From a virus (Duplodnaviria > Caudoviricetes), in IMG/VR virus record IMGVR_UViG_3300027754_000035: 64,000 nt of DNA; one strand, 5' to 3'. Below, one piece after another: positions 1 to 64,000 of the stretch. Under the pieces are notes generated by a model, which had not been told where the DNA came from, did not search any database, and saw only the letters and a list, made by a program, of their open reading frames with translations. Both the position numbers and the translations under genes were made by a program. The first letter of the stretch is position 1. Each line of letters begins with the position of its first letter.

Positions 1-966
1 TTGAAATTGACTACCACTGGCAACTTTGACATGAAGAATTATCTTGATGAATGCATCAAGTTGCGTCCGACCACTTTGATCATGGATGATATTAAGTGGA
101 AGTATATGGTGCGTAGTGCGGTGCGAGGCAAGAATATTTTGCTGCTTGGCCCCACTGGTTGTGGCAAGACTCTTGCTGCACAAACAGTTGCCAATGTTAT
201 TGGCAAGACCGACAACTTTTTCTATTTTAATTTGGGTGCCACACAGGATGCTCGCAGTGCATTGATTGGTAACACTCATTTTGACAAGTCCAGCGGAACC
301 TTTTTCAAGGAGTCCAGCTTTGTCAAGGCAATTCGCACTCCCAATGCAATTATTCTATTGGATGAAATTTCTCGCAGTCACCACGATGGTGTGAATATTC
401 TAATGACTGTGTTGGATGATCTCCAGCGGTATCTTCGTTTGGATGAAAAGGAAGACAACGAGGTTGTGCGTGTTGCTGATGGCGTCACATTTATTGCAAC
501 TGCCAACGTTGGTAACGAGTATACCGCCACCCGAGTCATGGACCGTGCGTTGCTGTCTCGGTTTCCGGTCAAGATCGAAATGAATCCCCTTGATAGGGAA
601 AGTGAATTTGCACTACTTAAAGACCGATTCAATATCACTGATCAGAGTCATTTGGACATTCTGAATGCTGTGTGTGACATTGCAGATCATACCCGTAAGC
701 AGATCAAGCATGAGGATAGTAAGATCAGCAACTTTTTGCCGACTCGTAGCACTGTTGAAATTGCTGAACTTATTGTGGATGGATTTAGTCTCGTTGAAAT
801 CGCTGAGACCACGGTGTATCCGAATTTTTCTGAGGATGGTGGTATTGATAGCGAACGCACGTACATGAAACAGTTGGTGCAAAAATATGTTAACACCAAT
901 ACCAATACGAAATTGTTCAACGATCCAGTCAAGGCCGACCTCGGTACCGGTGTGGTTCCGTTCTGA
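1..966 (+). CDS. MoxR/CbbQ/NirQ-type AAA+ ATPase (start at window edge, possibly 5'-partial)
   Basis: Walker A GPTGCGKT, Walker B ILLDE, FIATAN and DRALLSRF sensor/arginine-finger motifs; directly upstream of a VWA gene. Confidence 0.9.
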   Translation: MKLTTTGNFDMKNYLDECIKLRPTTLIMDDIKWKYMVRSAVRGKNILLLGPTGCGKTLAAQTVANVIGKTDNFFYFNLGATQDARSALIGNTHFDKSSGTFFKESSFVKAIRTPNAIILLDEISRSHHDGVNILMTVLDDLQRYLRLDEKEDNEVVRVADGVTFIATANVGNEYTATRVMDRALLSRFPVKIEMNPLDRESEFALLKDRFNITDQSHLDILNAVCDIADHTRKQIKHEDSKISNFLPTRSTVEIAELIVDGFSLVEIAETTVYPNFSEDGGIDSERTYMKQLVQKYVNTNTNTKLFNDPVKADLGTGVVPF

Positions 967-1000
967 ACTATTATTAACGATAGTGTAACTACATAAACAC

Positions 1001-3133
1001 ATGAGTAACCACAGCAATTTTTGGTTGGATGATTACGACATAGATTGGGATTTTTCGGAAGATTCCGATGGTGTTGATACATCCAATGCTCAAAGTCATC
1101 GTACTGCTAATCTAATTCGGCTCAGTGCTGCTAGAAGGGCTGTTGCTAATTATGTGACCATTCTCACCAACCGAACCATTCCCGTTCTGTTCAATGATCA
1201 AAACATGAGCATGACCGATGGTAAGACTGTGTATATTGGTTCCGACATCAATGAAAAGGGGAACTTCGATGTTTCCGTTGGATTGGCTCTACATGAGGGT
1301 AGCCATATTTGCTATAGCGATTTTGATTTGTTCAAGACCATTTGGCAAAATATTCCCCGTGAGATTTACAATTACACGGAAAAGTTGCAGATTGCCAAGG
1401 AGAAGGTGGCCGACGTTGTGCGTACATTGCTCAATATTGTTGAGGATCGCTACATCGACTACATGGTGTATAAAAACGCACCCGGATATCGTGGATATTA
1501 CGAGAGTCTATACAACAAGTATTTTTATGCATCTGTAATTGATGATGGTCTGCGTAGCAAGTTGTATCGCATTCCCAGCATTGAATCATACTTGTACAGG
1601 CTGATTAATATCACCAACAAGAACACCGATCTCAAGGCGTTGCCTGGGCTATACGAACTTGCCAAGATTCTGGATCTAAGCAACATTGCACGTTTGGATA
1701 AGCCCAAGGATCGTCTGGATGTTGCTATTGAAATGGCAACGCTGATGTTCAAAAATATCACGGAATATGATGCTCAATCTGCAATGGTGGGTCCATCTAG
1801 CAAAAGCTCTCCGAGTGAATCACAGCCAGGCTCTGAATCGGAGCCTACCGATGATGAGTCTGATGATCAAACCGATGATGTTAAGGATGGTGATGATGAC
1901 CAAAAGTCTGCAAAAAAACCAAAGGATGGTGCATCGTTGGATGACGTTCTGGGTGGCGACACCACAAAGGTAGACAATGTTGCGGGTGATGCACCAGTTG
2001 AAGACATTGGTGAGGATGCCACGGTCAGTACTACAAAGCGGGAAAAAATCCGCAAGGCGTTTGACAAGCAAAAGTCATTCCTCAAAGGTGATATCAAAAA
2101 GAAAAAGGTTTCTAAGAAGGAGAACCAAATTCTTACTGTGCTTGAACAGAGCAAAATCGATTTGATTGATGTGGGTACTGAGTATCTTGTCAACCAGAAT
2201 ACGGTGGGTGCTATCGAGTGTGTTTTGGTCAATAATATGACCCGTGAGTTGGTGATGAGCGAAGAGTTCCCTCTTGGACAAAAGTCAAGTGCCTATAAAG
2301 ACCCATTTAAGAATCCACATGTTGTGGATATGCAGACGTATATCAATAGTGGTATTTCCATGGGAATCAAAATTGGTAAACGTCTTCAATTCCGCAACGA
2401 AGTCAATATTGATAAATTTAGCCGTCGAGAGACTGGTCGTATCGACAAGCGTTTGTTGCATGAACTGGGATGTGACTCCGAAAATGTGTTTTACACAATT
2501 GCTACCAGCAAGTATAAGAAAATGAATTTTCACATCAGTGTTGATGCGAGTAGTAGTATGCGAGGCAACAAGTGGTTTCGTACCATGCGTCTTTGCACTG
2601 CTATTGCCAAGGCTGCTAGTATGTTGGATAACATTCGAGTCACCATCAGTTTCCGTACAACCATGGAAAAGTTGCCGTATGTTGTGATTGGTTATGATAG
2701 TGCTGTTGATAAGTTTGTTAAAATCCACAATCTATTTGCACTACTATCACCTGATGGTCTTACACCCGAGGGCTTGAGTTTTGAAGCAATCATGCGAACT
2801 CTGCCTAAGAATGAAACCAACACCGAGAATTACTTTATAAACATCAGTGATGGTGAGCCATGCTACAACTACAATGGTGATGGAACTGAGTATGGGATTA
2901 ATTACAGCGGCGAGGCAGCGGCCCGGCACACCCGAAAGCAGGTCAAGAAGATACGTGAAATGGGATATGGTGTTCTTTCATACTTTATTGCTGAAAATGA
3001 TTCCATGAGCGATAAGTTGAATCAATTATTCAAAATAATGTATGCCGATGACGCATATTTCATCAACGTTGATAATATCAATCAGATTGTCAAAACACTC
3101 AATCAAAAGTTGATGGAAAGTGTTGACTTATAA
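1001..3133 (+). CDS. VWA (MIDAS) domain protein with N-terminal HExxH metallopeptidase-like domain and acidic linker; CobT-like partner of the AAA ATPase
   Basis: ALHEGSH motif; D/E/S-rich linker; C-terminal VDASSSM, TPEG and ISDGEP MIDAS elements. Confidence 0.85.
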   Translation: MSNHSNFWLDDYDIDWDFSEDSDGVDTSNAQSHRTANLIRLSAARRAVANYVTILTNRTIPVLFNDQNMSMTDGKTVYIGSDINEKGNFDVSVGLALHEGSHICYSDFDLFKTIWQNIPREIYNYTEKLQIAKEKVADVVRTLLNIVEDRYIDYMVYKNAPGYRGYYESLYNKYFYASVIDDGLRSKLYRIPSIESYLYRLINITNKNTDLKALPGLYELAKILDLSNIARLDKPKDRLDVAIEMATLMFKNITEYDAQSAMVGPSSKSSPSESQPGSESEPTDDESDDQTDDVKDGDDDQKSAKKPKDGASLDDVLGGDTTKVDNVAGDAPVEDIGEDATVSTTKREKIRKAFDKQKSFLKGDIKKKKVSKKENQILTVLEQSKIDLIDVGTEYLVNQNTVGAIECVLVNNMTRELVMSEEFPLGQKSSAYKDPFKNPHVVDMQTYINSGISMGIKIGKRLQFRNEVNIDKFSRRETGRIDKRLLHELGCDSENVFYTIATSKYKKMNFHISVDASSSMRGNKWFRTMRLCTAIAKAASMLDNIRVTISFRTTMEKLPYVVIGYDSAVDKFVKIHNLFALLSPDGLTPEGLSFEAIMRTLPKNETNTENYFINISDGEPCYNYNGDGTEYGINYSGEAAARHTRKQVKKIREMGYGVLSYFIAENDSMSDKLNQLFKIMYADDAYFINVDNINQIVKTLNQKLMESVDL

Positions 3134-3150
3134 AAACTTACGTCTATAAT
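3123..3150 (+). promoter_or_regulatory. sigma70-like promoter
   Basis: TTGACT-16 nt-TATAAT upstream of ORF 3214. Confidence 0.65.
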
Positions 3151-3213
3151 GTAAGAAGGTAGAATTTACGCAATCCGTAAAAACAAAAAACAAACAAACA
3201 AGAAGGATAAAAT

Positions 3214-3645
3214 ATGAAGAAAACTGATAGGAAGAATAAGACAGGTCTCACGGTCACTTGGCCCAATGGACTATTTACACATGAGGACTGCCACGCACTG
3301 AATTCCGATTTTATTGGTATTACGTTGCGAGTACGCATCAAGAAGGCAATCACAGCTGGAAGTGTGAATGAGATTGGTGTGTTGCAGAACGGCAAGGGTC
3401 GTCCATCCAAGGTGATGGTCAATGGTCCTATTACTCAAGAACTGGTGGTGGAAGCCAAGAGTCGTGGCATTATTCTCAAGCCTAGCCTCACTGTCAACGT
3501 CATGAATATTCAACCCATTGCTACACCCGTACAAGCGGCGGATGTGATCCGGTTCGCATCCGAGGTGGACGCATCTACCACAGTTGAAGCTATGGCAACC
3601 AACACCGAAGAATCCACTAAGGAACACAATACTGTATCTGCGTAA
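3214..3645 (+). CDS. hypothetical protein, possible winged-helix DNA-binding protein
   Basis: Promoter upstream, terminator downstream; ITLRVRIKKAI...GKGRP pattern resembles wHTH. Confidence 0.6.
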   Translation: MKKTDRKNKTGLTVTWPNGLFTHEDCHALNSDFIGITLRVRIKKAITAGSVNEIGVLQNGKGRPSKVMVNGPITQELVVEAKSRGIILKPSLTVNVMNIQPIATPVQAADVIRFASEVDASTTVEAMATNTEESTKEHNTVSA

Positions 3646-3658
3646 CAAATACGTACAG

Positions 3659-3895
3659 TTAAAGATTGTGTGACCAAAGCGGACTTAATTTTAGTCCGCT
3701 TTTTTCTTTTGCGTAATAGTAAATTGACGCATTTTTCATGTGTGTTTTGATATTTTTAATGATTCCCTCACACATGTTCCAACTACCATTGTAAATGGCA
3801 ATATCTAGTTGACTATCAAAAACACTATATTTTGTAGTTGACAACTCAAATACATAAAAAGTATCTTCTTTTGGATTTATTGGTTTGAACGGCAT
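3659..3895 (-). CDS. small hypothetical protein
   Basis: 78 aa ORF filling the gap; TATTTAT motif 14 nt upstream on the minus strand. Confidence 0.6.
   Translation of the reverse strand: MPFKPINPKEDTFYVFELSTTKYSVFDSQLDIAIYNGSWNMCEGIIKNIKTHMKNASIYYYAKEKSGLKLSPLWSHNL
3676..3705 (+). terminator. intrinsic terminator
   Basis: AAAGCGGACT-7 nt loop-AGTCCGCTTT followed by a T run, 30 nt after the stop of ORF 3214. Confidence 0.75.
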
Positions 3896-3915
3896 AGCTG
3901 GCTCTACCTATAAAT

Positions 3916-5094
3916 ATGGATGTTTTGCAAGAATACTTCAATGTAAACGAATTTGATTACGAAGCCAATAAAAAGAAGCTCATAGATAACTTAAATTTTC
4001 TCAAAGCCATGAGTGTAGAAGAACACACATTCTACAAGAAATGGCGAGAAGTTCAAGATTTGAAAGATGTGGTGGCAAAGTCTGTTGCGGTGAAATATAA
4101 AATATGGACGCCAACTGATCTCAACAATGATCAACTCACAATATCTGAAATAAATTCTATTCAACCCAAGATATTGCATGTAAATAATCCAACTCTTGTT
4201 AATGACTGGAAAATGATTCGTATATTTTCACACACAATGGAATATGATCAAAACCCAGGTCGATTTGTGAGGTTATTGGTCACAGATGGTCATCCGACCA
4301 ATCCACGGTATATTGGAGCCGTGAGCATGGCCAGCGATGTAATAGCACTGGGATATAGAGATACTTATATTGGTTGGACGGAACATGATAAACTCAAAAA
4401 GAAAAAATTGAATCATAGTTCCATTGGTAGTTGTATTATGGCAACCCAACCATTTGGATACAATTTTTTGGGTGGTAAATTAATGTCGTTGTTGATAACT
4501 TGCGAAACTGTCCGAGACATATGGAAACAACAATATGGTCAAACACTGGCAGGAATTAGTACCACCAGTCTGTATGGTAGCTATTCAATGTACAACAGTT
4601 TGAAGTGGTGGAAGAAGTGTGGCATCAGCACTGGGCGCATGGTGATCAAACCTGACCACGACATTTACAATATTTGGCGTACATGGTTTATATTGAATCG
4701 TACACAAACTTATGCTGATCGATTGACTCCCAACGAAGGAAATACAGGCCCAGTCACTGCTCCCAAGAACAAAACCATTGGTTTGTTGCTAGACGAAGTG
4801 GGTCTGAAGCAGCGAGATTACATCAATGGATATGAGCGTGGAACTTACTATGCGTGTCCATTTTTCAATAGTCGGGAGTTTCTGAGGAATGAAATTTCTG
4901 AAAACGAATTGGTATTGAATCCAATATACACTGAACAATATGTAATTGATTGGTGGCGTAAAAAGGCAATTGCCCGATATTTGAACCTTAAACAGCAAAA
5001 TAATCTCAAACCAGAAATTTTGTATTACAACCAAATGATTGGTATGAGTTATGCCGACGCCAAAAAACATTACTTTGATGAAGTGGGAAGATGA
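3916..5094 (+). CDS. DUF4338 / Druantia DruA-like protein
   Basis: PGR..RLLV, IGAVSMAS, QPFGYNFLGGKL and TTSLYG motifs that I recall from this family. Confidence 0.7.
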   Translation: MDVLQEYFNVNEFDYEANKKKLIDNLNFLKAMSVEEHTFYKKWREVQDLKDVVAKSVAVKYKIWTPTDLNNDQLTISEINSIQPKILHVNNPTLVNDWKMIRIFSHTMEYDQNPGRFVRLLVTDGHPTNPRYIGAVSMASDVIALGYRDTYIGWTEHDKLKKKKLNHSSIGSCIMATQPFGYNFLGGKLMSLLITCETVRDIWKQQYGQTLAGISTTSLYGSYSMYNSLKWWKKCGISTGRMVIKPDHDIYNIWRTWFILNRTQTYADRLTPNEGNTGPVTAPKNKTIGLLLDEVGLKQRDYINGYERGTYYACPFFNSREFLRNEISENELVLNPIYTEQYVIDWWRKKAIARYLNLKQQNNLKPEILYYNQMIGMSYADAKKHYFDEVGR

Positions 5095-5122
5095 TAATTT
5101 TACTATTTATTAGGGTAAATCA

Positions 5123-6706
5123 ATGGATAAAAGTAAAAATCCGTCAGTCAACTATACATTTTCAGATAGATATCAACAATTTGTATCTAAGTTGACACAG
5201 TTTGCTAAGTTAACCCGAAAATCAGATACGGTTGACAATAGCCCCGACGGCATTTTTACGGGTGACGTTGGCGATCTGCTGGTAAAAAATAATAATCAAA
5301 TCTATTATCGTGGTCAATCCGATGCCGATTTCAAATCATTATCGGATCAATTCCCAGACATAACACAAACAACGTCGTATGTATTGGCACAAGGCATCAA
5401 TAAAAAAGCATCTTGGATCAAAACAGCCACTGGTCTAAAGTCGTGGCAACTGTTGGGATACTTTTGCCCAATTCTTAATGTTAATTGTTGCGCCCTCGTT
5501 GAACCCAACCCAACTCCTACACCCACTCCAAGCTTAACAGTCACTCCAAGCTTAACACCCACTCCGAGCTTAACACCCACTCCGAGCTTAACAGTCACTC
5601 CAAGCTTAACAGCAACACGATCAGTCACTCCAAGCTTAACACCCACACCAAGCTTAACAACCACTCCAAGCTTAACAGCCACTCCAAGCTTAACAGCCAC
5701 TCCAAGCTTAACAGCCACTCCAAGCTTGACGGCCACACCAAGCTTAACAGCTACGCCTAGCTTAACAGCCACTCCTAGCTTAACAGCAACACCAAGCTTG
5801 ACTGCAACACCAAGCTTAACAGCTACGCCTAGCTTAACAGCAACTCCTAGCTTAACAGCAACACCAAGCTTAACAGCCACTCCAAGCTTAACAGCCACTC
5901 CAAGCTTGACGGCCACACCAAGCTTAACAGCTACGCCTAGCTTAACAGCAACTCCTAGCTTAACAGCAACACCAAGCTTGACTGCAACACCAAGCTTAAC
6001 AGCTACGCCTAGCTTAACAGCAACTCCTAGCTTAACAGCAACACCAAGCTTGACTGCAACACCAAGCTTGACTGCTACACCAAGCTTGACACCAGCAGCA
6101 AGTCCAGCAGCAAGTCCAGCAGCAAGTCCAGCAGCAAGTCCAGCAGCAAGTCCAGCAGCAAGTCCAGCAGCAAGTCCAGCAGCAAGTCCACCAGCAAGTC
6201 CAGCAGCAAGTCCAGCAGCAAGTCCACCAGCGGACGAATTTTATTATGCGGTATTACGCTCTCCAGGATCTTGTTCACTGCAACCAGCTTGCACCGATCC
6301 TGTAACTTGTAATCCTTGCTGGGATGGATCTGGCACCCAGCCATATTGTGGACTAGGATATATTGTTGCTGGAGTTGAGATTAACCCATATAATTCGGCA
6401 GGTGCTATTATGGAAGTGGTCGGAACTCCAGCAACCACTATGGTGTGTGGAACGAACGATGTACAGACTGTGGCAACTATTAGGTTCAACGCAGCATTTA
6501 GAGGCATTTCAAATGCTGGTAATTGTGAACGAATTACCAAGACATCTCCGAGTCGGGATATCAACGATTGTTGCACCACCAATACAGTTGTAGGTACATG
6601 GATAACTTATGATGAGATCCTCGCCGCGATTACCTATGCGGAGGGTCTGCCAGACGAAGAAGGAGGATCTGGGACTGCACTTGATCCATGGAGAATAGGG
6701 GCGTGA
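5123..6706 (+). CDS. mucin-like Pro/Ser/Thr-rich repeat protein, probable virion fibre or surface protein
   Basis: N-terminal domain with GDVGDL...WIKT...W motif, about 31 PSLT(A)T and 11 PAAS repeats, Cys-rich C-terminal domain; no signal peptide. Confidence 0.8.
   Translation: MDKSKNPSVNYTFSDRYQQFVSKLTQFAKLTRKSDTVDNSPDGIFTGDVGDLLVKNNNQIYYRGQSDADFKSLSDQFPDITQTTSYVLAQGINKKASWIKTATGLKSWQLLGYFCPILNVNCCALVEPNPTPTPTPSLTVTPSLTPTPSLTPTPSLTVTPSLTATRSVTPSLTPTPSLTTTPSLTATPSLTATPSLTATPSLTATPSLTATPSLTATPSLTATPSLTATPSLTATPSLTATPSLTATPSLTATPSLTATPSLTATPSLTATPSLTATPSLTATPSLTATPSLTATPSLTATPSLTATPSLTATPSLTATPSLTPAASPAASPAASPAASPAASPAASPAASPAASPPASPAASPAASPPADEFYYAVLRSPGSCSLQPACTDPVTCNPCWDGSGTQPYCGLGYIVAGVEINPYNSAGAIMEVVGTPATTMVCGTNDVQTVATIRFNAAFRGISNAGNCERITKTSPSRDINDCCTTNTVVGTWITYDEILAAITYAEGLPDEEGGSGTALDPWRIGA
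5528..6091 (+). repeat. 18-bp tandem repeat, about 31 units (PSLTAT)
   Basis: ccaagcttaacagccact and synonymous variants; 72-bp and 180-bp higher-order periods. Confidence 0.97.
6092..6232 (+). repeat. 12-bp tandem repeat, about 11 units (PAAS)
   Basis: ccagcagcaagt repeated with two PPA variants. Confidence 0.97.
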
Positions 6707-6752
6707 TTGTAATAAATGTCGTCAATATAAATTTGGTAATATAAAAATAATA

Positions 6753-6980
6753 ATGGGTGATCCATCGGTTTGTGGTATTCAAGATTTTGGTCCGAACAAC
6801 ATATCATATGATACTTTGATTAATAAAATCATCTATGCCGAGGCAAACCCTGGCTTCATGCCAGATGGATTAACTGTCCGTGATGGTAGTAGCGCGAGGC
6901 CATACTTAACTTCGCTGCAATAAATTGAGTCACCAAGCTTGACACCAACACCAACTGCAACGGCCACTGGAAGTGTCTGA
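6753..6980 (+). pseudogene. probable remnant paralogous to the C-terminus of the repeat protein
   Basis: 56 aa ORF 6753-6923 with ISYDTLINKIIYAE (versus ITYDEILAAITYAE upstream); after an in-frame TAA it continues as IESPSLTPTPTATATGSV. Confidence 0.55.
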
Positions 6981-7008
6981 TTGACATTGTTATAATCTGT
7001 GCTATGAT
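6981..7008 (+). promoter_or_regulatory. sigma70-like promoter with extended -10
   Basis: TTGACA-16 nt-TATGAT preceded by TGn; 6 nt before the uvsE ATG. Confidence 0.75.
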
Positions 7009-7014
7009 TGTGAC

Positions 7015-7947
7015 ATGCGAAAAAGTCTGTGTTGTATATCTCTAAAATTGCAAGACCGTGGCATTAAAGCCCAAACAATGACCCGCCAACGGTTTTTGTT
7101 GCTAGAAAACAAAGTAGCACTAGCCACTCTCAGCAAACGTGTACTCAATAATTTAGGAGTAACACACGATACCATTAAATATTGTATCGAAAAAAACTGG
7201 AACTACAGAATCAGCAGTGATTTGTTTCCATTGGCAACTCTACCAGACGCAAACATTTCATTGGATATTCTACCAGATAAACTCATGATTGATGCAATGT
7301 TCGCAAAAATCGCATTGCTCATCAAAAATAGCAATATTCGATGCAGTATGCACCCCGATCAATTTGTGGTTCCAGCCAGCGCAAACCCTGCGGTTGTGGT
7401 CAAATCTTTGGTGGAACTTAAACATCACGCAGACCTGATGGATAGAATGGGTCTTCCCCGTTCCTACGAGGCTCCTATAAACATTCACATGAATAGTTTC
7501 AAAGGAGACCTTGCCGAGACATCAAAACGCTTTATAGAGGCATTTAGAACGCTTCCCGAGGCCGTTACCAGTCGTTTGGTATTGGAGAACGAAGACAAAC
7601 CCAATAGTTGGAATGTGGAACAGTTGTATGAATACATTTATCAAAAAATCAACATACCTATTACGTATGATAATTTGCACTTTGAGTGTAATCCAGGCCG
7701 CACAACTGCGAAACGTGCTGTAGATTTGGCAGTATCAACATGGACTACGTATCGTCCGTTGTTTCATTACAGCGATTCAATTGGCAAAACAGGCGTCAAT
7801 CGTCGTGCTCATGCCGACAAACCCAGTGTGTTTCCTACTGAATACCAGAATTTGGATGTTGATTTGGAATTTGAGTTCAAGGCCAAAGATTACGCTATTG
7901 AACATTTTGAGCAGACCCTACAAAATAAAATAAGTGGTACCTGTTGA
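7015..7947 (+). CDS. uvsE: UV DNA damage endonuclease
   Basis: YRISSDLFP, SMHPDQFVV, LVLENEDK, YDNLH, FHYS and RAHAD metal-ligand motifs of the UVDE TIM barrel. Confidence 0.92.
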   Translation: MRKSLCCISLKLQDRGIKAQTMTRQRFLLLENKVALATLSKRVLNNLGVTHDTIKYCIEKNWNYRISSDLFPLATLPDANISLDILPDKLMIDAMFAKIALLIKNSNIRCSMHPDQFVVPASANPAVVVKSLVELKHHADLMDRMGLPRSYEAPINIHMNSFKGDLAETSKRFIEAFRTLPEAVTSRLVLENEDKPNSWNVEQLYEYIYQKINIPITYDNLHFECNPGRTTAKRAVDLAVSTWTTYRPLFHYSDSIGKTGVNRRAHADKPSVFPTEYQNLDVDLEFEFKAKDYAIEHFEQTLQNKISGTC

Positions 7948-7972
7948 CAATGCCGCAGATTGGGTGTATAGT
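7944..7972 (+). promoter_or_regulatory. sigma70-like promoter
   Basis: TTGACA-17 nt-TATAGT. Confidence 0.75.
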
Positions 7973-8028
7973 AATATCAAGTTAGCGAACAACTAACGAA
8001 ACAAACAAAAAAAGAAAAAAACATAAAT

Positions 8029-8232
8029 ATGTATACTCGTAAAAATAGCAAGAACAAGACAAACTTCGTCGGCCACAACAGCACTGGTGTTGAGCTTTAT
8101 CTCTCAACTCCACTCTCTGGTGCCAAGAAGCCCACACGTCTGACCCTCCGTGCCGGTGATACCCGTTTGGATTTGAACGGTCGTCAAATCAAGGCTCTGC
8201 GTGAGGTTCTTGCCGTTGGATTCAAAGCCTAA
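8029..8232 (+). CDS. small basic hypothetical protein
   Basis: First gene after a strong promoter, A-rich leader, 67 aa. Confidence 0.7.
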   Translation: MYTRKNSKNKTNFVGHNSTGVELYLSTPLSGAKKPTRLTLRAGDTRLDLNGRQIKALREVLAVGFKA

Positions 8233-8235
8233 TCA

Positions 8236-8667
8236 ATGAGCATTGGACCAACAATTAGTGTTGGGGTGTGGCTCCTAATTTTGGGAGCCACACTTTTTTT
8301 TGTTTATCGCAAATGGGTATGCCCGTTACGAAAAAAAATTAATGAACTCACCAACACACTAACATCCCTCAATGAGTCATTAAATAAAACGTCACAAGAT
8401 TTAGTTGATATACACCAATCATCAAATCAACAACACGCTATAACTGAGCAAAATCATTTGCGTCTTGCCAAGGAAATTGAAACACAAAAAACTGAGACCA
8501 ACAGAATGTTTGAAACGGTCACAGAAGCGTTTGAGTTTTTAAGTACTGAGCGAAGTCAGATGTTGAAAGATGTTGCGGATTTGAATCGACGTGTTAGAAT
8601 GAATAGTAATGAAACGAAAAGACAAGCCGTCCATAGACGCCGTGGTGAGAACCAGAGGTCTGTTTGA
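8236..8667 (+). CDS. membrane-anchored coiled-coil protein
   Basis: N-terminal hydrophobic helix (VGVWLLILGATLFFVY) followed by a heptad-like region. Confidence 0.7.
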   Translation: MSIGPTISVGVWLLILGATLFFVYRKWVCPLRKKINELTNTLTSLNESLNKTSQDLVDIHQSSNQQHAITEQNHLRLAKEIETQKTETNRMFETVTEAFEFLSTERSQMLKDVADLNRRVRMNSNETKRQAVHRRRGENQRSV

Positions 8668-9088
8668 TCATGTAAAACACATTCGTCAGACTCAAAGCAG
8701 CGATTACTACAATACATTGTCAGAAGCAGAGCGCAAGACATTCAACAAATATATGATTTTGCGAGTGTTGAGTATGGATGTCAATGTTATTGAAGAGATT
8801 TCGTACATCTCAAAATACTTTGAAGTTTTGCCGGATGCTCAGTTTTATCAACTGTTGATCAAGTGTTTGCCCAAGGATTACAAGTTTTATCCTTACATCA
8901 AAAAGAGTGGCAAAGATATCAATTCAACTGTGATGGGTTGCATTTGCAAAAAGTTTGGTGTGGGTAGCAAAGATGCAGCCGATTATTATCGTGTATGGAT
9001 CTCAACGGAGCCGGGTATCAATGAGTTGATTTCATTGGTATCTTCGTATGGACACTCACAATCGGAAATTGAAAAAATGTTTGAATAA
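8609..9088 (+). CDS. clamp loader small subunit (T4 gp62-like)
   Basis: LFDHVKHI...FNKYMILRVLSMD pattern, C-terminal YPYIKK; phage replication context. Confidence 0.7.
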   Translation: MKRKDKPSIDAVVRTRGLFDHVKHIRQTQSSDYYNTLSEAERKTFNKYMILRVLSMDVNVIEEISYISKYFEVLPDAQFYQLLIKCLPKDYKFYPYIKKSGKDINSTVMGCICKKFGVGSKDAADYYRVWISTEPGINELISLVSSYGHSQSEIEKMFE

Positions 9089-9094
9089 TAATAT

Positions 9095-9754
9095 ATGAAT
9101 ATCATTGGTATATCTGGTCTAGCCAGAAGCGGTAAAGATTTGTTTACGAGTGTCGCCATCGACATTCTTAAAACTGAACACAACATCAAGGCTGAACGTC
9201 ACGCCTTGGCGTATGAACTCAAGAATGATTTACACGATCTTGTGAAAAACAAGGTGGGCATCGACACATTTACAGAGGATACAAAGTCCAAGACAGTTAT
9301 TAGACCTTTATTGGTCGCATATGGTGACGTAATGCGCAAAACCAGCGAAGGTAAGTATTGGACGCAAAAGATGGAGCAGCGAATTGCCAAAAGCAAGGCT
9401 GATGTGTTTTTTGTAACAGATATTCGGTACGATTTGTATCCAGAAGATGAATGCAACTGGGTACAACGCAAAATGGCGGGAAAACTCATTCATATTACGA
9501 AGTATCAGGTAACTGCTCCGCCGCCAGGTCGCAGAATTAGTAGCAAGAAGCCAACCAAGATTTATGAGATTGCCCCAAACGAGCATGAATTGTTTAACAA
9601 TCCAAAAGTCAAGAAACGTGCTGACTATGCGTTTGAGTGGGAAGATGTATCCAATAAATGTGCTGCATCAGAAGAACTCATACAAAATGAATACATCCGA
9701 GACATGGTACGGACTGCTTTGGCAAGTATTGGACAGATTTCAGCGCAATTGTAA
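9095..9754 (+). CDS. deoxynucleoside monophosphate kinase (T4 gp1-like)
   Basis: IIGISGLARSGKD P-loop, RPLLVAYGD, VTDIRY. Confidence 0.85.
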   Translation: MNIIGISGLARSGKDLFTSVAIDILKTEHNIKAERHALAYELKNDLHDLVKNKVGIDTFTEDTKSKTVIRPLLVAYGDVMRKTSEGKYWTQKMEQRIAKSKADVFFVTDIRYDLYPEDECNWVQRKMAGKLIHITKYQVTAPPPGRRISSKKPTKIYEIAPNEHELFNNPKVKKRADYAFEWEDVSNKCAASEELIQNEYIRDMVRTALASIGQISAQL

Positions 9755-10021
9755 TCTTAGTACGTAATGATGAGTGTCATGATTAAACAATAATTCAGCA
9801 TCACTTGTTTTAGTGGCGAAGTACTCTTTGAGTGCCTCGCCATTTTGTTTAATAAAATTGATGTACATGATGTTGCATTCGTTTGACTTCTTTTGCTTTT
9901 GTTCTTTTTTACAATTGCAAATAGATGCTACGTTACGAATACAATCGCCCAACGGGCCAGCAATAACGGGCAAATCGTCTTTGACTAAGTTATAAAATGA
10001 TTGATAGTTTCCAATGTTCAT
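9740..10021 (-). CDS. hypothetical protein
   Basis: Start reassigned to ATG 10021, which overlaps the upstream stop (ATGA); CNC motif. Confidence 0.65.
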   Translation of the reverse strand: MNIGNYQSFYNLVKDDLPVIAGPLGDCIRNVASICNCKKEQKQKKSNECNIMYINFIKQNGEALKEYFATKTSDAELLFNHDTHHYVLRLQLR

Positions 10022-10389
10022 AACAGTTTGCGTATCACCAAATAAATAGTCAATGTCAAACAATAGTTGATTGGAAACATAACAATGGCTTGTTGCCAAT
10101 TCCAAAACACAGCTGTGTGTACCAGAGTGGACCAAAACGTCAAACAAATCGGGCAACTCAATAATTTGCTCAAATAACCAGAATATTCAGCATACAAAAA
10201 ATCTGGATACGATGCCATGACATTTACATTATTGATATGATCTTGATATTCGTTGATTTTTAACCAACGCCATACAAAGTCCAATGTCATCAATTTTGAT
10301 AATTTGGCAATTGTGTATATAATATCGCTGTGTAACCAAACGATCATAGCAAATATTACATAAAAATTTGGGTATAGAGTGTATAACAT
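10018..10389 (-). CDS. membrane protein with CPICLTFW motif (DUF1360-like)
   Basis: Hydrophobic segments and a CPxCxxxW motif. Confidence 0.65.
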   Translation of the reverse strand: MLYTLYPNFYVIFAMIVWLHSDIIYTIAKLSKLMTLDFVWRWLKINEYQDHINNVNVMASYPDFLYAEYSGYLSKLLSCPICLTFWSTLVHTAVFWNWQQAIVMFPINYCLTLTIYLVIRKLL

Positions 10390-10391
10390 AG

Positions 10392-11567
10392 TTATTTTAT
10401 ATTTATCAACGTTTCCTTGTAATCCACCAATTTGTTGACCTTGATTTTGAAAATGTCATATTCAAGCTCACCCGGTTGACCACTGTCTTCCAACATTTGT
10501 TGCAATATGTTAAAGAACTCAAAACTTTGATTGGTAATTTTGTTACCATCAAAGGTCACTACAACATCATTATTTTTTGGTTCATCATATTGTTTGAGCT
10601 TCTTGTTAAGATCATAGCGAGTGTTTTTTTGCTCTGCTTTGATGTATCTGCTGTATTCAACATCTGTATATAATGTATCGCACCAAGGTTCAAGTAGTGC
10701 CACACGATACTCATCACAATTAATCACAACAAAACCTACGTTATACCTATTGGGTACCACAGGCTTCATCATGTCGTTGTGTTTTACAAAATGTCCCCAT
10801 TTACGAATAAAGTTTCTGGCACTCTTGACGTTTTGTTGTTGCCACTCATCACTGTCCTTACCAATGGCCGTGATGGTTGGATTGAACCTACTACCACGAC
10901 ATGTTAGATGATACACACACGCTTCCCACAATTGTACAAACTTGTAGCCCGACAAAAAGAATCGATTGAAGATATCGCTATCTTCTTTGCTGGTTGGTGC
11001 AAAAAGCAAATCGTGACCACCAATCTTTAGAAAATCTTGTTTGTAAATTGCCCATGGAGCAAACACACCCTCTGTGGTTTTATCTTTTCGGCTTACTTTG
11101 GTGGTCAACAACCATTTGTCAAATTCATCCTTTTTGAAAGTTTCGGGTTCCATACCAAAATCTTGGACAATCTTTTCTGGACCGCCTGGATGCAACGGTG
11201 GTTCTATGCGGGTCAAACAAACAACTGTTTGTGGAACAAGATGCTTTTCAATCAACAGATCAGCATTTTTGCTGATATACATGTCAGCGTGGTAAATCAT
11301 CACCACATCATTGGTGGCAACGGTCTCCACCAAAATATTGTAAAGCTCAGTCATACCTTTGCGAGCAGGACCATCATTGCGTATGGCTTTGAAATTTGGA
11401 TCTTGCTGTTGCATTTCTTGACACCATTCCCAAGTACCATCTGAACTAGCATCATCAGCAACACACACTTCGTGATTTTTATGGCTGAGATTGTTACGAA
11501 TCGCATCATAACACCATTTTAGATATTTGAGATTGTTTCTTGCGGGTATAATAAAACTAATGTTCAT
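10392..11567 (-). CDS. GT2-family glycosyltransferase
   Basis: ISFIIPARN, VADDASSDGT, HADM, EDSD, YHLTCRGSR. Confidence 0.9.
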   Translation of the reverse strand: MNISFIIPARNNLKYLKWCYDAIRNNLSHKNHEVCVADDASSDGTWEWCQEMQQQDPNFKAIRNDGPARKGMTELYNILVETVATNDVVMIYHADMYISKNADLLIEKHLVPQTVVCLTRIEPPLHPGGPEKIVQDFGMEPETFKKDEFDKWLLTTKVSRKDKTTEGVFAPWAIYKQDFLKIGGHDLLFAPTSKEDSDIFNRFFLSGYKFVQLWEACVYHLTCRGSRFNPTITAIGKDSDEWQQQNVKSARNFIRKWGHFVKHNDMMKPVVPNRYNVGFVVINCDEYRVALLEPWCDTLYTDVEYSRYIKAEQKNTRYDLNKKLKQYDEPKNNDVVVTFDGNKITNQSFEFFNILQQMLEDSGQPGELEYDIFKIKVNKLVDYKETLINIK

Positions 11568-11581
11568 AACTATAAATATAA

Positions 11582-12334
11582 CTATATCACAACTCCTAAT
11601 GATTTCAACTGATTTAATAATTCCATTATTTGATTTACTTTTGTGACAAGAAATTTAGCATTCAACCGTTGTTGTACAACATGTGTTGCAAAACAACTAA
11701 CGTCAAGTACCTGAGTTTGATTAAATGTGAAAAAGTTGTATTTTTTAATTTCATTTTTTAACAACAATTCGGTAAATTTCATATCAAATTCGAACGGATT
11801 GTAGTCTTCGGACCACACTGGACAGTTCAAAATAGAATCCACATGCACAGCATTTAATCCTCCTCTGATCCACTCGTTTTCTACACCCACCAACAAATTT
11901 TTGTTTTTGGCAAAAATTTTTCGTATTTGTGATTGAAATTCTTCGGATCGATAATGAACCAAGTCAGTGTCTATTTTACAAAATATAGCATCGATATATT
12001 CGTCTTTATGTTGTTCAAGATACTGCTTCAATAAATTGAATTTGCAAGCCATAGAGTTTTGTTGACTTTCAATGAATATTGTTTTGGGACCAAGAAGCGA
12101 CGACAAATACTGTTTGTAGCTTGTATCACCCTTTTGTCCAGACACCAGAACAAAATATGTGTATTTGTGAGTTAATTCTATAAAATTGGTATTGATGGAT
12201 GTGTAGGCATCCATAGAAACATCCAAGAATGTATAGTAACAAATTTGGTTATTCATAGTATCTTCGATTGGCTGTTGCTGCAATACAATCGACTTATGTA
12301 ATACATTCGGTAAAAAACGTTGTATGTCAATCAT
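11582..12334 (-). CDS. putative GT-A fold glycosyltransferase
   Basis: KIDTDL DxD motif; operon context. Confidence 0.55.
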   Translation of the reverse strand: MIDIQRFLPNVLHKSIVLQQQPIEDTMNNQICYYTFLDVSMDAYTSINTNFIELTHKYTYFVLVSGQKGDTSYKQYLSSLLGPKTIFIESQQNSMACKFNLLKQYLEQHKDEYIDAIFCKIDTDLVHYRSEEFQSQIRKIFAKNKNLLVGVENEWIRGGLNAVHVDSILNCPVWSEDYNPFEFDMKFTELLLKNEIKKYNFFTFNQTQVLDVSCFATHVVQQRLNAKFLVTKVNQIMELLNQLKSLGVVI

Positions 12335-13101
12335 AAGTATAGTTTATTATAAGTCTTGGTCATCCAATGGTGTACTTGATTACCATAACTAGTATCTGGT
12401 ATACCGTTGAAATGATATACCCAACCAAACTTGGTGAATGGTAAACCGTCGGTAAGACCCTCCAATAAATTCAGCCCCATCATATTGAATTCATAAGGAA
12501 GTATTTTTGTAGAAACACTGTTTGTCTGCAAAAAGAAATTCATGGGTGTTTGGTCAGTACCCAACTTGATTTGTGTTTCACACTGATAAATCAAGTCTTT
12601 ATTGTCAGAGTAAAACTGTTTGAACTTGTTGAGATGATTTTTATGAGCGGCATTTACAATTTGAAATCCACCATTGATGTAACTCCAAATATCTAGTTCG
12701 TAATCGTTGAACAAAGCTTTGCTGTAACACTCAACACTGCGCATTACCCACTCATACACAACACCGTCATGAACTCCTGTATACAGTCCATTGGTCAATT
12801 CAAAGAAATTTGGACAGTCGGGATGTACAATGGTATCCGCGTCAACAATCAACACTTGATTGTAATCAACACCACTGTTCTCTAATAAATCCAATACGTA
12901 ATAACGCTGCCAAGCCATGCTTGTGATGTTGGTATCCATCAATGGTTGATCCAATACCACAACGTCACAATTATGTTTTTTAGCAAAGTTGCGCCAACTA
13001 CGAATACTCATATCAAATATGCTGCTTATCAATGGTGTATTACGCAGCTTCTTTTCACCGTTATTCGATACAACTGCTGGTATAAAAATAATATTTTTCA
13101 T
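12331..13101 (-). CDS. GT8/GT34-like glycosyltransferase
   Basis: VDADT DxD, YINGG, DQTPMN, YHFNG; start at 13101 (ATGA overlap). Confidence 0.8.
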   Translation of the reverse strand: MKNIIFIPAVVSNNGEKKLRNTPLISSIFDMSIRSWRNFAKKHNCDVVVLDQPLMDTNITSMAWQRYYVLDLLENSGVDYNQVLIVDADTIVHPDCPNFFELTNGLYTGVHDGVVYEWVMRSVECYSKALFNDYELDIWSYINGGFQIVNAAHKNHLNKFKQFYSDNKDLIYQCETQIKLGTDQTPMNFFLQTNSVSTKILPYEFNMMGLNLLEGLTDGLPFTKFGWVYHFNGIPDTSYGNQVHHWMTKTYNKLYL

Positions 13102-13859
13102 TGATATTTTATTTTGATATCTGCCCAAATTTGGTTAATTAAATGATTGCGTTGTTCAATCGGAAATCCAGTAAAGTGCCAAAGATATGTGTATTTGAAA
13201 AAGAAAGGAACTGTGTCGTTGAGTTTGTCATTGTACCACAACAATCCTTTTTTGACCATACCAACTGTGTTCCATGAATATGGAAGATATTTGCACTTTA
13301 TACCCTCTTGCTTCAGATGAAAATTAAGCAAAGTTTGTTCTTTACCTGTGTTTGGTACGTTCCAATTATCTAGCACGGATTTGTTGTCGAGGTAAAACTT
13401 TTTGAGCTTTTCAAAGAATGGTTTGTGGTCTTTTGTGAAAAATAGCACACCACCATTGATATGCTCGCTTAATCCAACATGCATGTCTTTGAATTGTGGA
13501 AATGCTTTGCGATATGCGGTTTGACTGTTGTCCATCCAACTGATGCTGGTTTGGTCCAATACACCAACAAATTCATCGGTGTATAGATCAAAAATATTTG
13601 GAGCATCCCATTTGATCATGGTATCAAAATCGACAATACCAATTTTTTCATAGCTATCACCAACATAGTCAAACACAAACTCTTTGTGCCAGACACTGTA
13701 TTTGACATTGGGCATTTTATTTCGCACAACAAAAAAGTCGATATTGTTTTTGTTGCAGTAATATTGCCATGCGTCAATTGTATGTTCAAAATAGGTTTTG
13801 TGAGAATGTTTTGATAACTCATCCTCAATCGCAACCATCATAATGCAATTTTTATTCAT
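13098..13859 (-). CDS. GT8/GT34-like glycosyltransferase, paralog of 12331
   Basis: VDFDT, HINGGV, EQTLLN, WHFTG. Confidence 0.8.
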   Translation of the reverse strand: MNKNCIMMVAIEDELSKHSHKTYFEHTIDAWQYYCNKNNIDFFVVRNKMPNVKYSVWHKEFVFDYVGDSYEKIGIVDFDTMIKWDAPNIFDLYTDEFVGVLDQTSISWMDNSQTAYRKAFPQFKDMHVGLSEHINGGVLFFTKDHKPFFEKLKKFYLDNKSVLDNWNVPNTGKEQTLLNFHLKQEGIKCKYLPYSWNTVGMVKKGLLWYNDKLNDTVPFFFKYTYLWHFTGFPIEQRNHLINQIWADIKIKYQ

Positions 13860-14422
13860 GAAATCTCTTTGCAGATTAGTCCCTCATAATCATGCAACTT
13901 GCGAGTAAACACTTCACCTGTAGCATGTCCGATTTTTTTAATAATCTCAATTTTGTTGGACAAAATCAACGCATCAACTGCATCTTTAACATCTGGTATG
14001 CTGCCGTAATCGTCGTAGATAAAGTACTTCTTACCAGACGAATTGAAGTTCAATGATCGCAGAGTATCATTGATTACAGCGTCATAGCTATGATTGGCAT
14101 CAACCAAGAATACATCACCCGTATCAATTGGAATTTTTGTGGTATAAATATCTTGGGTATAAAATTTCACATTGGGTCTGTTGGCGTTAAATTCCACGGC
14201 TTGATCAGCACAACTAAGGTTGAAACCAGATACATCTTTGAATAGATAGCTCAATATCTTGGTGGTGTAGCCCAAATTACTACCCCACTCTACACAAATC
14301 TTATCTTTGAATTCCGGCTTGTCAAAAAATTCAAACACATCACGTTTGAACCTATGGCTGGTTGTATCTTTGTGTTGAAACTTATCGGGAATAGTTAACA
14401 ATAGTTCATCAATGATAGCCAT
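13856..14422 (-). CDS. class I SAM-dependent methyltransferase (Methyltransf_24-like)
   Basis: VEWGSNLG, VDANHSY, IYDDY. Confidence 0.75.
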   Translation of the reverse strand: MAIIDELLLTIPDKFQHKDTTSHRFKRDVFEFFDKPEFKDKICVEWGSNLGYTTKILSYLFKDVSGFNLSCADQAVEFNANRPNVKFYTQDIYTTKIPIDTGDVFLVDANHSYDAVINDTLRSLNFNSSGKKYFIYDDYGSIPDVKDAVDALILSNKIEIIKKIGHATGEVFTRKLHDYEGLICKEIS

Positions 14423-14425
14423 ATA

Positions 14426-15232
14426 TTAGTTGTTTCTTTTGTTCATATGTTCGTTGCTCTCCAACACTGTTTTGAGAATGCTCAGATCCACACCAACTTT
14501 GTCGCCATACGCAACCATAGCTTTTGTATCTTTTGGCAAACACTTGCCACCAAATCCACGTTCATCGGCAAACACAGCGGTATGACTACGGTTTGTGCGC
14601 GGGTCCAACAACCACAGATCACGGACTTCGGACCAATGCGTTCCACTCTTTTCACACAAATCGTACAATTCATTAACAAATGCGACTTTCATTGCAAAAT
14701 ATGTGTTTTCAACATACTTGGTAATTTCCGCACTGATACTGTCTGTGACACGATAAGTTTTGCTTGGCCCAGTAATGGGCATATACAAATCAACTAGCTT
14801 ATGACCAACTTCTTTATCATCAGTACCAAAAATAAAGAATGGAGTTTGCTTTACATCTGTAGTAAATCCTTGTGGTGTCCAATATTTACTCTCACCCGCA
14901 AATTCAGGACTAAATACAATCTTCTTGTTGTATTTTTCAGCGAGTCGTTTGGTGGTACCAATTTCGATTGTGGATTTGATCAAAATGATTGGGGTCTGCA
15001 ACCACGCAACACTATCTTCAACAAAGTCTGTGTTGCAGCTATTGTCATCATTTGACGGCGTAGGCACACACACAACACCCACATCGCATTCATTAATGAT
15101 GTCTTTATCGTTGAATCCGGCAATGGCTGGGTCATAGATCCGCACTTCATAATGATCCTTAAAAAAGGCGTGAAATGCCTTGCCCACATAACCAAATCCC
15201 ACGATACCAATTTTAATTTTTGATTTGCTCAT
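14426..15232 (-). CDS. UDP-glucose/GDP-mannose 6-dehydrogenase family protein (short form)
   Basis: GFGYVG Rossmann motif, CVPTP, IKST, FSPEF, GFGGKCLPKD with catalytic Cys. Confidence 0.9.
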   Translation of the reverse strand: MSKSKIKIGIVGFGYVGKAFHAFFKDHYEVRIYDPAIAGFNDKDIINECDVGVVCVPTPSNDDNSCNTDFVEDSVAWLQTPIILIKSTIEIGTTKRLAEKYNKKIVFSPEFAGESKYWTPQGFTTDVKQTPFFIFGTDDKEVGHKLVDLYMPITGPSKTYRVTDSISAEITKYVENTYFAMKVAFVNELYDLCEKSGTHWSEVRDLWLLDPRTNRSHTAVFADERGFGGKCLPKDTKAMVAYGDKVGVDLSILKTVLESNEHMNKRNN

Positions 15233-16157
15233 AAATTGTATTCCAACGTACTTTCCAAATTGTCTCTGAATAATATAGTTGATATAAATCTTTAGATTTC
15301 AAAGAAACGTAATTATAAAATTCAACATCATTCTTTAGTTTGATCGCCAATGCATTTGCACCAACAATGTCACCAACGCCCACCGATAGATCTGGAAACA
15401 AAGTTTGCTGTGTATCCAATCCTTTGTAACCGATGCATGGTATGCCCCAATAAGCACAATTGAGTGCAAATGTGCCGGCAGCGTGTGTACGCATCAAATG
15501 TACTCCTACGTTGAAATTGGCTAGTGTTCGCATCCAATTAGTCCACGTCATATATGGCAGATGCAGAAGATTTGGAAATTGTTCTTCGTTGTTTATTTTG
15601 CGTCCCATACTTGGAACGTAAATTGGCTTACCGAAATTTTGTGCCACAAAATAGCTATCCACGCCACCATACCAACTACAGAAATTGCCGCCAATTATTG
15701 GCATACCATTATTTTCTCTAATAACTCCAGCTAGAGTATCTGTAATCATTAGTGATTGTAGATTGAATGTGGGTTTTTTGAATATACCTTTGAAGTACGC
15801 AATATCACTAATATTATGAACCAGCAGAAAATCCATCTCACTTAGAAAATTGATATAATTGACTTGTTGAGCATAATCGTAGTCTTGATAATACCAAGCT
15901 GGTCCTTCTTGCATCACCGCCACTTTTTTGCTGCGACGTTTTACACTATCCAACAATGCGCCTGTATCAATCAATTCTAATTTCTTTGGTAGAATTACAA
16001 CGACGAGATCGTATGTTGTATTTGAAAAAAACCAGTCTTTGTAATTTTCATGGTGTGCGTTCAATGCAATTTGCCAAGCAAACTCAGTTCTACAGTTATC
16101 AAAGGTTCTGGAGGTCTTGCCTGTAAATCCATTTTGGCTAATAAAACAAATGTTCAT
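15213..16157 (-). CDS. GT-B fold (GT4-like) glycosyltransferase
   Basis: AGTFALNCAYWGIPCIG C-terminal GT-B signature. Confidence 0.75.
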   Translation of the reverse strand: MNICFISQNGFTGKTSRTFDNCRTEFAWQIALNAHHENYKDWFFSNTTYDLVVVILPKKLELIDTGALLDSVKRRSKKVAVMQEGPAWYYQDYDYAQQVNYINFLSEMDFLLVHNISDIAYFKGIFKKPTFNLQSLMITDTLAGVIRENNGMPIIGGNFCSWYGGVDSYFVAQNFGKPIYVPSMGRKINNEEQFPNLLHLPYMTWTNWMRTLANFNVGVHLMRTHAAGTFALNCAYWGIPCIGYKGLDTQQTLFPDLSVGVGDIVGANALAIKLKNDVEFYNYVSLKSKDLYQLYYSETIWKVRWNTIYEQIKN

Positions 16158-17239
16158 AACAGATATTTTTTGTCTGAAATGGATCGCACCGTGTCTGTAA
16201 TAAACATACTTAGTGCATAATCCAACCGATTTCTTATATTTTTAATTTTTATTTTATGATTATTAAAATTTTGTATTCCATCCACCAACTTATCTTCAAA
16301 ATCTGACAAATCATCTTTATAAAAGATACACGTATCATCATGAAATAAGTCTGGATTTGTAACTATGTGTCTAATATCACCTTTACAAATTACATTTCCA
16401 TAATTTATTGCGTCTAATTCTCTGGAATTTATTTCCCCAAATCCATGTGGTGAAATCATGATTTTTGATTCTAAACAAACTTGCGCATAAGAGTTCGCAT
16501 CTAATTTTCCAGATTGTTCGGATGTTAAAATATTGAAATTATATTTTTCTAAGTTTTTTAACGTTTTGAAGATATTCAATCTATGATCGTTATAATATTT
16601 ACTTATTTCTTTTTTATAATTAGAATGTGTATTCGAAATACCGACCAAACAAATCGCATCATACTTGTAATTTACAATATCAATATTAATATTGCTTGGA
16701 TTATAAGTCATGCCACTGTTGTAAATCCAATTTGTATTTGATAAAGCTATTTTTGAGTTGAGTAATTCTACGTCGTTATTGGACAATTTATATTCTAAGT
16801 CTGGCACAAGCGGCCACCAATATCGACCAAACGACGTTGGTTTTGTATATAAACTTAAATCTCTATAATAATGCGACTTAAAGTATTTCAAACCAGGACA
16901 TTGTTTGAATACATCAAAAATACCATGCAACATGACGGAATCGTTAGTATCAAAGAAATAGAATGGCTTATCCAATGATTTTAGAAATTCAACACCACTT
17001 GCCACTGATTGTTCATATTCCAATTGCGTATTAACCACAGATCCCCAACCTACAAAGTAACAATCCGCACGTCTTTTATCATCTACAAAGTCAATTTCAT
17101 GGTTTTTGAACTTGTTCTTTAACTCTATATATGGAAGAAATGTTCTCCTATTTCTTCCTGTTATTTTAGAGACATTATTTTGACACCTTTTATTTGATAC
17201 AAATTCTATGTCTTGAGTTTCTAAGATTTTAATTTTCAT
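16154..17239 (-). CDS. putative glycosyltransferase (CgeB/Glyco_trans_1_2-like C-terminus)
   Basis: SKIMISPHGFGEINSRELDAINYG; AT-rich coding sequence. Confidence 0.65.
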   Translation of the reverse strand: MKIKILETQDIEFVSNKRCQNNVSKITGRNRRTFLPYIELKNKFKNHEIDFVDDKRRADCYFVGWGSVVNTQLEYEQSVASGVEFLKSLDKPFYFFDTNDSVMLHGIFDVFKQCPGLKYFKSHYYRDLSLYTKPTSFGRYWWPLVPDLEYKLSNNDVELLNSKIALSNTNWIYNSGMTYNPSNINIDIVNYKYDAICLVGISNTHSNYKKEISKYYNDHRLNIFKTLKNLEKYNFNILTSEQSGKLDANSYAQVCLESKIMISPHGFGEINSRELDAINYGNVICKGDIRHIVTNPDLFHDDTCIFYKDDLSDFEDKLVDGIQNFNNHKIKIKNIRNRLDYALSMFITDTVRSISDKKYLL

Positions 17240-18231
17240 CTTGACTTGATACGAGCTTTGAAGTCTTGATATGTTAAAAATTTACCGTCACCTGACGTCA
17301 AAACTTGCATATTCTTGCTGGAAATTTCTTTGAATACTTTCCACCAATCACCCTTTTCATCACCACAATATCCTCGGTTATTGTCTTCACCAAGAACACA
17401 GGTGCGTTTACCAGCCCTACGACGTGCATGAATCTTCAATAAATTCTTGAATACGTATTGAACATACTTGGTTCCCATCATCTTCTTGGCGACGAACGCA
17501 AAGCTTTCGTCATCATTGTGAACAAAGCAACCTGGAATATTTACGCCGCTGCGCACCAGATCACTGCTGATGACAAAGCAACTACCATCGATCTTGGGTT
17601 CTCGCAATACTTCGATCTTTAGATCATCAATTGTGGCGTTGATGGCGTTCATATTTTCTATTGGTAGATATGATTTGGCTTGATTCACATTGTCAACATC
17701 TGTATCATCGTAAACGTGATCGATATAATTTGGATGCACTGTGCAGTCCCAACTGTTGTCCCACATCTTGCGGTCAGCAAAACATGCCGTGAATCGATAT
17801 ACCGATAGATTGTTTATACTTGGTACCAATGACTCCAAAGCCATAAATGCTTCTTTTGGAAAACAACTGTCGGTTTCACCCCACATTAGTATGTCTACTT
17901 TGTTGCAGTAATTGGCGTTGAAATCTCGACGATAACAAGTCTGTGTATACCACTCATCATCGTTATCAACAATTCTGATATTGGTTGGTATTGCCGATGA
18001 CAATCTGGAAGCTTCGGCGTGAAATCTAGCGATGAGTTCCTTTTTACCTGTCTTGGTGGTATCTATCTTTTCAAAAAATTGAGATACGTTAAACACAAAA
18101 TCGAGATACACATTATCTTTGTTTTCAACGGTACTCAATAAGTTTAACAATCCATCAACATATGTGGACACCATATTGATTTCGTAAAACATTACGTGTA
18201 CACCAATTGCATATTTTAATTTCAGTATCAT
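17236..18231 (-). CDS. GT-A (GT2-like) glycosyltransferase
   Basis: WGETDS, KIDGS, HNDDES; operon context. Confidence 0.65.
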   Translation of the reverse strand: MILKLKYAIGVHVMFYEINMVSTYVDGLLNLLSTVENKDNVYLDFVFNVSQFFEKIDTTKTGKKELIARFHAEASRLSSAIPTNIRIVDNDDEWYTQTCYRRDFNANYCNKVDILMWGETDSCFPKEAFMALESLVPSINNLSVYRFTACFADRKMWDNSWDCTVHPNYIDHVYDDTDVDNVNQAKSYLPIENMNAINATIDDLKIEVLREPKIDGSCFVISSDLVRSGVNIPGCFVHNDDESFAFVAKKMMGTKYVQYVFKNLLKIHARRRAGKRTCVLGEDNNRGYCGDEKGDWWKVFKEISSKNMQVLTSGDGKFLTYQDFKARIKSR

Positions 18232-18968
18232 AGTTTATATTGTTGGATAATATCATGCAGATGTTGAGGTATCAATACTTTATTTTCACATAGCCCCAAA
18301 AATTTGTTGCGATCTTTTTCATGCAACAGTTTTACATGAACTGCCTTGATCGGTTTTATAGCACATTCATATCTGTCTTCAAACGACGTCATACCCAAAT
18401 TATACTGTGGAGTCAGTGTGGTGCAGTCAGCATTAAAAGTTGGTAGTGTGGTTTGTAGATGCAAAACGATTTGTTCATCAGAATACCATTTGGGCCCACG
18501 ACCATCGTCCAGCTTAGAAATTCCGTCTCTATTTGTTTCGTAAAATTCGCATATAAAATCCAATAGAATCTGTGACCGTTTGTTGAAAAAGAACGATCCA
18601 CCGTTCCAATTTGTATTTTTTTTGCTATACGGACAGCCTGCAAATCTACCAACAAATTCTGGATATTCGAAATGATCTATTTGCCAAACATCGTAGTCAT
18701 GTAACCAAATATCGTCGTGGTATTGTGCGAGTAGATCTTTACACACATAAAATTTGTTGGCCCATACGTTGAAATCACACAACCTTTTTGGAAATGTGTT
18801 TTTAATACCACGATACTCAAAATCAAAATTAGTAACAACAATCAGATCCTCTGGGTTACAACCGTAGTGCAAGCTATTGTCAATCTGGGCATATAAATAC
18901 CGCAGTATGTTATCGTGAGCATGATATGGAGTATCATCCAACTTTAGATATAAAACGACATTCTTCAT
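18228..18968 (-). CDS. putative GT-A nucleotide-sugar transferase
   Basis: LHDYD DxD, WNGGSFF, SDEQ, VHVK. Confidence 0.65.
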   Translation of the reverse strand: MKNVVLYLKLDDTPYHAHDNILRYLYAQIDNSLHYGCNPEDLIVVTNFDFEYRGIKNTFPKRLCDFNVWANKFYVCKDLLAQYHDDIWLHDYDVWQIDHFEYPEFVGRFAGCPYSKKNTNWNGGSFFFNKRSQILLDFICEFYETNRDGISKLDDGRGPKWYSDEQIVLHLQTTLPTFNADCTTLTPQYNLGMTSFEDRYECAIKPIKAVHVKLLHEKDRNKFLGLCENKVLIPQHLHDIIQQYKL

Positions 18969-19603
18969 CGCTTTTCTACCAATATCTGATAATCTTTATG
19001 GATTACATTGATTTTTTTGTTGAATGCTTGTAAGAATGCTTCAATACCAAGACCACATTCTCCCCAACCATAGTCATCAAACAGAATCAAACCGTTTTGT
19101 TTGACACAATCAAAGCTGCTGATAGCATCTCGCAACACCTGATCCGGGTCGTGTGACGCATCGATATAAATAAAATCAAATTGTTGTTGATTCGTCCTAA
19201 AGAAATCGTTGGTGCTAGTTTGTACAAATGTGCATTGGTTTCTATCAATATATGGTTGTAAATTTTGCAAACAATCAATCACAATTTCTTGATTGTCCAA
19301 CATTCTTTTTTGTTTTTCTCCGTGTGTCAGACGAATGTTTGTGAGGTCGATTGTGGTCAGATGGCAATTTGTAGCCGTCAATACATTCTCCATCATCCAA
19401 ACTGATGCTCTACCTTGCGCAGTTCCCAATTCTAGAAATTTCAAATTTTCAATATCATAAAATCTGGTAAGAAACATTTCCCAATTTTTGATATGAATAG
19501 TGAAATCATCCCAAGGACAAAAGAAATGGTCTGGGTAAGTATATAGATTGGCGGTTCTATTAAACGGATCGCCATATTTAGCACGTAATTCGGTAGTATT
19601 CAT
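18965..19603 (-). CDS. class I SAM methyltransferase (Methyltransf_24-like)
   Basis: LELGTAQG, FDFIYIDASH, ILFDDY. Confidence 0.85.
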   Translation of the reverse strand: MNTTELRAKYGDPFNRTANLYTYPDHFFCPWDDFTIHIKNWEMFLTRFYDIENLKFLELGTAQGRASVWMMENVLTATNCHLTTIDLTNIRLTHGEKQKRMLDNQEIVIDCLQNLQPYIDRNQCTFVQTSTNDFFRTNQQQFDFIYIDASHDPDQVLRDAISSFDCVKQNGLILFDDYGWGECGLGIEAFLQAFNKKINVIHKDYQILVEKR

Positions 19604-20247
19604 ACAGCATAACCCATGTTTTCTTGTGTCGTAAAATTCTTCATATAGTTGTTGTTGTTTTCACGTTGCTTCTCAATAGTTTTATTGTGTAGGATTGCGT
19701 AGTCTTGTTGCGGAGGAACAAACACATACGATTTGTTGCCTTCAACTTTTTCATGTAGTCTACGTTGATAGCGAATGTGTGGTTGGTTGCAAAACAATCT
19801 TGCTTGATAATCGGGGAAGTTAACCAAGCCACCATGGCTGATTCTCCAACCCCAATCATCAATATCTTTTTGAGTATATCCAGAAAAATGATTGCATCTG
19901 GGCAACCAAATTACTTCGCTAGAATCATTGGATTCAAGAATAAGATCAATATTGGTCACCAAAGCATCCGTGGGAAGCTCATCAGCATCCAATTGGAAAA
20001 TCCACTTGCCTGTACACTGTTCAATACCATAGTTTTTGTGAGCACCATAATTGTTGTTTAATTTGTGCTTGTATAGCTTTATCTTGGCTTTGAATAATTC
20101 CAAGACAGCCAATGTTTTGGGACAATCTGAGTAATCATCCACAACAACAATTTCATGATTTGGTTTGAGTGTATTGCATAATTTTGTCAATAACAACCCC
20201 AAACTTTCACCTTCATTGTGACATGTGACCAGATACGATAGATACAT
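19600..20247 (-). CDS. GT2-family glycosyltransferase
   Basis: VVDDYS, QLDADE, PDYQARLF, LHEKV. Confidence 0.88.
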   Translation of the reverse strand: MYLSYLVTCHNEGESLGLLLTKLCNTLKPNHEIVVVDDYSDCPKTLAVLELFKAKIKLYKHKLNNNYGAHKNYGIEQCTGKWIFQLDADELPTDALVTNIDLILESNDSSEVIWLPRCNHFSGYTQKDIDDWGWRISHGGLVNFPDYQARLFCNQPHIRYQRRLHEKVEGNKSYVFVPPQQDYAILHNKTIEKQRENNNNYMKNFTTQENMGYAV

Positions 20248-20249
20248 AA

Positions 20250-21581
20250 TTATCCAATTTTGAGTTTTGGCAATACAATTTGTGATGGTTGTGCATCACC
20301 AGCCACCTTTAGCTTCGGAAGTACAAACTGATTTTCGACAGCAAATTGAGGTACATACTTGTCAAGAATTTCCCACAACCGCTTGTCCATAGACTGCATA
20401 CTGAATTTTTCAGCATTCTCAGCACGCAACAGTTCGGCATTATTGCACAGCTTTTTATCGCCAATATTGTTGAATATCTGCTTGAACTTATCACCTGCGA
20501 GACTATACGAAACCTTGAACCATTGACTTTCCTTCAACAACCACTGATTAGCCGCTTTTTTATCGATTTGCTCAAGTCTACCGGGCAACAGATTTGCATA
20601 CTTTGGATTCAAGAAATCCAGATGCCCACTCCAATTTGGAGCCAGCAAAGGTTTGCCACTCAACGTTTGCAACAACAGAGGATGACCATAACCTTCGCCG
20701 TGTGTGAACGACACATGACATTTAACCTTTGGGTGATTGAATAAAGCATTCATTTCCAATTCGCTCAATTCTCCGTGCAATACATACACTTGGGGTGGAT
20801 TGCCTGTGAATGTTGAACGAATCTTATTGATCAGATTTACCACTTCAAAACGATCCATTGTGGAAAATCCAACACCGGATGTCTTGAGAATCAAACATGG
20901 CTTTACTTGGGCATTGTTATTAAATGCCTCGCAGAATGTTTTTACCAGATTACCAATATCTTTACGGTCATGATATAATCCTGTATGTGTCAATTGTCCC
21001 ACAAATAGGAACGCAAAATTCTCGGGAATCTTTTCAAGTACTTCGTCAACAGTACCAACACGTTCCTCTGTTTTTTTGAAGATATTGGTATCGGCACCCC
21101 AAAAGCAAACTTCGATGGGCTTTTTTATTACAACATCTTCTTTGCGACCATCAGGCAATTGCTTGGTCATCTTGGTGTTCAAAAACACGTTCTTGGCATG
21201 ATTGCTCAAAGCTATAGTTAAATCAACTCTATTGATTCCTTCCAAGAACTCGCCACTGGCAACTGTGGTTTCGATACCTGCGGTCATGCCGATATTATAC
21301 TTACCAACTTTTTGAAATTCGTTGGGAATACTCAATTGAACAAATAGATCGGGTTGTTTTTGCAATTGACCTTGCAACAACTTACTTGCCAATATTTTGT
21401 CCTCTGGATCAGTGATATCGTCCATGTACCGTTTACTTTGACAATTACCCCATTTTTGTGGAGCAACCTTCACGTCAAATTTATCATATCGAATGATGCT
21501 CTTGGCTACTGCTGTAGCCCAATCACCATATCCGCTGCGGTTGAATACTGGCCCTGAAATTAAACAAAATGGTTTGCTCAT
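20250..21581 (-). CDS. GT4-family glycosyltransferase
   Basis: RSGYG, AGIET, DRKDIG, SFTHGEGYGHPLL. Confidence 0.88.
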   Translation of the reverse strand: MSKPFCLISGPVFNRSGYGDWATAVAKSIIRYDKFDVKVAPQKWGNCQSKRYMDDITDPEDKILASKLLQGQLQKQPDLFVQLSIPNEFQKVGKYNIGMTAGIETTVASGEFLEGINRVDLTIALSNHAKNVFLNTKMTKQLPDGRKEDVVIKKPIEVCFWGADTNIFKKTEERVGTVDEVLEKIPENFAFLFVGQLTHTGLYHDRKDIGNLVKTFCEAFNNNAQVKPCLILKTSGVGFSTMDRFEVVNLINKIRSTFTGNPPQVYVLHGELSELEMNALFNHPKVKCHVSFTHGEGYGHPLLLQTLSGKPLLAPNWSGHLDFLNPKYANLLPGRLEQIDKKAANQWLLKESQWFKVSYSLAGDKFKQIFNNIGDKKLCNNAELLRAENAEKFSMQSMDKRLWEILDKYVPQFAVENQFVLPKLKVAGDAQPSQIVLPKLKIG

Positions 21582-21584
21582 ATT

Positions 21585-22157
21585 TTATTGAAATTGTTGT
21601 TCACGTTCTTTGATTGCATCCAGATACCGTTTGCTCGGAGTTTGTGGTGCATTTCCCAAATTTTTGTAAAGGTCTTCCATACTTTTCATTTGCTTGGTAG
21701 CCTGGTCCACAGTTTCACGTTTAGTGTCGCTGCTACCAAATCCACCACTACCACGTTGAGTTGCGGTTAGATCATCAACCTCAACAAATCCACCGACGAT
21801 AGATCCACATGATACAAATATGATTTGTGCAATCGCAGTTTCTTTACCATCCTTGATAATTGGAAGTTGAATTGGTTTGTCACCAAGATTGATGAGTGCC
21901 ACCAAGATTTCTCCACGATAGTCACTATCAATAACTCCGGCAAGAACGTCAATGCCATGTTTTACAGCCAGACCACTACGAGGAGCAACCCGACCATAGA
22001 ATCCTTCGGGGATAGCCAATGAAATATCCGTTTTGAATGCCTTACGTTCACCCGGTTTTAGTTCATACGATTCTGTAGCATACAGATCATACCCGGCCGC
22101 TCCTGCGCTACCTTTACTTGGTACAACTGCTTTGTTTGATAGTAGTTTGATATTCAT
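21585..22157 (-). CDS. dut: trimeric dUTPase with C-terminal extension
   Basis: AGYDL, APRSGLA, GVIDSDYRGEI, IAQII and RGSGGFGSSD motifs I-V. Confidence 0.95.
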   Translation of the reverse strand: MNIKLLSNKAVVPSKGSAGAAGYDLYATESYELKPGERKAFKTDISLAIPEGFYGRVAPRSGLAVKHGIDVLAGVIDSDYRGEILVALINLGDKPIQLPIIKDGKETAIAQIIFVSCGSIVGGFVEVDDLTATQRGSGGFGSSDTKRETVDQATKQMKSMEDLYKNLGNAPQTPSKRYLDAIKEREQQFQ

Positions 22158-23122
22158 GACAATTCTTGTTTGATTTTATCAATGTCGATTTTGTGCAAAT
22201 CGAAACCCAATTGATTCTGAGGCAGCTTCTTCAAATTGAAGTCCTCATTGTAGGTAAAGATATCAAACTTTCGTGATGGTGTAAAGTTATTAATAGTGAA
22301 CTCCATTGCTTTAATGAATTGATCACTCATATTTTTTGAATTGATACCACCATCCGCTTGTGCCCAAGCACGGCCCTCAGCACCACACTTTTCACGACGC
22401 TCAGATCCTGCAAGATACCAGTACATGATCGCATCTGAAATCTCCTTGTAATCCACAATGTCATCCATGATATATGGAGTGGGAGGACTACCCTGCAATG
22501 TATTGGTTGTATTCCATAAAGGCCGTACCCAACAACCATGGTTCTTGTGACGCCCCGTGACATTGGTACCAAACTGTAGGTTAAATTCAATTGGCTTACC
22601 ACTGTCGTCGGTGATACCCATTTGATCTTGCAACCCACCAGTCACAGTGGCAATCACGGGAGTGCCACACATGATGGCTTCAGCAATGCTCAAACCAAAT
22701 CCCTCGTTGCTGCTGACGTTGGCAACAACATCACATATGTTGTAGAATGCCACCATTTCTTCTGGGGTTCTGCGGCTATCTTCAATTATTACTTTGTAGT
22801 CTGGACAAATGGCATCCACCACAGCAACTAGATCTGTACCCTCGACGCTACTCTTATCGGTATGCAACCACAACGCACATTTACTGGCTTGCTCTGGGGT
22901 CAAATGATCGCAGAACGTTTTGAATGCCAGAATCAAGTTTGCTGGATGCTTACGATGTGAATTGCGACTATTGAAGCCCACCACAAATTCATAGTTGGTT
23001 TCACCAAAATATTCTTTGCGGAGTTTCTTGACCACACCTTCATTTTTATCCAGTGGTTTGAAGTATTCGGCATTGATACCGTGTGGCACATAATGTAACA
23101 GATGTTTTCCTTTTACTGGCAT
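22154..23122 (-). CDS. GT4 glycosyltransferase, C-terminal part of a split gene
   Basis: YVPHGIN, RNSHRK, SSNEGFGLSIAEAIMCGTPVI. Confidence 0.85.
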   Translation of the reverse strand: MPVKGKHLLHYVPHGINAEYFKPLDKNEGVVKKLRKEYFGETNYEFVVGFNSRNSHRKHPANLILAFKTFCDHLTPEQASKCALWLHTDKSSVEGTDLVAVVDAICPDYKVIIEDSRRTPEEMVAFYNICDVVANVSSNEGFGLSIAEAIMCGTPVIATVTGGLQDQMGITDDSGKPIEFNLQFGTNVTGRHKNHGCWVRPLWNTTNTLQGSPPTPYIMDDIVDYKEISDAIMYWYLAGSERREKCGAEGRAWAQADGGINSKNMSDQFIKAMEFTINNFTPSRKFDIFTYNEDFNLKKLPQNQLGFDLHKIDIDKIKQELS

Positions 23123-23658
23123 ACTAGTTTTCCTTCCTTGTCAAAATCACCATAGATTGAAGTGCAGTTTTCTGGTCCAAGAACCCACTTATTGATGTTA
23201 TCGGTTTGTTTACTGATTGCAAATAGAGCATCACAACTCTTGTAATATGGTTTGTTCCACATCGGATATGGTAAATCATCCCAAATGTCAAGATACGTCA
23301 GTGGAATCTTGCTGCGCAGTTGGTTCTCAATGGCATACAACCAAATCCAAAAACGAGGGTCGGTGAAGTGCAATATTGCATCTGGCTTTTCAAGTGCCAT
23401 AATTTGGAACAATGTTTCCTCATTACCATATTCATGTGTAGGATATAATCGTAAATAACAGTCTTTACGATTTGTTAGTTGATTACACGGTTCGTCCATG
23501 TTTACTACTTGACCTTGATCGGGATGCTTAATTGCGCCTGCCATTTGAACCCAATCAAAGTGATGGACAGTGCCCATCACCAATTCTCGACTCATGGTGG
23601 CAACACCACTATGCATTCTTAGGTCATCCGATAGAAGTAGAATCTTTTTCTTGCTCAT
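23113..23658 (-). CDS. GT4 glycosyltransferase, N-terminal part of a split gene
   Basis: ILLLSDDLRMHSG, FTDPRFW, WDDLPYP; overlaps the downstream half by 10 nt in the -1 frame. Confidence 0.85.
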   Translation of the reverse strand: MSKKKILLLSDDLRMHSGVATMSRELVMGTVHHFDWVQMAGAIKHPDQGQVVNMDEPCNQLTNRKDCYLRLYPTHEYGNEETLFQIMALEKPDAILHFTDPRFWIWLYAIENQLRSKIPLTYLDIWDDLPYPMWNKPYYKSCDALFAISKQTDNINKWVLGPENCTSIYGDFDKEGKLVCQ

Positions 23659-23900
23659 TTTTTATCTTTATTAGGAGTGGAAAGTTGAAACGGCTGATCA
23701 TAGCTAAGTTTTTGACATAGACTATCACTAATTTCTTTGCGAAAATTAGAATCCTCGATATATTTCTCAAGGCACTTATTGACAAAATCTTGAAATGAGA
23801 TTTTGCCTCTGACATTTATTTCTTTGAACTGAGTGTACAGTTCAATGTCTAGTTTTACTGTGGTAACAAATGGATCCATAACATATTCACATACATACAT
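23655..23900 (-). CDS. small ribbon-helix-helix-like DNA-binding protein
   Basis: TTVKLDIELYTQFK...SFQDFVNKCLEKY strand-helix-helix pattern; start may be 23879. Confidence 0.55.
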   Translation of the reverse strand: MYVCEYVMDPFVTTVKLDIELYTQFKEINVRGKISFQDFVNKCLEKYIEDSNFRKEISDSLCQKLSYDQPFQLSTPNKDKK

Positions 23901-23952
23901 ATGCAGATATGTTTGGCTCGATTATTTATATTTAAGGTATATTATCGACGTG

Positions 23953-24723
23953 TTACAAAAGTTTTTTGAATTTTAACTTGACCACATCGTCGGTACCATT
24001 TTCATAATTATATACTGCCACACTTCCTTTTTGAGCATCCCGCATTAAACCGACTCTATTGTTTTTTATAAAGCCAAGCTTTGTATTATGATCCAATAAA
24101 TTTTGCAACAACAATGATTCGTTACTGAATCTATTGCATCGTTGATTAGTAGTAATATTCGATGTTGTATTTTTAAGATTGTTATATATGGAACAATACG
24201 TGTCCATGTTTTTTCCAGACCCAATTGCGAACGCATCGTTGATTCCCCAATATCGATTTAGATCCATATTGAATTTGCGATCATACACCGTGTACAATGT
24301 GTCGATGTCTAGTAGCAACACATCGATTGGATTAACAACGTATGCGTCCAATCTGAGTCGCACAACAAAATCATAGTGAACATTGTTTTTGATTTCATAG
24401 TTTTTGCGAAGTTGGTTTGCAGCAGCAACAGAATAATACTGACTACACGTATTAAACCACCACTTGGAAGAACACTCCCTTGCATCCCGCATAGTTGTGG
24501 CACTCAATATTTGTGACAAGCTGTCACCTTCGGACGAAAAATCACGCTGTGGTTCAAATACAAATTCTTTTGGTTGAAAATGTTCAATTAGATTGTGTTG
24601 AACAGTATCCGACCATTGATGCATAAAAACATCAATGTTTGCATGATTGACAATTGCAGACAATATATTTGCATTGATCCACTCGGATCTATATTGACCC
24701 GACACACATACGGCGATATTCAT
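23953..24723 (-). CDS. capsule-locus-type putative glycosyltransferase
   Basis: IAVCVSGQYR, DVFMH, YDFVVRLRLD, NDAFAIG. Confidence 0.7.
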   Translation of the reverse strand: MNIAVCVSGQYRSEWINANILSAIVNHANIDVFMHQWSDTVQHNLIEHFQPKEFVFEPQRDFSSEGDSLSQILSATTMRDARECSSKWWFNTCSQYYSVAAANQLRKNYEIKNNVHYDFVVRLRLDAYVVNPIDVLLLDIDTLYTVYDRKFNMDLNRYWGINDAFAIGSGKNMDTYCSIYNNLKNTTSNITTNQRCNRFSNESLLLQNLLDHNTKLGFIKNNRVGLMRDAQKGSVAVYNYENGTDDVVKLKFKKLL

Positions 24724-24730
24724 ACTAATT

Positions 24731-25468
24731 TTATTTGATGTTATATACCTTTTTGAAGAACCCTACATATTCTTTTCTAAAATCTTTCCACTTTGCCACA
24801 GACAGTTCTTTTGCTTTTTTAGAAAGTTCAATTAGCTCGGAAGAATCTTTCATTTTTAGCCTAAATGGAGTCAGATGATGTATCGCACCAACATACTGTG
24901 GTTCAATAAGATAATTTTTGAACCCCGCGCGCATCGCTTTGTATGCAAAGTCTCCACTTTCACAATCACTGATAAACTTTGTAGAAAATAGTCCTATTTC
25001 TTCAAATAGCTCCGATTTGAAAAACATGATTGCGTCGGCAAACAAAACGTGATGTATACCAGGGCACACTGTGTATGCAAACTCAGAGACATCGGAATGT
25101 TGTTGAATTCCTAACACACCAGCATGAGGCAACGTGTTTGTCAAATTTCTGAACGCATCTATCCATTCAGGATTACAAATTTCAACGTCTGAGTGTATAA
25201 AACAAAAAAACTCAGTGTCGCATTGCTTTGCTACCATGTTGATTGGCTCGGAAATGCTATATTTTGTGTTGTAACAAATTTTTTGAATGTTTGGATCAGT
25301 AACGTTCCAATTTAGAAACTCTGTATTATCTTTATGTCCTGCAACAAATAACTTGTTGTTCTGGTTTTTTTTGACTGAATCCCATAACTTGTTTATGCAC
25401 TGAACCTCCAGGTCCTTCCGAACTGAGAATAGCACTGGACATACAAATGTCGTCGCATTTTTTGTCAT
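24731..25468 (-). CDS. GT2-like glycosyltransferase
   Basis: FIHSDV, DCESGD; start reassigned to ATG 25468 because the longer ORF overlaps the upstream gene. Confidence 0.75.
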   Translation of the reverse strand: MTKNATTFVCPVLFSVRKDLEVQCINKLWDSVKKNQNNKLFVAGHKDNTEFLNWNVTDPNIQKICYNTKYSISEPINMVAKQCDTEFFCFIHSDVEICNPEWIDAFRNLTNTLPHAGVLGIQQHSDVSEFAYTVCPGIHHVLFADAIMFFKSELFEEIGLFSTKFISDCESGDFAYKAMRAGFKNYLIEPQYVGAIHHLTPFRLKMKDSSELIELSKKAKELSVAKWKDFRKEYVGFFKKVYNIK

Positions 25469-25475
25469 ACTGAAA

Positions 25476-26369
25476 TTATTTGGTAGCCTTTCCATCGCAC
25501 GCTTTCTTGTAATGTGTACAATACTTGCAGTTCTTTTTGCTGTTACCGGGAATTTTTGGATACTCATTGTCGGCATTATAAGTACCATCGGTATTGAATC
25601 CGTGATCCAGAAACCCAATGAAATTATTGATACTTTCTTTGATAGCCATTGTACCATGTGCGGGTACAAATGATTGAATACGATTCTGAGGGAAGGTAGA
25701 ATCAGCAAATAGCTTGCGTTTCACAATAAAGAATTCCACATCAATAGCGTCAAGCGGAACGTTGAACTTTTTGCTGTACACGCTCTTGTATAGATGCAAC
25801 TGTGCATATTTACTTTCATCGGCTTTTTGGTATTTATTCCAACCATTGCTGCTGGTTTTGATATCAATAATCCTATACTTTTCTTTGTTGGTTTCCTTCA
25901 ACACAACATCAACAAAACCAACAAAGTCTACATTATTTTTGAGTGAGATTTCCAATGGCAATTCAATACCAACCAACTCAAATTCCTTGGCTGGGAAATA
26001 TTTGACACGATTGCTTTGCTTGCTGAATGCGGCGATGATGTCCTCACCATCGTAGCAGAACTCGTTGTAGTCATCATCACTCAATACAACGCCAGCTTTG
26101 CGAATCTTATCCACTTCCTCGTCAAATTTGATCTTGAACATTTTGTTGAGTTCCAAATCAGCAGCAACACCTACACCTTCTTTGTACAGTGCGGTCAAGT
26201 ATGCTTGCAACACATGGTGGATTGCTGTACCAAAAGCGGTGTGGATATTATCGTCACGAACTCGAAGATTCTTAACGTAATCCAAATACCACTTATGAGG
26301 ACACTTCAGAAAAGTCGAATATTGACTAAAACTCACTCGGTTTTTCTTTTTTTGTTCTTGATCAGACAT
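25476..26369 (-). CDS. PD-(D/E)XK RecB/AddB/Cas4-like exonuclease with a putative 4Fe-4S staple
   Basis: KCPHKW, GTAIH, IE..GFVD..IDIKT, QLHLY, C-terminal CKYCTHYKKAC. Confidence 0.85.
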   Translation of the reverse strand: MSDQEQKKKNRVSFSQYSTFLKCPHKWYLDYVKNLRVRDDNIHTAFGTAIHHVLQAYLTALYKEGVGVAADLELNKMFKIKFDEEVDKIRKAGVVLSDDDYNEFCYDGEDIIAAFSKQSNRVKYFPAKEFELVGIELPLEISLKNNVDFVGFVDVVLKETNKEKYRIIDIKTSSNGWNKYQKADESKYAQLHLYKSVYSKKFNVPLDAIDVEFFIVKRKLFADSTFPQNRIQSFVPAHGTMAIKESINNFIGFLDHGFNTDGTYNADNEYPKIPGNSKKNCKYCTHYKKACDGKATK

Positions 26370-26375
26370 ATACCC

Positions 26376-26403
26376 ATGATACACTATAACTAACGACTGT
26401 CAA
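26376..26403 (-). promoter_or_regulatory. sigma70-like promoter
   Basis: Minus strand TTGACA-16 nt-TATCAT, 6 nt before ATG 26369. Confidence 0.6.
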
Positions 26404-26426
26404 CTGTAACAACTATTTATTAGCGT

Positions 26427-27173
26427 ATGAAAAAATTATTCGCAATTTTGCTATGTTCTCTTGTTTTGAGCGTCCATGTTTATACAAATGATTTGTATCT
26501 ATATGATGCTGTTGAAAAAGTGGAACTCAACGAGGTCATCAACAACAAGTTAAATGTTCTACCAACCGCAGTTGGAAAGACATTCACGCTCACCAATGGA
26601 TTATCGGTGAACACGTCTACCAACGCAAACACCACCTATGTTTTGCCCCACCGCCTCGCAGTGTATCAGAAAGATAGTGGCGCAGCATACTTCAGTGCGG
26701 GTCAGATTGAATACACCAATGATTTTGTGCTACCAGCCGTGGTCAATGTAAAGGATCATGTGTTTAATTTCTCATATCAGGGTGAACTCTACTGCGTTAG
26801 TGAATCATCAAAGCAAAGCACCATTGGTACCAGCATGAACATGATTGTATTTGATCGTACCAAGCTATTTGTCAAAGCAGGCGACAAATTCACGCACGTT
26901 TATGTATTAGAAGGAACTGCAACAGTTCTTGACAATAAGAGCAAAAAGAAAAAAGTATTGAAGGCTGGAGATTATTTGGTCATTACTCCACAAGCTACAT
27001 TGAGTCCCCGTGAAGCAACAGTGACCAGTTTGGGCAATAGTTTCAGCATCAAAGAAGTGGAAGATGTGGAACGTGATGCACACGCAGCAGAAATTAAGAC
27101 TTTACAAAGCAAGTTGGATAATGTATTGTTTGTGAACTATGGCACCAACATATTTGGTGTTAAGTTACACTAA
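26427..27173 (+). CDS. exported protein with FecR-like beta domain
   Basis: N-terminal signal peptide (MKKLFAILLCSLVLSVH); THVYVLEGTATV...LKAG resembles FecR. Confidence 0.6.
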   Translation: MKKLFAILLCSLVLSVHVYTNDLYLYDAVEKVELNEVINNKLNVLPTAVGKTFTLTNGLSVNTSTNANTTYVLPHRLAVYQKDSGAAYFSAGQIEYTNDFVLPAVVNVKDHVFNFSYQGELYCVSESSKQSTIGTSMNMIVFDRTKLFVKAGDKFTHVYVLEGTATVLDNKSKKKKVLKAGDYLVITPQATLSPREATVTSLGNSFSIKEVEDVERDAHAAEIKTLQSKLDNVLFVNYGTNIFGVKLH

Positions 27174-27400
27174 TGAGAATAGAACAACTAAAAAGTCTTG
27201 ATGAAGATGAATTGGCAATACTGTGGTATTGTATCAATAAAATTGAACCAACAGTAATTACGGGCATTGAGTTAGAGCCAGAATTGTTTACTTCTATTGA
27301 TCACAAAGCGTTGATGAATCGGGTAACAAACTGTAGAATTAACATAAAAGAAGAACACCACCAAGTTTTTGATGGACTTGTGGCGAAGTTACGAGTATAG
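27173..27400 (+). CDS. hypothetical protein
   Basis: 75 aa, TAATG coupling to the upstream gene. Confidence 0.7.
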   Translation: MRIEQLKSLDEDELAILWYCINKIEPTVITGIELEPELFTSIDHKALMNRVTNCRINIKEEHHQVFDGLVAKLRV

Positions 27401-27401
27401 T
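27373..27401 (+). promoter_or_regulatory. possible sigma70-like promoter for polB
   Basis: TGGACT-17 nt-TATAGT. Confidence 0.45.
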
Positions 27402-27415
27402 AGTTACTGAACTGT

Positions 27416-30133
27416 ATGTATCAGAATATTTATTTCGACCGAAAAAGCAATACTTGCCATCTTTGGGACGATAAACAAGGTTATACCAATTTTGTATTTC
27501 GTCCATATGCTTATAAAAAGCGTCAAGGTGGTAAATACAAGAGTATGTCGGGCGAAGACTTGGAGAAGGTGTACAGCTTCAACCCCCGTGATCCTAGTTT
27601 GTTTGAGAGCGATGTACCCATTGATACTCGCATTCTAATTGACGCATACGAAGACAGCGATGATTCGTCTGAAGGTAACCGTGTTTTGTTTTTGGATATT
27701 GAGGTCAGCACCGAAGGTGGCTTTGCCAAGGAAGATGAAGCTGACAAAGAAATCACAGCTATTGCTATCTATGATAGTACAACCAGTAAGTACACAGCAT
27801 TCATTTTGGACCGCAATGGTCTGATGGAAGATATTGATACTCCCGAGAAAGAGATCAAAAGTTTTCGTGATGAAGATAGTATGTTGATGCACTTTCTCAG
27901 TAAATGGGAAGAGATTCAACCAACGATTGTCACTGGCTGGAACAGCAATCAGTTTGACATGCCGTATATTTACCGCAGGCTGAAATTTGTGGTGGGTTAT
28001 GACAACGCCAAACGTTTGAGTCCTATTGGAATTGCGTACATCAATGATTGGAACAAGCGATTGGTAATTGCTGGTGTCACGCATTTGGACTACATGAAGC
28101 TTTATGAAAAGCTCAATATTAAGAAAGAAGCAAGCTATTCATTGAACGCCATTGGTAAAAAAGTGGTGGGCATGGAAAAGATTAACTATCGTGGTAGTCT
28201 TGATACACTTTACAAAGAAGATATTAAGAAGTATGTGGCATACAACTTAAATGACGTGGAGATTATGGTGGCAATTGACAAAAAGTTGCAGTTCATTGAA
28301 CTAGCAAGAGCTATTTGTCACAAAGGTCACGTTCCATATGAATGTTATGATCGAAGTTCTCGATTCATTGAAGGTGCAATTTTGATGTTTCTACGCAGAA
28401 ACGGACAGGTTGCCAAGAATAAGCCTGTCGATGGTCGAGAGGAATATGAAAATAGAGAGGATTCAGATGAACAAGGATTTGAGGGAGCATATGTTAAGGA
28501 GCCTATTCCTGGTCGTTATGATTGGGTGTTTGATTTGGATCTCACATCAATGTATCCGAACATCGTCATCAGTCTTAACTTATCTCCTGAGACTAAAGTA
28601 GCAGTGATTGATCACATCGAATATGACGACGTTCATGTTGCGGATCGCAAACGTGAGCTTACTGATGATTGGGAAAATTTGAGCGATAAAGCCAAGAAGG
28701 AAACTTCGTTGGAGCAATACATTGATTTGCGACTTTATAGCTACAATTCTCGCATGTTTACTGCTGGTAAGATCACCAACTATTATGTTGGGTCAACTAA
28801 ATATAGTAGTACCGAACTTGTAAAACTATTGGAGACTTCCAATCTGAGTATTGCTAGTAATGGTGTATTGTATGACAAAACAACTCCAGGTGTGATTCCA
28901 AATATTCTGGTTAAATGGTTCGATGAGCGCAAAGAGATGCGAGCATTGGCAAAGAAATACGCCAAAGAAAAAGATTGGGAACAATATGAGTTTTATGAGC
29001 AGCGTCAAAAAGTGCAAAAGGTACTTCTCAACTCCATTTATGGTGTTTTGGGTCTGCCGATTTTCCGCTTTTATGACAAGGATAATGCTTCGGCTGTGAC
29101 GATCACTGGTCAAGATATTATCAAAACCACGGGCAAGGCAATCAACGAATACTTCAAAAATTCGCTGAATGAGACCGATGGTAATTGGGTAATTTATACC
29201 GACACCGACAGTTGTTTTGCCAGTGCATTGCCCATCATTCAGAAGAACATGCCCGATGTGGATTTGAATGATGATAAGCAAATGACCGATGCTATTCTAA
29301 AAGTAACTACTGAGGTTCAAACATTCGTGAATAAATTTTATGATCGAATGGCTCTACGATTGTTTAACATTTCTACACACCGATTTGACGCCAAGCAAGA
29401 AGTTATTGCCAAGACTAGTTTTTGGTTGAGCAAGAAACGCTATGCTCAGTTCATCATCAACGTTGCGGGTATTGATGTAAAAACAATGGAGGTCACCCAC
29501 GAAAACAAGGCAGAATTTGTGTTGGATGAATGTGGTAATCCCATCGCCAAGTTGGAAGTCAAGGGTATTGATGTGGTCAAGAGTTCATTTCCAATTTATT
29601 TTCGCAAATTCATGGAGAAGTTTCTACAAGATATTTTGCGCAAAACACCAAAAGAAAAAATCGACACAAACATTTTGGGATTGCTTGATGATTTGCCCAA
29701 CGCCAGTATCATTGATATTGCAAAAAACACAGGTGTCAAGTTTACGAGTAAGGATAAAAAGACTAACTTTAATCCTGTGACCCGCAATAAATTTAAGTAT
29801 GTCAAGGGTACAACCGCTCAATGCAAAGCTGCATTGGCATACAATGACTTGCTGAAGCATTGGGGTATTGATAATATGGTACCCCCGATCTTTCATGGTC
29901 AGAAAATCAAGTGGGTGTATTTGAAACAAAATCAATTTGGTCTGGAATGTTTGGCTATGAAAGCAGACGGTACCGACCCAGATCAAATGTTGGAATTTCT
30001 CAATTCGTATGTCGATAAACACACTATGTATGAGCAAGAGCTTAAGGGCAAGTTAAGCGATTTTTATTCAATCTTGACGTGGGCCTATCCCAATCAGAGC
30101 GATCAAAAATTGAATGAGTTTTTTGGATTTTAA
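27416..30133 (+). CDS. polB: family B DNA polymerase (gp43-like) with 3'-5' exonuclease
   Basis: LDIE, GWNSNQFD and YNLND exonuclease motifs; DLTSMYP, KVLLNSIYG, YTDTDS, KKRY. Confidence 0.97.
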   Translation: MYQNIYFDRKSNTCHLWDDKQGYTNFVFRPYAYKKRQGGKYKSMSGEDLEKVYSFNPRDPSLFESDVPIDTRILIDAYEDSDDSSEGNRVLFLDIEVSTEGGFAKEDEADKEITAIAIYDSTTSKYTAFILDRNGLMEDIDTPEKEIKSFRDEDSMLMHFLSKWEEIQPTIVTGWNSNQFDMPYIYRRLKFVVGYDNAKRLSPIGIAYINDWNKRLVIAGVTHLDYMKLYEKLNIKKEASYSLNAIGKKVVGMEKINYRGSLDTLYKEDIKKYVAYNLNDVEIMVAIDKKLQFIELARAICHKGHVPYECYDRSSRFIEGAILMFLRRNGQVAKNKPVDGREEYENREDSDEQGFEGAYVKEPIPGRYDWVFDLDLTSMYPNIVISLNLSPETKVAVIDHIEYDDVHVADRKRELTDDWENLSDKAKKETSLEQYIDLRLYSYNSRMFTAGKITNYYVGSTKYSSTELVKLLETSNLSIASNGVLYDKTTPGVIPNILVKWFDERKEMRALAKKYAKEKDWEQYEFYEQRQKVQKVLLNSIYGVLGLPIFRFYDKDNASAVTITGQDIIKTTGKAINEYFKNSLNETDGNWVIYTDTDSCFASALPIIQKNMPDVDLNDDKQMTDAILKVTTEVQTFVNKFYDRMALRLFNISTHRFDAKQEVIAKTSFWLSKKRYAQFIINVAGIDVKTMEVTHENKAEFVLDECGNPIAKLEVKGIDVVKSSFPIYFRKFMEKFLQDILRKTPKEKIDTNILGLLDDLPNASIIDIAKNTGVKFTSKDKKTNFNPVTRNKFKYVKGTTAQCKAALAYNDLLKHWGIDNMVPPIFHGQKIKWVYLKQNQFGLECLAMKADGTDPDQMLEFLNSYVDKHTMYEQELKGKLSDFYSILTWAYPNQSDQKLNEFFGF

Positions 30134-30138
30134 CTGTT

Positions 30139-30852
30139 ATGAATATAGACCCACAGGTGGATAATGGAATCAGAGAAAATGTCGCCGCACCACAAGATGT
30201 ATACGACAATTTCAATGCATTGATGTTGGGCAACGATATTCGGGTTTTGACAAAGCTAGTAGCCAGAACAACCTTATTTCAGAGAGTAATAGATGTGCCC
30301 GGCGACATTGTGGAATGTGGTGTGTACAAAGGCACTGGCATTATGACGTGGCTTAAACTCAAGCGTATTTTGGCACCAAACGCATTCAAAAAAGTGATTG
30401 GTTTTGATATGTTTGACGCCGATGAATTGTTGAATACGTTGGATGGATTTGACAAAGATCGTATGTCTGATATGTTCAAAAATAGAAACTTTAACTACGA
30501 TTCCAAGTATTTGCAGACACTACACAATACCATCCAATCGGCGGGTTTCTCCACCAGTGACTACGAATTGATCAAAGGTGATATTTCCAATACTACTACG
30601 CGGTATGTAGCGCAACGTCCTGGAGCCAAAATCTCGTTGCTGTATCTTGATTTGGATCTGGAAACTCCCACGTATTATGCACTCAGTGCTTTATGGGATA
30701 GAGTTTCCAAAGGTGGATTGGTGGTATTCGATGAATATGCGTATCACCAATGGAGTGAAACACAAGGTGCCGACAAATTCTTTGCAAATAAAAATGTCAA
30801 GATACAAGCTTTGCCATTTTCAATGCCAACCGCAGTTGTGATAAAAGAATAA
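30139..30852 (+). CDS. TylF/MycF/NovP-family sugar O-methyltransferase
   Basis: PGDIVECGVYKG, IGFDMF, LIKGDI, LLYLDLDLE, GGLVVFDEY. Confidence 0.88.
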   Translation: MNIDPQVDNGIRENVAAPQDVYDNFNALMLGNDIRVLTKLVARTTLFQRVIDVPGDIVECGVYKGTGIMTWLKLKRILAPNAFKKVIGFDMFDADELLNTLDGFDKDRMSDMFKNRNFNYDSKYLQTLHNTIQSAGFSTSDYELIKGDISNTTTRYVAQRPGAKISLLYLDLDLETPTYYALSALWDRVSKGGLVVFDEYAYHQWSETQGADKFFANKNVKIQALPFSMPTAVVIKE

Positions 30853-30855
30853 TTT

Positions 30856-31269
30856 ATGAAAAAAAATGCAGATTTGCTAAATATGCCCATTGGTGGTGGT
30901 AAAATTCCACTAAAATTTGTGGGTGGTGACACAGTTTGTACTGGGTATGATCGTGTTGTTATAGGTCAGCGTGGTCCGTATGTTGAGGTATCGCCATCAC
31001 AAATGTTGCTGCGTAAGCTATACATTCCTAAAAATCAATTGTACAGACTCAGCGATCCCAAAGTATACTACATAGAATTCAGAACCAACGATGATGCCAA
31101 CGCAATGGTGTATTATCAGATGCGTAATGTAGCATATGCTGACTATAAAATTGGATTCTATTACATTTCCCCCGACAACTTGGAACAAATTATCGATAAT
31201 ACAACAAAACCTTGTATGAAAAAATCGGTGATACACGTTCTATCCGAAGAATTTTTCGAAACAGTTTGA
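30856..31269 (+). CDS. hypothetical protein
   Basis: 137 aa ORF coupled between the TylF-like gene and the clamp; RVVIGQRGPYVE motif. Confidence 0.7.
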   Translation: MKKNADLLNMPIGGGKIPLKFVGGDTVCTGYDRVVIGQRGPYVEVSPSQMLLRKLYIPKNQLYRLSDPKVYYIEFRTNDDANAMVYYQMRNVAYADYKIGFYYISPDNLEQIIDNTTKPCMKKSVIHVLSEEFFETV

Positions 31270-31294
31270 CAAATACATAACCACACCATACACT
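31266..31294 (+). promoter_or_regulatory. sigma70-like promoter
   Basis: TTGACA-17 nt-TACACT, 8 nt before the clamp ATG. Confidence 0.65.
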
Positions 31295-31302
31295 ACATAG
31301 AT

Positions 31303-32040
31303 ATGAAGAAGACTACACTGAACACGTTCATCGACAAATACTCTCTCAATGGCACCATCGAATCAGTCAAATGGGTTGTTGACAGCAAAAATAAAGTAAT
31401 CACTACCAGTTCCATCAGCGACGACTCTGGTGTATTGAGCTTTGTAAGCATCAAAGATAATGCTGGATTGGATTCAATTGAAATCGGCGTAAATGATACA
31501 GCCAAACTCAAGAAGTTGCTCACAGTTCTGGGTGATGATGTTGAGATTGTACCCAACAAGACCAATGATAAGGTTACATCGTTGAGTATTGTCTGCGGCG
31601 AAACCGACGTGCAGTATTGCACTGCCGATCTGGGAGTCATTCCACCAGTTCCTCCACTTAAGAAGTTGCCACCATTCAATTTGGAAATTCCGTTGACCAA
31701 GGAATTCGTGGCAATCTTTATCAAAGCCAAGAGTGCTTTGAATGACATTGATGTTGTGACACTAAGCACAGATAAAAAGGGTAAGATCAAGATGACAATT
31801 GGTTATAGTAATGTCAACAGCAATCGTATCAATCTTGATATCAAGCCGATTGATGGTAAAGATAAGTTGGGTAAGACTTTGCACTTCAACGCTAAGTACT
31901 TGAAGGAAATTCTCACCAGCAACAGCGATTGTGAAAATGCGGTCTTGAAGGTGAGTGACGTTGGATTGGCACATGTTGAATTTAACAACGATATGTTTAC
32001 CAGCAATTATTATTTGGTTGAGATCAAGAACATCGACTAA
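31303..32040 (+). CDS. DNA polymerase sliding clamp (gp45/PCNA-like)
   Basis: 245 aa, YCTADLGVI linker, FNAKYLKEIL, SNYYLV; directly upstream of the clamp loader. Confidence 0.8.
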   Translation: MKKTTLNTFIDKYSLNGTIESVKWVVDSKNKVITTSSISDDSGVLSFVSIKDNAGLDSIEIGVNDTAKLKKLLTVLGDDVEIVPNKTNDKVTSLSIVCGETDVQYCTADLGVIPPVPPLKKLPPFNLEIPLTKEFVAIFIKAKSALNDIDVVTLSTDKKGKIKMTIGYSNVNSNRINLDIKPIDGKDKLGKTLHFNAKYLKEILTSNSDCENAVLKVSDVGLAHVEFNNDMFTSNYYLVEIKNID

Positions 32041-32052
32041 TATTGTCAATAT

Positions 32053-33012
32053 ATGAGTTTTTTTGAAGAAACACCGAAAGTGGCTACCAACGATCACGGA
32101 GTTTGGGCGGAAAAGTATCGTCCCGAAACTCTGGATGGATATATTTGTGACGAACGGGTTCGAGCAATCATTTCAGATTTCATCGATAGAAAGGATGTTC
32201 CTGGACACTTGTTGTTTCATGGAAGTGCTGGAACTGGTAAGACCACGTTGGCAAAGATCATCACCAGAAATATTCCATGCGACGTAATGTATGTCAACGC
32301 ATCCGACAATACTGGTGTTGATTTTGTTCGTGATAAGATCAAGCCGTTTGCAGCCACGATGGGTTTCAATGATTTGAAGATTGTGATTTTGGACGAATCT
32401 GATTATATGTCTACAAACTCACAGGCATCACTGCGTAACTTGATGGAGACATACAGTAAGACAACACGATTTATTCTTACTTGTAATTACGTCGATAAGA
32501 TCATTGCTCCGTTGTTTAGTAGGACTCAAGTGTTCAAATTGGAACCTCCCACAATGAAGGATGTTGCAATGTATATCGTTAAAATTCTTACCGCTGAGAA
32601 TATCGCATATGATATGCCAACGGTGGCAACGGTGGTCAAGGAGTATTATCCAGATATTCGTAAGATCGTCAATGTCGTTCAGCAGAGTACAACCAGCGGA
32701 AAGTTGGAACTGGTCAAATTGCAGAGTGCCAATGCTGATGTAAAGAACAAGATGATTTCTATTCTTAAATCTGCGAAGACCAACAAAAAAGCGTTCAACG
32801 AGGTTCGACAATTGGTGAATGATGCTGGTATCAAAATGTATGAAGAACTGTATACCGAGTTATACAACAAAACGTCTGAGTATGCTAACGAGCAAGATAT
32901 TGCAGTAATTATTGATATCTCGGAGAGTGTATATCAGAATGCTATGGTTGTTGATAAGGAAATTACGTTTATGGCGTGTATTGCCAAATTATTGAAGATC
33001 GTTACAAAGTAA
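32053..33012 (+). CDS. clamp loader large subunit (gp44/RFC-like AAA+)
   Basis: WAEKYRP, GSAGTGKTT, NASD, VILDESD, FILTCNY. Confidence 0.95.
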   Translation: MSFFEETPKVATNDHGVWAEKYRPETLDGYICDERVRAIISDFIDRKDVPGHLLFHGSAGTGKTTLAKIITRNIPCDVMYVNASDNTGVDFVRDKIKPFAATMGFNDLKIVILDESDYMSTNSQASLRNLMETYSKTTRFILTCNYVDKIIAPLFSRTQVFKLEPPTMKDVAMYIVKILTAENIAYDMPTVATVVKEYYPDIRKIVNVVQQSTTSGKLELVKLQSANADVKNKMISILKSAKTNKKAFNEVRQLVNDAGIKMYEELYTELYNKTSEYANEQDIAVIIDISESVYQNAMVVDKEITFMACIAKLLKIVTK

Positions 33013-33046
33013 TGTTATAACAAAGTATAGTCAGATCTGGTAATAT

Positions 33047-33862
33047 TTACAAACGATTGTAATTTTGCCAGTATTTGTATATTGATTGTGCGTCACTACT
33101 CACCATGTTTTGATGCTTAATGATGTTGAGCCAAGACTCAAAACAAATAACGTCTGCTGGTGTTCCTAAACAAACATAGTTGTCTGTGGTATAGTGAGTT
33201 ACTTTCAAACCATCGTTGATCATCAAATTATAGGGAAGTGTGACATAGTATTCACCATTCACCGACAACTTTTCAGACATCAAACGTTTGAAATACTTTT
33301 TGAGTAATGCGCCGGATTTGAAATAATAGATACCGTTTGATGCTGGTTCATCATGCTTTACCTCACTAATAGGCTTTTTTTCTTGTATGTGCTTAACAAT
33401 ATCACCATCCACAGACAAGAATGCAAATGATTTGTTGTATAATTTGTGTGGGTGAAAGCCGGCGTGCGTCACCACACAGCCGTCCGAATTAGTGTCTCGG
33501 CAGTATTTCAAAAATGCATCAAAATCCCACTTTTGTGTCAAGTCACAATAACTCACAACTACTTCTTCATCGTCTGGAATTTGATCAAAAATGTGGGAAA
33601 TTGAAAATACTGGACCCAGATTGTTTGGCGGAATGGCCAATACTTTTGATTTCTTGTATTCTCCAATCACACGATCAATGCCGTGAGTAGATACATCGCT
33701 GCTCTTTACTACAAAAATAAAGTCACTATCGGCCACGGTGGGATACACATCCAAAGCATATTCCAATAACCGTTTGCCGTGTATACGAATCAGTGGTTTG
33801 ATTGGATAACCTTGTGAGGTAAATCTTTCACTGTTTCCCGATAGAGTTAAAACAATTTTCAT
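33047..33862 (-). CDS. sugar-phosphate nucleotidyltransferase (NTP_transferase-like)
   Basis: SGNSERF..G..IKPLI, YCD, EKKPIS, GIYYF, GEYYV, LGTP. Confidence 0.85.
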   Translation of the reverse strand: MKIVLTLSGNSERFTSQGYPIKPLIRIHGKRLLEYALDVYPTVADSDFIFVVKSSDVSTHGIDRVIGEYKKSKVLAIPPNNLGPVFSISHIFDQIPDDEEVVVSYCDLTQKWDFDAFLKYCRDTNSDGCVVTHAGFHPHKLYNKSFAFLSVDGDIVKHIQEKKPISEVKHDEPASNGIYYFKSGALLKKYFKRLMSEKLSVNGEYYVTLPYNLMINDGLKVTHYTTDNYVCLGTPADVICFESWLNIIKHQNMVSSDAQSIYKYWQNYNRL

Positions 33863-34301
33863 AAAATTCTATATTATCACTTATTATACCATCAAACTGA
33901 AGAATTTCATTGATGGTGTATTGAGATAGTTCAGGCATCATTAATATGCCACGTCTATAATTAGTGGTGGTATATGGATTTACCATAATAATATTTTTGC
34001 TGGTTGCCGCAAAATCTTCTTTGGCGTGGTAAAATACGTTGAGGGTTTCAAACTGTCGCAGATGAAAAAATGCAGCATCGTTTTTGCAATGAATCCACAG
34101 TCGAGCATAGTTCGATGTTAAGAACTGTGGAACCATTTGCCATTCTGGAACATCATGACCCAGAAACAATTTATCGTTCTGTAGCCACACATCAATTTCA
34201 ACATCGTAGCCTTTATCCAATACAGATTGTATTGTGGTTGGTGAGTTTTCGTAAACTTTGTGGCGACCATTAAGGTTGCCCCGATGACTTATAAACAACA
34301 T
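33828..34301 (-). CDS. GDPD/PLC-like phosphodiesterase
   Basis: ISHRGN, EN, DVEIDV, LGHD, WIHCKN. Confidence 0.8.
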   Translation of the reverse strand: MLFISHRGNLNGRHKVYENSPTTIQSVLDKGYDVEIDVWLQNDKLFLGHDVPEWQMVPQFLTSNYARLWIHCKNDAAFFHLRQFETLNVFYHAKEDFAATSKNIIMVNPYTTTNYRRGILMMPELSQYTINEILQFDGIISDNIEFYENCFNSIGKQ

Positions 34302-34406
34302 ATCAATATATATTTATGTACACAAATTCAAAAACTAATAATTTCAAATAAAATAAATAGCGTTGTTGCGTCTGTGGCTAGTTATGGTAAGATCTATAAA
34401 AGAGCT

Positions 34407-34850
34407 ATGCAAACTGTTAAAACTATATTTATACGACAGCCGTTTTACCTCAAGCCTTTGTCTGCAATTAAACGAGCTATACGCAAACTATCACTGATCA
34501 AAAATACTCCGAAGTTGGAAAGAGTTGGTGACACTTGGTTTGGATTGGAGCAAGCGGTGGATGTACCGTTTAGATGGTCCCACCCGATTGCCAAATTGAA
34601 CATTCAAAATTTGAGTAAATTGACCATAAGAGTCACCGATCCGCTTGGCCGAGATTTACACATTTCCACCAAAGAAGTAATGACAACCGTCAAGTTGAAC
34701 CCTGGTGAAACGTATGATATTGTGTTGAGTGTATGTGATGCTGAGGATGTAGTGCTGCGATGCGACCCATTTAATCCCGACAGTGACACACGTTGTTTGG
34801 GAATGCAATATTTGTTTATTGCCACACAGCAATGTATGGTATTGAATTAA
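34407..34850 (+). CDS. small beta-sandwich domain protein, paralog of 36276
   Basis: WFGLE...FRWSHP...DTRCLG; start reassigned to ATG 34407. Confidence 0.65.
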   Translation: MQTVKTIFIRQPFYLKPLSAIKRAIRKLSLIKNTPKLERVGDTWFGLEQAVDVPFRWSHPIAKLNIQNLSKLTIRVTDPLGRDLHISTKEVMTTVKLNPGETYDIVLSVCDAEDVVLRCDPFNPDSDTRCLGMQYLFIATQQCMVLN

Positions 34851-34853
34851 CAC

Positions 34854-36272
34854 ATGGAAAAGCACAATCAAAATAAAATAGATTTCTTGAGAGAAAGAAT
34901 TGATTCGTTGGTATTGATATCCAAGGACAAGAATCTATTAGACAACCTAAAATCGGAAGCGGATGTTGAATTTTATTTGATTGATGACATGGATGCGTTG
35001 AATGGTATTGGTATCTACACCGAACTCATCAAAAAGATGGGAAAAACGTTTGTGTTTGTCAATAGTAGTTTTGAGGAAAACAAGTTTCTTAAATTCATTG
35101 TGAACCGCACACTCAATGTTTTTGAAAAAGAAAAGGTGTTCTGTAATATTATTGTATATTCCAAGTACGACTTTCCCCGCAAAGAATCTATCAAAAAGAT
35201 TTCTTTGATTAAATTGTTCAATCGTTCCAATATTGAATTGGATACTATTGATAGTGTGTATTATGTTGGTCAATATGGTACATCCGGTTATGCATCGGCG
35301 TGCAAAGGTTATATTGCTGAATATGTCACCAAAGGTATTCCCATCAGTTGGAATACGTTGAAGTTTGACAGCACTAAGTTAGATGTGACCAATTATGTCA
35401 ATGCATTGGCAGAAAGTGCTATTGGCCGGCCCTTATCAGGCAAGGATCAGATTACATTACATTCTACACCAGACTTGTGGCCTGAGTACATCCGAACTTA
35501 CGAATGCAGCAAATACAAGCGAGTTGTTGGATATTGTGCTTGGGAGAGTAGCAAACTACCAGACAAGTGGGTGGAGTGTATCAATTTGCTACCAGAAGTG
35601 TGGGTTCCCAGTAATTACAACAAAATTGTTTTCAAAAACTGTGGTGTTAAAAGTAAAATTCAAGTAGTGCCCCACGTTTGGTTTGACCAACAGTTGGTGG
35701 CTAAAAACAAGATTACAATCACAGACTGCTTTGGTACAGAACTCAGCAAAACCAAGTATACGTTTTATAGCATTGGCGAATTAACAGCAAGAAAAAGTAT
35801 CGAAGAATTGGTACGAGTATTTGACAAATTTAACGATTCGTATCCAAATACTCAATTGTTGCTCAAAGTACATTACAAGGATTACACCATCCAAAACATC
35901 AATTACATTGTAAACAAACTAAATGTGTTGACAAATAAGCTGGGTAAGAGTATACATTTATTGTTGATGAATTTGAACGAGCGTGAAATGTTGAGCTTAC
36001 ATGGATTCGGTGACTGCTACATCAGCCTTACCAAATCTGAAGGGTTTGGTCTGACCATCTTTGAAGCATTCAAGTTGAACAAGGAGGTTATCGCCACGGG
36101 TTATAGTGGTCATTTGGATTTCTTGGGTAACGATCATTCTGGACTTGTAAAATATAAGCTCGCCGACATCCAAGGCATGGAAACTTTCAGTATCAATTAT
36201 ACCAGTGACCAACAATGGGCTTATCCCGATTTGGATCACGCTTATACACTCATGGAACAAAAAGTAAAATAA
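34854..36272 (+). CDS. GT4-family glycosyltransferase with N-terminal extension
   Basis: GTSGYA, AWESS, VPSNYN, RKSIEEL, SEGFGLTIFEA. Confidence 0.88.
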   Translation: MEKHNQNKIDFLRERIDSLVLISKDKNLLDNLKSEADVEFYLIDDMDALNGIGIYTELIKKMGKTFVFVNSSFEENKFLKFIVNRTLNVFEKEKVFCNIIVYSKYDFPRKESIKKISLIKLFNRSNIELDTIDSVYYVGQYGTSGYASACKGYIAEYVTKGIPISWNTLKFDSTKLDVTNYVNALAESAIGRPLSGKDQITLHSTPDLWPEYIRTYECSKYKRVVGYCAWESSKLPDKWVECINLLPEVWVPSNYNKIVFKNCGVKSKIQVVPHVWFDQQLVAKNKITITDCFGTELSKTKYTFYSIGELTARKSIEELVRVFDKFNDSYPNTQLLLKVHYKDYTIQNINYIVNKLNVLTNKLGKSIHLLLMNLNEREMLSLHGFGDCYISLTKSEGFGLTIFEAFKLNKEVIATGYSGHLDFLGNDHSGLVKYKLADIQGMETFSINYTSDQQWAYPDLDHAYTLMEQKVK

Positions 36273-36275
36273 TTT

Positions 36276-36701
36276 ATGGAAGATGCAATTATAATCAATC
36301 AGTCGTTTTTGAAAAGACTCAAAAACGCTTTTTCAGTGCGAGCATTCAATACATCTGGTACACTAACATTGACTGGTGTGGATTGGTACGATGTTGAAAA
36401 AGATCTCGACGGCAATAAGTTTCGTTGGTCACATCCAAAAACCAGAATTGAATTCGAAAATATTTCGGCACTCCGAATAAAGTTGTTGTGTCCAATTGGG
36501 CGTGAAGTACACATTTTTAATGATAAAATTAACTTCAAACAAAAACTTTCAACAAATAAGCCATATACGTTTGTTATCAACACTATCGGTTCTATGTATT
36601 TGAACATCGAGACCGATCCATACATGCCTGAGAATGATACACGCCAACTAGGACTCTGTTTCACTCAGGTTTGTGAACACCCAAGTCTGTCTTGCCTATA
36701 A
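36276..36701 (+). CDS. small beta-sandwich domain protein, paralog of 34407
   Basis: WYDVE...FRWSHP...DTRQLG. Confidence 0.7.
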   Translation: MEDAIIINQSFLKRLKNAFSVRAFNTSGTLTLTGVDWYDVEKDLDGNKFRWSHPKTRIEFENISALRIKLLCPIGREVHIFNDKINFKQKLSTNKPYTFVINTIGSMYLNIETDPYMPENDTRQLGLCFTQVCEHPSLSCL

Positions 36702-36702
36702 A

Positions 36703-37740
36703 ATGAAAAAGTTACTATATCTGTCTTGCCATTGTGTTTTGGAATATGATGAACTGCGTCTACTCAACGATCTTGGCTACGATGTTTTTACCAACGACGC
36801 ATATCATCGACCACGCACACCAGTTGTTAATCGTAGACCACCACTAGATATTCCCGATAATGAGGACTATCTCAAGAGGTTCTACGACATGTGTCACGTC
36901 AACAGCATCAACCCCGATGTCAAGCCTGAGCAATACAACAATTTGCTCACGGATGCCATGATTGACGCATTTGATGTTATTATGGTGATGCACTTACCAC
37001 GATTCATCGAACAAAACTGGGAACGTATCAAGCATAAAACGGTGATCTGGAGAACTATTGGGCAATCCACACCCGACGTAGAAGCCACAATCACACGATA
37101 TCGTGATCAGGGTCTCAAGATTGTACGCTATAGTCCCAAAGAACGTGAACTACCAAATTACGCCGGTGAGGATGTTATGATTCGTTTTGGTAAGTATGAG
37201 AGTGATTATTTACCATATGTTGGAGATCAAAACTATGTAATGACATTTGGACAGAATGTTATTGGTAGAAATGATCACTGCCGATATGATTTGATTCGTA
37301 GTGTTGCCAGAGACTATAATTTCAAACTGTTTGGTCCAGGTAACACCGACGCACCAATGAGTTATGGCGAGTTAGATTATACTACTCAACTATTGCAGTT
37401 GAGTAAAAACAAGGCATACTTGTATAGCGGCACATGGCCTGCCTCATACACACTCAATTTTATTGAGGCATGGATGAGTGGAATTCCAGTTGTAGCTTTG
37501 GGTGAAGAACTCACCAGTAAAGTTGGTAAGTTCCCATACGAAGTCAACAGTCTCATCAAGCATGGAGAAAATGGATTTTGTAGCAATAATATCAAAGAAC
37601 TCAAGGAATGTATTCGTGAAGTCATGATTGATAACACTTTGCGCAAACGCATCAGTGAAAATGGTAAAAAAGATGCCAGTGAAATTTTTGGTGCCACAAC
37701 AATTAAAGCGCAATGGAAGTCGTTTCTTGAAACTCTATGA
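36703..37740 (+). CDS. GT-B (GT4-like) glycosyltransferase
   Basis: YTLNFIEAWMSGIPVV, IKHGENGF; start reassigned to 36703. Confidence 0.85.
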   Translation: MKKLLYLSCHCVLEYDELRLLNDLGYDVFTNDAYHRPRTPVVNRRPPLDIPDNEDYLKRFYDMCHVNSINPDVKPEQYNNLLTDAMIDAFDVIMVMHLPRFIEQNWERIKHKTVIWRTIGQSTPDVEATITRYRDQGLKIVRYSPKERELPNYAGEDVMIRFGKYESDYLPYVGDQNYVMTFGQNVIGRNDHCRYDLIRSVARDYNFKLFGPGNTDAPMSYGELDYTTQLLQLSKNKAYLYSGTWPASYTLNFIEAWMSGIPVVALGEELTSKVGKFPYEVNSLIKHGENGFCSNNIKELKECIREVMIDNTLRKRISENGKKDASEIFGATTIKAQWKSFLETL

Positions 37741-38894
37741 AAATATTTTGTGATTTTCATCATAGAGATTTGGTCAACTCAATGTGTCACCTATTCGAAA
37801 AACGAATGGGTGGTGAGTTGTTTGTTCCATGGGGACTAGACTATTACAAACAAGGATATTGGGGAGTTGTGGATGCCAACAAGGATGCCGTGGCAGAGCA
37901 ATTTTTAATCAATACGTTTACAGAGACCGACAAACAAACGTTCACAGATCGTGGTGATGGAACTGTTCTGGTAAATACCAATGATGGTAAACTCCCATTC
38001 AAAGGTATAAATTTTGACGCTTTTTGTAAAACTAAGTTTGACATCATTATTGCGACCGTACCGGCTCATATCGAATTGTATATGAAGTTGCAGCGGGATC
38101 ATCAACCACAAGCCAAGTTCATTTTTGAGGCTGGTAATAATTGGGGACACATACCCACCAATGTTCCCAACTTTTTGAACTCCACAACATACACATTTAT
38201 TTCTGGAGAAGATATTCATGGGTGGACCATGCAAAGTTTGTATAAGAAATACCAAAAGAAAGACTTGTACAAAGGTCTACACAAAATCTTTCAGAATCGT
38301 AGAACTGGCAAGAAGTGCAACATGGTGTTTTTTCATCCAGAGTTTGACTTAAATATTTTTAAGAACGATAATAGCATAAAAAACATCAAGAGTATCAGCA
38401 ACTTACGTCATGGATGCAATACATTGGGTGGGTTGTATGAATTGGAACGACGACTTCCAGATTGGACCATCAAAGCATATGGTATCAACAACCGAGATGG
38501 TGAACTACAAACAGATCAGGATATTGCCAGAGTGATGAACGAGTCTGGGTTTATTTATCACGTCAAACCTGTTGGTGACGGTTATGGATACAACACACAC
38601 CAAAGCTTTGCTGTGGGATCAATTGTAATCACCGACAGTAGTCATATGTGTAGTGGTGGCAATCCAGATGAATGGTTTACATCACATCTGTTGTTGGATA
38701 TTGAAAATTATCATACTGCTCCTACATTTGTTGATTGGAGTCGTTACAATTACAATAGTATTGTTGATAGATTGAACTGGTGTGCTGATAACTATCCCAC
38801 TCTGCAACAGAACGCAATGAATAAATTCAAAGAAGTAGTGGATTTTGATGCTGAATACCAGAAGATCCGTGTATTTATTGAAAGACTGATATGA
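37737..38894 (+). CDS. GT-B-like glycosyltransferase
   Basis: HVKPVGDGYGYNTHQSFAVG; paralog of 38891. Confidence 0.7.
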   Translation: MKIFCDFHHRDLVNSMCHLFEKRMGGELFVPWGLDYYKQGYWGVVDANKDAVAEQFLINTFTETDKQTFTDRGDGTVLVNTNDGKLPFKGINFDAFCKTKFDIIIATVPAHIELYMKLQRDHQPQAKFIFEAGNNWGHIPTNVPNFLNSTTYTFISGEDIHGWTMQSLYKKYQKKDLYKGLHKIFQNRRTGKKCNMVFFHPEFDLNIFKNDNSIKNIKSISNLRHGCNTLGGLYELERRLPDWTIKAYGINNRDGELQTDQDIARVMNESGFIYHVKPVGDGYGYNTHQSFAVGSIVITDSSHMCSGGNPDEWFTSHLLLDIENYHTAPTFVDWSRYNYNSIVDRLNWCADNYPTLQQNAMNKFKEVVDFDAEYQKIRVFIERLI

Positions 38895-39886
38895 ATGTTT
38901 TATTAGATTACCACCACCTTTCCTTGCTGCGGTCGCTTTATATACTGTTTAGAGAACGCTTTCAATTCAACGTAGACATACCATCTGGATGGGATTGGTA
39001 TTACGAGGGATCGCTGTACAGTTCATATGCTCCAGAAGTAGGTGCATACACCATATCACCCGAATTTAACAACGCATATTTTCATCGATATTTACCAGAT
39101 CTTAAACCAGGTGCATATGAAAAGTTCAAGGACAATCATTACGACATCGTGGTGTGTACACTGTTGGAAAACTATGTTGCTTGGAAAACGTTGGTACGCC
39201 AATATAACCTCAAAGCCAAAGTAATTTTTCAGATTGGTAACAATATTCCGTTGTGGTGTCAACCAACTCAGTTTGAAAACATAATGAGCAGTTCTTGGCC
39301 TTGTTATGTTAACTATCCATGCAAAAACAAGGTGTTTTATCATCAAGAATTTGACACCAAGTTGTTTAAGCAAAATGTGGACTGTAACAGAAAAAGTGTG
39401 GGTAATCTACAACATTTCATGCAGATGCCTGAGTTGTTTTACGGTTTGGAAAAAAGCATGACGGACTATACATTCCACGCACATGGTGCTGGTAATCGTG
39501 ACGGTTTTATTCCAAATGGCGAACACGAAATGAGTGATTTCATAAAAAATATAGGCTTTTTGTTTCATTGCAAAGTGGTGGACGAAGGTTATGGACATAA
39601 TATCCACAATGCTTTTGCGTGTGGAAAACCAATTATCACCGATAGCAGCCATATGGGTGTTGATTGGAATGGTTGGATCGGCAACACAGCATCATTGCTG
39701 TTTGAAGACGGCAAAACTATTATTGATGTAAATGGCAAAACTATCAAGGAAGTCGAGGGGGCGATCCGAGATATGACTGACAACTATGCGGAAGTCAGTA
39801 ATTATGTACTTAAGAAGTTTCAGACAGTCAGTGACTTTGACGATGAGTTTTTAGCTATTAAGTCGTTTTTATCAAACCTTGTATGA
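38891..39886 (+). CDS. GT-B-like glycosyltransferase
   Basis: HCKVVDEGYGHNIHNAFACGKPII; shares N-terminal DxHH and FHxEFD with 37737. Confidence 0.7.
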   Translation: MNVLLDYHHLSLLRSLYILFRERFQFNVDIPSGWDWYYEGSLYSSYAPEVGAYTISPEFNNAYFHRYLPDLKPGAYEKFKDNHYDIVVCTLLENYVAWKTLVRQYNLKAKVIFQIGNNIPLWCQPTQFENIMSSSWPCYVNYPCKNKVFYHQEFDTKLFKQNVDCNRKSVGNLQHFMQMPELFYGLEKSMTDYTFHAHGAGNRDGFIPNGEHEMSDFIKNIGFLFHCKVVDEGYGHNIHNAFACGKPIITDSSHMGVDWNGWIGNTASLLFEDGKTIIDVNGKTIKEVEGAIRDMTDNYAEVSNYVLKKFQTVSDFDDEFLAIKSFLSNLV

Positions 39887-41016
39887 ACAACCGTGAAATA
39901 TCGCTACTATTGCCTACTACAGGCGAGCCTTTAATTCTGCACTTCTGGCTTCAAAACCTAAAGAAGTATAAACATTTGGTAAACAATGTATTTGTTGCTG
40001 TGGACTGCATGGGTAAACTCAATCCCATGGAGTTTATTTTTGTTGAAAACTATTTGCGTAGACAGCTTAGTAGAATTCCCGATCTACGTGAACACTTCAA
40101 TTATTGTTTGGGTGAGCATGGACGAAACATAGATAGTCTATTCAAAAATTATGAACCCGACATCAAAGAAAATGTGTTGTTGATGGAAGAAGACAATTTT
40201 ATCATCAATCCCCAACTGTTGGAAAAAGAAATCAACAGTTATTTTGATGATAATTACGACGTAATCGGTTGTCCCCGAGGTTCATGCACTCCTTATTTGG
40301 GAGAAATAATTCGTGAGTATGTGTGGACCAGACCCGATTTACATCTGGATACTAAACTACGTCGAGACGAAATTACTTACAATTTTTGGCCCACACTTTT
40401 GTTGACCAAGAAACAACACTTTCTCAACAGTTCCCGCAATTTTGGTTCCAAGACATGGGAGTCTGGATCATTGCTGAAATTGGGTGAATCTGAAACCGTG
40501 CTACGAGAACAATGTAATGGTGACACATTGGTACCATTTTCAATTGAACTATACCAAAAACCCGAGATCAAGAAGGTAAAACTGTTGGACAACGTTTACC
40601 ATTCACGATTGGAAGACAACGAATTTATTCCGCAAATCGTTGACACAAGCATAGACTTTCACGTTGGATCTCTATCGGGTATGTTGGTCAATCGGTTGTG
40701 GAAGCCCTTCACGGGCACATGGGACACGGATTCATATGTACCATATATTCGTAAAATTAAAAATGAACCATATGCTCGTATAGAGATTATGGAAACATAT
40801 CGTAGATTGTTGCTGTTGCAGCAAATGTTGTATACACTTAAAGATCCCAAGGAATTTGAGTTCTTCAACAATTATGAAGCCAATCTGGAACGTATTATCA
40901 ACATCTATGAAACTGAAAATGATATGCCTGCTATATTGGATTCATTTTGTATTGCTGCCTTGAAGGGTGGTATTGATGTTGACAAATATGCGATGGTTTG
41001 CAAAAAAATGTTATGA
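39883..41016 (+). CDS. divergent GT-A-like protein
   Basis: LLMEEDNF, FWPTLL, FHVGSLS. Confidence 0.55.
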   Translation: MNNREISLLLPTTGEPLILHFWLQNLKKYKHLVNNVFVAVDCMGKLNPMEFIFVENYLRRQLSRIPDLREHFNYCLGEHGRNIDSLFKNYEPDIKENVLLMEEDNFIINPQLLEKEINSYFDDNYDVIGCPRGSCTPYLGEIIREYVWTRPDLHLDTKLRRDEITYNFWPTLLLTKKQHFLNSSRNFGSKTWESGSLLKLGESETVLREQCNGDTLVPFSIELYQKPEIKKVKLLDNVYHSRLEDNEFIPQIVDTSIDFHVGSLSGMLVNRLWKPFTGTWDTDSYVPYIRKIKNEPYARIEIMETYRRLLLLQQMLYTLKDPKEFEFFNNYEANLERIINIYETENDMPAILDSFCIAALKGGIDVDKYAMVCKKML

Positions 41017-41909
41017 ATAAAGTTGACGTTGTAATCATATCCATCCCAGAGTTTGATAGTCCATTGATTCGTGATTTTATTCATCGATATCACACACGGT
41101 TCAACAAGATCTATTACGTTTTCAATTACGTTTTTGCAAGTCCATTGACAGCCAAGGAACGCTCGTTTATTGAATTTATTGAGAACGACCTCAAAGATAA
41201 ATGTGAAATATTGCATCAAGCAACTGAAGTACATGGTGTTCACGATTGGCGCAGTTTGTCTATGAGTGCTGTATTGGCCAAGAGCAACGCAGACTATATA
41301 TTTAGTATTGAACCTGATTTTGTTGGTGATTGGGACAAGATCGTGGATAAAATGTTGAATGTTGAGTATTCACTATTCACCAATTATTCTGCCGCAACAA
41401 AAATTAGCACATTTCGATTTTGGCCTAGCTTTTGGGGATGTAAGCGGAGTTTGTTGAATAAGGTTGATTGTAACTTTTCGTCGATGCCCAATGATCGTGT
41501 AAAATCATTGTATAACATCAAATACGACAAAGTTATCAAATATTCTCCGACACTTTCTTTAGCAACAGATTTGTGCGCATCTGGCGGCTACAATTTAACC
41601 AATAAAATAGTTAAAGTAGAAATAGATGTTGAGAATGCATATTACGACCATTTCGATTATGTTAGTACGCAATTGATGGATTTGATTCAAGACGATGGTA
41701 AACAATTGTTATTTTTGAATCGAATGCCGGATGTTTGGTATGAGCATATGAGTGGTATCACATATGACTTCCGAGAAGTATCAAATGGTAAATCAATGCC
41801 TAGAACAAACAACGCTTACAAACGTTTTTACGAATTATGTTTGCTTTGTACTGTCACGTTTTTTAATGAGTGGCGACAGATATCTGAAGTTATTGTCAAC
41901 ACAGTATGA
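41013..41909 (+). CDS. divergent GT-A-like protein
   Basis: FSIEPDF, FWPSFW, YEHMSGI; ATGA overlap. Confidence 0.55.
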   Translation: MNKVDVVIISIPEFDSPLIRDFIHRYHTRFNKIYYVFNYVFASPLTAKERSFIEFIENDLKDKCEILHQATEVHGVHDWRSLSMSAVLAKSNADYIFSIEPDFVGDWDKIVDKMLNVEYSLFTNYSAATKISTFRFWPSFWGCKRSLLNKVDCNFSSMPNDRVKSLYNIKYDKVIKYSPTLSLATDLCASGGYNLTNKIVKVEIDVENAYYDHFDYVSTQLMDLIQDDGKQLLFLNRMPDVWYEHMSGITYDFREVSNGKSMPRTNNAYKRFYELCLLCTVTFFNEWRQISEVIVNTV

Positions 41910-42907
41910 AAGCCCTCATAGTTCCATTTGTTAAATATAGTTTGTCAGATCATCAAATTGATCGTCTGTTGATGGATTATTTGTTGATCAACGCACATCG
42001 CATACCTGTTGATTGTATTATTTTTTGCGTATCTAAATTTGATATAGCTACACACGACACAGTTATTAATGGAAAACAAATTAGGTTTGTCAATTCTGGT
42101 GATGTGTGGCATCAATCCAATATAGAAGCGGGAATAGCTACATTGCAAAGCGGCGACAAGTTTGTGCTGATGGACAATGATTGTTTAATCTACGACTATT
42201 CTATATTTGATGATATATTCAATGACTTGGATACTCATGATATTGTGTCTAATTTAGACGGCGGTACCAGAATTGTACCTACACATGTCGAATTTAGAGA
42301 TAGTCACTTGGCTGATCTGAGCGATCCTATTAATTTGATGTATCGTATACCTATCATGTATCCCACAGCAGAGCGTGGTGTCAGAACTCGTTTTGCAGCA
42401 ACATTGTTTGGCTGCAACTATGATTTTTATACAAAGCACAATCGTGATGCGCACAATACGGCTGTAGAATCTATGGAAACTTTTTCTAGGAACGTCGCAA
42501 CACTGACACCAAATGTTAGAGTCAAAGAACTATTGGACTTCAGAAATGGTATATGGGTTAGTTCAATGAATAGATTACAAACATATGACGTGTCTGACGA
42601 TTCTAGAACCGATGAATCATTGTTTGGTGCCAGCAAATATTATCACATTAGAAATTTTGGAGAAACGATTAGGGCTGCCGATCCACTCTATACCTTACAA
42701 ACAGCAATTTCGCAGAACATTTCTGAAGGATTAAGATTGATCAGTTGGTTTACAACGATTGCACAAAAAGTTTCCAAATTTCAATCTAATTATTCCATAT
42801 GTATTGACAGCGTTGAATCATTGTTGGAGAAACATAACGTGCCAAATAGGTTATATCAATCACATTTGTCACTGACAGCTAGATATCACCGTACCCATTT
42901 ATTATGA
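41906..42907 (+). CDS. divergent GT-A-like protein
   Basis: LMDNDC DxD, YYHIRN. Confidence 0.55.
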   Translation: MKALIVPFVKYSLSDHQIDRLLMDYLLINAHRIPVDCIIFCVSKFDIATHDTVINGKQIRFVNSGDVWHQSNIEAGIATLQSGDKFVLMDNDCLIYDYSIFDDIFNDLDTHDIVSNLDGGTRIVPTHVEFRDSHLADLSDPINLMYRIPIMYPTAERGVRTRFAATLFGCNYDFYTKHNRDAHNTAVESMETFSRNVATLTPNVRVKELLDFRNGIWVSSMNRLQTYDVSDDSRTDESLFGASKYYHIRNFGETIRAADPLYTLQTAISQNISEGLRLISWFTTIAQKVSKFQSNYSICIDSVESLLEKHNVPNRLYQSHLSLTARYHRTHLL

Positions 42908-44019
42908 CCAATAGTACAAATGAAAATAGAGCAGTTGGACTTGTTTCAATTGGTAATCCGGTTGCATTGATTGCCAGTCTGGACAAATTCAAAACTGTGT
43001 GTCCAGGCTACAAAATATACGTATACCTCAACATTTCGCAGGAACATATAACTGTTGAGAATTATCAAAAGTTGCTAAACAACTCATACAAAATTATAGC
43101 ACACTATGAACCAAATTTTAGAGAAATTGTTGTGATTGAAAACGCAGCAAAAGTTTGGTTGACACACGGAATGTGTTTGGATATGTTGTATAACTTTGCC
43201 ACAGAAGAAGAATTGGTAATGTTTGAAGAAGACGCATATATATTTAGCAACACTGACTTTGAAGAAAAGTTTCGTAATTTACAAACCAAGGATTTGTTCT
43301 GCGTAGTGGCACCAAAAAATCCAAACAACTACAATGCGCTGTTCAGTAAGTTGAACATTTTTCCCAATACAATCAACATGCCTGGTAAAGAAAGCATTTT
43401 CTTCATCAGAAAATCTTTGTTGAGCAAATATGATTGGGCATCATTTGATTATGTAAAATGGAATTCTGGTGTGATATATACACGACCCGAGGGTACACAA
43501 ATACATTTCCAAGAGGAAATCCATTTTGATACATTTGAATTTTTTAGCTTCAATTGTTGGATGAACAAATCAATCACAGTTGGCACTTATGAAGAACAAA
43601 ACTATGATTATTGGGTGCCTGAGGGTAGGAATGCAACGCATGAATTTTATCAACAAATGACGAACCCAATGAACTATATGCATTATTTCAATGGTGCATT
43701 GTTTCAGTATTTGGACTACCATGGACCCAACAACAGTAAGTTCTATAAAAATATGATGTACACTGCTCCACATTTTGGGCAGTTCATGTATCATATGAGC
43801 ACGTATATTATCCAGATTGGTATTTTGCGTGCGGTCAAAAAGAAATACGTTGAAATTTTGGGCAACGTTGAGTATGATCTAAACAAACGTTCGATCAAGA
43901 ACTCGTTGAGTATGTTGATTAATTACTTTGGGTATTTTAAGATTCGTCACCAATACAAATTGGTAAAATTCATCAAGTTTACCTACAAGTTTACAAATCG
44001 ACATCATGGTATTAAGTAA
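42904..44019 (+). CDS. divergent GT-A-like protein, paralog of 45094
   Basis: SIGNP, FEEDAYIF, PGKESIFFIRK, FDTFEFFS, HYFN. Confidence 0.6.
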   Translation: MTNSTNENRAVGLVSIGNPVALIASLDKFKTVCPGYKIYVYLNISQEHITVENYQKLLNNSYKIIAHYEPNFREIVVIENAAKVWLTHGMCLDMLYNFATEEELVMFEEDAYIFSNTDFEEKFRNLQTKDLFCVVAPKNPNNYNALFSKLNIFPNTINMPGKESIFFIRKSLLSKYDWASFDYVKWNSGVIYTRPEGTQIHFQEEIHFDTFEFFSFNCWMNKSITVGTYEEQNYDYWVPEGRNATHEFYQQMTNPMNYMHYFNGALFQYLDYHGPNNSKFYKNMMYTAPHFGQFMYHMSTYIIQIGILRAVKKKYVEILGNVEYDLNKRSIKNSLSMLINYFGYFKIRHQYKLVKFIKFTYKFTNRHHGIK

Positions 44020-44022
44020 ATT

Positions 44023-44637
44023 ATGACCAAAAATCTAAATATAGAGATGATGCAAATTTTGTCGGACGTTAAGTCGTCATACAAAAATAGTAATTATTGG
44101 GTCAAATTTTACAACTATGTTATGCAGTCCCAACCCGAATTGATTGTGGAAATGGGATTGTTGGACGGATATTCGTTGTTGAGTTTTGCCATGGGGTGTC
44201 GAGACAACAACAAAGGTAAAATTGTTGCTATCGACTTGTTTGAAGATTATCCGTATAATCACGCAAGCTACGCTGGTATACAGAAAAAATTGGAAAGTCA
44301 TAATCTACAACAGTATGTGACTTTACAAAAAAACAACGCAATGTTCTTAGATGCTCAGTTTGAAAACAACAGTATTGATCTGATGCATATTGATATCAGC
44401 AATACGGGTGACAAGTTGGAGTCGTTGTTGAAAACATATCATAGTAAACTCAAGACCAATGGCATCATTTTATTTGAAGGTGGATCTGTTGCCAGAGACA
44501 ATATACCGTGGATGATCAAATATCAATGTCAACCAATAGCTCCAATATTAGAAAAACCAGATTTGTTGAATCTATACACATTCTTTGTGATCAACAACTA
44601 CCCATCATTAACAATTTGTTACAAAAACCATGAATAG
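44023..44637 (+). CDS. class I SAM methyltransferase (Methyltransf_24-like)
   Basis: VEMGLLDGYS, AIDLFE, IDLMHIDIS, GIILFEG. Confidence 0.82.
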   Translation: MTKNLNIEMMQILSDVKSSYKNSNYWVKFYNYVMQSQPELIVEMGLLDGYSLLSFAMGCRDNNKGKIVAIDLFEDYPYNHASYAGIQKKLESHNLQQYVTLQKNNAMFLDAQFENNSIDLMHIDISNTGDKLESLLKTYHSKLKTNGIILFEGGSVARDNIPWMIKYQCQPIAPILEKPDLLNLYTFFVINNYPSLTICYKNHE

Positions 44638-45097
44638 TCCAAGATTTTATTTTGATATATACAAGCGTTACGTTAACACTCCAGACATTGCGAATCTGAA
44701 AGTATTGGAAATCAACACCACCGGCACACTATCTTCACAGATGTGGAAGCAGCTGTGTACTTCTATTACTGTTGAAAGCGATTTGTCAAAGGTTGGTGAC
44801 CACGAATTTGATTTTTACCACATCAATCTGACAGATTACAACAACTTGGTTGCCTTGATCAAACAATTGAATCTACAAAAGCGACCACACGGAACGCATT
44901 ACATCTTATTGGGAAATAAAGTTGCTGCGTGGGAGAACATCAAATTGTTGCAACAAGATGAAGACCTACGCAAAGATGGTAGAATGTTTTATACTGCTGC
45001 CGATCTGGGTATGTTACCATATAAAATTAAAAAGCCAGATCAAACTGTGATCCGTGATGTTGTTGAGCCAGAGGCTACCTTGTTAGAATATAGATGA
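44630..45097 (+). CDS. hypothetical protein, possibly a degenerate methyltransferase fold
   Basis: KVLEINTTG and FDFYHI loosely echo MTase motifs; operon coupling. Confidence 0.5.
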   Translation: MNSPRFYFDIYKRYVNTPDIANLKVLEINTTGTLSSQMWKQLCTSITVESDLSKVGDHEFDFYHINLTDYNNLVALIKQLNLQKRPHGTHYILLGNKVAAWENIKLLQQDEDLRKDGRMFYTAADLGMLPYKIKKPDQTVIRDVVEPEATLLEYR

Positions 45098-46218
45098 GTC
45101 TGTTGGTTCCAATTACTACCAAAGCAATAGGATTGACCAGCATTGGAAATCCTATTACGCTTATTGCAGCACTTGATAAACTGGGCAAATTAGCGTGCGG
45201 ATATAAGTTGTATGTTTGTCTGAATGTTCCTCAACAACAAACCACCACCGAGCGTTATGCGGCATTGATAGCCAATAGTCATAAGATACTGCAACACTAC
45301 GAATCACGGTTTGGTGGTATTGTCATTATTGATCCTCAAGATGAATGTTGGGCTTCACATGGATATTGTATCGACCTGATTTTTCATGCTTGTGAGGAAC
45401 AGGCCATTGCTATTTTTGAAGAAGACGCATATATCTTCGACCAAGAAGTATTTAATGATTGGTTTGATAAATTGAATTCATATCATGTTGTTAGCGGTAT
45501 GGATTATTTACACCCCAACAACTTTTGGTTTTTTGATAGTATGTCTAAGTATGGATCAACAACCAATAAGCCAGGTAAAGAGAGCATATTTTTCATTCGC
45601 AAAGATATTATAAACCATCACAACTGGTTTTCGTTTGACTATCTGATACTCAACGAAGGAAGCACAATCAAGGTACCATTCAGAGACGACTCATTTGTGT
45701 TACAAAAATGGATGGGATTTGATACATTTGAATTCTTTTCATGGGGATGTATGTTGAATACCAATATTAAATGGTTGACTTACCAAGAAAAGACGTATAA
45801 TTATTGGTATTATTATGTCAAAGAACAATTTGATGCATTCAAAGAACATTACTCACGACCACAACCATATACACATTATTTCAACAGTGCTATTTTTTAT
45901 CATTTATCGTATCATGGCAAAAGCAACGATGTCAATTATAGAATTACAACGATGCGTGAACCTATGCAAGATACATTTTTGCCACACTTGACCACATTTA
46001 TGGTACAAATGATGTTGTTATTGACGATGCGGAACGTGTATATTCAGTTGTTGGGTAAACAAGAATATCAAATACATAGAAAGTCATTAAAACAAGCTCT
46101 ACGGTATCTTTTACAATACTTTGGTTATGCTAGATGTAAATTTGGGATTAAAATTCTAAGCTACGCCAAGTTCACTTATAGTTACATAAAGACACAGCAT
46201 GGTCCTATTTTGTTATGA
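45094..46218 (+). CDS. divergent GT-A-like protein, paralog of 42904
   Basis: SIGNP, FEEDAYIF, PGKESIFFIRK, FDTFEFFS, HYFN. Confidence 0.6.
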   Translation: MSLLVPITTKAIGLTSIGNPITLIAALDKLGKLACGYKLYVCLNVPQQQTTTERYAALIANSHKILQHYESRFGGIVIIDPQDECWASHGYCIDLIFHACEEQAIAIFEEDAYIFDQEVFNDWFDKLNSYHVVSGMDYLHPNNFWFFDSMSKYGSTTNKPGKESIFFIRKDIINHHNWFSFDYLILNEGSTIKVPFRDDSFVLQKWMGFDTFEFFSWGCMLNTNIKWLTYQEKTYNYWYYYVKEQFDAFKEHYSRPQPYTHYFNSAIFYHLSYHGKSNDVNYRITTMREPMQDTFLPHLTTFMVQMMLLLTMRNVYIQLLGKQEYQIHRKSLKQALRYLLQYFGYARCKFGIKILSYAKFTYSYIKTQHGPILL

Positions 46219-47108
46219 ACCCAATCTTCCAATTCAAAGAACTTAGAGTGGAAATGTTGAAGCAATTCGACGGTACCACCAATTATTTTAACTGCGCACA
46301 TCTTAATGGCAAAACCATTTTCCGCAAAGAATACAAGTTGACACCTGATTTTCACGTCAACGATATTGTGGATCAAGATGGAAACACCATTCTTCAAAAT
46401 TATGCCGATGAAGAATATCATTACAATTTTGAAGATGCCCGATGGGTGGATGACAAAACCATTAGTGTTTGTGTCAGCAAGTGGGATGTCAATGATTTAG
46501 CAAAGTTGTGCGGGGTTGTATATAAGAAATACGATTTAGAAACCAAAAAGCTATACCACTTTTTGACGCAACGTAGTCATTTTGAAAAACATTGGCAGTT
46601 CTACAACAATTACATCATTTATCACGTCAACCCATACACAATTTTTGATCAAAATGAACAAGAAGTATTCAGCAAGAAAATCAATTGGAAGCCGTGGATA
46701 GATAAATTTGGAAGTCCAGGTCTTAGTACCAATGTATTTGATGTGTACGGTGAAAAGTTTTTGTTGTACCACAGTTATGTTCATCAAGGACCGTTGTTGA
46801 TGAAATACTTTGTGGGTGTGATGAAATTAAATAATGATATTACACCAGTTGGTTATTGTGCCAATCCGTTGTTGGTGGCAGATCGAGACTACAGCAGCAA
46901 CTACGTATTGAATAATTTGTGGAATTGGAGGGCTACTGCTCATCGTAAAGCTGTTAAGTACGAAGTGTTGTTTCCAATGAGTGTCAGTGTGGATGACAGT
47001 GCCATTCATATTTACGGCGGTCTCAATGATTGTAGCTCGGTTAAAATGAGTATAGACAAAATTGAATTCTTGAATAGAATCAGACAACAACCATTCGTTA
47101 TTTATTGA
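46215..47108 (+). CDS. five-bladed beta-propeller glycoside hydrolase/transferase-like protein (GH130/GT91/GT108-like)
   Basis: FEDAR (EDPR-like), FEKHW (EKNW-like), VLFPMS...IYGGLND. Confidence 0.6.
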   Translation: MNPIFQFKELRVEMLKQFDGTTNYFNCAHLNGKTIFRKEYKLTPDFHVNDIVDQDGNTILQNYADEEYHYNFEDARWVDDKTISVCVSKWDVNDLAKLCGVVYKKYDLETKKLYHFLTQRSHFEKHWQFYNNYIIYHVNPYTIFDQNEQEVFSKKINWKPWIDKFGSPGLSTNVFDVYGEKFLLYHSYVHQGPLLMKYFVGVMKLNNDITPVGYCANPLLVADRDYSSNYVLNNLWNWRATAHRKAVKYEVLFPMSVSVDDSAIHIYGGLNDCSSVKMSIDKIEFLNRIRQQPFVIY

Positions 47109-47110
47109 AC

Positions 47111-47707
47111 ATGACAACCGTGGTTGTTGCTCGGTACAATGAAAATATTGCGTGGACGGATTCTCTGCAACACGATGTCGTCATTTACAACAAGGGCGGC
47201 GTGCATCTAAAACAAAACAACATACAGCTTCCTAACTTTGGACGAGAAGCTGACACCATGTTGTATCATATCACTAAACAATACAATTGTTTGAGCGAAC
47301 AAACGGTGTTTCTACAAGGCGATCCATTTGATCACTGTTGGGATGTGTTGAAACTCATAGGTGACAACTTAGATTCGGATCAATTGGTGTGGTTGGGAAG
47401 TAATTGGGGACCTGTGACCAAACGTTTTGATAGTATGCCTGGAGCTTATTTACCTATATTAGATGTGTGTTATGAATTGTTTCCAAATTGCAATTTTGAC
47501 GCAAATACTAATTTTACATTTAGTGCCGGGGCGCAATACATTGTACCCAGACGTTTGATCATCAACAAGAGTCTGAATTGGTGGAATCATTGTTATGACG
47601 TATTCAAACGATATCTCAACCAACATCAATCAATGCAAAAAAGTCCAAGCCCTTGGATCTTTGAACGTATTTGGCCATTGATTTGGAACTACACCACCAA
47701 CGACTGA
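47111..47707 (+). CDS. DUF3431-like protein (putative GT)
   Basis: VVARYNE, IYNKG, LPNFGREADT, FLQGDPFDH, FSAGAQY, FERIW. Confidence 0.8.
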   Translation: MTTVVVARYNENIAWTDSLQHDVVIYNKGGVHLKQNNIQLPNFGREADTMLYHITKQYNCLSEQTVFLQGDPFDHCWDVLKLIGDNLDSDQLVWLGSNWGPVTKRFDSMPGAYLPILDVCYELFPNCNFDANTNFTFSAGAQYIVPRRLIINKSLNWWNHCYDVFKRYLNQHQSMQKSPSPWIFERIWPLIWNYTTND

Positions 47708-47718
47708 TACTTATTGCC

Positions 47719-48465
47719 ATGAGCAGAACCACCATTGTTTCACCAGTTTATTTGGGTCAACCCCATCGTATTGAATACTTCAAGACATACATGAAGTCAT
47801 GTTTGGAACAGCGTAATTTTGAAAACCTAGATTTTGTATTTTTTGTTGAGCCTGACTTTTTGGATTTTGCACCAATTGATAAACTACGTAGCTATCCAAA
47901 TGTACGTATAATGATCAATCCGTTTCGATATGGTCTACTTGTAAATCAATACATGACCATGTTTTATTGCTTTGAACGTTTGCGATTGGAGCATGTCATT
48001 TATACCGAGGATGATTGCATATTGAGCAACGACATTGATGCTGTCACTCAATTTTATATCAATAGTAAGTACTATGACAACAACACCATTCTTACGTACT
48101 TGAACAAAGATAATTTGGTGGAGCCTCCAGTTGATGATAGTGGTAAAAATATTTTGGAAGTGAAACAGAACTATCACCCAATTCATAAAGATATGGTGTA
48201 TTTTGCTACATGGGGATATTTGTGTACCGCCAAGATGTGGCGTGACTGTTTGCGTAAATGGGACCATCAATGGTGTTTTTCACATACCATTTTACCATAT
48301 ATTAAAGATGATTTCAAAACTGTTACACCAAAATTGTCGAGGTTGAACCACATTGGTGTTGACGGTGCATCTTACAATAAAGAAATCTACGACTCACATC
48401 AATTTGTTCGGTATATGCCGCAGAATTTTCAAGGAGCATTACAATATCAATTCGATGAACTATGA
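47719..48465 (+). CDS. GT-A glycosyltransferase-like protein
   Basis: FFVEP, YTEDD, TWG, RLNHIGVDG; start reassigned to 47719. Confidence 0.7.
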   Translation: MSRTTIVSPVYLGQPHRIEYFKTYMKSCLEQRNFENLDFVFFVEPDFLDFAPIDKLRSYPNVRIMINPFRYGLLVNQYMTMFYCFERLRLEHVIYTEDDCILSNDIDAVTQFYINSKYYDNNTILTYLNKDNLVEPPVDDSGKNILEVKQNYHPIHKDMVYFATWGYLCTAKMWRDCLRKWDHQWCFSHTILPYIKDDFKTVTPKLSRLNHIGVDGASYNKEIYDSHQFVRYMPQNFQGALQYQFDEL

Positions 48466-49552
48466 TTATGTCATTGTAGGATCAGGTTTATTTGGTGCAA
48501 CATTTGCTAATTTAGCTAAAAATGCCAACAAATCTTGTTTGATATTGGAAAAACGCAAGCAGATTGCGGGTAATTGCTATACCGAAAATGTGCATGGTAT
48601 TGATGTACATAACTACGGACCACACATATTTCACACATCCAACGTGGATATTTGGAATTATGTTAATAAATTTGCCAAGTTCAACAACTATGTGAATAGA
48701 CCAAAGGTTCGTTACAAAGACAAGTTGTATTCATTCCCAATCAACTTGTTTACATTGTATCAGTTGTGGGGATGTTCTACACCCGATGATGCTCGCAAAC
48801 GACTGGAAGAAGTACGAGTTAAAATTGAAAACCCAAGCAATCTGGAAGAATGGATATTGAGTCAAGTTGGTGAAGAACTGTATCACACATTTGTCTATGG
48901 GTATACCAAAAAGAAATGGGGCACCGATCCCAAAAATCTACCATCGTTCATTATTAAACGTTTACCAATACGATTGAACTTTGATGATAATTACTACAAC
49001 GACACGTATCAAGGAATTCCAAAGGGTGGTTATACACATATGGTACAAAATATGATTCGTGATATACCAATTGAGATGGATGTGAATTTCAACGATGATA
49101 TTGACTATTGGTGTAAAAAAGGAAAACACGTAATCTATACAGGAGCACTTGACGAATTTTTCTGCTACACTCTGGGCGAATTACAATATCGTAGTCTACG
49201 GTTTGAACAAGAATTACTACCCATTGATGATTTTCAAGGCAATGCTATTGTTAATTTTACCGAAGAAAGTGTGGCACACACAAGAATCGTAGAACACAAA
49301 CACTTTGATACACGCCCATCAACACACACAGTTATCACCCGTGAGTATCCTCAAATGTGGAATCGTGGATTGGAACGATACTATCCAATCAACAATGAAG
49401 TCAATAACACCAAACACGATCATTACAAACTAATGTGTCAATTGGAATACCCCAACATCATATTGGGTGGTCGATTAGCTTACTATAAATACATGGACAT
49501 GCACCAGGTCGTTGGTCAAGCTATGCATAAGTTTGCCAAGTCTGTGGCCTGA
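48455..49552 (+). CDS. glf: UDP-galactopyranose mutase
   Basis: VGSGLFG, AGNCY, YGPHIFHT, GIPKGGY, YRSL, RYYP, GRLAYYKYMDM. Confidence 0.95.
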   Translation: MNYDYVIVGSGLFGATFANLAKNANKSCLILEKRKQIAGNCYTENVHGIDVHNYGPHIFHTSNVDIWNYVNKFAKFNNYVNRPKVRYKDKLYSFPINLFTLYQLWGCSTPDDARKRLEEVRVKIENPSNLEEWILSQVGEELYHTFVYGYTKKKWGTDPKNLPSFIIKRLPIRLNFDDNYYNDTYQGIPKGGYTHMVQNMIRDIPIEMDVNFNDDIDYWCKKGKHVIYTGALDEFFCYTLGELQYRSLRFEQELLPIDDFQGNAIVNFTEESVAHTRIVEHKHFDTRPSTHTVITREYPQMWNRGLERYYPINNEVNNTKHDHYKLMCQLEYPNIILGGRLAYYKYMDMHQVVGQAMHKFAKSVA

Positions 49553-50193
49553 CGTAGCAGATTCAGTTTTTCTTGTTGATCCACACAACAAATTGCGTGA
49601 AACATCAAAGATTTGTTGTTGACTTGATTGTTGTGTATAAAAGATGTTGTGGTAAATTCCAACGGTAAAACTCCCCAGTTCAAATCGTATGTTGGATCAC
49701 CAAACAGTATTTTGTTGACAACTGTTTGGTCCATTAGTTTGGTTGTTTCAATGACTGACAATACATCTTGAAAAAATTTGCGGGTTTTGTCGCACGATTT
49801 TATAATACAAAATCCAAAGTTGCAATTACCAGGCACACCTTCACCACCTTGCCATGGTACAAGTCCAGCTGGAATTTCTCGTAAGAACAGAATGTCTTTG
49901 TCTCCCAGAATGTTTTTGATGGTTGATATTATTGGTTTGAAGAATACTATGTCGATGTCTGAGTATATGAAATATTCATTGGGTTTGCATCGATCCATTA
50001 TGCGCAATAAATATTTGGGTTTTTCCAACCAAACATCAATACCACCACCATAAAGATCCGACATATTTGGGTTACTTGAAAACTTAGGTTTATTTAATAC
50101 CAAAGAAATCAATTCAAAGTCATCTTTGATGCTTGCAAGAAAATTGTCTCTTAGTGGTATAAACGCATCATCATACATGTAACACAACTTCAT
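49516..50193 (-). CDS. nucleotide-diphospho-sugar transferase (GT77-like)
   Basis: YSDIDI DxD, CNFGF, DQTVVN, FHA. Confidence 0.75.
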   Translation of the reverse strand: MKLCYMYDDAFIPLRDNFLASIKDDFELISLVLNKPKFSSNPNMSDLYGGGIDVWLEKPKYLLRIMDRCKPNEYFIYSDIDIVFFKPIISTIKNILGDKDILFLREIPAGLVPWQGGEGVPGNCNFGFCIIKSCDKTRKFFQDVLSVIETTKLMDQTVVNKILFGDPTYDLNWGVLPLEFTTTSFIHNNQVNNKSLMFHAICCVDQQEKLNLLRQATDLANLCIA

Positions 50194-51134
50194 ATGCTAC
50201 TAAAGAAATCAACAAGTGCTTTTTTGTTTCTATCCATGATATCTAGATACATCTGTCTACGCTCTTGGTCACGACCCTTGGGTACAAAGTTGTTGAGATA
50301 GTCCGAAAATATTTGTGGTTCAATATAATAACTCTTGCGCAACGGAAAGTGATTACTGATGTTGTCTGAATCGTACCAATATGACATATCCGTCTTTTCC
50401 ACTACGGGTAAAATATGTACTAAATCTGGGTCCAGAATTTCAGTGAATGATGGAATGCCACTACACACAATTTCGGCACCAGTTGACAGTCCTTCAAACA
50501 AATAGTGTCCCCAACTTTCATACATGCTGGGACACAAATGCACGGTGTGGCTGTTCAACATCTTCTTGACCTGACGACTAATCATGTAGGTAGTTATGTA
50601 GTTGATATTGGCCGGCGCAGGATCGAATCTACATGTCAAATCAACCACAGTTATGGGATGTTTTTGCTTTACAACCAATTCTGTGTTTTTCTGAATTGCT
50701 TTACCGTTGAAGTGTAAAAACTTGTCGGTGCGTGCTACGCTTGGGTCGTAATAATCATGGCTCAATAATGGTAAGCATATAACGTCATTTCGATATCTAC
50801 CCAACAAATCTTTGGCAAATTTATTTTTACAAACCACATAATCAAACCCGTTGATGTTTTTCAAGTCATCGTTAGAACACCATTCTTCATTGATAAACCA
50901 CACGTTTTTTTTGAATTTATCCAAGAGATCATACCTAGGATTTTGAATCCATACTCCCACGTCACCATCCGTTGATGATATACCCATTTGGGGATCATTT
51001 GGATTCTGACTCAATGTATCTGTAAATTGAACACTCACATCCTCGGTGACATTGTTATAAATTAAATCTTGCAACAGTATTGCGTCATTGACAATACCAG
51101 CACGATTATTGTAGGTCAGAATTTTGAATTTCAT
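50190..51134 (-). CDS. GT4-like glycosyltransferase
   Basis: CPSMYESWGHYLFEGLSTG. Confidence 0.82.
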   Translation of the reverse strand: MKFKILTYNNRAGIVNDAILLQDLIYNNVTEDVSVQFTDTLSQNPNDPQMGISSTDGDVGVWIQNPRYDLLDKFKKNVWFINEEWCSNDDLKNINGFDYVVCKNKFAKDLLGRYRNDVICLPLLSHDYYDPSVARTDKFLHFNGKAIQKNTELVVKQKHPITVVDLTCRFDPAPANINYITTYMISRQVKKMLNSHTVHLCPSMYESWGHYLFEGLSTGAEIVCSGIPSFTEILDPDLVHILPVVEKTDMSYWYDSDNISNHFPLRKSYYIEPQIFSDYLNNFVPKGRDQERRQMYLDIMDRNKKALVDFFSSI

Positions 51135-51172
51135 AACGTCTTGGCGATATACATATATAGAGAAATAGCGTT

Positions 51173-51850
51173 ATGTTAAACCAACTGTGTGAAAAAATAT
51201 TTGTCATCACTACCGTCGATTCAGACAGAGTGGAATATATACAAAACCATCTGGATCAAAGAGGCGTCAAATTTGAATTTTACGTGGCACCATTTTATGG
51301 ACTCATCAATCCACAACACGCTTTACATAGTCCACCGCAGCGTGAATCAAGACCATCCATCAGCTTGACATGTGCTTATTATTCTATATTTGAAATGTGT
51401 AGAATTAATCGCATCAAAACTGTGGCTGTGTTGGAAGACGATTGTTTCTTACTGGAAGATTGGGATACCAAACTACAACGATTCTATAACAAGCTGCCTC
51501 CAGATTGGGATATGTTGAATTTAGGCTATCACCCAATGCATCAACATCACTCTGTGAAAGATATTGTTAATGATTTGGTTGCAAAGCCATTGGATTGGCA
51601 TCACACAGCACATCTAATGGTTGCCAGAAGCACGGCGTATAATCCTTTCAAACACATGGTTAATCATTGGAACTGGCACATTGCCAACGACTACGTATTT
51701 AACGAGTTGTATAAGCGCAAAGAAATCAAAACATACATTCCCACAGAACACATGGCATATCAATTAAGTTACAGAAAATCATTGGATGAGCTTCTACACG
51801 TCAAAAATACCTACGTAAACTTCAAGAGCCATTTATTCAATGAATTCTAA
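51173..51850 (+). CDS. GT25-like glycosyltransferase
   Basis: VLEDDC, LPPDWDMLNLG, AND. Confidence 0.75.
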   Translation: MLNQLCEKIFVITTVDSDRVEYIQNHLDQRGVKFEFYVAPFYGLINPQHALHSPPQRESRPSISLTCAYYSIFEMCRINRIKTVAVLEDDCFLLEDWDTKLQRFYNKLPPDWDMLNLGYHPMHQHHSVKDIVNDLVAKPLDWHHTAHLMVARSTAYNPFKHMVNHWNWHIANDYVFNELYKRKEIKTYIPTEHMAYQLSYRKSLDELLHVKNTYVNFKSHLFNEF

Positions 51851-52475
51851 CATAAAAATGATTGTTGATGTAAATAATATTGGTATTTACAGTTGCGCTC
51901 AGAGTAATATATCCGATGCAGTATTGGAGTGCCAACAAAAGGTTTTCAACAAATTTGGACTCGCTATTCAACAAGATATAGTAACTTTTTCTCATGGTGA
52001 ATATCTCAATTACGTCGTAAATACCACCGATAAAGAGTATGTCATCTTTTTTGATATCGATTGTATACCACTATCTGTCAATTTTTATTCAATAATTAAA
52101 GCAGATATGGAAAATGGCTTTTTAAGCGGAGCAATAGGGTGTGCCAATCATTTAGCACCAAATGAGGTGTATGTACATCCGTGCTTTATGGGATTTAGCA
52201 TGAAATTCTATAATGAATGTGGCCGACCAAACTTGGGTGCATACGGAGATTGTGATGCTGGTCAGAGGTTTACAAAATACTGTGTGCAATTAGGTAAACC
52301 AGTTAAGTATTGGGAAATTACGGATAGTGGTGATACTACATGGGCAATGGCTCCTCGAAACACACGGTTTGGACATCCCACTGTTTTTGAAAACATGATC
52401 TATCACCAATATGAGTCAAGGGTTGAACTGTATCAAGAAATGTTTATCAACAAATGTCATCAACTTCTACAGTGA
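51840..52475 (+). CDS. putative GT-A glycosyltransferase
   Basis: FFDIDCIP DxD, HPCF, CDAG, YHQY. Confidence 0.65.
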   Translation: MNSNIKMIVDVNNIGIYSCAQSNISDAVLECQQKVFNKFGLAIQQDIVTFSHGEYLNYVVNTTDKEYVIFFDIDCIPLSVNFYSIIKADMENGFLSGAIGCANHLAPNEVYVHPCFMGFSMKFYNECGRPNLGAYGDCDAGQRFTKYCVQLGKPVKYWEITDSGDTTWAMAPRNTRFGHPTVFENMIYHQYESRVELYQEMFINKCHQLLQ

Positions 52476-53070
52476 GTCTGACGTTATATCTTATGTGGTT
52501 ATATCTGTAGAACGGCATGTTCCAATCCTCGACGTATACTTTCGAAGCAAATTGATCAAACCATTCTTTTGTAAAAAAACCTATATCTGGCTTTTTGGAT
52601 ACTCGAATCATTTGATTTTGCTCAACACAGTGTGCGTTTGGAACGTCAAAAAAACAAACGTTTTTCTTGGCCAAACTCATAGCTTTTTCTACAAACAATT
52701 GGGTTTTATCTGAGTCAATGTACTGAAGTGCGCTAAAGCATATCACGGTGTCAAACTTTTTCTCAAACTGCATGTCCAAAAAATTTCCACATATGAACTC
52801 AACGTCGTGGTGTTGTTTGGTTGCAAACTCTATTTGTTCTTTTGAAAAATCAACCCCAAGTTTGTTTTGGCAGTTTAATTTACTGACTAACATACCAGTA
52901 CCGCATCCAATATCCAAAACCGAATCCGAGGCTGTGATGTTTGCAAAGTGATTAACATACGGTATTCGTAGATCGTTAAATGCCGTGTCCATAATTTCCC
53001 ATCCGTTTCGTTCAACTTCGGTGACGGTTTCTGGCTTTTGTTTGTTCCAAATATTGTACCAATCAGTCAT
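52447..53070 (-). CDS. class I SAM methyltransferase
   Basis: VLDIGCGTG, GVDFS, FDTVIC; start reassigned to 53070. Confidence 0.85.
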   Translation of the reverse strand: MTDWYNIWNKQKPETVTEVERNGWEIMDTAFNDLRIPYVNHFANITASDSVLDIGCGTGMLVSKLNCQNKLGVDFSKEQIEFATKQHHDVEFICGNFLDMQFEKKFDTVICFSALQYIDSDKTQLFVEKAMSLAKKNVCFFDVPNAHCVEQNQMIRVSKKPDIGFFTKEWFDQFASKVYVEDWNMPFYRYNHIRYNVRLTVEVDDIC

Positions 53071-53077
53071 ATACGAA

Positions 53078-53668
53078 TTATTGTTTGAACTGAAATACTC
53101 CCACCGATTCAACAATTTTTAACAATTGTATATTTGGTCCCACCACCATATCAATTAAATCAGGTCGAAATCCAACATCGTGAAATGCCCAAACACACTC
53201 GGGTTTACTCAACGAAATTATTTTTGGAAGATTGATTCTAATCTCGTTTTCATCATGGGTAGCATCACAAAATATCAATTCATATTGTTTGTCGATGATT
53301 GTGTGAAAGTTTTCGCAATGTAGGTTCACATATTGGAGTAGATTGTAGCGTGATAAGTGCTCGGTTGCTACCTCCAACACATCTTTATTTGTAGCAAATA
53401 CATACTTATTAAGCAACTCATTGTGCTGAACACCACCATGAATTTGGTTGTAAAATTCCACAAATTGTTCTTGGGTTTTGAAGTTGATATCATATGAATC
53501 AAACTCTATGTTTTTGTTGGCAATAGCGTCACATATTACCGATGTGCTTCTACCAAAAAAGAATCCTACTTCCAATATTGACCCAGTTGTTTTATTGGCT
53601 AGATCCCACAAACAATCCGCTTCTACATCTCCAAACCAACCTGGTATTTGTTGATAATATTTATTCAT
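53078..53668 (-). CDS. class I SAM methyltransferase (Methyltransf_24-like)
   Basis: PGWF, LEVGFFFGRS, IFCDATH, AFHD. Confidence 0.82.
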   Translation of the reverse strand: MNKYYQQIPGWFGDVEADCLWDLANKTTGSILEVGFFFGRSTSVICDAIANKNIEFDSYDINFKTQEQFVEFYNQIHGGVQHNELLNKYVFATNKDVLEVATEHLSRYNLLQYVNLHCENFHTIIDKQYELIFCDATHDENEIRINLPKIISLSKPECVWAFHDVGFRPDLIDMVVGPNIQLLKIVESVGVFQFKQ

Positions 53669-54246
53669 AATTCAATTTTGAATGTTTTTTTGTAAAACGT
53701 ACACGACTGCCAATCAAACACATACTCACCGATCATGTTATATGGGGGTGTTGATAAATCGACGGGTGTATAATCTCCGTCCAAGATGATACCATTGACT
53801 GATTCGGATATATCGTTTGTAAACAGACACAGTTTTTGGTTGCCGACCACACGCAGCAACTTTTGAACATTTGTTGGAAACAAGTGCTGACACACATCTT
53901 TACACAATACCAAGTCAAACTGCTTGGTTGGAACATATTCCAAAATAGAATTGCACACAAATTCAACATTGTGTTTTCCAAAATTATTTGTGTTTTGATC
54001 AATTACGCTCTGAACTATGTCGATGCCCAAATAATGGTCTATTTTATCAAAATTGAAATGTTGCATCAAATTAAAATCACCGCAACCCAAATCCAATATG
54101 GAGCGCACATTGCGTATTGCACAGAACTCTTGTATAAAGTCTAAATATGGTTTAGAACATTCGATACTGGATCCTGGCCCACTCATAGGTCCATTTCCAC
54201 GTTGCCAAGTTTTGTTTTTGTAAATTTTTTCAAATGCTTCTTTCAT
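53665..54246 (-). CDS. class I SAM methyltransferase, paralog of 58068
   Basis: SGPGS, ILDLGCGD, GIDIV, DLVLCKDVCQHL. Confidence 0.85.
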   Translation of the reverse strand: MKEAFEKIYKNKTWQRGNGPMSGPGSSIECSKPYLDFIQEFCAIRNVRSILDLGCGDFNLMQHFNFDKIDHYLGIDIVQSVIDQNTNNFGKHNVEFVCNSILEYVPTKQFDLVLCKDVCQHLFPTNVQKLLRVVGNQKLCLFTNDISESVNGIILDGDYTPVDLSTPPYNMIGEYVFDWQSCTFYKKTFKIEL

Positions 54247-54980
54247 ATATATTTTTTAGCATAATGTGCATATGTGCAGTTCGAATTACGAATCCAATTT
54301 TCATCTATGTGTTGAATATAAGGCCAGGCTACGTGTTCCCACAAATGTAATGCGTAACCGTCGGATCTGTCAACGTGGTGTTCATATATTTTAGGAAGCT
54401 GTGTGTCGTTGCAGTCTGGAATGAAAAATGCAGAACTATCCAATTTTGTGATCAAGTTAGGATGGGTTTGTGACAATAAGTCTGGAACTATCACACTGTG
54501 CTGGTCCCACTGTTGGTGGTTGAATGATCTGTATTCGTTGTACCATATCTTACCAAATTCAGACTCTTTTTCCGATAACATGATGGCATTGCACAATCCA
54601 CGATTGACTTGAGTAGCCATTACAAATTTTTCGGTGAGTAAGTCATCAAATGGTTTTAGACACAAAGTGTCGCAATCCAAATAAATACCACCCAACTCAA
54701 TCAATTTTGTCAATCGTACAATATCGGACTGATGAGCATAGTGTAATATACGATTACCAAATATTTCTGTTGGTGGCTCAACTTTTACTATTTCAACAAG
54801 ATGGCGAATACCTTCCCAGTATACATTATTTTTGGGTTCGTATTTGCAATACATGTACATCTTCTCTGGTTTTAATGTTGCATGTGCCGATCTGATAGCT
54901 ATGTTGTGAATCAAATGAAATGGTTTGCCCCCAAAATCGGGGGTCATTCCAAAAACAAAGTGGACGATTTTTGGTATCAT
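54243..54980 (-). CDS. GT32 (OCH1-like) glycosyltransferase
   Basis: IPKIVH, SDIVRL..L..LGGIYLDCD, HLW. Confidence 0.9.
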   Translation of the reverse strand: MIPKIVHFVFGMTPDFGGKPFHLIHNIAIRSAHATLKPEKMYMYCKYEPKNNVYWEGIRHLVEIVKVEPPTEIFGNRILHYAHQSDIVRLTKLIELGGIYLDCDTLCLKPFDDLLTEKFVMATQVNRGLCNAIMLSEKESEFGKIWYNEYRSFNHQQWDQHSVIVPDLLSQTHPNLITKLDSSAFFIPDCNDTQLPKIYEHHVDRSDGYALHLWEHVAWPYIQHIDENWIRNSNCTYAHYAKKYI

Positions 54981-55987
54981 AAATATTGTGTAATTTCGGT
55001 GCCTAAAATAGATTTAAGTTTGCTGCTACAAATGTTTGTAGTTCTATCAATCAAATGCAATCTGTCATTACTAACAGGATACATTTTGGCAATATACTCG
55101 GGTGCTTCTCTTCCAGCAACAACATAGTCGGCACATTCATCGTCAAGTACTGCGTCTGTTGTTACCAATGGTGCATTTTCAGCCACACGATCCACATACT
55201 TACACGATCTTACCATTTCTAAACGTTGTTCATATGGAATAATTGGTTTTGGTTTGTGGGTAATAGCATCGTCGGAATGTACGCCCACAACAACCTCATC
55301 AAAACGTTCTTTCATACGCTGAAATAAACGCACATGACCAACATGCATTAAATCATACACGCCGGATGTATATGCTACAACTTTGCGTAGAGGTCGGTTT
55401 ACATTACGAGTTACGTGTGACCAAGGAGTGTTAAGTTTTTGGCAATGTATTTCCGCAGTCATTAGATTGTCTCCATAACGATACCTTAAAAACTTTTCAA
55501 CGTGCCGGGGTGCGGGCAATGTTTTGTCGCTCAATCGTATTGTTTCCAATTCATCAATAAAAAAGTTGTGACATTCAAAATCAAAAAACTTCAAGCGGGA
55601 TTTGCAACCGATGGCATCTGCATATACCATATAAATGTCAAATCTAAGTCCCGCATTTGTTGCGTTGTTGACACGATCACGATTTTCAATCATCAATTGG
55701 TATATTTTTGACGGATCACGACCAGTACATACATTTAACCAATATTTTCCAACTTGATTGTATTCTTTTATTACATCGTCTACTTTACCAATTACCCAGT
55801 GTTCTTCCACGAACACACACAGATCTATATCGTAGTCGTGCCCAATAATTGTACCTTCTCTGAAAGCTCCTAGTAGTGTTCCAAAATCTATCCAATTTTT
55901 GACACCATTTTTGGTTAGTGCTGTGGAAATATCATGTAGAACCTCAATTGAGGCGTCCGCAATTTCGGTGGGCGTCTGTATATTCAT
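54977..55987 (-). CDS. LicD-family phosphotransferase fused to a TagD-like cytidylyltransferase
   Basis: WIDFGTLLGAFR..IIGHDYDID (LicD); GVYDLMHVGH with HxGH, GVHSD, RLEMVRSCKYVD. Confidence 0.88.
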   Translation of the reverse strand: MNIQTPTEIADASIEVLHDISTALTKNGVKNWIDFGTLLGAFREGTIIGHDYDIDLCVFVEEHWVIGKVDDVIKEYNQVGKYWLNVCTGRDPSKIYQLMIENRDRVNNATNAGLRFDIYMVYADAIGCKSRLKFFDFECHNFFIDELETIRLSDKTLPAPRHVEKFLRYRYGDNLMTAEIHCQKLNTPWSHVTRNVNRPLRKVVAYTSGVYDLMHVGHVRLFQRMKERFDEVVVGVHSDDAITHKPKPIIPYEQRLEMVRSCKYVDRVAENAPLVTTDAVLDDECADYVVAGREAPEYIAKMYPVSNDRLHLIDRTTNICSSKLKSILGTEITQYL

Positions 55988-55990
55988 AAC

Positions 55991-56002
55991 TACTTATAAG
56001 TA
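55991..56002. promoter_or_regulatory. palindromic TACTTATAAGTA, candidate bidirectional late-promoter element
   Basis: Perfect 12-bp palindrome in the 27-nt gap between divergent genes; contains TAnTTAT on both strands. Confidence 0.5.
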
Positions 56003-56014
56003 GAAAGAAATACT

Positions 56015-56626
56015 GTGCGGATTTCATTACAACATACCAAATGCGTATTATTGACCGTTGAAAAATACCGTCAACGATATTTGGAAGTAATGGAACGTAT
56101 AACGGACAAATTAACAGCTACACCTTTTTATGGATTTGATCTGCCTAGACCACACGGTTTCAATAACTCAATAATCAAGCTTTACAATTCGGTTGTGCCT
56201 CCAGTTTTAATCATTGAGGACGATGTGGACCTAACAGAACATTATATCAATGAATTTGATGTTCCTGATGATGCCGATGCCGTGTATTTGGGTACATCAT
56301 CGTGGGGAGGAAAAAATGGAATAAGTGCGTGGAAAAATATTGAATTAATTCCACATGATGATCTGCTTTTTAGAGTTGATGGTGTTGCAACCACCCACGC
56401 AATATTGTATTTATCTAACCGATATCTCGATCATATTTGCAACATCACTTTCAAACAATATCCTCAAAACACCGACCGATGTCTTGACTATTATATTGCT
56501 CAAGAACACAGTAAGTTTAACATTTATGCGTGTCGTAAACCCATGTTTTACCAAAACGACGGCGGCAATGTTTTTTTAACTAGTTATAGTTTACAACAAG
56601 TTTATCAAGATAAGTATGGCACGTAG
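56015..56626 (+). CDS. GT25-like glycosyltransferase
   Basis: IIEDDV, PDDADAVYLG, THAILY, FYQ; GTG start. Confidence 0.7.
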   Translation: MRISLQHTKCVLLTVEKYRQRYLEVMERITDKLTATPFYGFDLPRPHGFNNSIIKLYNSVVPPVLIIEDDVDLTEHYINEFDVPDDADAVYLGTSSWGGKNGISAWKNIELIPHDDLLFRVDGVATTHAILYLSNRYLDHICNITFKQYPQNTDRCLDYYIAQEHSKFNIYACRKPMFYQNDGGNVFLTSYSLQQVYQDKYGT

Positions 56627-57341
56627 AAAATTATTTACATATTGGGAGGGTCCAAAACCTGAGTTCGTAACAATGTGCGAGGAAATTATTGCGCACAGAG
56701 TTCAACACACATTTGATTATATACGCCTCACACCAGAAAATTTGTATGAGTACATACCATATGAAGAATTTCCCCCAAATTATCATCTGATCAAAGTAAT
56801 TGCTCATAAAGCAGACTACTTACGTTGTCTGTTGATGATACACCACGGTGGCATTTGGTTAGATGTAGATCAAATTCTATTGAACGATTTGTCTTGTATC
56901 GGTGAGTTGTTGAACACCCACGATTATGTATCTTATGAATGGGCACCACAATGCCCGTCAATAGGGTTTATAGCTGCCAACCCACAAAACATATTTTTTG
57001 AACAATGGCGAGATAGTATGCGTGAACAACTGTCGGCTGACTACCAATTTCCATGGGTAGGATTAAGTTATGATCTTATGTGGCCGATGTTGCAGCAGCT
57101 ATTACGAGAAGATAAACTTAAATATTATGCATTTCCAGCAACAAGTAGTTTTGCACCACTGAGTCATGAACAGTTAGATTGTTATTTTGAACCCAACAAT
57201 TGCAGCATAAATACTCAAGGATTATACTCAGTAAAATTGTACAATTCTCAATTTCCACAATGGTTCAAAAATGCATCACGACAAGAGATACTACAAAGAG
57301 ATTGTTGGATATCACATCTTTTTAGAGAGAATTTACCATAG
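56616..57341 (+). CDS. GT32 / capsular polysaccharide synthesis protein
   Basis: FTYW, ADYLRC.L...HGGIWLDVD. Confidence 0.85.
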   Translation: MARRKLFTYWEGPKPEFVTMCEEIIAHRVQHTFDYIRLTPENLYEYIPYEEFPPNYHLIKVIAHKADYLRCLLMIHHGGIWLDVDQILLNDLSCIGELLNTHDYVSYEWAPQCPSIGFIAANPQNIFFEQWRDSMREQLSADYQFPWVGLSYDLMWPMLQQLLREDKLKYYAFPATSSFAPLSHEQLDCYFEPNNCSINTQGLYSVKLYNSQFPQWFKNASRQEILQRDCWISHLFRENLP

Positions 57342-57359
57342 ATCATCATATTTATATTT

Positions 57360-57860
57360 ATGCCAAACCTTAAAGAATTGGGTGATCTAGGTGATAGAAT
57401 GATGCAAGGACTTCCTTTTGGTCAAGGAGGTGCTGTTAGTGGTACATCAAATCTGGATACATTCAGCAGCCCAGATGTTACCCAAGACCCCAGTAAATTC
57501 GGTACTTTATCCGACAAAAGTAATCTTACAGCCGCTGATACACAGGCTGCGGTTACTCCATTTGGACCTTTTACTGGTCAAAATCCATGGGACTATGTTC
57601 GTGATGTAGAACAAATTAAGTACAAAGTCACTCCAGATGAAGTTATTACTGGTATGGATTACGAAATGAAAAAGTTGGTTTTGAAAGATCGTCAGGTTGC
57701 CAGAACCAATGTGGTCAAAAATCTAAAGAAAGATCCCAAATACTATAGTAAGTTGCATATGTTGGGAGTATTTCCCGACGAAAAAGATGAGGCTTTGATG
57801 GAAGTGATGGTCACGCTCAAAGCACAAAAATACGCAATCCATAGAAGAGAATACTTCTGA
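57360..57860 (+). CDS. hypothetical protein with DUF5661-like domain
   Basis: DEVITGMDYEM...KNLKKDPKYYSKL, similar to the N-terminus of ORF 58698. Confidence 0.6.
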   Translation: MPNLKELGDLGDRMMQGLPFGQGGAVSGTSNLDTFSSPDVTQDPSKFGTLSDKSNLTAADTQAAVTPFGPFTGQNPWDYVRDVEQIKYKVTPDEVITGMDYEMKKLVLKDRQVARTNVVKNLKKDPKYYSKLHMLGVFPDEKDEALMEVMVTLKAQKYAIHRREYF

Positions 57861-57861
57861 T

Positions 57862-58065
57862 ATGAGTAATAATTTTGCAAATAGTCAAAAGCCACAGTAC
57901 CGTACCCCAAAAAATCTACCAGGTAACTGGGATTATGTGGGTGATGGTAAATTGCACGACCCAACCATAAATAATCCAGCTATGCATGGTCGTAGATGGA
58001 TGATTGACTATGGCTACAATAGTGGCAAAACTTATGACAAGTTTGTACAAGGACTAAAGAAGTAG
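57862..58065 (+). CDS. small hypothetical protein
   Basis: 67 aa ORF tightly packed between neighbours. Confidence 0.65.
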   Translation: MSNNFANSQKPQYRTPKNLPGNWDYVGDGKLHDPTINNPAMHGRRWMIDYGYNSGKTYDKFVQGLKK

Positions 58066-58067
58066 TC

Positions 58068-58655
58068 ATGGACTCTGTAAAAAGCATATTTGAAAACATT
58101 TATGTTAATAATGTTTGGGATGGTCCAGAGAGTCGGTCTGGAACTGGATCTAGTTTAGACCAAACACAAAATCTTCGTAGTTGGCTACCAAAAATAATTG
58201 ACCGATATCAAATTACATCAATACTCGATGTTCCGTGTGGTGATTATTGGTGGATGCCACATGTTGACCTAAAAGGTGTACGATATGAAGGATGGGATAT
58301 TGTGGATGATATTATTGCCCACAATTCTCAAAAATATAAGAATGTTACGTTTCGAGTAAACAACATCATTGAGACTGTGCCATATGGTTTCGATTTGATA
58401 TTGTGTCGTGATCTTCTCAGCCATTTGTGTTTCAATGATGCGCTGTGTGCATTGAACAATTTCAAAAACAGTGGTGCAAAATATTTGATGGCAAATACAT
58501 ATGGGACATCGGATGTTAACATTGATATTGTCACTGGCAAGTGGTTACCAATTAATTTGCTAAAGTCTCCATACAATCTACCCCCGTATTTGGATTGCAT
58601 TGCTGACTGTGCAAATGGTATAAGCGATAAACAGATAGCAATATGGAAGTTGTGA
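58068..58655 (+). CDS. class I SAM methyltransferase, paralog of 53665
   Basis: SGTGS, ILDVPCGD, GWDIV, DLILCRDLLSHL. Confidence 0.85.
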   Translation: MDSVKSIFENIYVNNVWDGPESRSGTGSSLDQTQNLRSWLPKIIDRYQITSILDVPCGDYWWMPHVDLKGVRYEGWDIVDDIIAHNSQKYKNVTFRVNNIIETVPYGFDLILCRDLLSHLCFNDALCALNNFKNSGAKYLMANTYGTSDVNIDIVTGKWLPINLLKSPYNLPPYLDCIADCANGISDKQIAIWKL

Positions 58656-58697
58656 AAGAAATTCACTCGTAATCAAAATATTGCAATATTTATCTAT

Positions 58698-59990
58698 ATG
58701 ATCAACAATCTTACCAAAAATATTAAGTTGTCGGGTGGTGTTGGTGACAACACACCAACTGAACAGGTTGATCCAAATCAATTGAGTATTGGTATTCAAA
58801 TCGAAATGGAACATACCAACGATGTCGCTATTGCGCAAGAAATAGCCATGGACCATTTGACCGAAGACCCCGAATACTATACCAAGTTGGTGAAGGCTGG
58901 TTTGGCAAAAGAATTTCAACCATCAACAAATAGTGGTTTTGGTGATCCAGATCAAAGCTTCAATGATGCTGCTCGTCTTGGCAAGTCTGTAACCGCAGGC
59001 CCTGGTAACAACATTGTTGGAACCATTGGCGGTACGCCAGATGGACACACAGATGGTCGCAACAGCGAACCGTTGGTCAATAAAACTATTGACATTGAAT
59101 TGGAATCCAAGAAATCTAAGAAGAAATCTGTGCCGAACAACTCCAAATTGTGGAGTAGAGCAAAGGCATTAGCCAAAGCCAAGTTTGATGTATATCCATC
59201 AGCTTATGCAAATGCTTGGGTATCCAAGTGGTACGAACAACAAGGTGGTGACTGGCATATGAGTGAAATTGATGATAGACTCAACAGAAATCCTATACAA
59301 GTTTTCGACGGTCCTGATCCCGCTGAAGTCAGTCCTGAAGGATCTGGTACTTTTGGTAGTGGATATGATTTTGTCGGATATGCAGAAAACAAGACTAATT
59401 CTATGAAACAACAAAAACTCAAGGAAATTATCAGACGCCTTGCCCTACAATATTTGAGGGAGCAAGAAGAAGTTGGTGCCACCGCTGCACCAGAAACCGA
59501 AACCCCAGATGTAGCCGCACCAGAGGCACCAGAGGCACCAGAGGCAAGTTCCGGTGAATCTGTCACTTTGACATTGGATCGTGACACTGCACAAAAATTA
59601 CATGATTTGTTGATGCAACAATTGCAATCTGGCGAAAGCACACCACCAGTGGATGATGCCGACAGCGAAGTTGAAACTGGCGGAAGTCAGACGGTTCAAA
59701 CTCCAGGCTCGGGTGCTCCATTTGGTAGCGATGAGGGTTCAGATGAAACCGCAATCGGTGAAATCACACATGAAGAATCCAAGGATATCGATGAAGCCAA
59801 GAAGAAATGGATTCAAAAGGCAATTCATAAGAGCAAAGAAGGTGCATTGCACAAGCAATTGGATGTACCACAAGGAGAAAAGATTCCAGTAGCCAAACTC
59901 GCAGCAGCAGCAAAAAAGGGTGGCAAGTTGGGTCAACGTGCTAGATTGGCACAAACCTTGAGCAAGCTGAAAAAGAAGAAGAATAAATAA
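58698..59990 (+). CDS. mosaic multi-domain protein, putative internal head protein
   Basis: DUF5661-like GIQIEMEH...DHLTEDPEYY; YPSAYANAW module; acidic APE linker; basic C-terminal KWIQKAI...RARLAQTL module. Confidence 0.7.
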   Translation: MINNLTKNIKLSGGVGDNTPTEQVDPNQLSIGIQIEMEHTNDVAIAQEIAMDHLTEDPEYYTKLVKAGLAKEFQPSTNSGFGDPDQSFNDAARLGKSVTAGPGNNIVGTIGGTPDGHTDGRNSEPLVNKTIDIELESKKSKKKSVPNNSKLWSRAKALAKAKFDVYPSAYANAWVSKWYEQQGGDWHMSEIDDRLNRNPIQVFDGPDPAEVSPEGSGTFGSGYDFVGYAENKTNSMKQQKLKEIIRRLALQYLREQEEVGATAAPETETPDVAAPEAPEAPEASSGESVTLTLDRDTAQKLHDLLMQQLQSGESTPPVDDADSEVETGGSQTVQTPGSGAPFGSDEGSDETAIGEITHEESKDIDEAKKKWIQKAIHKSKEGALHKQLDVPQGEKIPVAKLAAAAKKGGKLGQRARLAQTLSKLKKKKNK

Positions 59991-60029
59991 TCCAGTATCT
60001 TGACCGCCGCATATCCGATCAAAATAGGG

Positions 60030-60064
60030 ATCTCCGAGCAGATGTTGATCATCTGCTCGGAGAT
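60030..60064. other. perfect 15-bp inverted repeat hairpin (terminator or structured element)
   Basis: atctccgagcagatg-ttgat-catctgctcggagat, followed by a short T tract. Confidence 0.7.
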
Positions 60065-60099
60065 TTAACTTAAAAACATTTTATTTGAGTCTCAAAAAT

Positions 60100-61098
60100 A
60101 TGAACGAAATAAGCACAATGCCTGGGTATGCTAAATGGTATGACATGGCGAATAAAATAATTCCAAAGCTGCAAAAAATTAAAGCTGTTGGTAAAGCTAA
60201 AACCGCCGCAAAAGATATTGTAACGCAGAGTGCAGTCACCAATATTCTGGTTGCGATTGGTAAAACTGCACCAAAAATTTCTAAACAGTTGGAAGATTTG
60301 TTGAAGTATACGTTCACTCACCAAGATTTAACTAAGTTACACCAAAACGGTCGCATAGACCTCCAGATTTGGAGAGATCCATCCTACGACGGTGTTCTCA
60401 ATAACAAAGAAGTTGAGGAGGCACTAGCTATGAGCGAAGGCTGGAAGGATTGGGTAGCTGCTGGTGCAATTGGTTTGGGAGCATTGGCTGGTAACGACGT
60501 TCAAGCTTCCAAGCTTAAACCCACAGCACCAATTGCGCATTCCACTGTAAAAAGTAGTGATGTATCGTTGTTGAATCACAAAACCAGCGACTATGTTGGT
60601 CACTGGGAAGGTAAGAAACACTCGGTATACAAAGATAGTAACAATTTGGATACGATTGGTATTGGCCATTATATGAACAATACTGCTCAAGATCGTCAAT
60701 TATTTACCACACTGTTTGGTGATAAAGTAAACTACGACGATCTGTTGAGTGGCAAACAAAAACTCAGCGACGAGCAGATTGATAAATTGTTTAATGTTGA
60801 TGTAAAAATCAAAGAGAAATTGGCCAGCAAGAAAATTAACAATTTTGGTAGTCTACCAACCAATGTTAAAAATGCTATTATCAATGCTTTTTACAGAGGT
60901 GATATTGGACCCAAAACAATTGGGTTTATGAATGCTGGTAAATGGGGATCTGCCGCAAAAGAATATTTGAATCACCCCAATGCAAAAAGTGGCCCTGACC
61001 AAATTCAACGCAGAATGCGTACCAATGCTTTGGCACTTGCTCAATTTGCACAAAATCAAAAAGAGTATATAACGCAGAGTGATTACGTAATCGGATAA
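60100..61098 (+). CDS. T4-type (GH24) lysozyme with long N-terminal extension
   Basis: WEG(E)...KD(D)...DTIGIGH(T) with T4L spacing (+9, +6); start ATG 60100 or TTG 60085. Confidence 0.85.
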   Translation: MNEISTMPGYAKWYDMANKIIPKLQKIKAVGKAKTAAKDIVTQSAVTNILVAIGKTAPKISKQLEDLLKYTFTHQDLTKLHQNGRIDLQIWRDPSYDGVLNNKEVEEALAMSEGWKDWVAAGAIGLGALAGNDVQASKLKPTAPIAHSTVKSSDVSLLNHKTSDYVGHWEGKKHSVYKDSNNLDTIGIGHYMNNTAQDRQLFTTLFGDKVNYDDLLSGKQKLSDEQIDKLFNVDVKIKEKLASKKINNFGSLPTNVKNAIINAFYRGDIGPKTIGFMNAGKWGSAAKEYLNHPNAKSGPDQIQRRMRTNALALAQFAQNQKEYITQSDYVIG

Positions 61099-61100
61099 AT

Positions 61101-61469
61101 ATGAACGATTGGTCCACAATTGATTTGGGTCATCTTCAAACAATGACTCAAATGTCGGCACTACAATCTGGTGCTGGTATACGCCACCAAGCTGCACAAA
61201 TCGACACAGATGGGTTTGATCCCTACGAAGTCATGCTGCGGCGTAAAAAACGTCAAGAAGACCCACAAGCGTTCCAAGAACCGGTGGTACAACAACATCA
61301 TACCCAAGACATTGTTGCGCTTGAAGAGTTTTGCCAACAACATGGCATTCTTGGATTTAACTGTGGCACCATGAGTCCCCGAGCAGCATTACAATTTTTG
61401 AAATCAAAAATGGGTATACGAGAAGAACCCAAAGTTACAAACCTAAATAAAAGTGTATTATATGGATAA
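61101..61469 (+). CDS. hypothetical protein
   Basis: 122 aa; LEEFCQQHGILGFNCG. Confidence 0.7.
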   Translation: MNDWSTIDLGHLQTMTQMSALQSGAGIRHQAAQIDTDGFDPYEVMLRRKKRQEDPQAFQEPVVQQHHTQDIVALEEFCQQHGILGFNCGTMSPRAALQFLKSKMGIREEPKVTNLNKSVLYG

Positions 61470-62130
61470 TTCAATTGATGCGTTGGCCTGTGAACATAAT
61501 TTCATCACCGATAAAACGGTGCATGGTCACAACTACAACAAAACATATTGTCGTTATTTTGATCAATTGCGCAATAATCCTGTTAAGCTACTAGAGATTG
61601 GAGTATCAGCGGGTCACTCAGTGCAAGTATGGACAAAATATTTTGCCAATGGAACTGTTGTTGGATTTGATCAAGATATTCGCATCAATCAATATGGTGC
61701 AACTGACAGACTTACTTTGATTCAAGGTGATCAACAAGACTCTGAATTATTGACAAAAATTAGCAACGAACATGGCCCATTTGATATTATCATTGACGAT
61801 GGTAGTCATATTGATGCTATTACAAAAAAGTCTTTTGACACACTATTTCCGTTGTTGGCACCCGGCGGTCTTTATATTGTAGAAGATCTACACACGTCGT
61901 ATCAACCAATTGTGCATGGTATACCAAATAGTTGTGTGTTTATTGATCACGTTAAAGAATTGATTGATTGTGTAAACTCACACGGTTGTTGTAGTTCTGG
62001 TGATATGTTGCGATGCACACACACCAATCCAGAGTCTCAGTATTGTTCACACGACAAAATGCAAAAAATGGACAAACTCATAGAATTTGTCCATGCTTAC
62101 AAGAATCTTGTGTTTATTAAAAAGTATTGA
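61462..62130 (+). CDS. MycE/TylE-like sugar O-methyltransferase
   Basis: TDK..HGHNY, LLEIGV, QGDQQD, FDIIIDDGSH, PGGLYIVEDLHTSY. Confidence 0.85.
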   Translation: MDNSIDALACEHNFITDKTVHGHNYNKTYCRYFDQLRNNPVKLLEIGVSAGHSVQVWTKYFANGTVVGFDQDIRINQYGATDRLTLIQGDQQDSELLTKISNEHGPFDIIIDDGSHIDAITKKSFDTLFPLLAPGGLYIVEDLHTSYQPIVHGIPNSCVFIDHVKELIDCVNSHGCCSSGDMLRCTHTNPESQYCSHDKMQKMDKLIEFVHAYKNLVFIKKY

Positions 62131-62131
62131 T

Positions 62132-62407
62132 TTATGCTGGATCAATAATGGTGATCTTGTTGCGACGCAACTCACTGGGCAACAATTCTTGTAGTGGTTC
62201 TAAACAATTAACACAGTATGGAACATTGATGGGTACCAATCCATCTTTGTCGGTGCCAGCCAAAATTTTGCTGACTTTTCTAAACATAACACCGTTTTGA
62301 AACACTGAGTTTTTACACTCCGGGCATTCAACAGAAGTTGTGTCCTTGATGCCAAAGTTTTGCTTGGTGGGTGGCATATTCATGCCTTCGATTTTGTTGT
62401 TAAACAT
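62132..62407 (-). CDS. small zinc-ribbon protein
   Basis: CPEC...CVNC. Confidence 0.7.
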   Translation of the reverse strand: MFNNKIEGMNMPPTKQNFGIKDTTSVECPECKNSVFQNGVMFRKVSKILAGTDKDGLVPINVPYCVNCLEPLQELLPSELRRNKITIIDPA

Positions 62408-62410
62408 AAT

Positions 62411-62812
62411 TTATTTTATTACTTTTCTTTTTTTGTAATCTTCCAATGCTGCATTAAGTGCCTCTGTGGCCAAAACTGAACAATGAATTTTTACTGGGGG
62501 GAGGCCGCCCAACGCAGTAACAATATCATCATTGTTAAAATTTTTCTGAAGTTCTTCTATAGTTCTGCCTTTTATTAGTTCTGTAGCCATAGATGAAGCA
62601 GCAATTGCACTACCACAACCAAAAGTTTTGAAGCGGGCGTCAGTAATTGTTCCGGTACTTTCATCAATCTTAAGACTGATTTTCATGATATCACCACAGG
62701 CTGCGGCACCTACTTCACCAACTGCATCAGCATCTTTCACATCACCCATATTACGTGGGTTAATAAAATGATCCATTACCGTTTCGTTGTATAGTGTATA
62801 GCTTTCGATCAT
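62411..62812 (-). CDS. iscU: IscU/NifU-N Fe-S cluster assembly scaffold
   Basis: DHFINPRN, ACGD, FGCGSAIA, LPPVKIHCS; all three Cys present. Confidence 0.95.
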   Translation of the reverse strand: MIESYTLYNETVMDHFINPRNMGDVKDADAVGEVGAAACGDIMKISLKIDESTGTITDARFKTFGCGSAIAASSMATELIKGRTIEELQKNFNNDDIVTALGGLPPVKIHCSVLATEALNAALEDYKKRKVIK

Positions 62813-62822
62813 ATACCTATAA

Positions 62823-63962
62823 TTATACGGTCAAACCCAATAAACTCAAGTCATTTCTAATCATCTTTTCTACCAACTGATTAAATGATGTCTTTGGTGA
62901 CCATTGTAATTCTTGTCTGGCCAAGTTACTATTTCCCAACAATAGATCCACTTCGGCCGGGCGATAGAACTTGGGATTGATCCGTATCAATACACTCGAC
63001 GCAGCATCATACTTGTCAACGTCGGTCGGTGTGATACTAAACTCTTCTGATGTTCCATTACCATGCCAACAACCTTCAATACCCGCATACTTGAACGCAA
63101 GTTCCACAAACTCCTTGATGGTGTGAGTTTCATTACTACTCAACACATATTCTTGAAGCTTCATATTGCTGTCAATGTCAACACGATACTTTTCTTGATT
63201 CAACATACGCCAAATACCATCAACGAAGTCTTCGGCATCACTCCAATCACGTTTGGCATATACGTTGCCAAGTTCAATTGCCTCAAATGTCTTGCCATTG
63301 ACCAAAGCCTGCTTGATACGAGCAATACCCTTGGTGATCTTACGAGTAACAAACTCTTCACCACGACGAGTTCCTTCATGATTAAACAACAGACCTTGCA
63401 CGGCATACATATTGTAACTCTCTCTGTATACCTTTACCAACTGGCGAGCAGCACTCTTGCTTGCACCATAGGGACTGCGTGGTCGTGCTGGATGATTTTC
63501 ATCTTGTGGTGTATAAGCAACATTACCATATTCTTCAGACGAGCCAGCGTTATAGAACCTACATGTTGGATTATGTTGACGAATAGCTTCTAGGATATGA
63601 ATGATACCAGTTGTATTGCATTCCCAAGTCTGGGCTGGAAAGTCCCAACTTGATCCAACAAATGTTTGTGCAGCTAGGTTGATAAAATAGTCAGGCTTGA
63701 TTTGTTCAATTGTTTTTGAGATACTATGCGCATCACTCAGATCAAAATTAATCAACTTGAAACGACTTTCATTTTCAAGATGGCGTAGATTTTCATGATT
63801 CTTAATACTTAAGCGTCTGGCTCCGCCAAAGATAGTGTAATCGGTGTTTTTAAGCAAGTAGTCAACCATGTGGCTACCATCTTGACCGGTTACACCGGTA
63901 ACAAATACGGTCTTTTTGTTATTCATAAATTGCTTTGAATCTGAAATGTTGTATATTTCCAT
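62823..63962 (-). CDS. gmd: GDP-mannose 4,6-dehydratase
   Basis: TGVTGQDGS, NLAAQTFV, SSEEYG, SPYGASK, LFNHEG, FVTRKIT, RDW, FYRPAEV. Confidence 0.95.
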   Translation of the reverse strand: MEIYNISDSKQFMNNKKTVFVTGVTGQDGSHMVDYLLKNTDYTIFGGARRLSIKNHENLRHLENESRFKLINFDLSDAHSISKTIEQIKPDYFINLAAQTFVGSSWDFPAQTWECNTTGIIHILEAIRQHNPTCRFYNAGSSEEYGNVAYTPQDENHPARPRSPYGASKSAARQLVKVYRESYNMYAVQGLLFNHEGTRRGEEFVTRKITKGIARIKQALVNGKTFEAIELGNVYAKRDWSDAEDFVDGIWRMLNQEKYRVDIDSNMKLQEYVLSSNETHTIKEFVELAFKYAGIEGCWHGNGTSEEFSITPTDVDKYDAASSVLIRINPKFYRPAEVDLLLGNSNLARQELQWSPKTSFNQLVEKMIRNDLSLLGLTV

Positions 63963-63973
63963 AAATTAGTGTG

Positions 63974-64000
63974 TTATATATCGTCTTCGTCTTCGTCTTC
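63974..64000 (-). CDS. 3' end of an upstream gene with an acidic tail (partial)
   Basis: Minus strand reads EDEDEDDI then TAA at 63974-63976. Confidence 0.5.
   Translation of the reverse strand, partial: EDEDEDDI

Follow-up and report, generated by a model that had tools for sequence, protein, structure and literature searches.

Two glycosyltransferase- and methyltransferase-rich islands within the replication backbone of a predicted freshwater T4-like jumbo phage

Related glycosylation systems in phages, viruses and bacteria

Glycosyltransferase (GT)-rich "LPS" islands are known in large aquatic T4-like phages (cyanophages and pelagiphages), with up to 13 GTs reported (PMC7824862, PMC7029224, PMC12801897), and have been read as serving host O-antigen modification (PMC7824862, PMC7029224, PMC9602691). 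The 64-kb stretch of DNA analysed here (the window) resembles these islands in its apparent origin from a large aquatic T4-like myophage, in its clustered paralogous soluble GTs from many families, in its NDP-sugar enzymes (GMD, Ugd, epimerases, TagD-type cytidylyltransferase, GH130-like gene), in being polymorphic between related phages and devoid of export genes, and in being known from genes alone (PMC7824862, PMC7029224, PMC9602691, PMC12801897). On the other hand, the window alone encodes 9 methyltransferases and no fewer than 23 GT-like proteins, and it differs in lineage (polymerase 27-30% identical to those of cyanophages by tblastn), in its freshwater setting, in an IscU gene pointing to Verrucomicrobiota, and in having islands that split the replication module, many O-methyltransferases and several Pfam-less GT families. 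Its sugar-enzyme set is the largest that we found reported for any phage. Another precedent comes from mycobacteriophages Che8, Corndog and Myrna, for which virion O-glycosylation has been described (Freeman et al. 2023, as cited in PMC12619734 and PMC12801897). To judge from these citing papers, they encode soluble cytoplasmic GTs without export machinery, like the model proposed here, but only a few of them, with glycans proven experimentally on the C-termini of capsid and tail-tube proteins, whereas the window has tens of enzymes, known here from sequence, and no structural gene within its bounds. Because both GT islands of T4-like phages and mycobacteriophage virion glycosylation are already known, the window is best described as an unusually large variant.

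Viral glycosylation is also familiar from the capsid glycans of chlorovirus PBCV-1, whose enzymes include A064R (GT-GT-methyltransferase), and from the fibril glycosylation clusters of mimiviruses. Like the window, giant viruses have their own host-independent enzymes for sugar nucleotides, along with soluble GTs and O-methyltransferases for sugars, and GT32, GT77-like, GT25 and DUF3431, all found in the window, are families known mainly from eukaryotes or giant viruses. The window, however, represents a tailed phage, and the likeness is one of analogy and not of demonstrated orthology; the "giant-virus-style" system of the first-pass annotation stands as a comparison, not as a relationship. 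Bacterial O-antigen and capsule loci (Wzx/Wzy- or ABC-transporter-dependent) and phage Gtr serotype-conversion cassettes likewise combine NDP-sugar genes, several GTs, modifying enzymes and strain-variable cassettes, but they are defined by a priming phosphoglycosyltransferase, flippase, polymerase, chain-length regulator, ABC transporter or GtrA/GtrB/Gtr(type), none of which was found in the window by Pfam or hydropathy scans.

Gene content and conservation of the islands

The window carries a T4-type replication backbone interrupted by two islands (~10.4-25.7 kb and 33.0-57.9 kb), with scattered glycan genes beyond (Pfam, PHROGs; Table 1). Glycan or orphan genes make up ~42 kb, in a region that is 99% coding with 4-nt overlaps at 21 same-strand junctions and that also includes unrelated genes (DUF5661 protein, endolysin-like gene, IscU); the ~50-kb glycan factory described in the first-pass annotation is therefore real in content but not a continuous block. 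Support was obtained for 23 GT-like ORFs (12 firm and 11 probable), 12 further island ORFs lying outside this count, which makes the earlier figure of about 30 an upper estimate. The GT-like proteins cover GT-A and GT-B folds and fall into about 10 sequence families, of which several lack a Pfam model. Pfam scans recovered each of the families that had been named where it had been placed, together with the predicted SAM methyltransferases, nine in number and all of the sugar-O-methyltransferase type by sequence or fold, and the donor enzymes (gmd, glf, nucleotidyltransferase, LicD-cytidylyltransferase and a UDP-sugar dehydrogenase that is a short Ugd-like protein). The proposed interleaving with T4-like replication genes is equally evident, with polymerase, gp44, gp62-like, dUTPase and nuclease genes among the glycan genes.

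Sequence comparison shows that the islands consist of a conserved core and strain-specific cassettes. Common to all relatives examined are the GT2, GT-B, split GT4 and Ugd-like genes and the 34-52 kb operon, and cassettes of GTs and methyltransferases have been gained or lost between strains. For example, island A has a conserved core of GT2 10392, Ugd-like 14426, orphan GT-B 15213, GT2 19600, GT-B 20250, dUTPase 21585, GT1 22154 and GT4-N-like 23113, and variable cassettes at 11582-14422, 16154-17239, 18228-18968 and 23953-24723. The TylF gene within the replication block is missing in contigs G001-G003, and a strain in run X26 has 20 nt in its place; the cassette at the end of island B had no match in any relative compared. 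In the LicD fusion of that cassette, the cytidylyltransferase domain is nearest to ethanolamine-phosphate cytidylyltransferase (2.4e-25); for the LicD part, the nearest protein is FKRP. The clade-wide core, on the other hand, was found in 14-15 loci (tblastn), persists down to relatives with a polymerase of just ~40% identity, and is present in Microcystis myophage Mel-JY01 (annotation) and in locus L056; it matches phrog_2170 at 1e-11 (PHROGs), with an Atlas score of 0.90 to Glyco_transf_4.

The conserved operon of island B opens with NTP_transf_3 and GT1 34854 and includes four GT-B candidates (36673, 37737, 38891, 50190), an array of orphan GT-A genes (39883, 40998, which is doubtful, 41906, 42904, 45094), MT24 44023, GH130/BMT-like 46215, DUF3431 47105, Glf 48353, GT77-like 49516 and GT25 51173. 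It is syntenic gene for gene, at 40-86% amino acid identity, in scaffolds L043 (229 kb), L054 (164 kb) and L055 (179 kb) and in contigs G002 and G003. Both Pfam-less orphans that were folded, one GT-A and one GT-B, came out as GT folds (AF2, Foldseek). The orphan 15213, whose family counts 4,340 homologs without a Pfam domain in any of them, is predicted from its AF2 model (pLDDT 90.3) to have a GT-B/GT4-like glycosyltransferase fold: among PDB structures it matches BshA (TM 0.72), SenB, PimA, PglA and T4 alpha-glucosyltransferase (AGT; TM 0.61-0.66), all at Foldseek probability 1.0, and its BFVD matches are viral GTs, including a cyanophage "DNA alpha-GT" and giant-virus proteins. The 42904/45094 paralogs, represented by one AF2 model of pLDDT 86.8, appear to belong to a new GT-A family, with only 22 homologs among 5.8 billion proteins and none with a Pfam domain; among the matches listed, the top 50 from the PDB are GT-A enzymes. 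They share a C-terminal helical bundle and an invariant E-E-D after strand beta-4 (alignment A1, AF2), the usual place of the DxD in GT-A enzymes. Weaker links to GT folds were obtained for 39883, 41906, 46215 and 23113 (hhalign, Atlas).

Table 1. Features of the window, with positions, strand and basis
Feature	Position	Strand	Basis or detail
Mucin-like protein	5123..6706	+	124-aa N-domain, ~32 TPSLTA repeats, ~12 AASP repeats, Cys-rich C-domain (translation)
gp62-like	8609-9088		
Island A	10392..25708	-	~20 tightly packed leftward genes; Pfam, PHROGs, AF2 + Foldseek, synteny
GT2	10392-11567	-	Pfam
GT8-like	12331-13128	-	Pfam, 22 bits vs cut-off 24.3
GT8-like paralog	13098-13859	-	Paralog of 12331-13128
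Ugd-like, short	14426-15232	-	Pfam
Pfam-less orphan, 314 aa	15213..16157	-	Predicted GT-B/GT4-like fold
GT2	19600-20247	-	Pfam
Clade-wide core	20250..23658	-	GT-B (443 aa), dUTPase, GT1 (322 aa), 181-aa GT4 N-terminal-domain-like protein (23113)
dUTPase	21585-22157	-	
GT1/GT4	22154-23122	-	Pfam; GT1, 322 aa
PD-(D/E)XK nuclease	25476-26384		
T4-type replication block	27416..33012	+	Polymerase B, TylF cassette, 137-aa ORF, conserved 245-aa ORF, gp44 (Pfam, tblastn)
DNA polymerase B	27416-30133	+	Pfam
TylF-type O-methyltransferase cassette	30139-30852	+	Pfam
gp44 clamp-loader ATPase	32053-33012	+	Pfam
Island B conserved operon	33047..52475		Pfam + synteny
NTP_transf_3 (NDP/CMP-sugar nucleotidyltransferase)	33047-33862		Pfam
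GT1/GT4	34854-36272		Pfam
Weak GT1 matches	36673, 38891, 50190		Pfam
GT-A paralog pair	42904..46218	+	371 + 374 aa, 38% identical; MT24 + 155-aa ORF between
GH130/beta-mannosyltransferase (BMT)-like	46215		Within conserved operon of island B
DUF3431	47105-47707		Pfam
Glf	48353-49552		Pfam, 237 bits; UDP-galactofuranose
GT77-like (Nucleotid_trans)	49516-50193		Pfam
GT25	51173-51850		Pfam
Phage-specific cassette	52447..57341		Methyltransferases 52447, 53078, 53665; GT32 54243; LicD fusion; 203-aa ORF; GT32 56616 (Pfam)
GT32 (Gly_transf_sug)	54243-54980		Pfam
LicD + cytidylyltransferase fusion	54977-55987		Pfam
GT32 (Gly_transf_sug)	56616-57341		Pfam
Scattered glycan genes	58068..63962		MT 58068-58655, MT24 61453-62130, GMD (Pfam, PHROGs)
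Non-glycan neighbours	58698, 60085, 62411		DUF5661 protein, endolysin-like, IscU
GMD	62823-63962		Pfam, 348 bits; product GDP-4-keto-6-deoxymannose
SAM methyltransferases, n=9	13856, 18965, 30139 (TylF), 44023, 52447, 53078, 53665, 58068, 61453		Pfam

Possible acceptors of the glycan

The enzyme content and an operon kept in five related contigs bear out the proposed capacity for a complex methylated glycan. Together, the islands would form a phage-encoded, entirely soluble assembly line whose enzymes would act one after another in the cytoplasm, giving a branched, O-methylated, phospho-alcohol-decorated hetero-oligosaccharide with an inner conserved part made by the core enzymes and an outer strain-specific part made by the cassettes. 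Among the ~80 window ORFs, Pfam scans found no priming transferase, Wzx, Wzy, ABC transporter, Gtr or ligase family, and nowhere in the window did the hydropathy scan pick up a polytopic membrane protein; this lack of a membrane or export component favours a cytoplasmic acceptor. Our best reading, put forward tentatively and with a little less than even confidence, is that the methylated glycan is assembled in the cytoplasm on a phage-made virion protein. The acceptor, the least certain step, may be a capsid, tail or fibre protein, possibly with Ser/Thr/Pro-rich tracts such as those of the mucin-like protein. The gene for the latter, 3.7 kb from island A, contains 18-nt (32 copies, 84% match) and 12-nt (11.7 copies) repeats (TRF), and its product, the only such protein in the window, is a candidate, strain-specific O-glycosylation acceptor. 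G001-G003 keep only its residues 1-124, as a small stand-alone ORF, and fused homologs were not found; because relatives with the same GT operon have the N-domain alone, it cannot be the conserved acceptor. By analogy, mycobacteriophage virion glycosylation supports a virion acceptor, and the strong conservation of one core GT (more than 100 clusters at ≥60% identity in the 15213 family) would fit a conserved phage acceptor better than variable host surfaces. A T4-late-type TATAAATA motif 23 nt upstream of the start codon (23900) of the gene that leads the core GT operon lends weak support. On the other side, late-promoter motifs show no significant enrichment (TATAAATA, 9 vs 4.5 expected; ATAAATA upstream of genes, 4 vs ~1.4 expected), GT2, GT4, GT8, GT25, GT32, LicD, Glf, GMD and Ugd are classic LPS and capsule families, and host-made, host-exported undecaprenyl-linked intermediates could be substrates of soluble GTs.

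The main rival starts from such intermediates: phage GTs would intercept undecaprenyl-linked or lipid A-core precursors of the host in the cytoplasm, and host machinery would export the resulting O-antigen, capsule or exopolysaccharide, altered and bearing methyl or phospho caps, the benefit being superinfection exclusion, grazer evasion or the prevention of progeny re-adsorption. This is the usual published reading of T4-like cyanophage and pelagiphage GT islands (PMC7824862, PMC7029224, PMC9602691, PMC12801897), and we consider it rather unlikely here, though a serious competitor. The family repertoire (Pfam) is one that LPS and capsule loci typically show, phospho-alcohol transfer of the LicD type is characteristic of LPS and teichoic acids, and the cassette-type strain variation resembles that of O-antigen loci. 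Terminal O-methyl and phosphate caps are known to end chains in ABC-transporter-dependent O-antigen synthesis, as with WbdD of E. coli O8/O9a. However, priming transferase, flippase, polymerase, ligase, ABC transporter and Gtr-type membrane protein are all absent from the window, the expense of more than 40 kb on a transient phenotype is hard to explain in a presumably lytic phage, very high core-GT conservation across many phages is unexpected with a variable host glycan as acceptor, and we know of no experimental demonstration of an LPS change by such T4-like phage islands.

T-even phages glycosylate modified DNA bases against restriction, and it is conceivable, but improbable, that at least the core GTs (20250, 22154 with its 181-aa partner, and 15213) do likewise. 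Phages with DNA glycans have been described (Pyle et al. 2024, to the extent cited in PMC12619734), the core GTs are embedded among dUTPase, PD-(D/E)XK nuclease, dNMP kinase and polymerase genes and kept in every relative examined, and the 15213 model has the likeness to T4 AGT and the cyanophage "DNA alpha-GT" given above. That model is nevertheless closer to GT4 enzymes such as BshA, Pfam found no hydroxymethylase, thymidylate-synthase-like or other base-modifying gene among the window ORFs scanned, and DNA glycosylation, which needs one to few GTs, leaves more than 20 GTs, 9 O-methyltransferases, Glf, GMD and LicD unaccounted for.

Phage identity, host and biological meaning

The first-pass identification as a phage is upheld by the T4-like backbone, by synteny with IMG/VR viral contigs and metagenome scaffolds of 164-229 kb, and by a T4 Gp23 capsid gene in one relative. 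The closest isolate is Mel-JY01 (DNA polymerase 39% identical, tblastn). CheckV completeness of the syntenic IMG/VR contigs is 21-24%, which points to a genome of ~230-290 kb, and the window is thus predicted to belong to a T4-like jumbo phage from freshwater with a genome of about that size. Near-identical DNA is present in freshwater metagenome runs from 11 studies, and the phage occurs in many lakes. Because IscU shares 74-81% identity with genes of Verrucomicrobiota, the host is probably a member of that phylum and not a cyanobacterium. That the window instead represents a bacterial island for capsule or O-antigen, or is a chimera mis-assembled from phage and bacterial DNA, is barely credible: its GT, GMD, Glf and IscU genes are bacterial in look, but bacterial housekeeping and membrane export genes are absent from the window (Pfam, hydropathy scan), and a bacterial chromosome or capsule island is effectively refuted by the T4-type replication genes that flank the islands on both sides and stand between them, by the gene order repeated in independent assemblies (three IMG/VR, three ENA/JGI scaffolds and one Logan contig) and by the recurrence across 11 studies.

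If the glycan is indeed assembled on a virion protein, the particle would gain a variable glycan coat, as in mycobacteriophages, chloroviruses and mimiviruses.

Glycan genes in a T4-like replication module

About 80 ORFs were called in the window, nearly all of which were scanned against Pfam, the unexplained ones also against PHROGs. The interval 10392-63962 is 99% coding, with 4-nt overlaps at 21 same-strand gene junctions, and the Pfam scans recovered every glycosyltransferase (GT), methyltransferase, and donor-enzyme family named in the first-pass annotation, including nine SAM methyltransferases where about nine had been claimed. The interleaving of glycan genes with T4-type genes described there was also seen (gp62-like, dNMP kinase, dUTPase, nuclease, polymerase, and gp44). 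Firm GTs are those with an above-threshold Pfam score, a strong PHROG match, or a modelled GT fold, and those closely paralogous to one of these. With the probable GTs included, 23 of the approximately 30 GT-like ORFs originally proposed can be supported, and the figure of 30 stands as a plausible upper estimate only.

Among the probable GTs, 36673, 37737, 38891, and 50190 belong to four groups in which 12 of the 16 pooled orthologs gave a Glycos_transf_1 match, 37737 and 38891 being paralogs of each other (1e-36). A reduced hhalign run joined 39883 and 41906, and no other orphan, to the GT-A orphan family 42904/45094 (~80% probability), and 39883 has GT2-like neighbours in the Atlas; 24731 and 11582 have weak HMM matches only. 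Most orphan ORFs had no explanatory match in PHROGs, their orthologs pooled against Pfam gave just three weak GNT-I matches (best 0.0018) in addition to noise, and a PDB sequence search with the GT77-like protein 49516 was empty. GT folds had been expected among the divergent ORFs, and both of the Pfam-less orphans that were modelled (42904 and 15213) have one. Twelve further island ORFs (16154, 17236, 18228, 33828, 34260, 36276, 40998, 44630, 47671, 51840, 56015, and 57360) carry no family assignment.

Features of the window (genes named by start coordinate; strand in brackets where available)
Feature	Position	Basis or remark
GT2	10392, 19600	Pfam
GT1/GT4	22154, 34854	Pfam; weak matches 36673, 38891, 50190
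GT8-like	12331, 13098	13098 paralog of 12331
GT25	51173	Pfam
GT32	54243, 56616	Pfam
GT77-like Nucleotid_trans	49516	Pfam
DUF3431	47105	Pfam
Firm GTs	10392, 15213, 19600, 20250, 22154, 34854, 42904, 45094, 49516, 51173, 54243, 56616	n = 12
Probable GTs	36673, 37737, 38891, 50190, 12331, 13098, 39883, 41906, 24731, 11582, 23113	n = 11
SAM methyltransferases	13856, 18965, 30139, 44023, 52447, 53078, 53665, 58068, 61453	n = 9; 30139 (30139-30852, +) of TylF type
GMD	62823	348 bits
UDP-galactopyranose mutase (Glf)	48353	237 bits
MobA/IspD-like nucleotidyltransferase	33047
LicD-cytidylyltransferase fusion	54977-55987 (-)
Short Ugd-like protein	14426-15232 (-)	N-terminal and central domains only
Orphan GT-B candidate	15213-16157 (-)
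Candidate split GT-B	22154-23658 (-)	22154-23122 and 23113-23658
Propeller-like protein	46215-47108 (+)
gp62-like clamp-loader subunit and dNMP kinase	8.6-9.8 kb	gp62-like at 8609-9088
dUTPase	21585
PD-(D/E)XK nuclease	25476
Family-B DNA polymerase (gp43-type)	27416	Pfam DNA_pol_B and exonuclease domain
gp44	32053-33012	AAA and Gp44_lid
Endolysin-like gene	60085
IscU/NifU_N scaffold gene	62411-62812 (-)	165 bits
Mucin-like protein	5123-6706 (+)
DruA-domain ORF	3916-5094 (+)	Pfam 8.4e-20
MoxR/AAA_5 ATPase, then 710-aa protein	1-3133 (+)
Island A	10.4-25.7 kb (-)
Island B	33.0-57.9 kb
Core in all relatives	GT2 10392, Ugd-like 14426, GT-B 15213, GT2 19600, GT-B 20250, GT1 22154 and 23113	also 34-52 kb operon
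Strain-variable cassettes	11582-14422, 16154-17239, 18228-18968, 23953-24723, 30139-30852, 52447-57341

By tblastn, the best T4-like match to the polymerase comes from the Microcystis myophage Mel-JY01 (38.9% identity), and the polymerases of T4-like cyanophages are 27-30% identical; the clamp loader (phrog_225) and dNMP kinase were also matched. On these replication genes the window is assigned to a predicted T4-like (Tevenvirinae/Kyanoviridae-type) myophage. Three IMG/VR viral contigs (G001-G003) are syntenic over the whole window, with polymerases 81% and 73% identical, and CheckV rates these 48-65-kb sequences as 21-24% complete, which corresponds to a genome of ~230-290 kb. A more distant 124-kb relative (polymerase 39% identical) carries the T4-type capsid gene Gp23 (5e-72). 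Island B has gene-by-gene counterparts, with 40-86% amino acid identity, on ENA/JGI scaffolds of 229, 164, and 179 kb, and the backbone of island A recurs on the Logan contig L056 and, in reduced form, in Mel-JY01, on which a literature search returned no paper. Near-identical DNA is present in freshwater or lake metagenomes from 11 studies (2017-2025). The T4-type genes, together with the synteny with viral contigs and large scaffolds, uphold the phage origin and effectively exclude that the window is a bacterial island.

Judged by IscU alone, which serves as a host marker better than any other gene of the window, the sequence points to a host in the Verrucomicrobiota and not to a cyanobacterium. 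This gene is intact, has no IscS nearby, and finds its best genome matches exclusively in Verrucomicrobiota (74-81%), some of them on megabase contigs, with other phyla at 65% or less. The cyanophage identity suggested by the first BLAST matches was dropped on the polymerase identities and the IscU result. Nothing beyond the core GTs was found to tie the window to the moraphage lineage, whose hosts have been predicted as Bacteroidota (PMC12619734).

Two further observations concern the left part of the window. The ORF with a Druantia DruA domain adjoins UvdE, a pairing kept in G002, G003, and L056. As a defence-system domain within the backbone of a lytic-type phage, it may be a decoy or serve in anti-defence, or the match may reflect a nuclease fold that is shared. 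The MoxR/AAA_5 ATPase and the following 710-aa protein, which has no family match, are kept as a pair in G001 and G002 and are presumably reminiscent of cyanophage CobS/CobT-like pairs.

Core, cassettes, and unusual enzymes

Within the replication module, the glycan genes are grouped in two inserted islands; with the TylF methyltransferase directly after the polymerase and a small number of genes further to the right, they total ~42 kb. GC content is 34-38% in the islands versus 39-43% in the backbone. Island A and the polymerase block keep the genes for the gp62-like protein and gp44 ~23 kb apart; in Mel-JY01 only a small ORF separates them. Comparison of cassette presence and absence across G001-G003, the three scaffolds (L043, L054, and L055), and L056 separated a core common to all relatives from six strain-variable segments. 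For example, the TylF O-methyltransferase gene is absent in G001-G003, and a lake strain in sequencing run X26 has 20 nt in its place (joint 30133 to 30854), in agreement with a presence/absence cassette.

Two orphan families stand out among the predicted transferases. The 42904 family has 22 homologs among 5.8 billion proteins, none with a Pfam domain; the AF2 model of 42904 (pLDDT 86.8) has GT-A enzymes as the best 50 PDB matches listed by Foldseek (probability 0.97-1.0), and an invariant E108-E109-D110 immediately follows strand 103-107 in the 42904/45094 family, at the usual DxD position. The family is thus a predicted GT-A fold with an acidic motif after strand beta-4. By comparison with this small family, 15213 has 4,340 homologs, many of them 60-75% identical and none with a Pfam domain, and no Pfam or PHROG model describes them; its AF2 model (pLDDT 90.3) matches GT4/GT-B enzymes at a TM of ~0.7. 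The predicted fold is therefore that of a GT-B/GT4-like glycosyltransferase, and a separate family definition would be warranted.

Other enzymes have unusual domain arrangements. The 181-aa protein 23113 is similar to the N-terminal domain of GT4 enzymes (Atlas 0.90), and its gene overlaps by 10 nt that of 22154, a 322-aa GT1-C-domain protein; the pair is kept in 15 relatives, and the 190-aa and 302-aa proteins of Mel-JY01 are both annotated as GT, making a split GT-B possible from the sequences and recalling Alg13/Alg14-type split enzymes. The 46215 product, 75-86% conserved in relatives, looks like a GH130/beta-mannosyltransferase-type propeller, with a language-model likeness of 0.96 to GH130 mannoside phosphorylases, DUF1861, and fungal beta-mannosyltransferases; a GH130-type gene has been reported in cyanophage S-SCSM2R too (PMC12801897). 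The Ugd-like protein (268 aa) lacks the C-terminal UDP-binding domain, is 68-84% conserved in relatives and 34-35% in distant ones, and may act with a partner or serve another role. The LicD-cytidylyltransferase fusion is found in the window strain only; its cytidylyltransferase half is closest to ethanolamine-phosphate (2.4e-25) and choline-phosphate cytidylyltransferases and its LicD half to FKRP. Synthesis of a CDP-alcohol and transfer of the phospho-alcohol to a glycan might both be carried out by this single polypeptide.

Candidate acceptors of the glycan

In a hydropathy scan of the window, every ORF had at most two hydrophobic segments, and Pfam identified no priming phosphoglycosyltransferase, flippase, polymerase, ligase, ABC transporter, or GtrA/GtrB/Gtr(type) protein among the scanned window ORFs. 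Because polytopic membrane proteins and export components were not detected in the window, we infer a soluble, cytoplasmic assembly line. Donors would be supplied for 6-deoxyhexoses (through GMD), for galactofuranose (through Glf), and for other NDP- or CMP-activated sugars. The predicted line also has over 20 transferases, numerous O-methyltransferases, and an enzyme for phospho-alcohol transfer.

The acceptor that we consider the most likely option, at somewhat less than an even chance, is a phage-made, probably virion, protein. The soluble nature of the system, the extreme conservation of the core GTs, experimental precedents, a mucin-like protein, and a T4-late-type motif upstream of the core operon all favour this reading; the strain specificity of the mucin-like protein weakens it, as does the lack of a structural gene within the window. 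In the window as a whole, T4 late-promoter motifs show no significant enrichment. The mucin-like protein is encoded with 32 diverged 18-nt repeats (TPSLTA) and ~12 near-perfect 12-nt repeats (AASP) and has a Cys-rich tip, whereas the three closest relatives have just its 124-aa N-domain as a small stand-alone ORF, indicating that stalk and tip are a strain-specific fusion. A search with the N-domain returned no fused homologs, and the protein was dropped as a conserved acceptor. In the lake metatranscriptome run X25, eight contigs of 150-290 nt, 90.7-99.6% identical (seven of eight at 97% or more), cover replication and island B genes; they were set aside as expression evidence because DNA carry-over is possible and most of the island is uncovered.

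The main rival is that the enzymes remodel the host surface by using host lipid carriers and exporters, which is the default published reading of such islands but which we regard as rather unlikely here; none of the membrane proteins of a self-contained O-antigen or capsule locus or of a Gtr cassette was detected among the window ORFs scanned. DNA glycosylation, very improbable, would explain the core GTs at most: the 15213 model resembles T4 AGT (TM 0.61-0.66) but is closer to the GT4 enzyme BshA (TM 0.72), and no thymidylate-synthase-like or hydroxymethylase match was obtained among the window ORFs scanned.

Relation to known phage glycosylation systems

Jumbo T4-like cyanophages carry GT-rich, polymorphic "LPS" or cell-wall clusters, such as the 15-gene cluster of P-SSM2 with at least eight GT families (PMC7824862) and the 13 cell-wall genes of S-SCSM1 (PMC9602691), and pelagimyophages have comparable regions (PMC7029224). 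Under the "LPS/CWSM" glycan-island definition of PMC7824862 and PMC12801897, the window resembles these islands in its paralogous soluble GTs of several families, NDP-sugar enzymes, and polymorphic content. On the other hand, its host signal is neither cyanobacterial nor SAR11, and the locus differs from known islands in lineage and likely host, in the insertion into the replication module, in heavy methylation capacity, in new GT families, and in having at least 23 GT-like genes and nine methyltransferases in 64 kb. The soluble phage GTs without export machinery also recall mycobacteriophage virion O-glycosylation, which has reportedly been shown, with a few GTs (Freeman 2023, as cited in PMC12619734 and PMC12801897). 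We regard the locus as an addition to known phage GT islands and not a categorically new system.

Taken as a whole, the reading that we put forward, with more reserve than the virion-protein acceptor itself, is that a T4-like jumbo phage of freshwater Verrucomicrobiota may coat its own virion with a strain-variable, O-methylated, phospho-alcohol-decorated glycan of giant-virus complexity. Over 30 phage enzymes, with at least two GT families new to Pfam among them, would assemble it in the cytoplasm. With its inner core conserved and its outer cassettes exchangeable, the system would behave as a viral "O-antigen" diversifying under host-receptor, defence, or grazer pressure. From an ecological point of view, recurrence in lakes of 11 studies makes the phage trackable and possibly isolable. 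Whatever the target of the glycan, the locus is a source of new predicted GT families, the E-E-D GT-A (22 known members) and the Pfam-less GT-B (~4,300), and a clear example of a conserved core with exchangeable cassettes. If the glycan is on the virion, the system would far exceed in elaboration any other glycosylation system known from bacteriophages. The concept of a "glycan shield", developed for mycobacteriophages and giant viruses, would then apply to abundant phages of the environment as well, and the assumption that host LPS is what the GT-rich islands in T4-like phages of aquatic habitats modify would be called into question.
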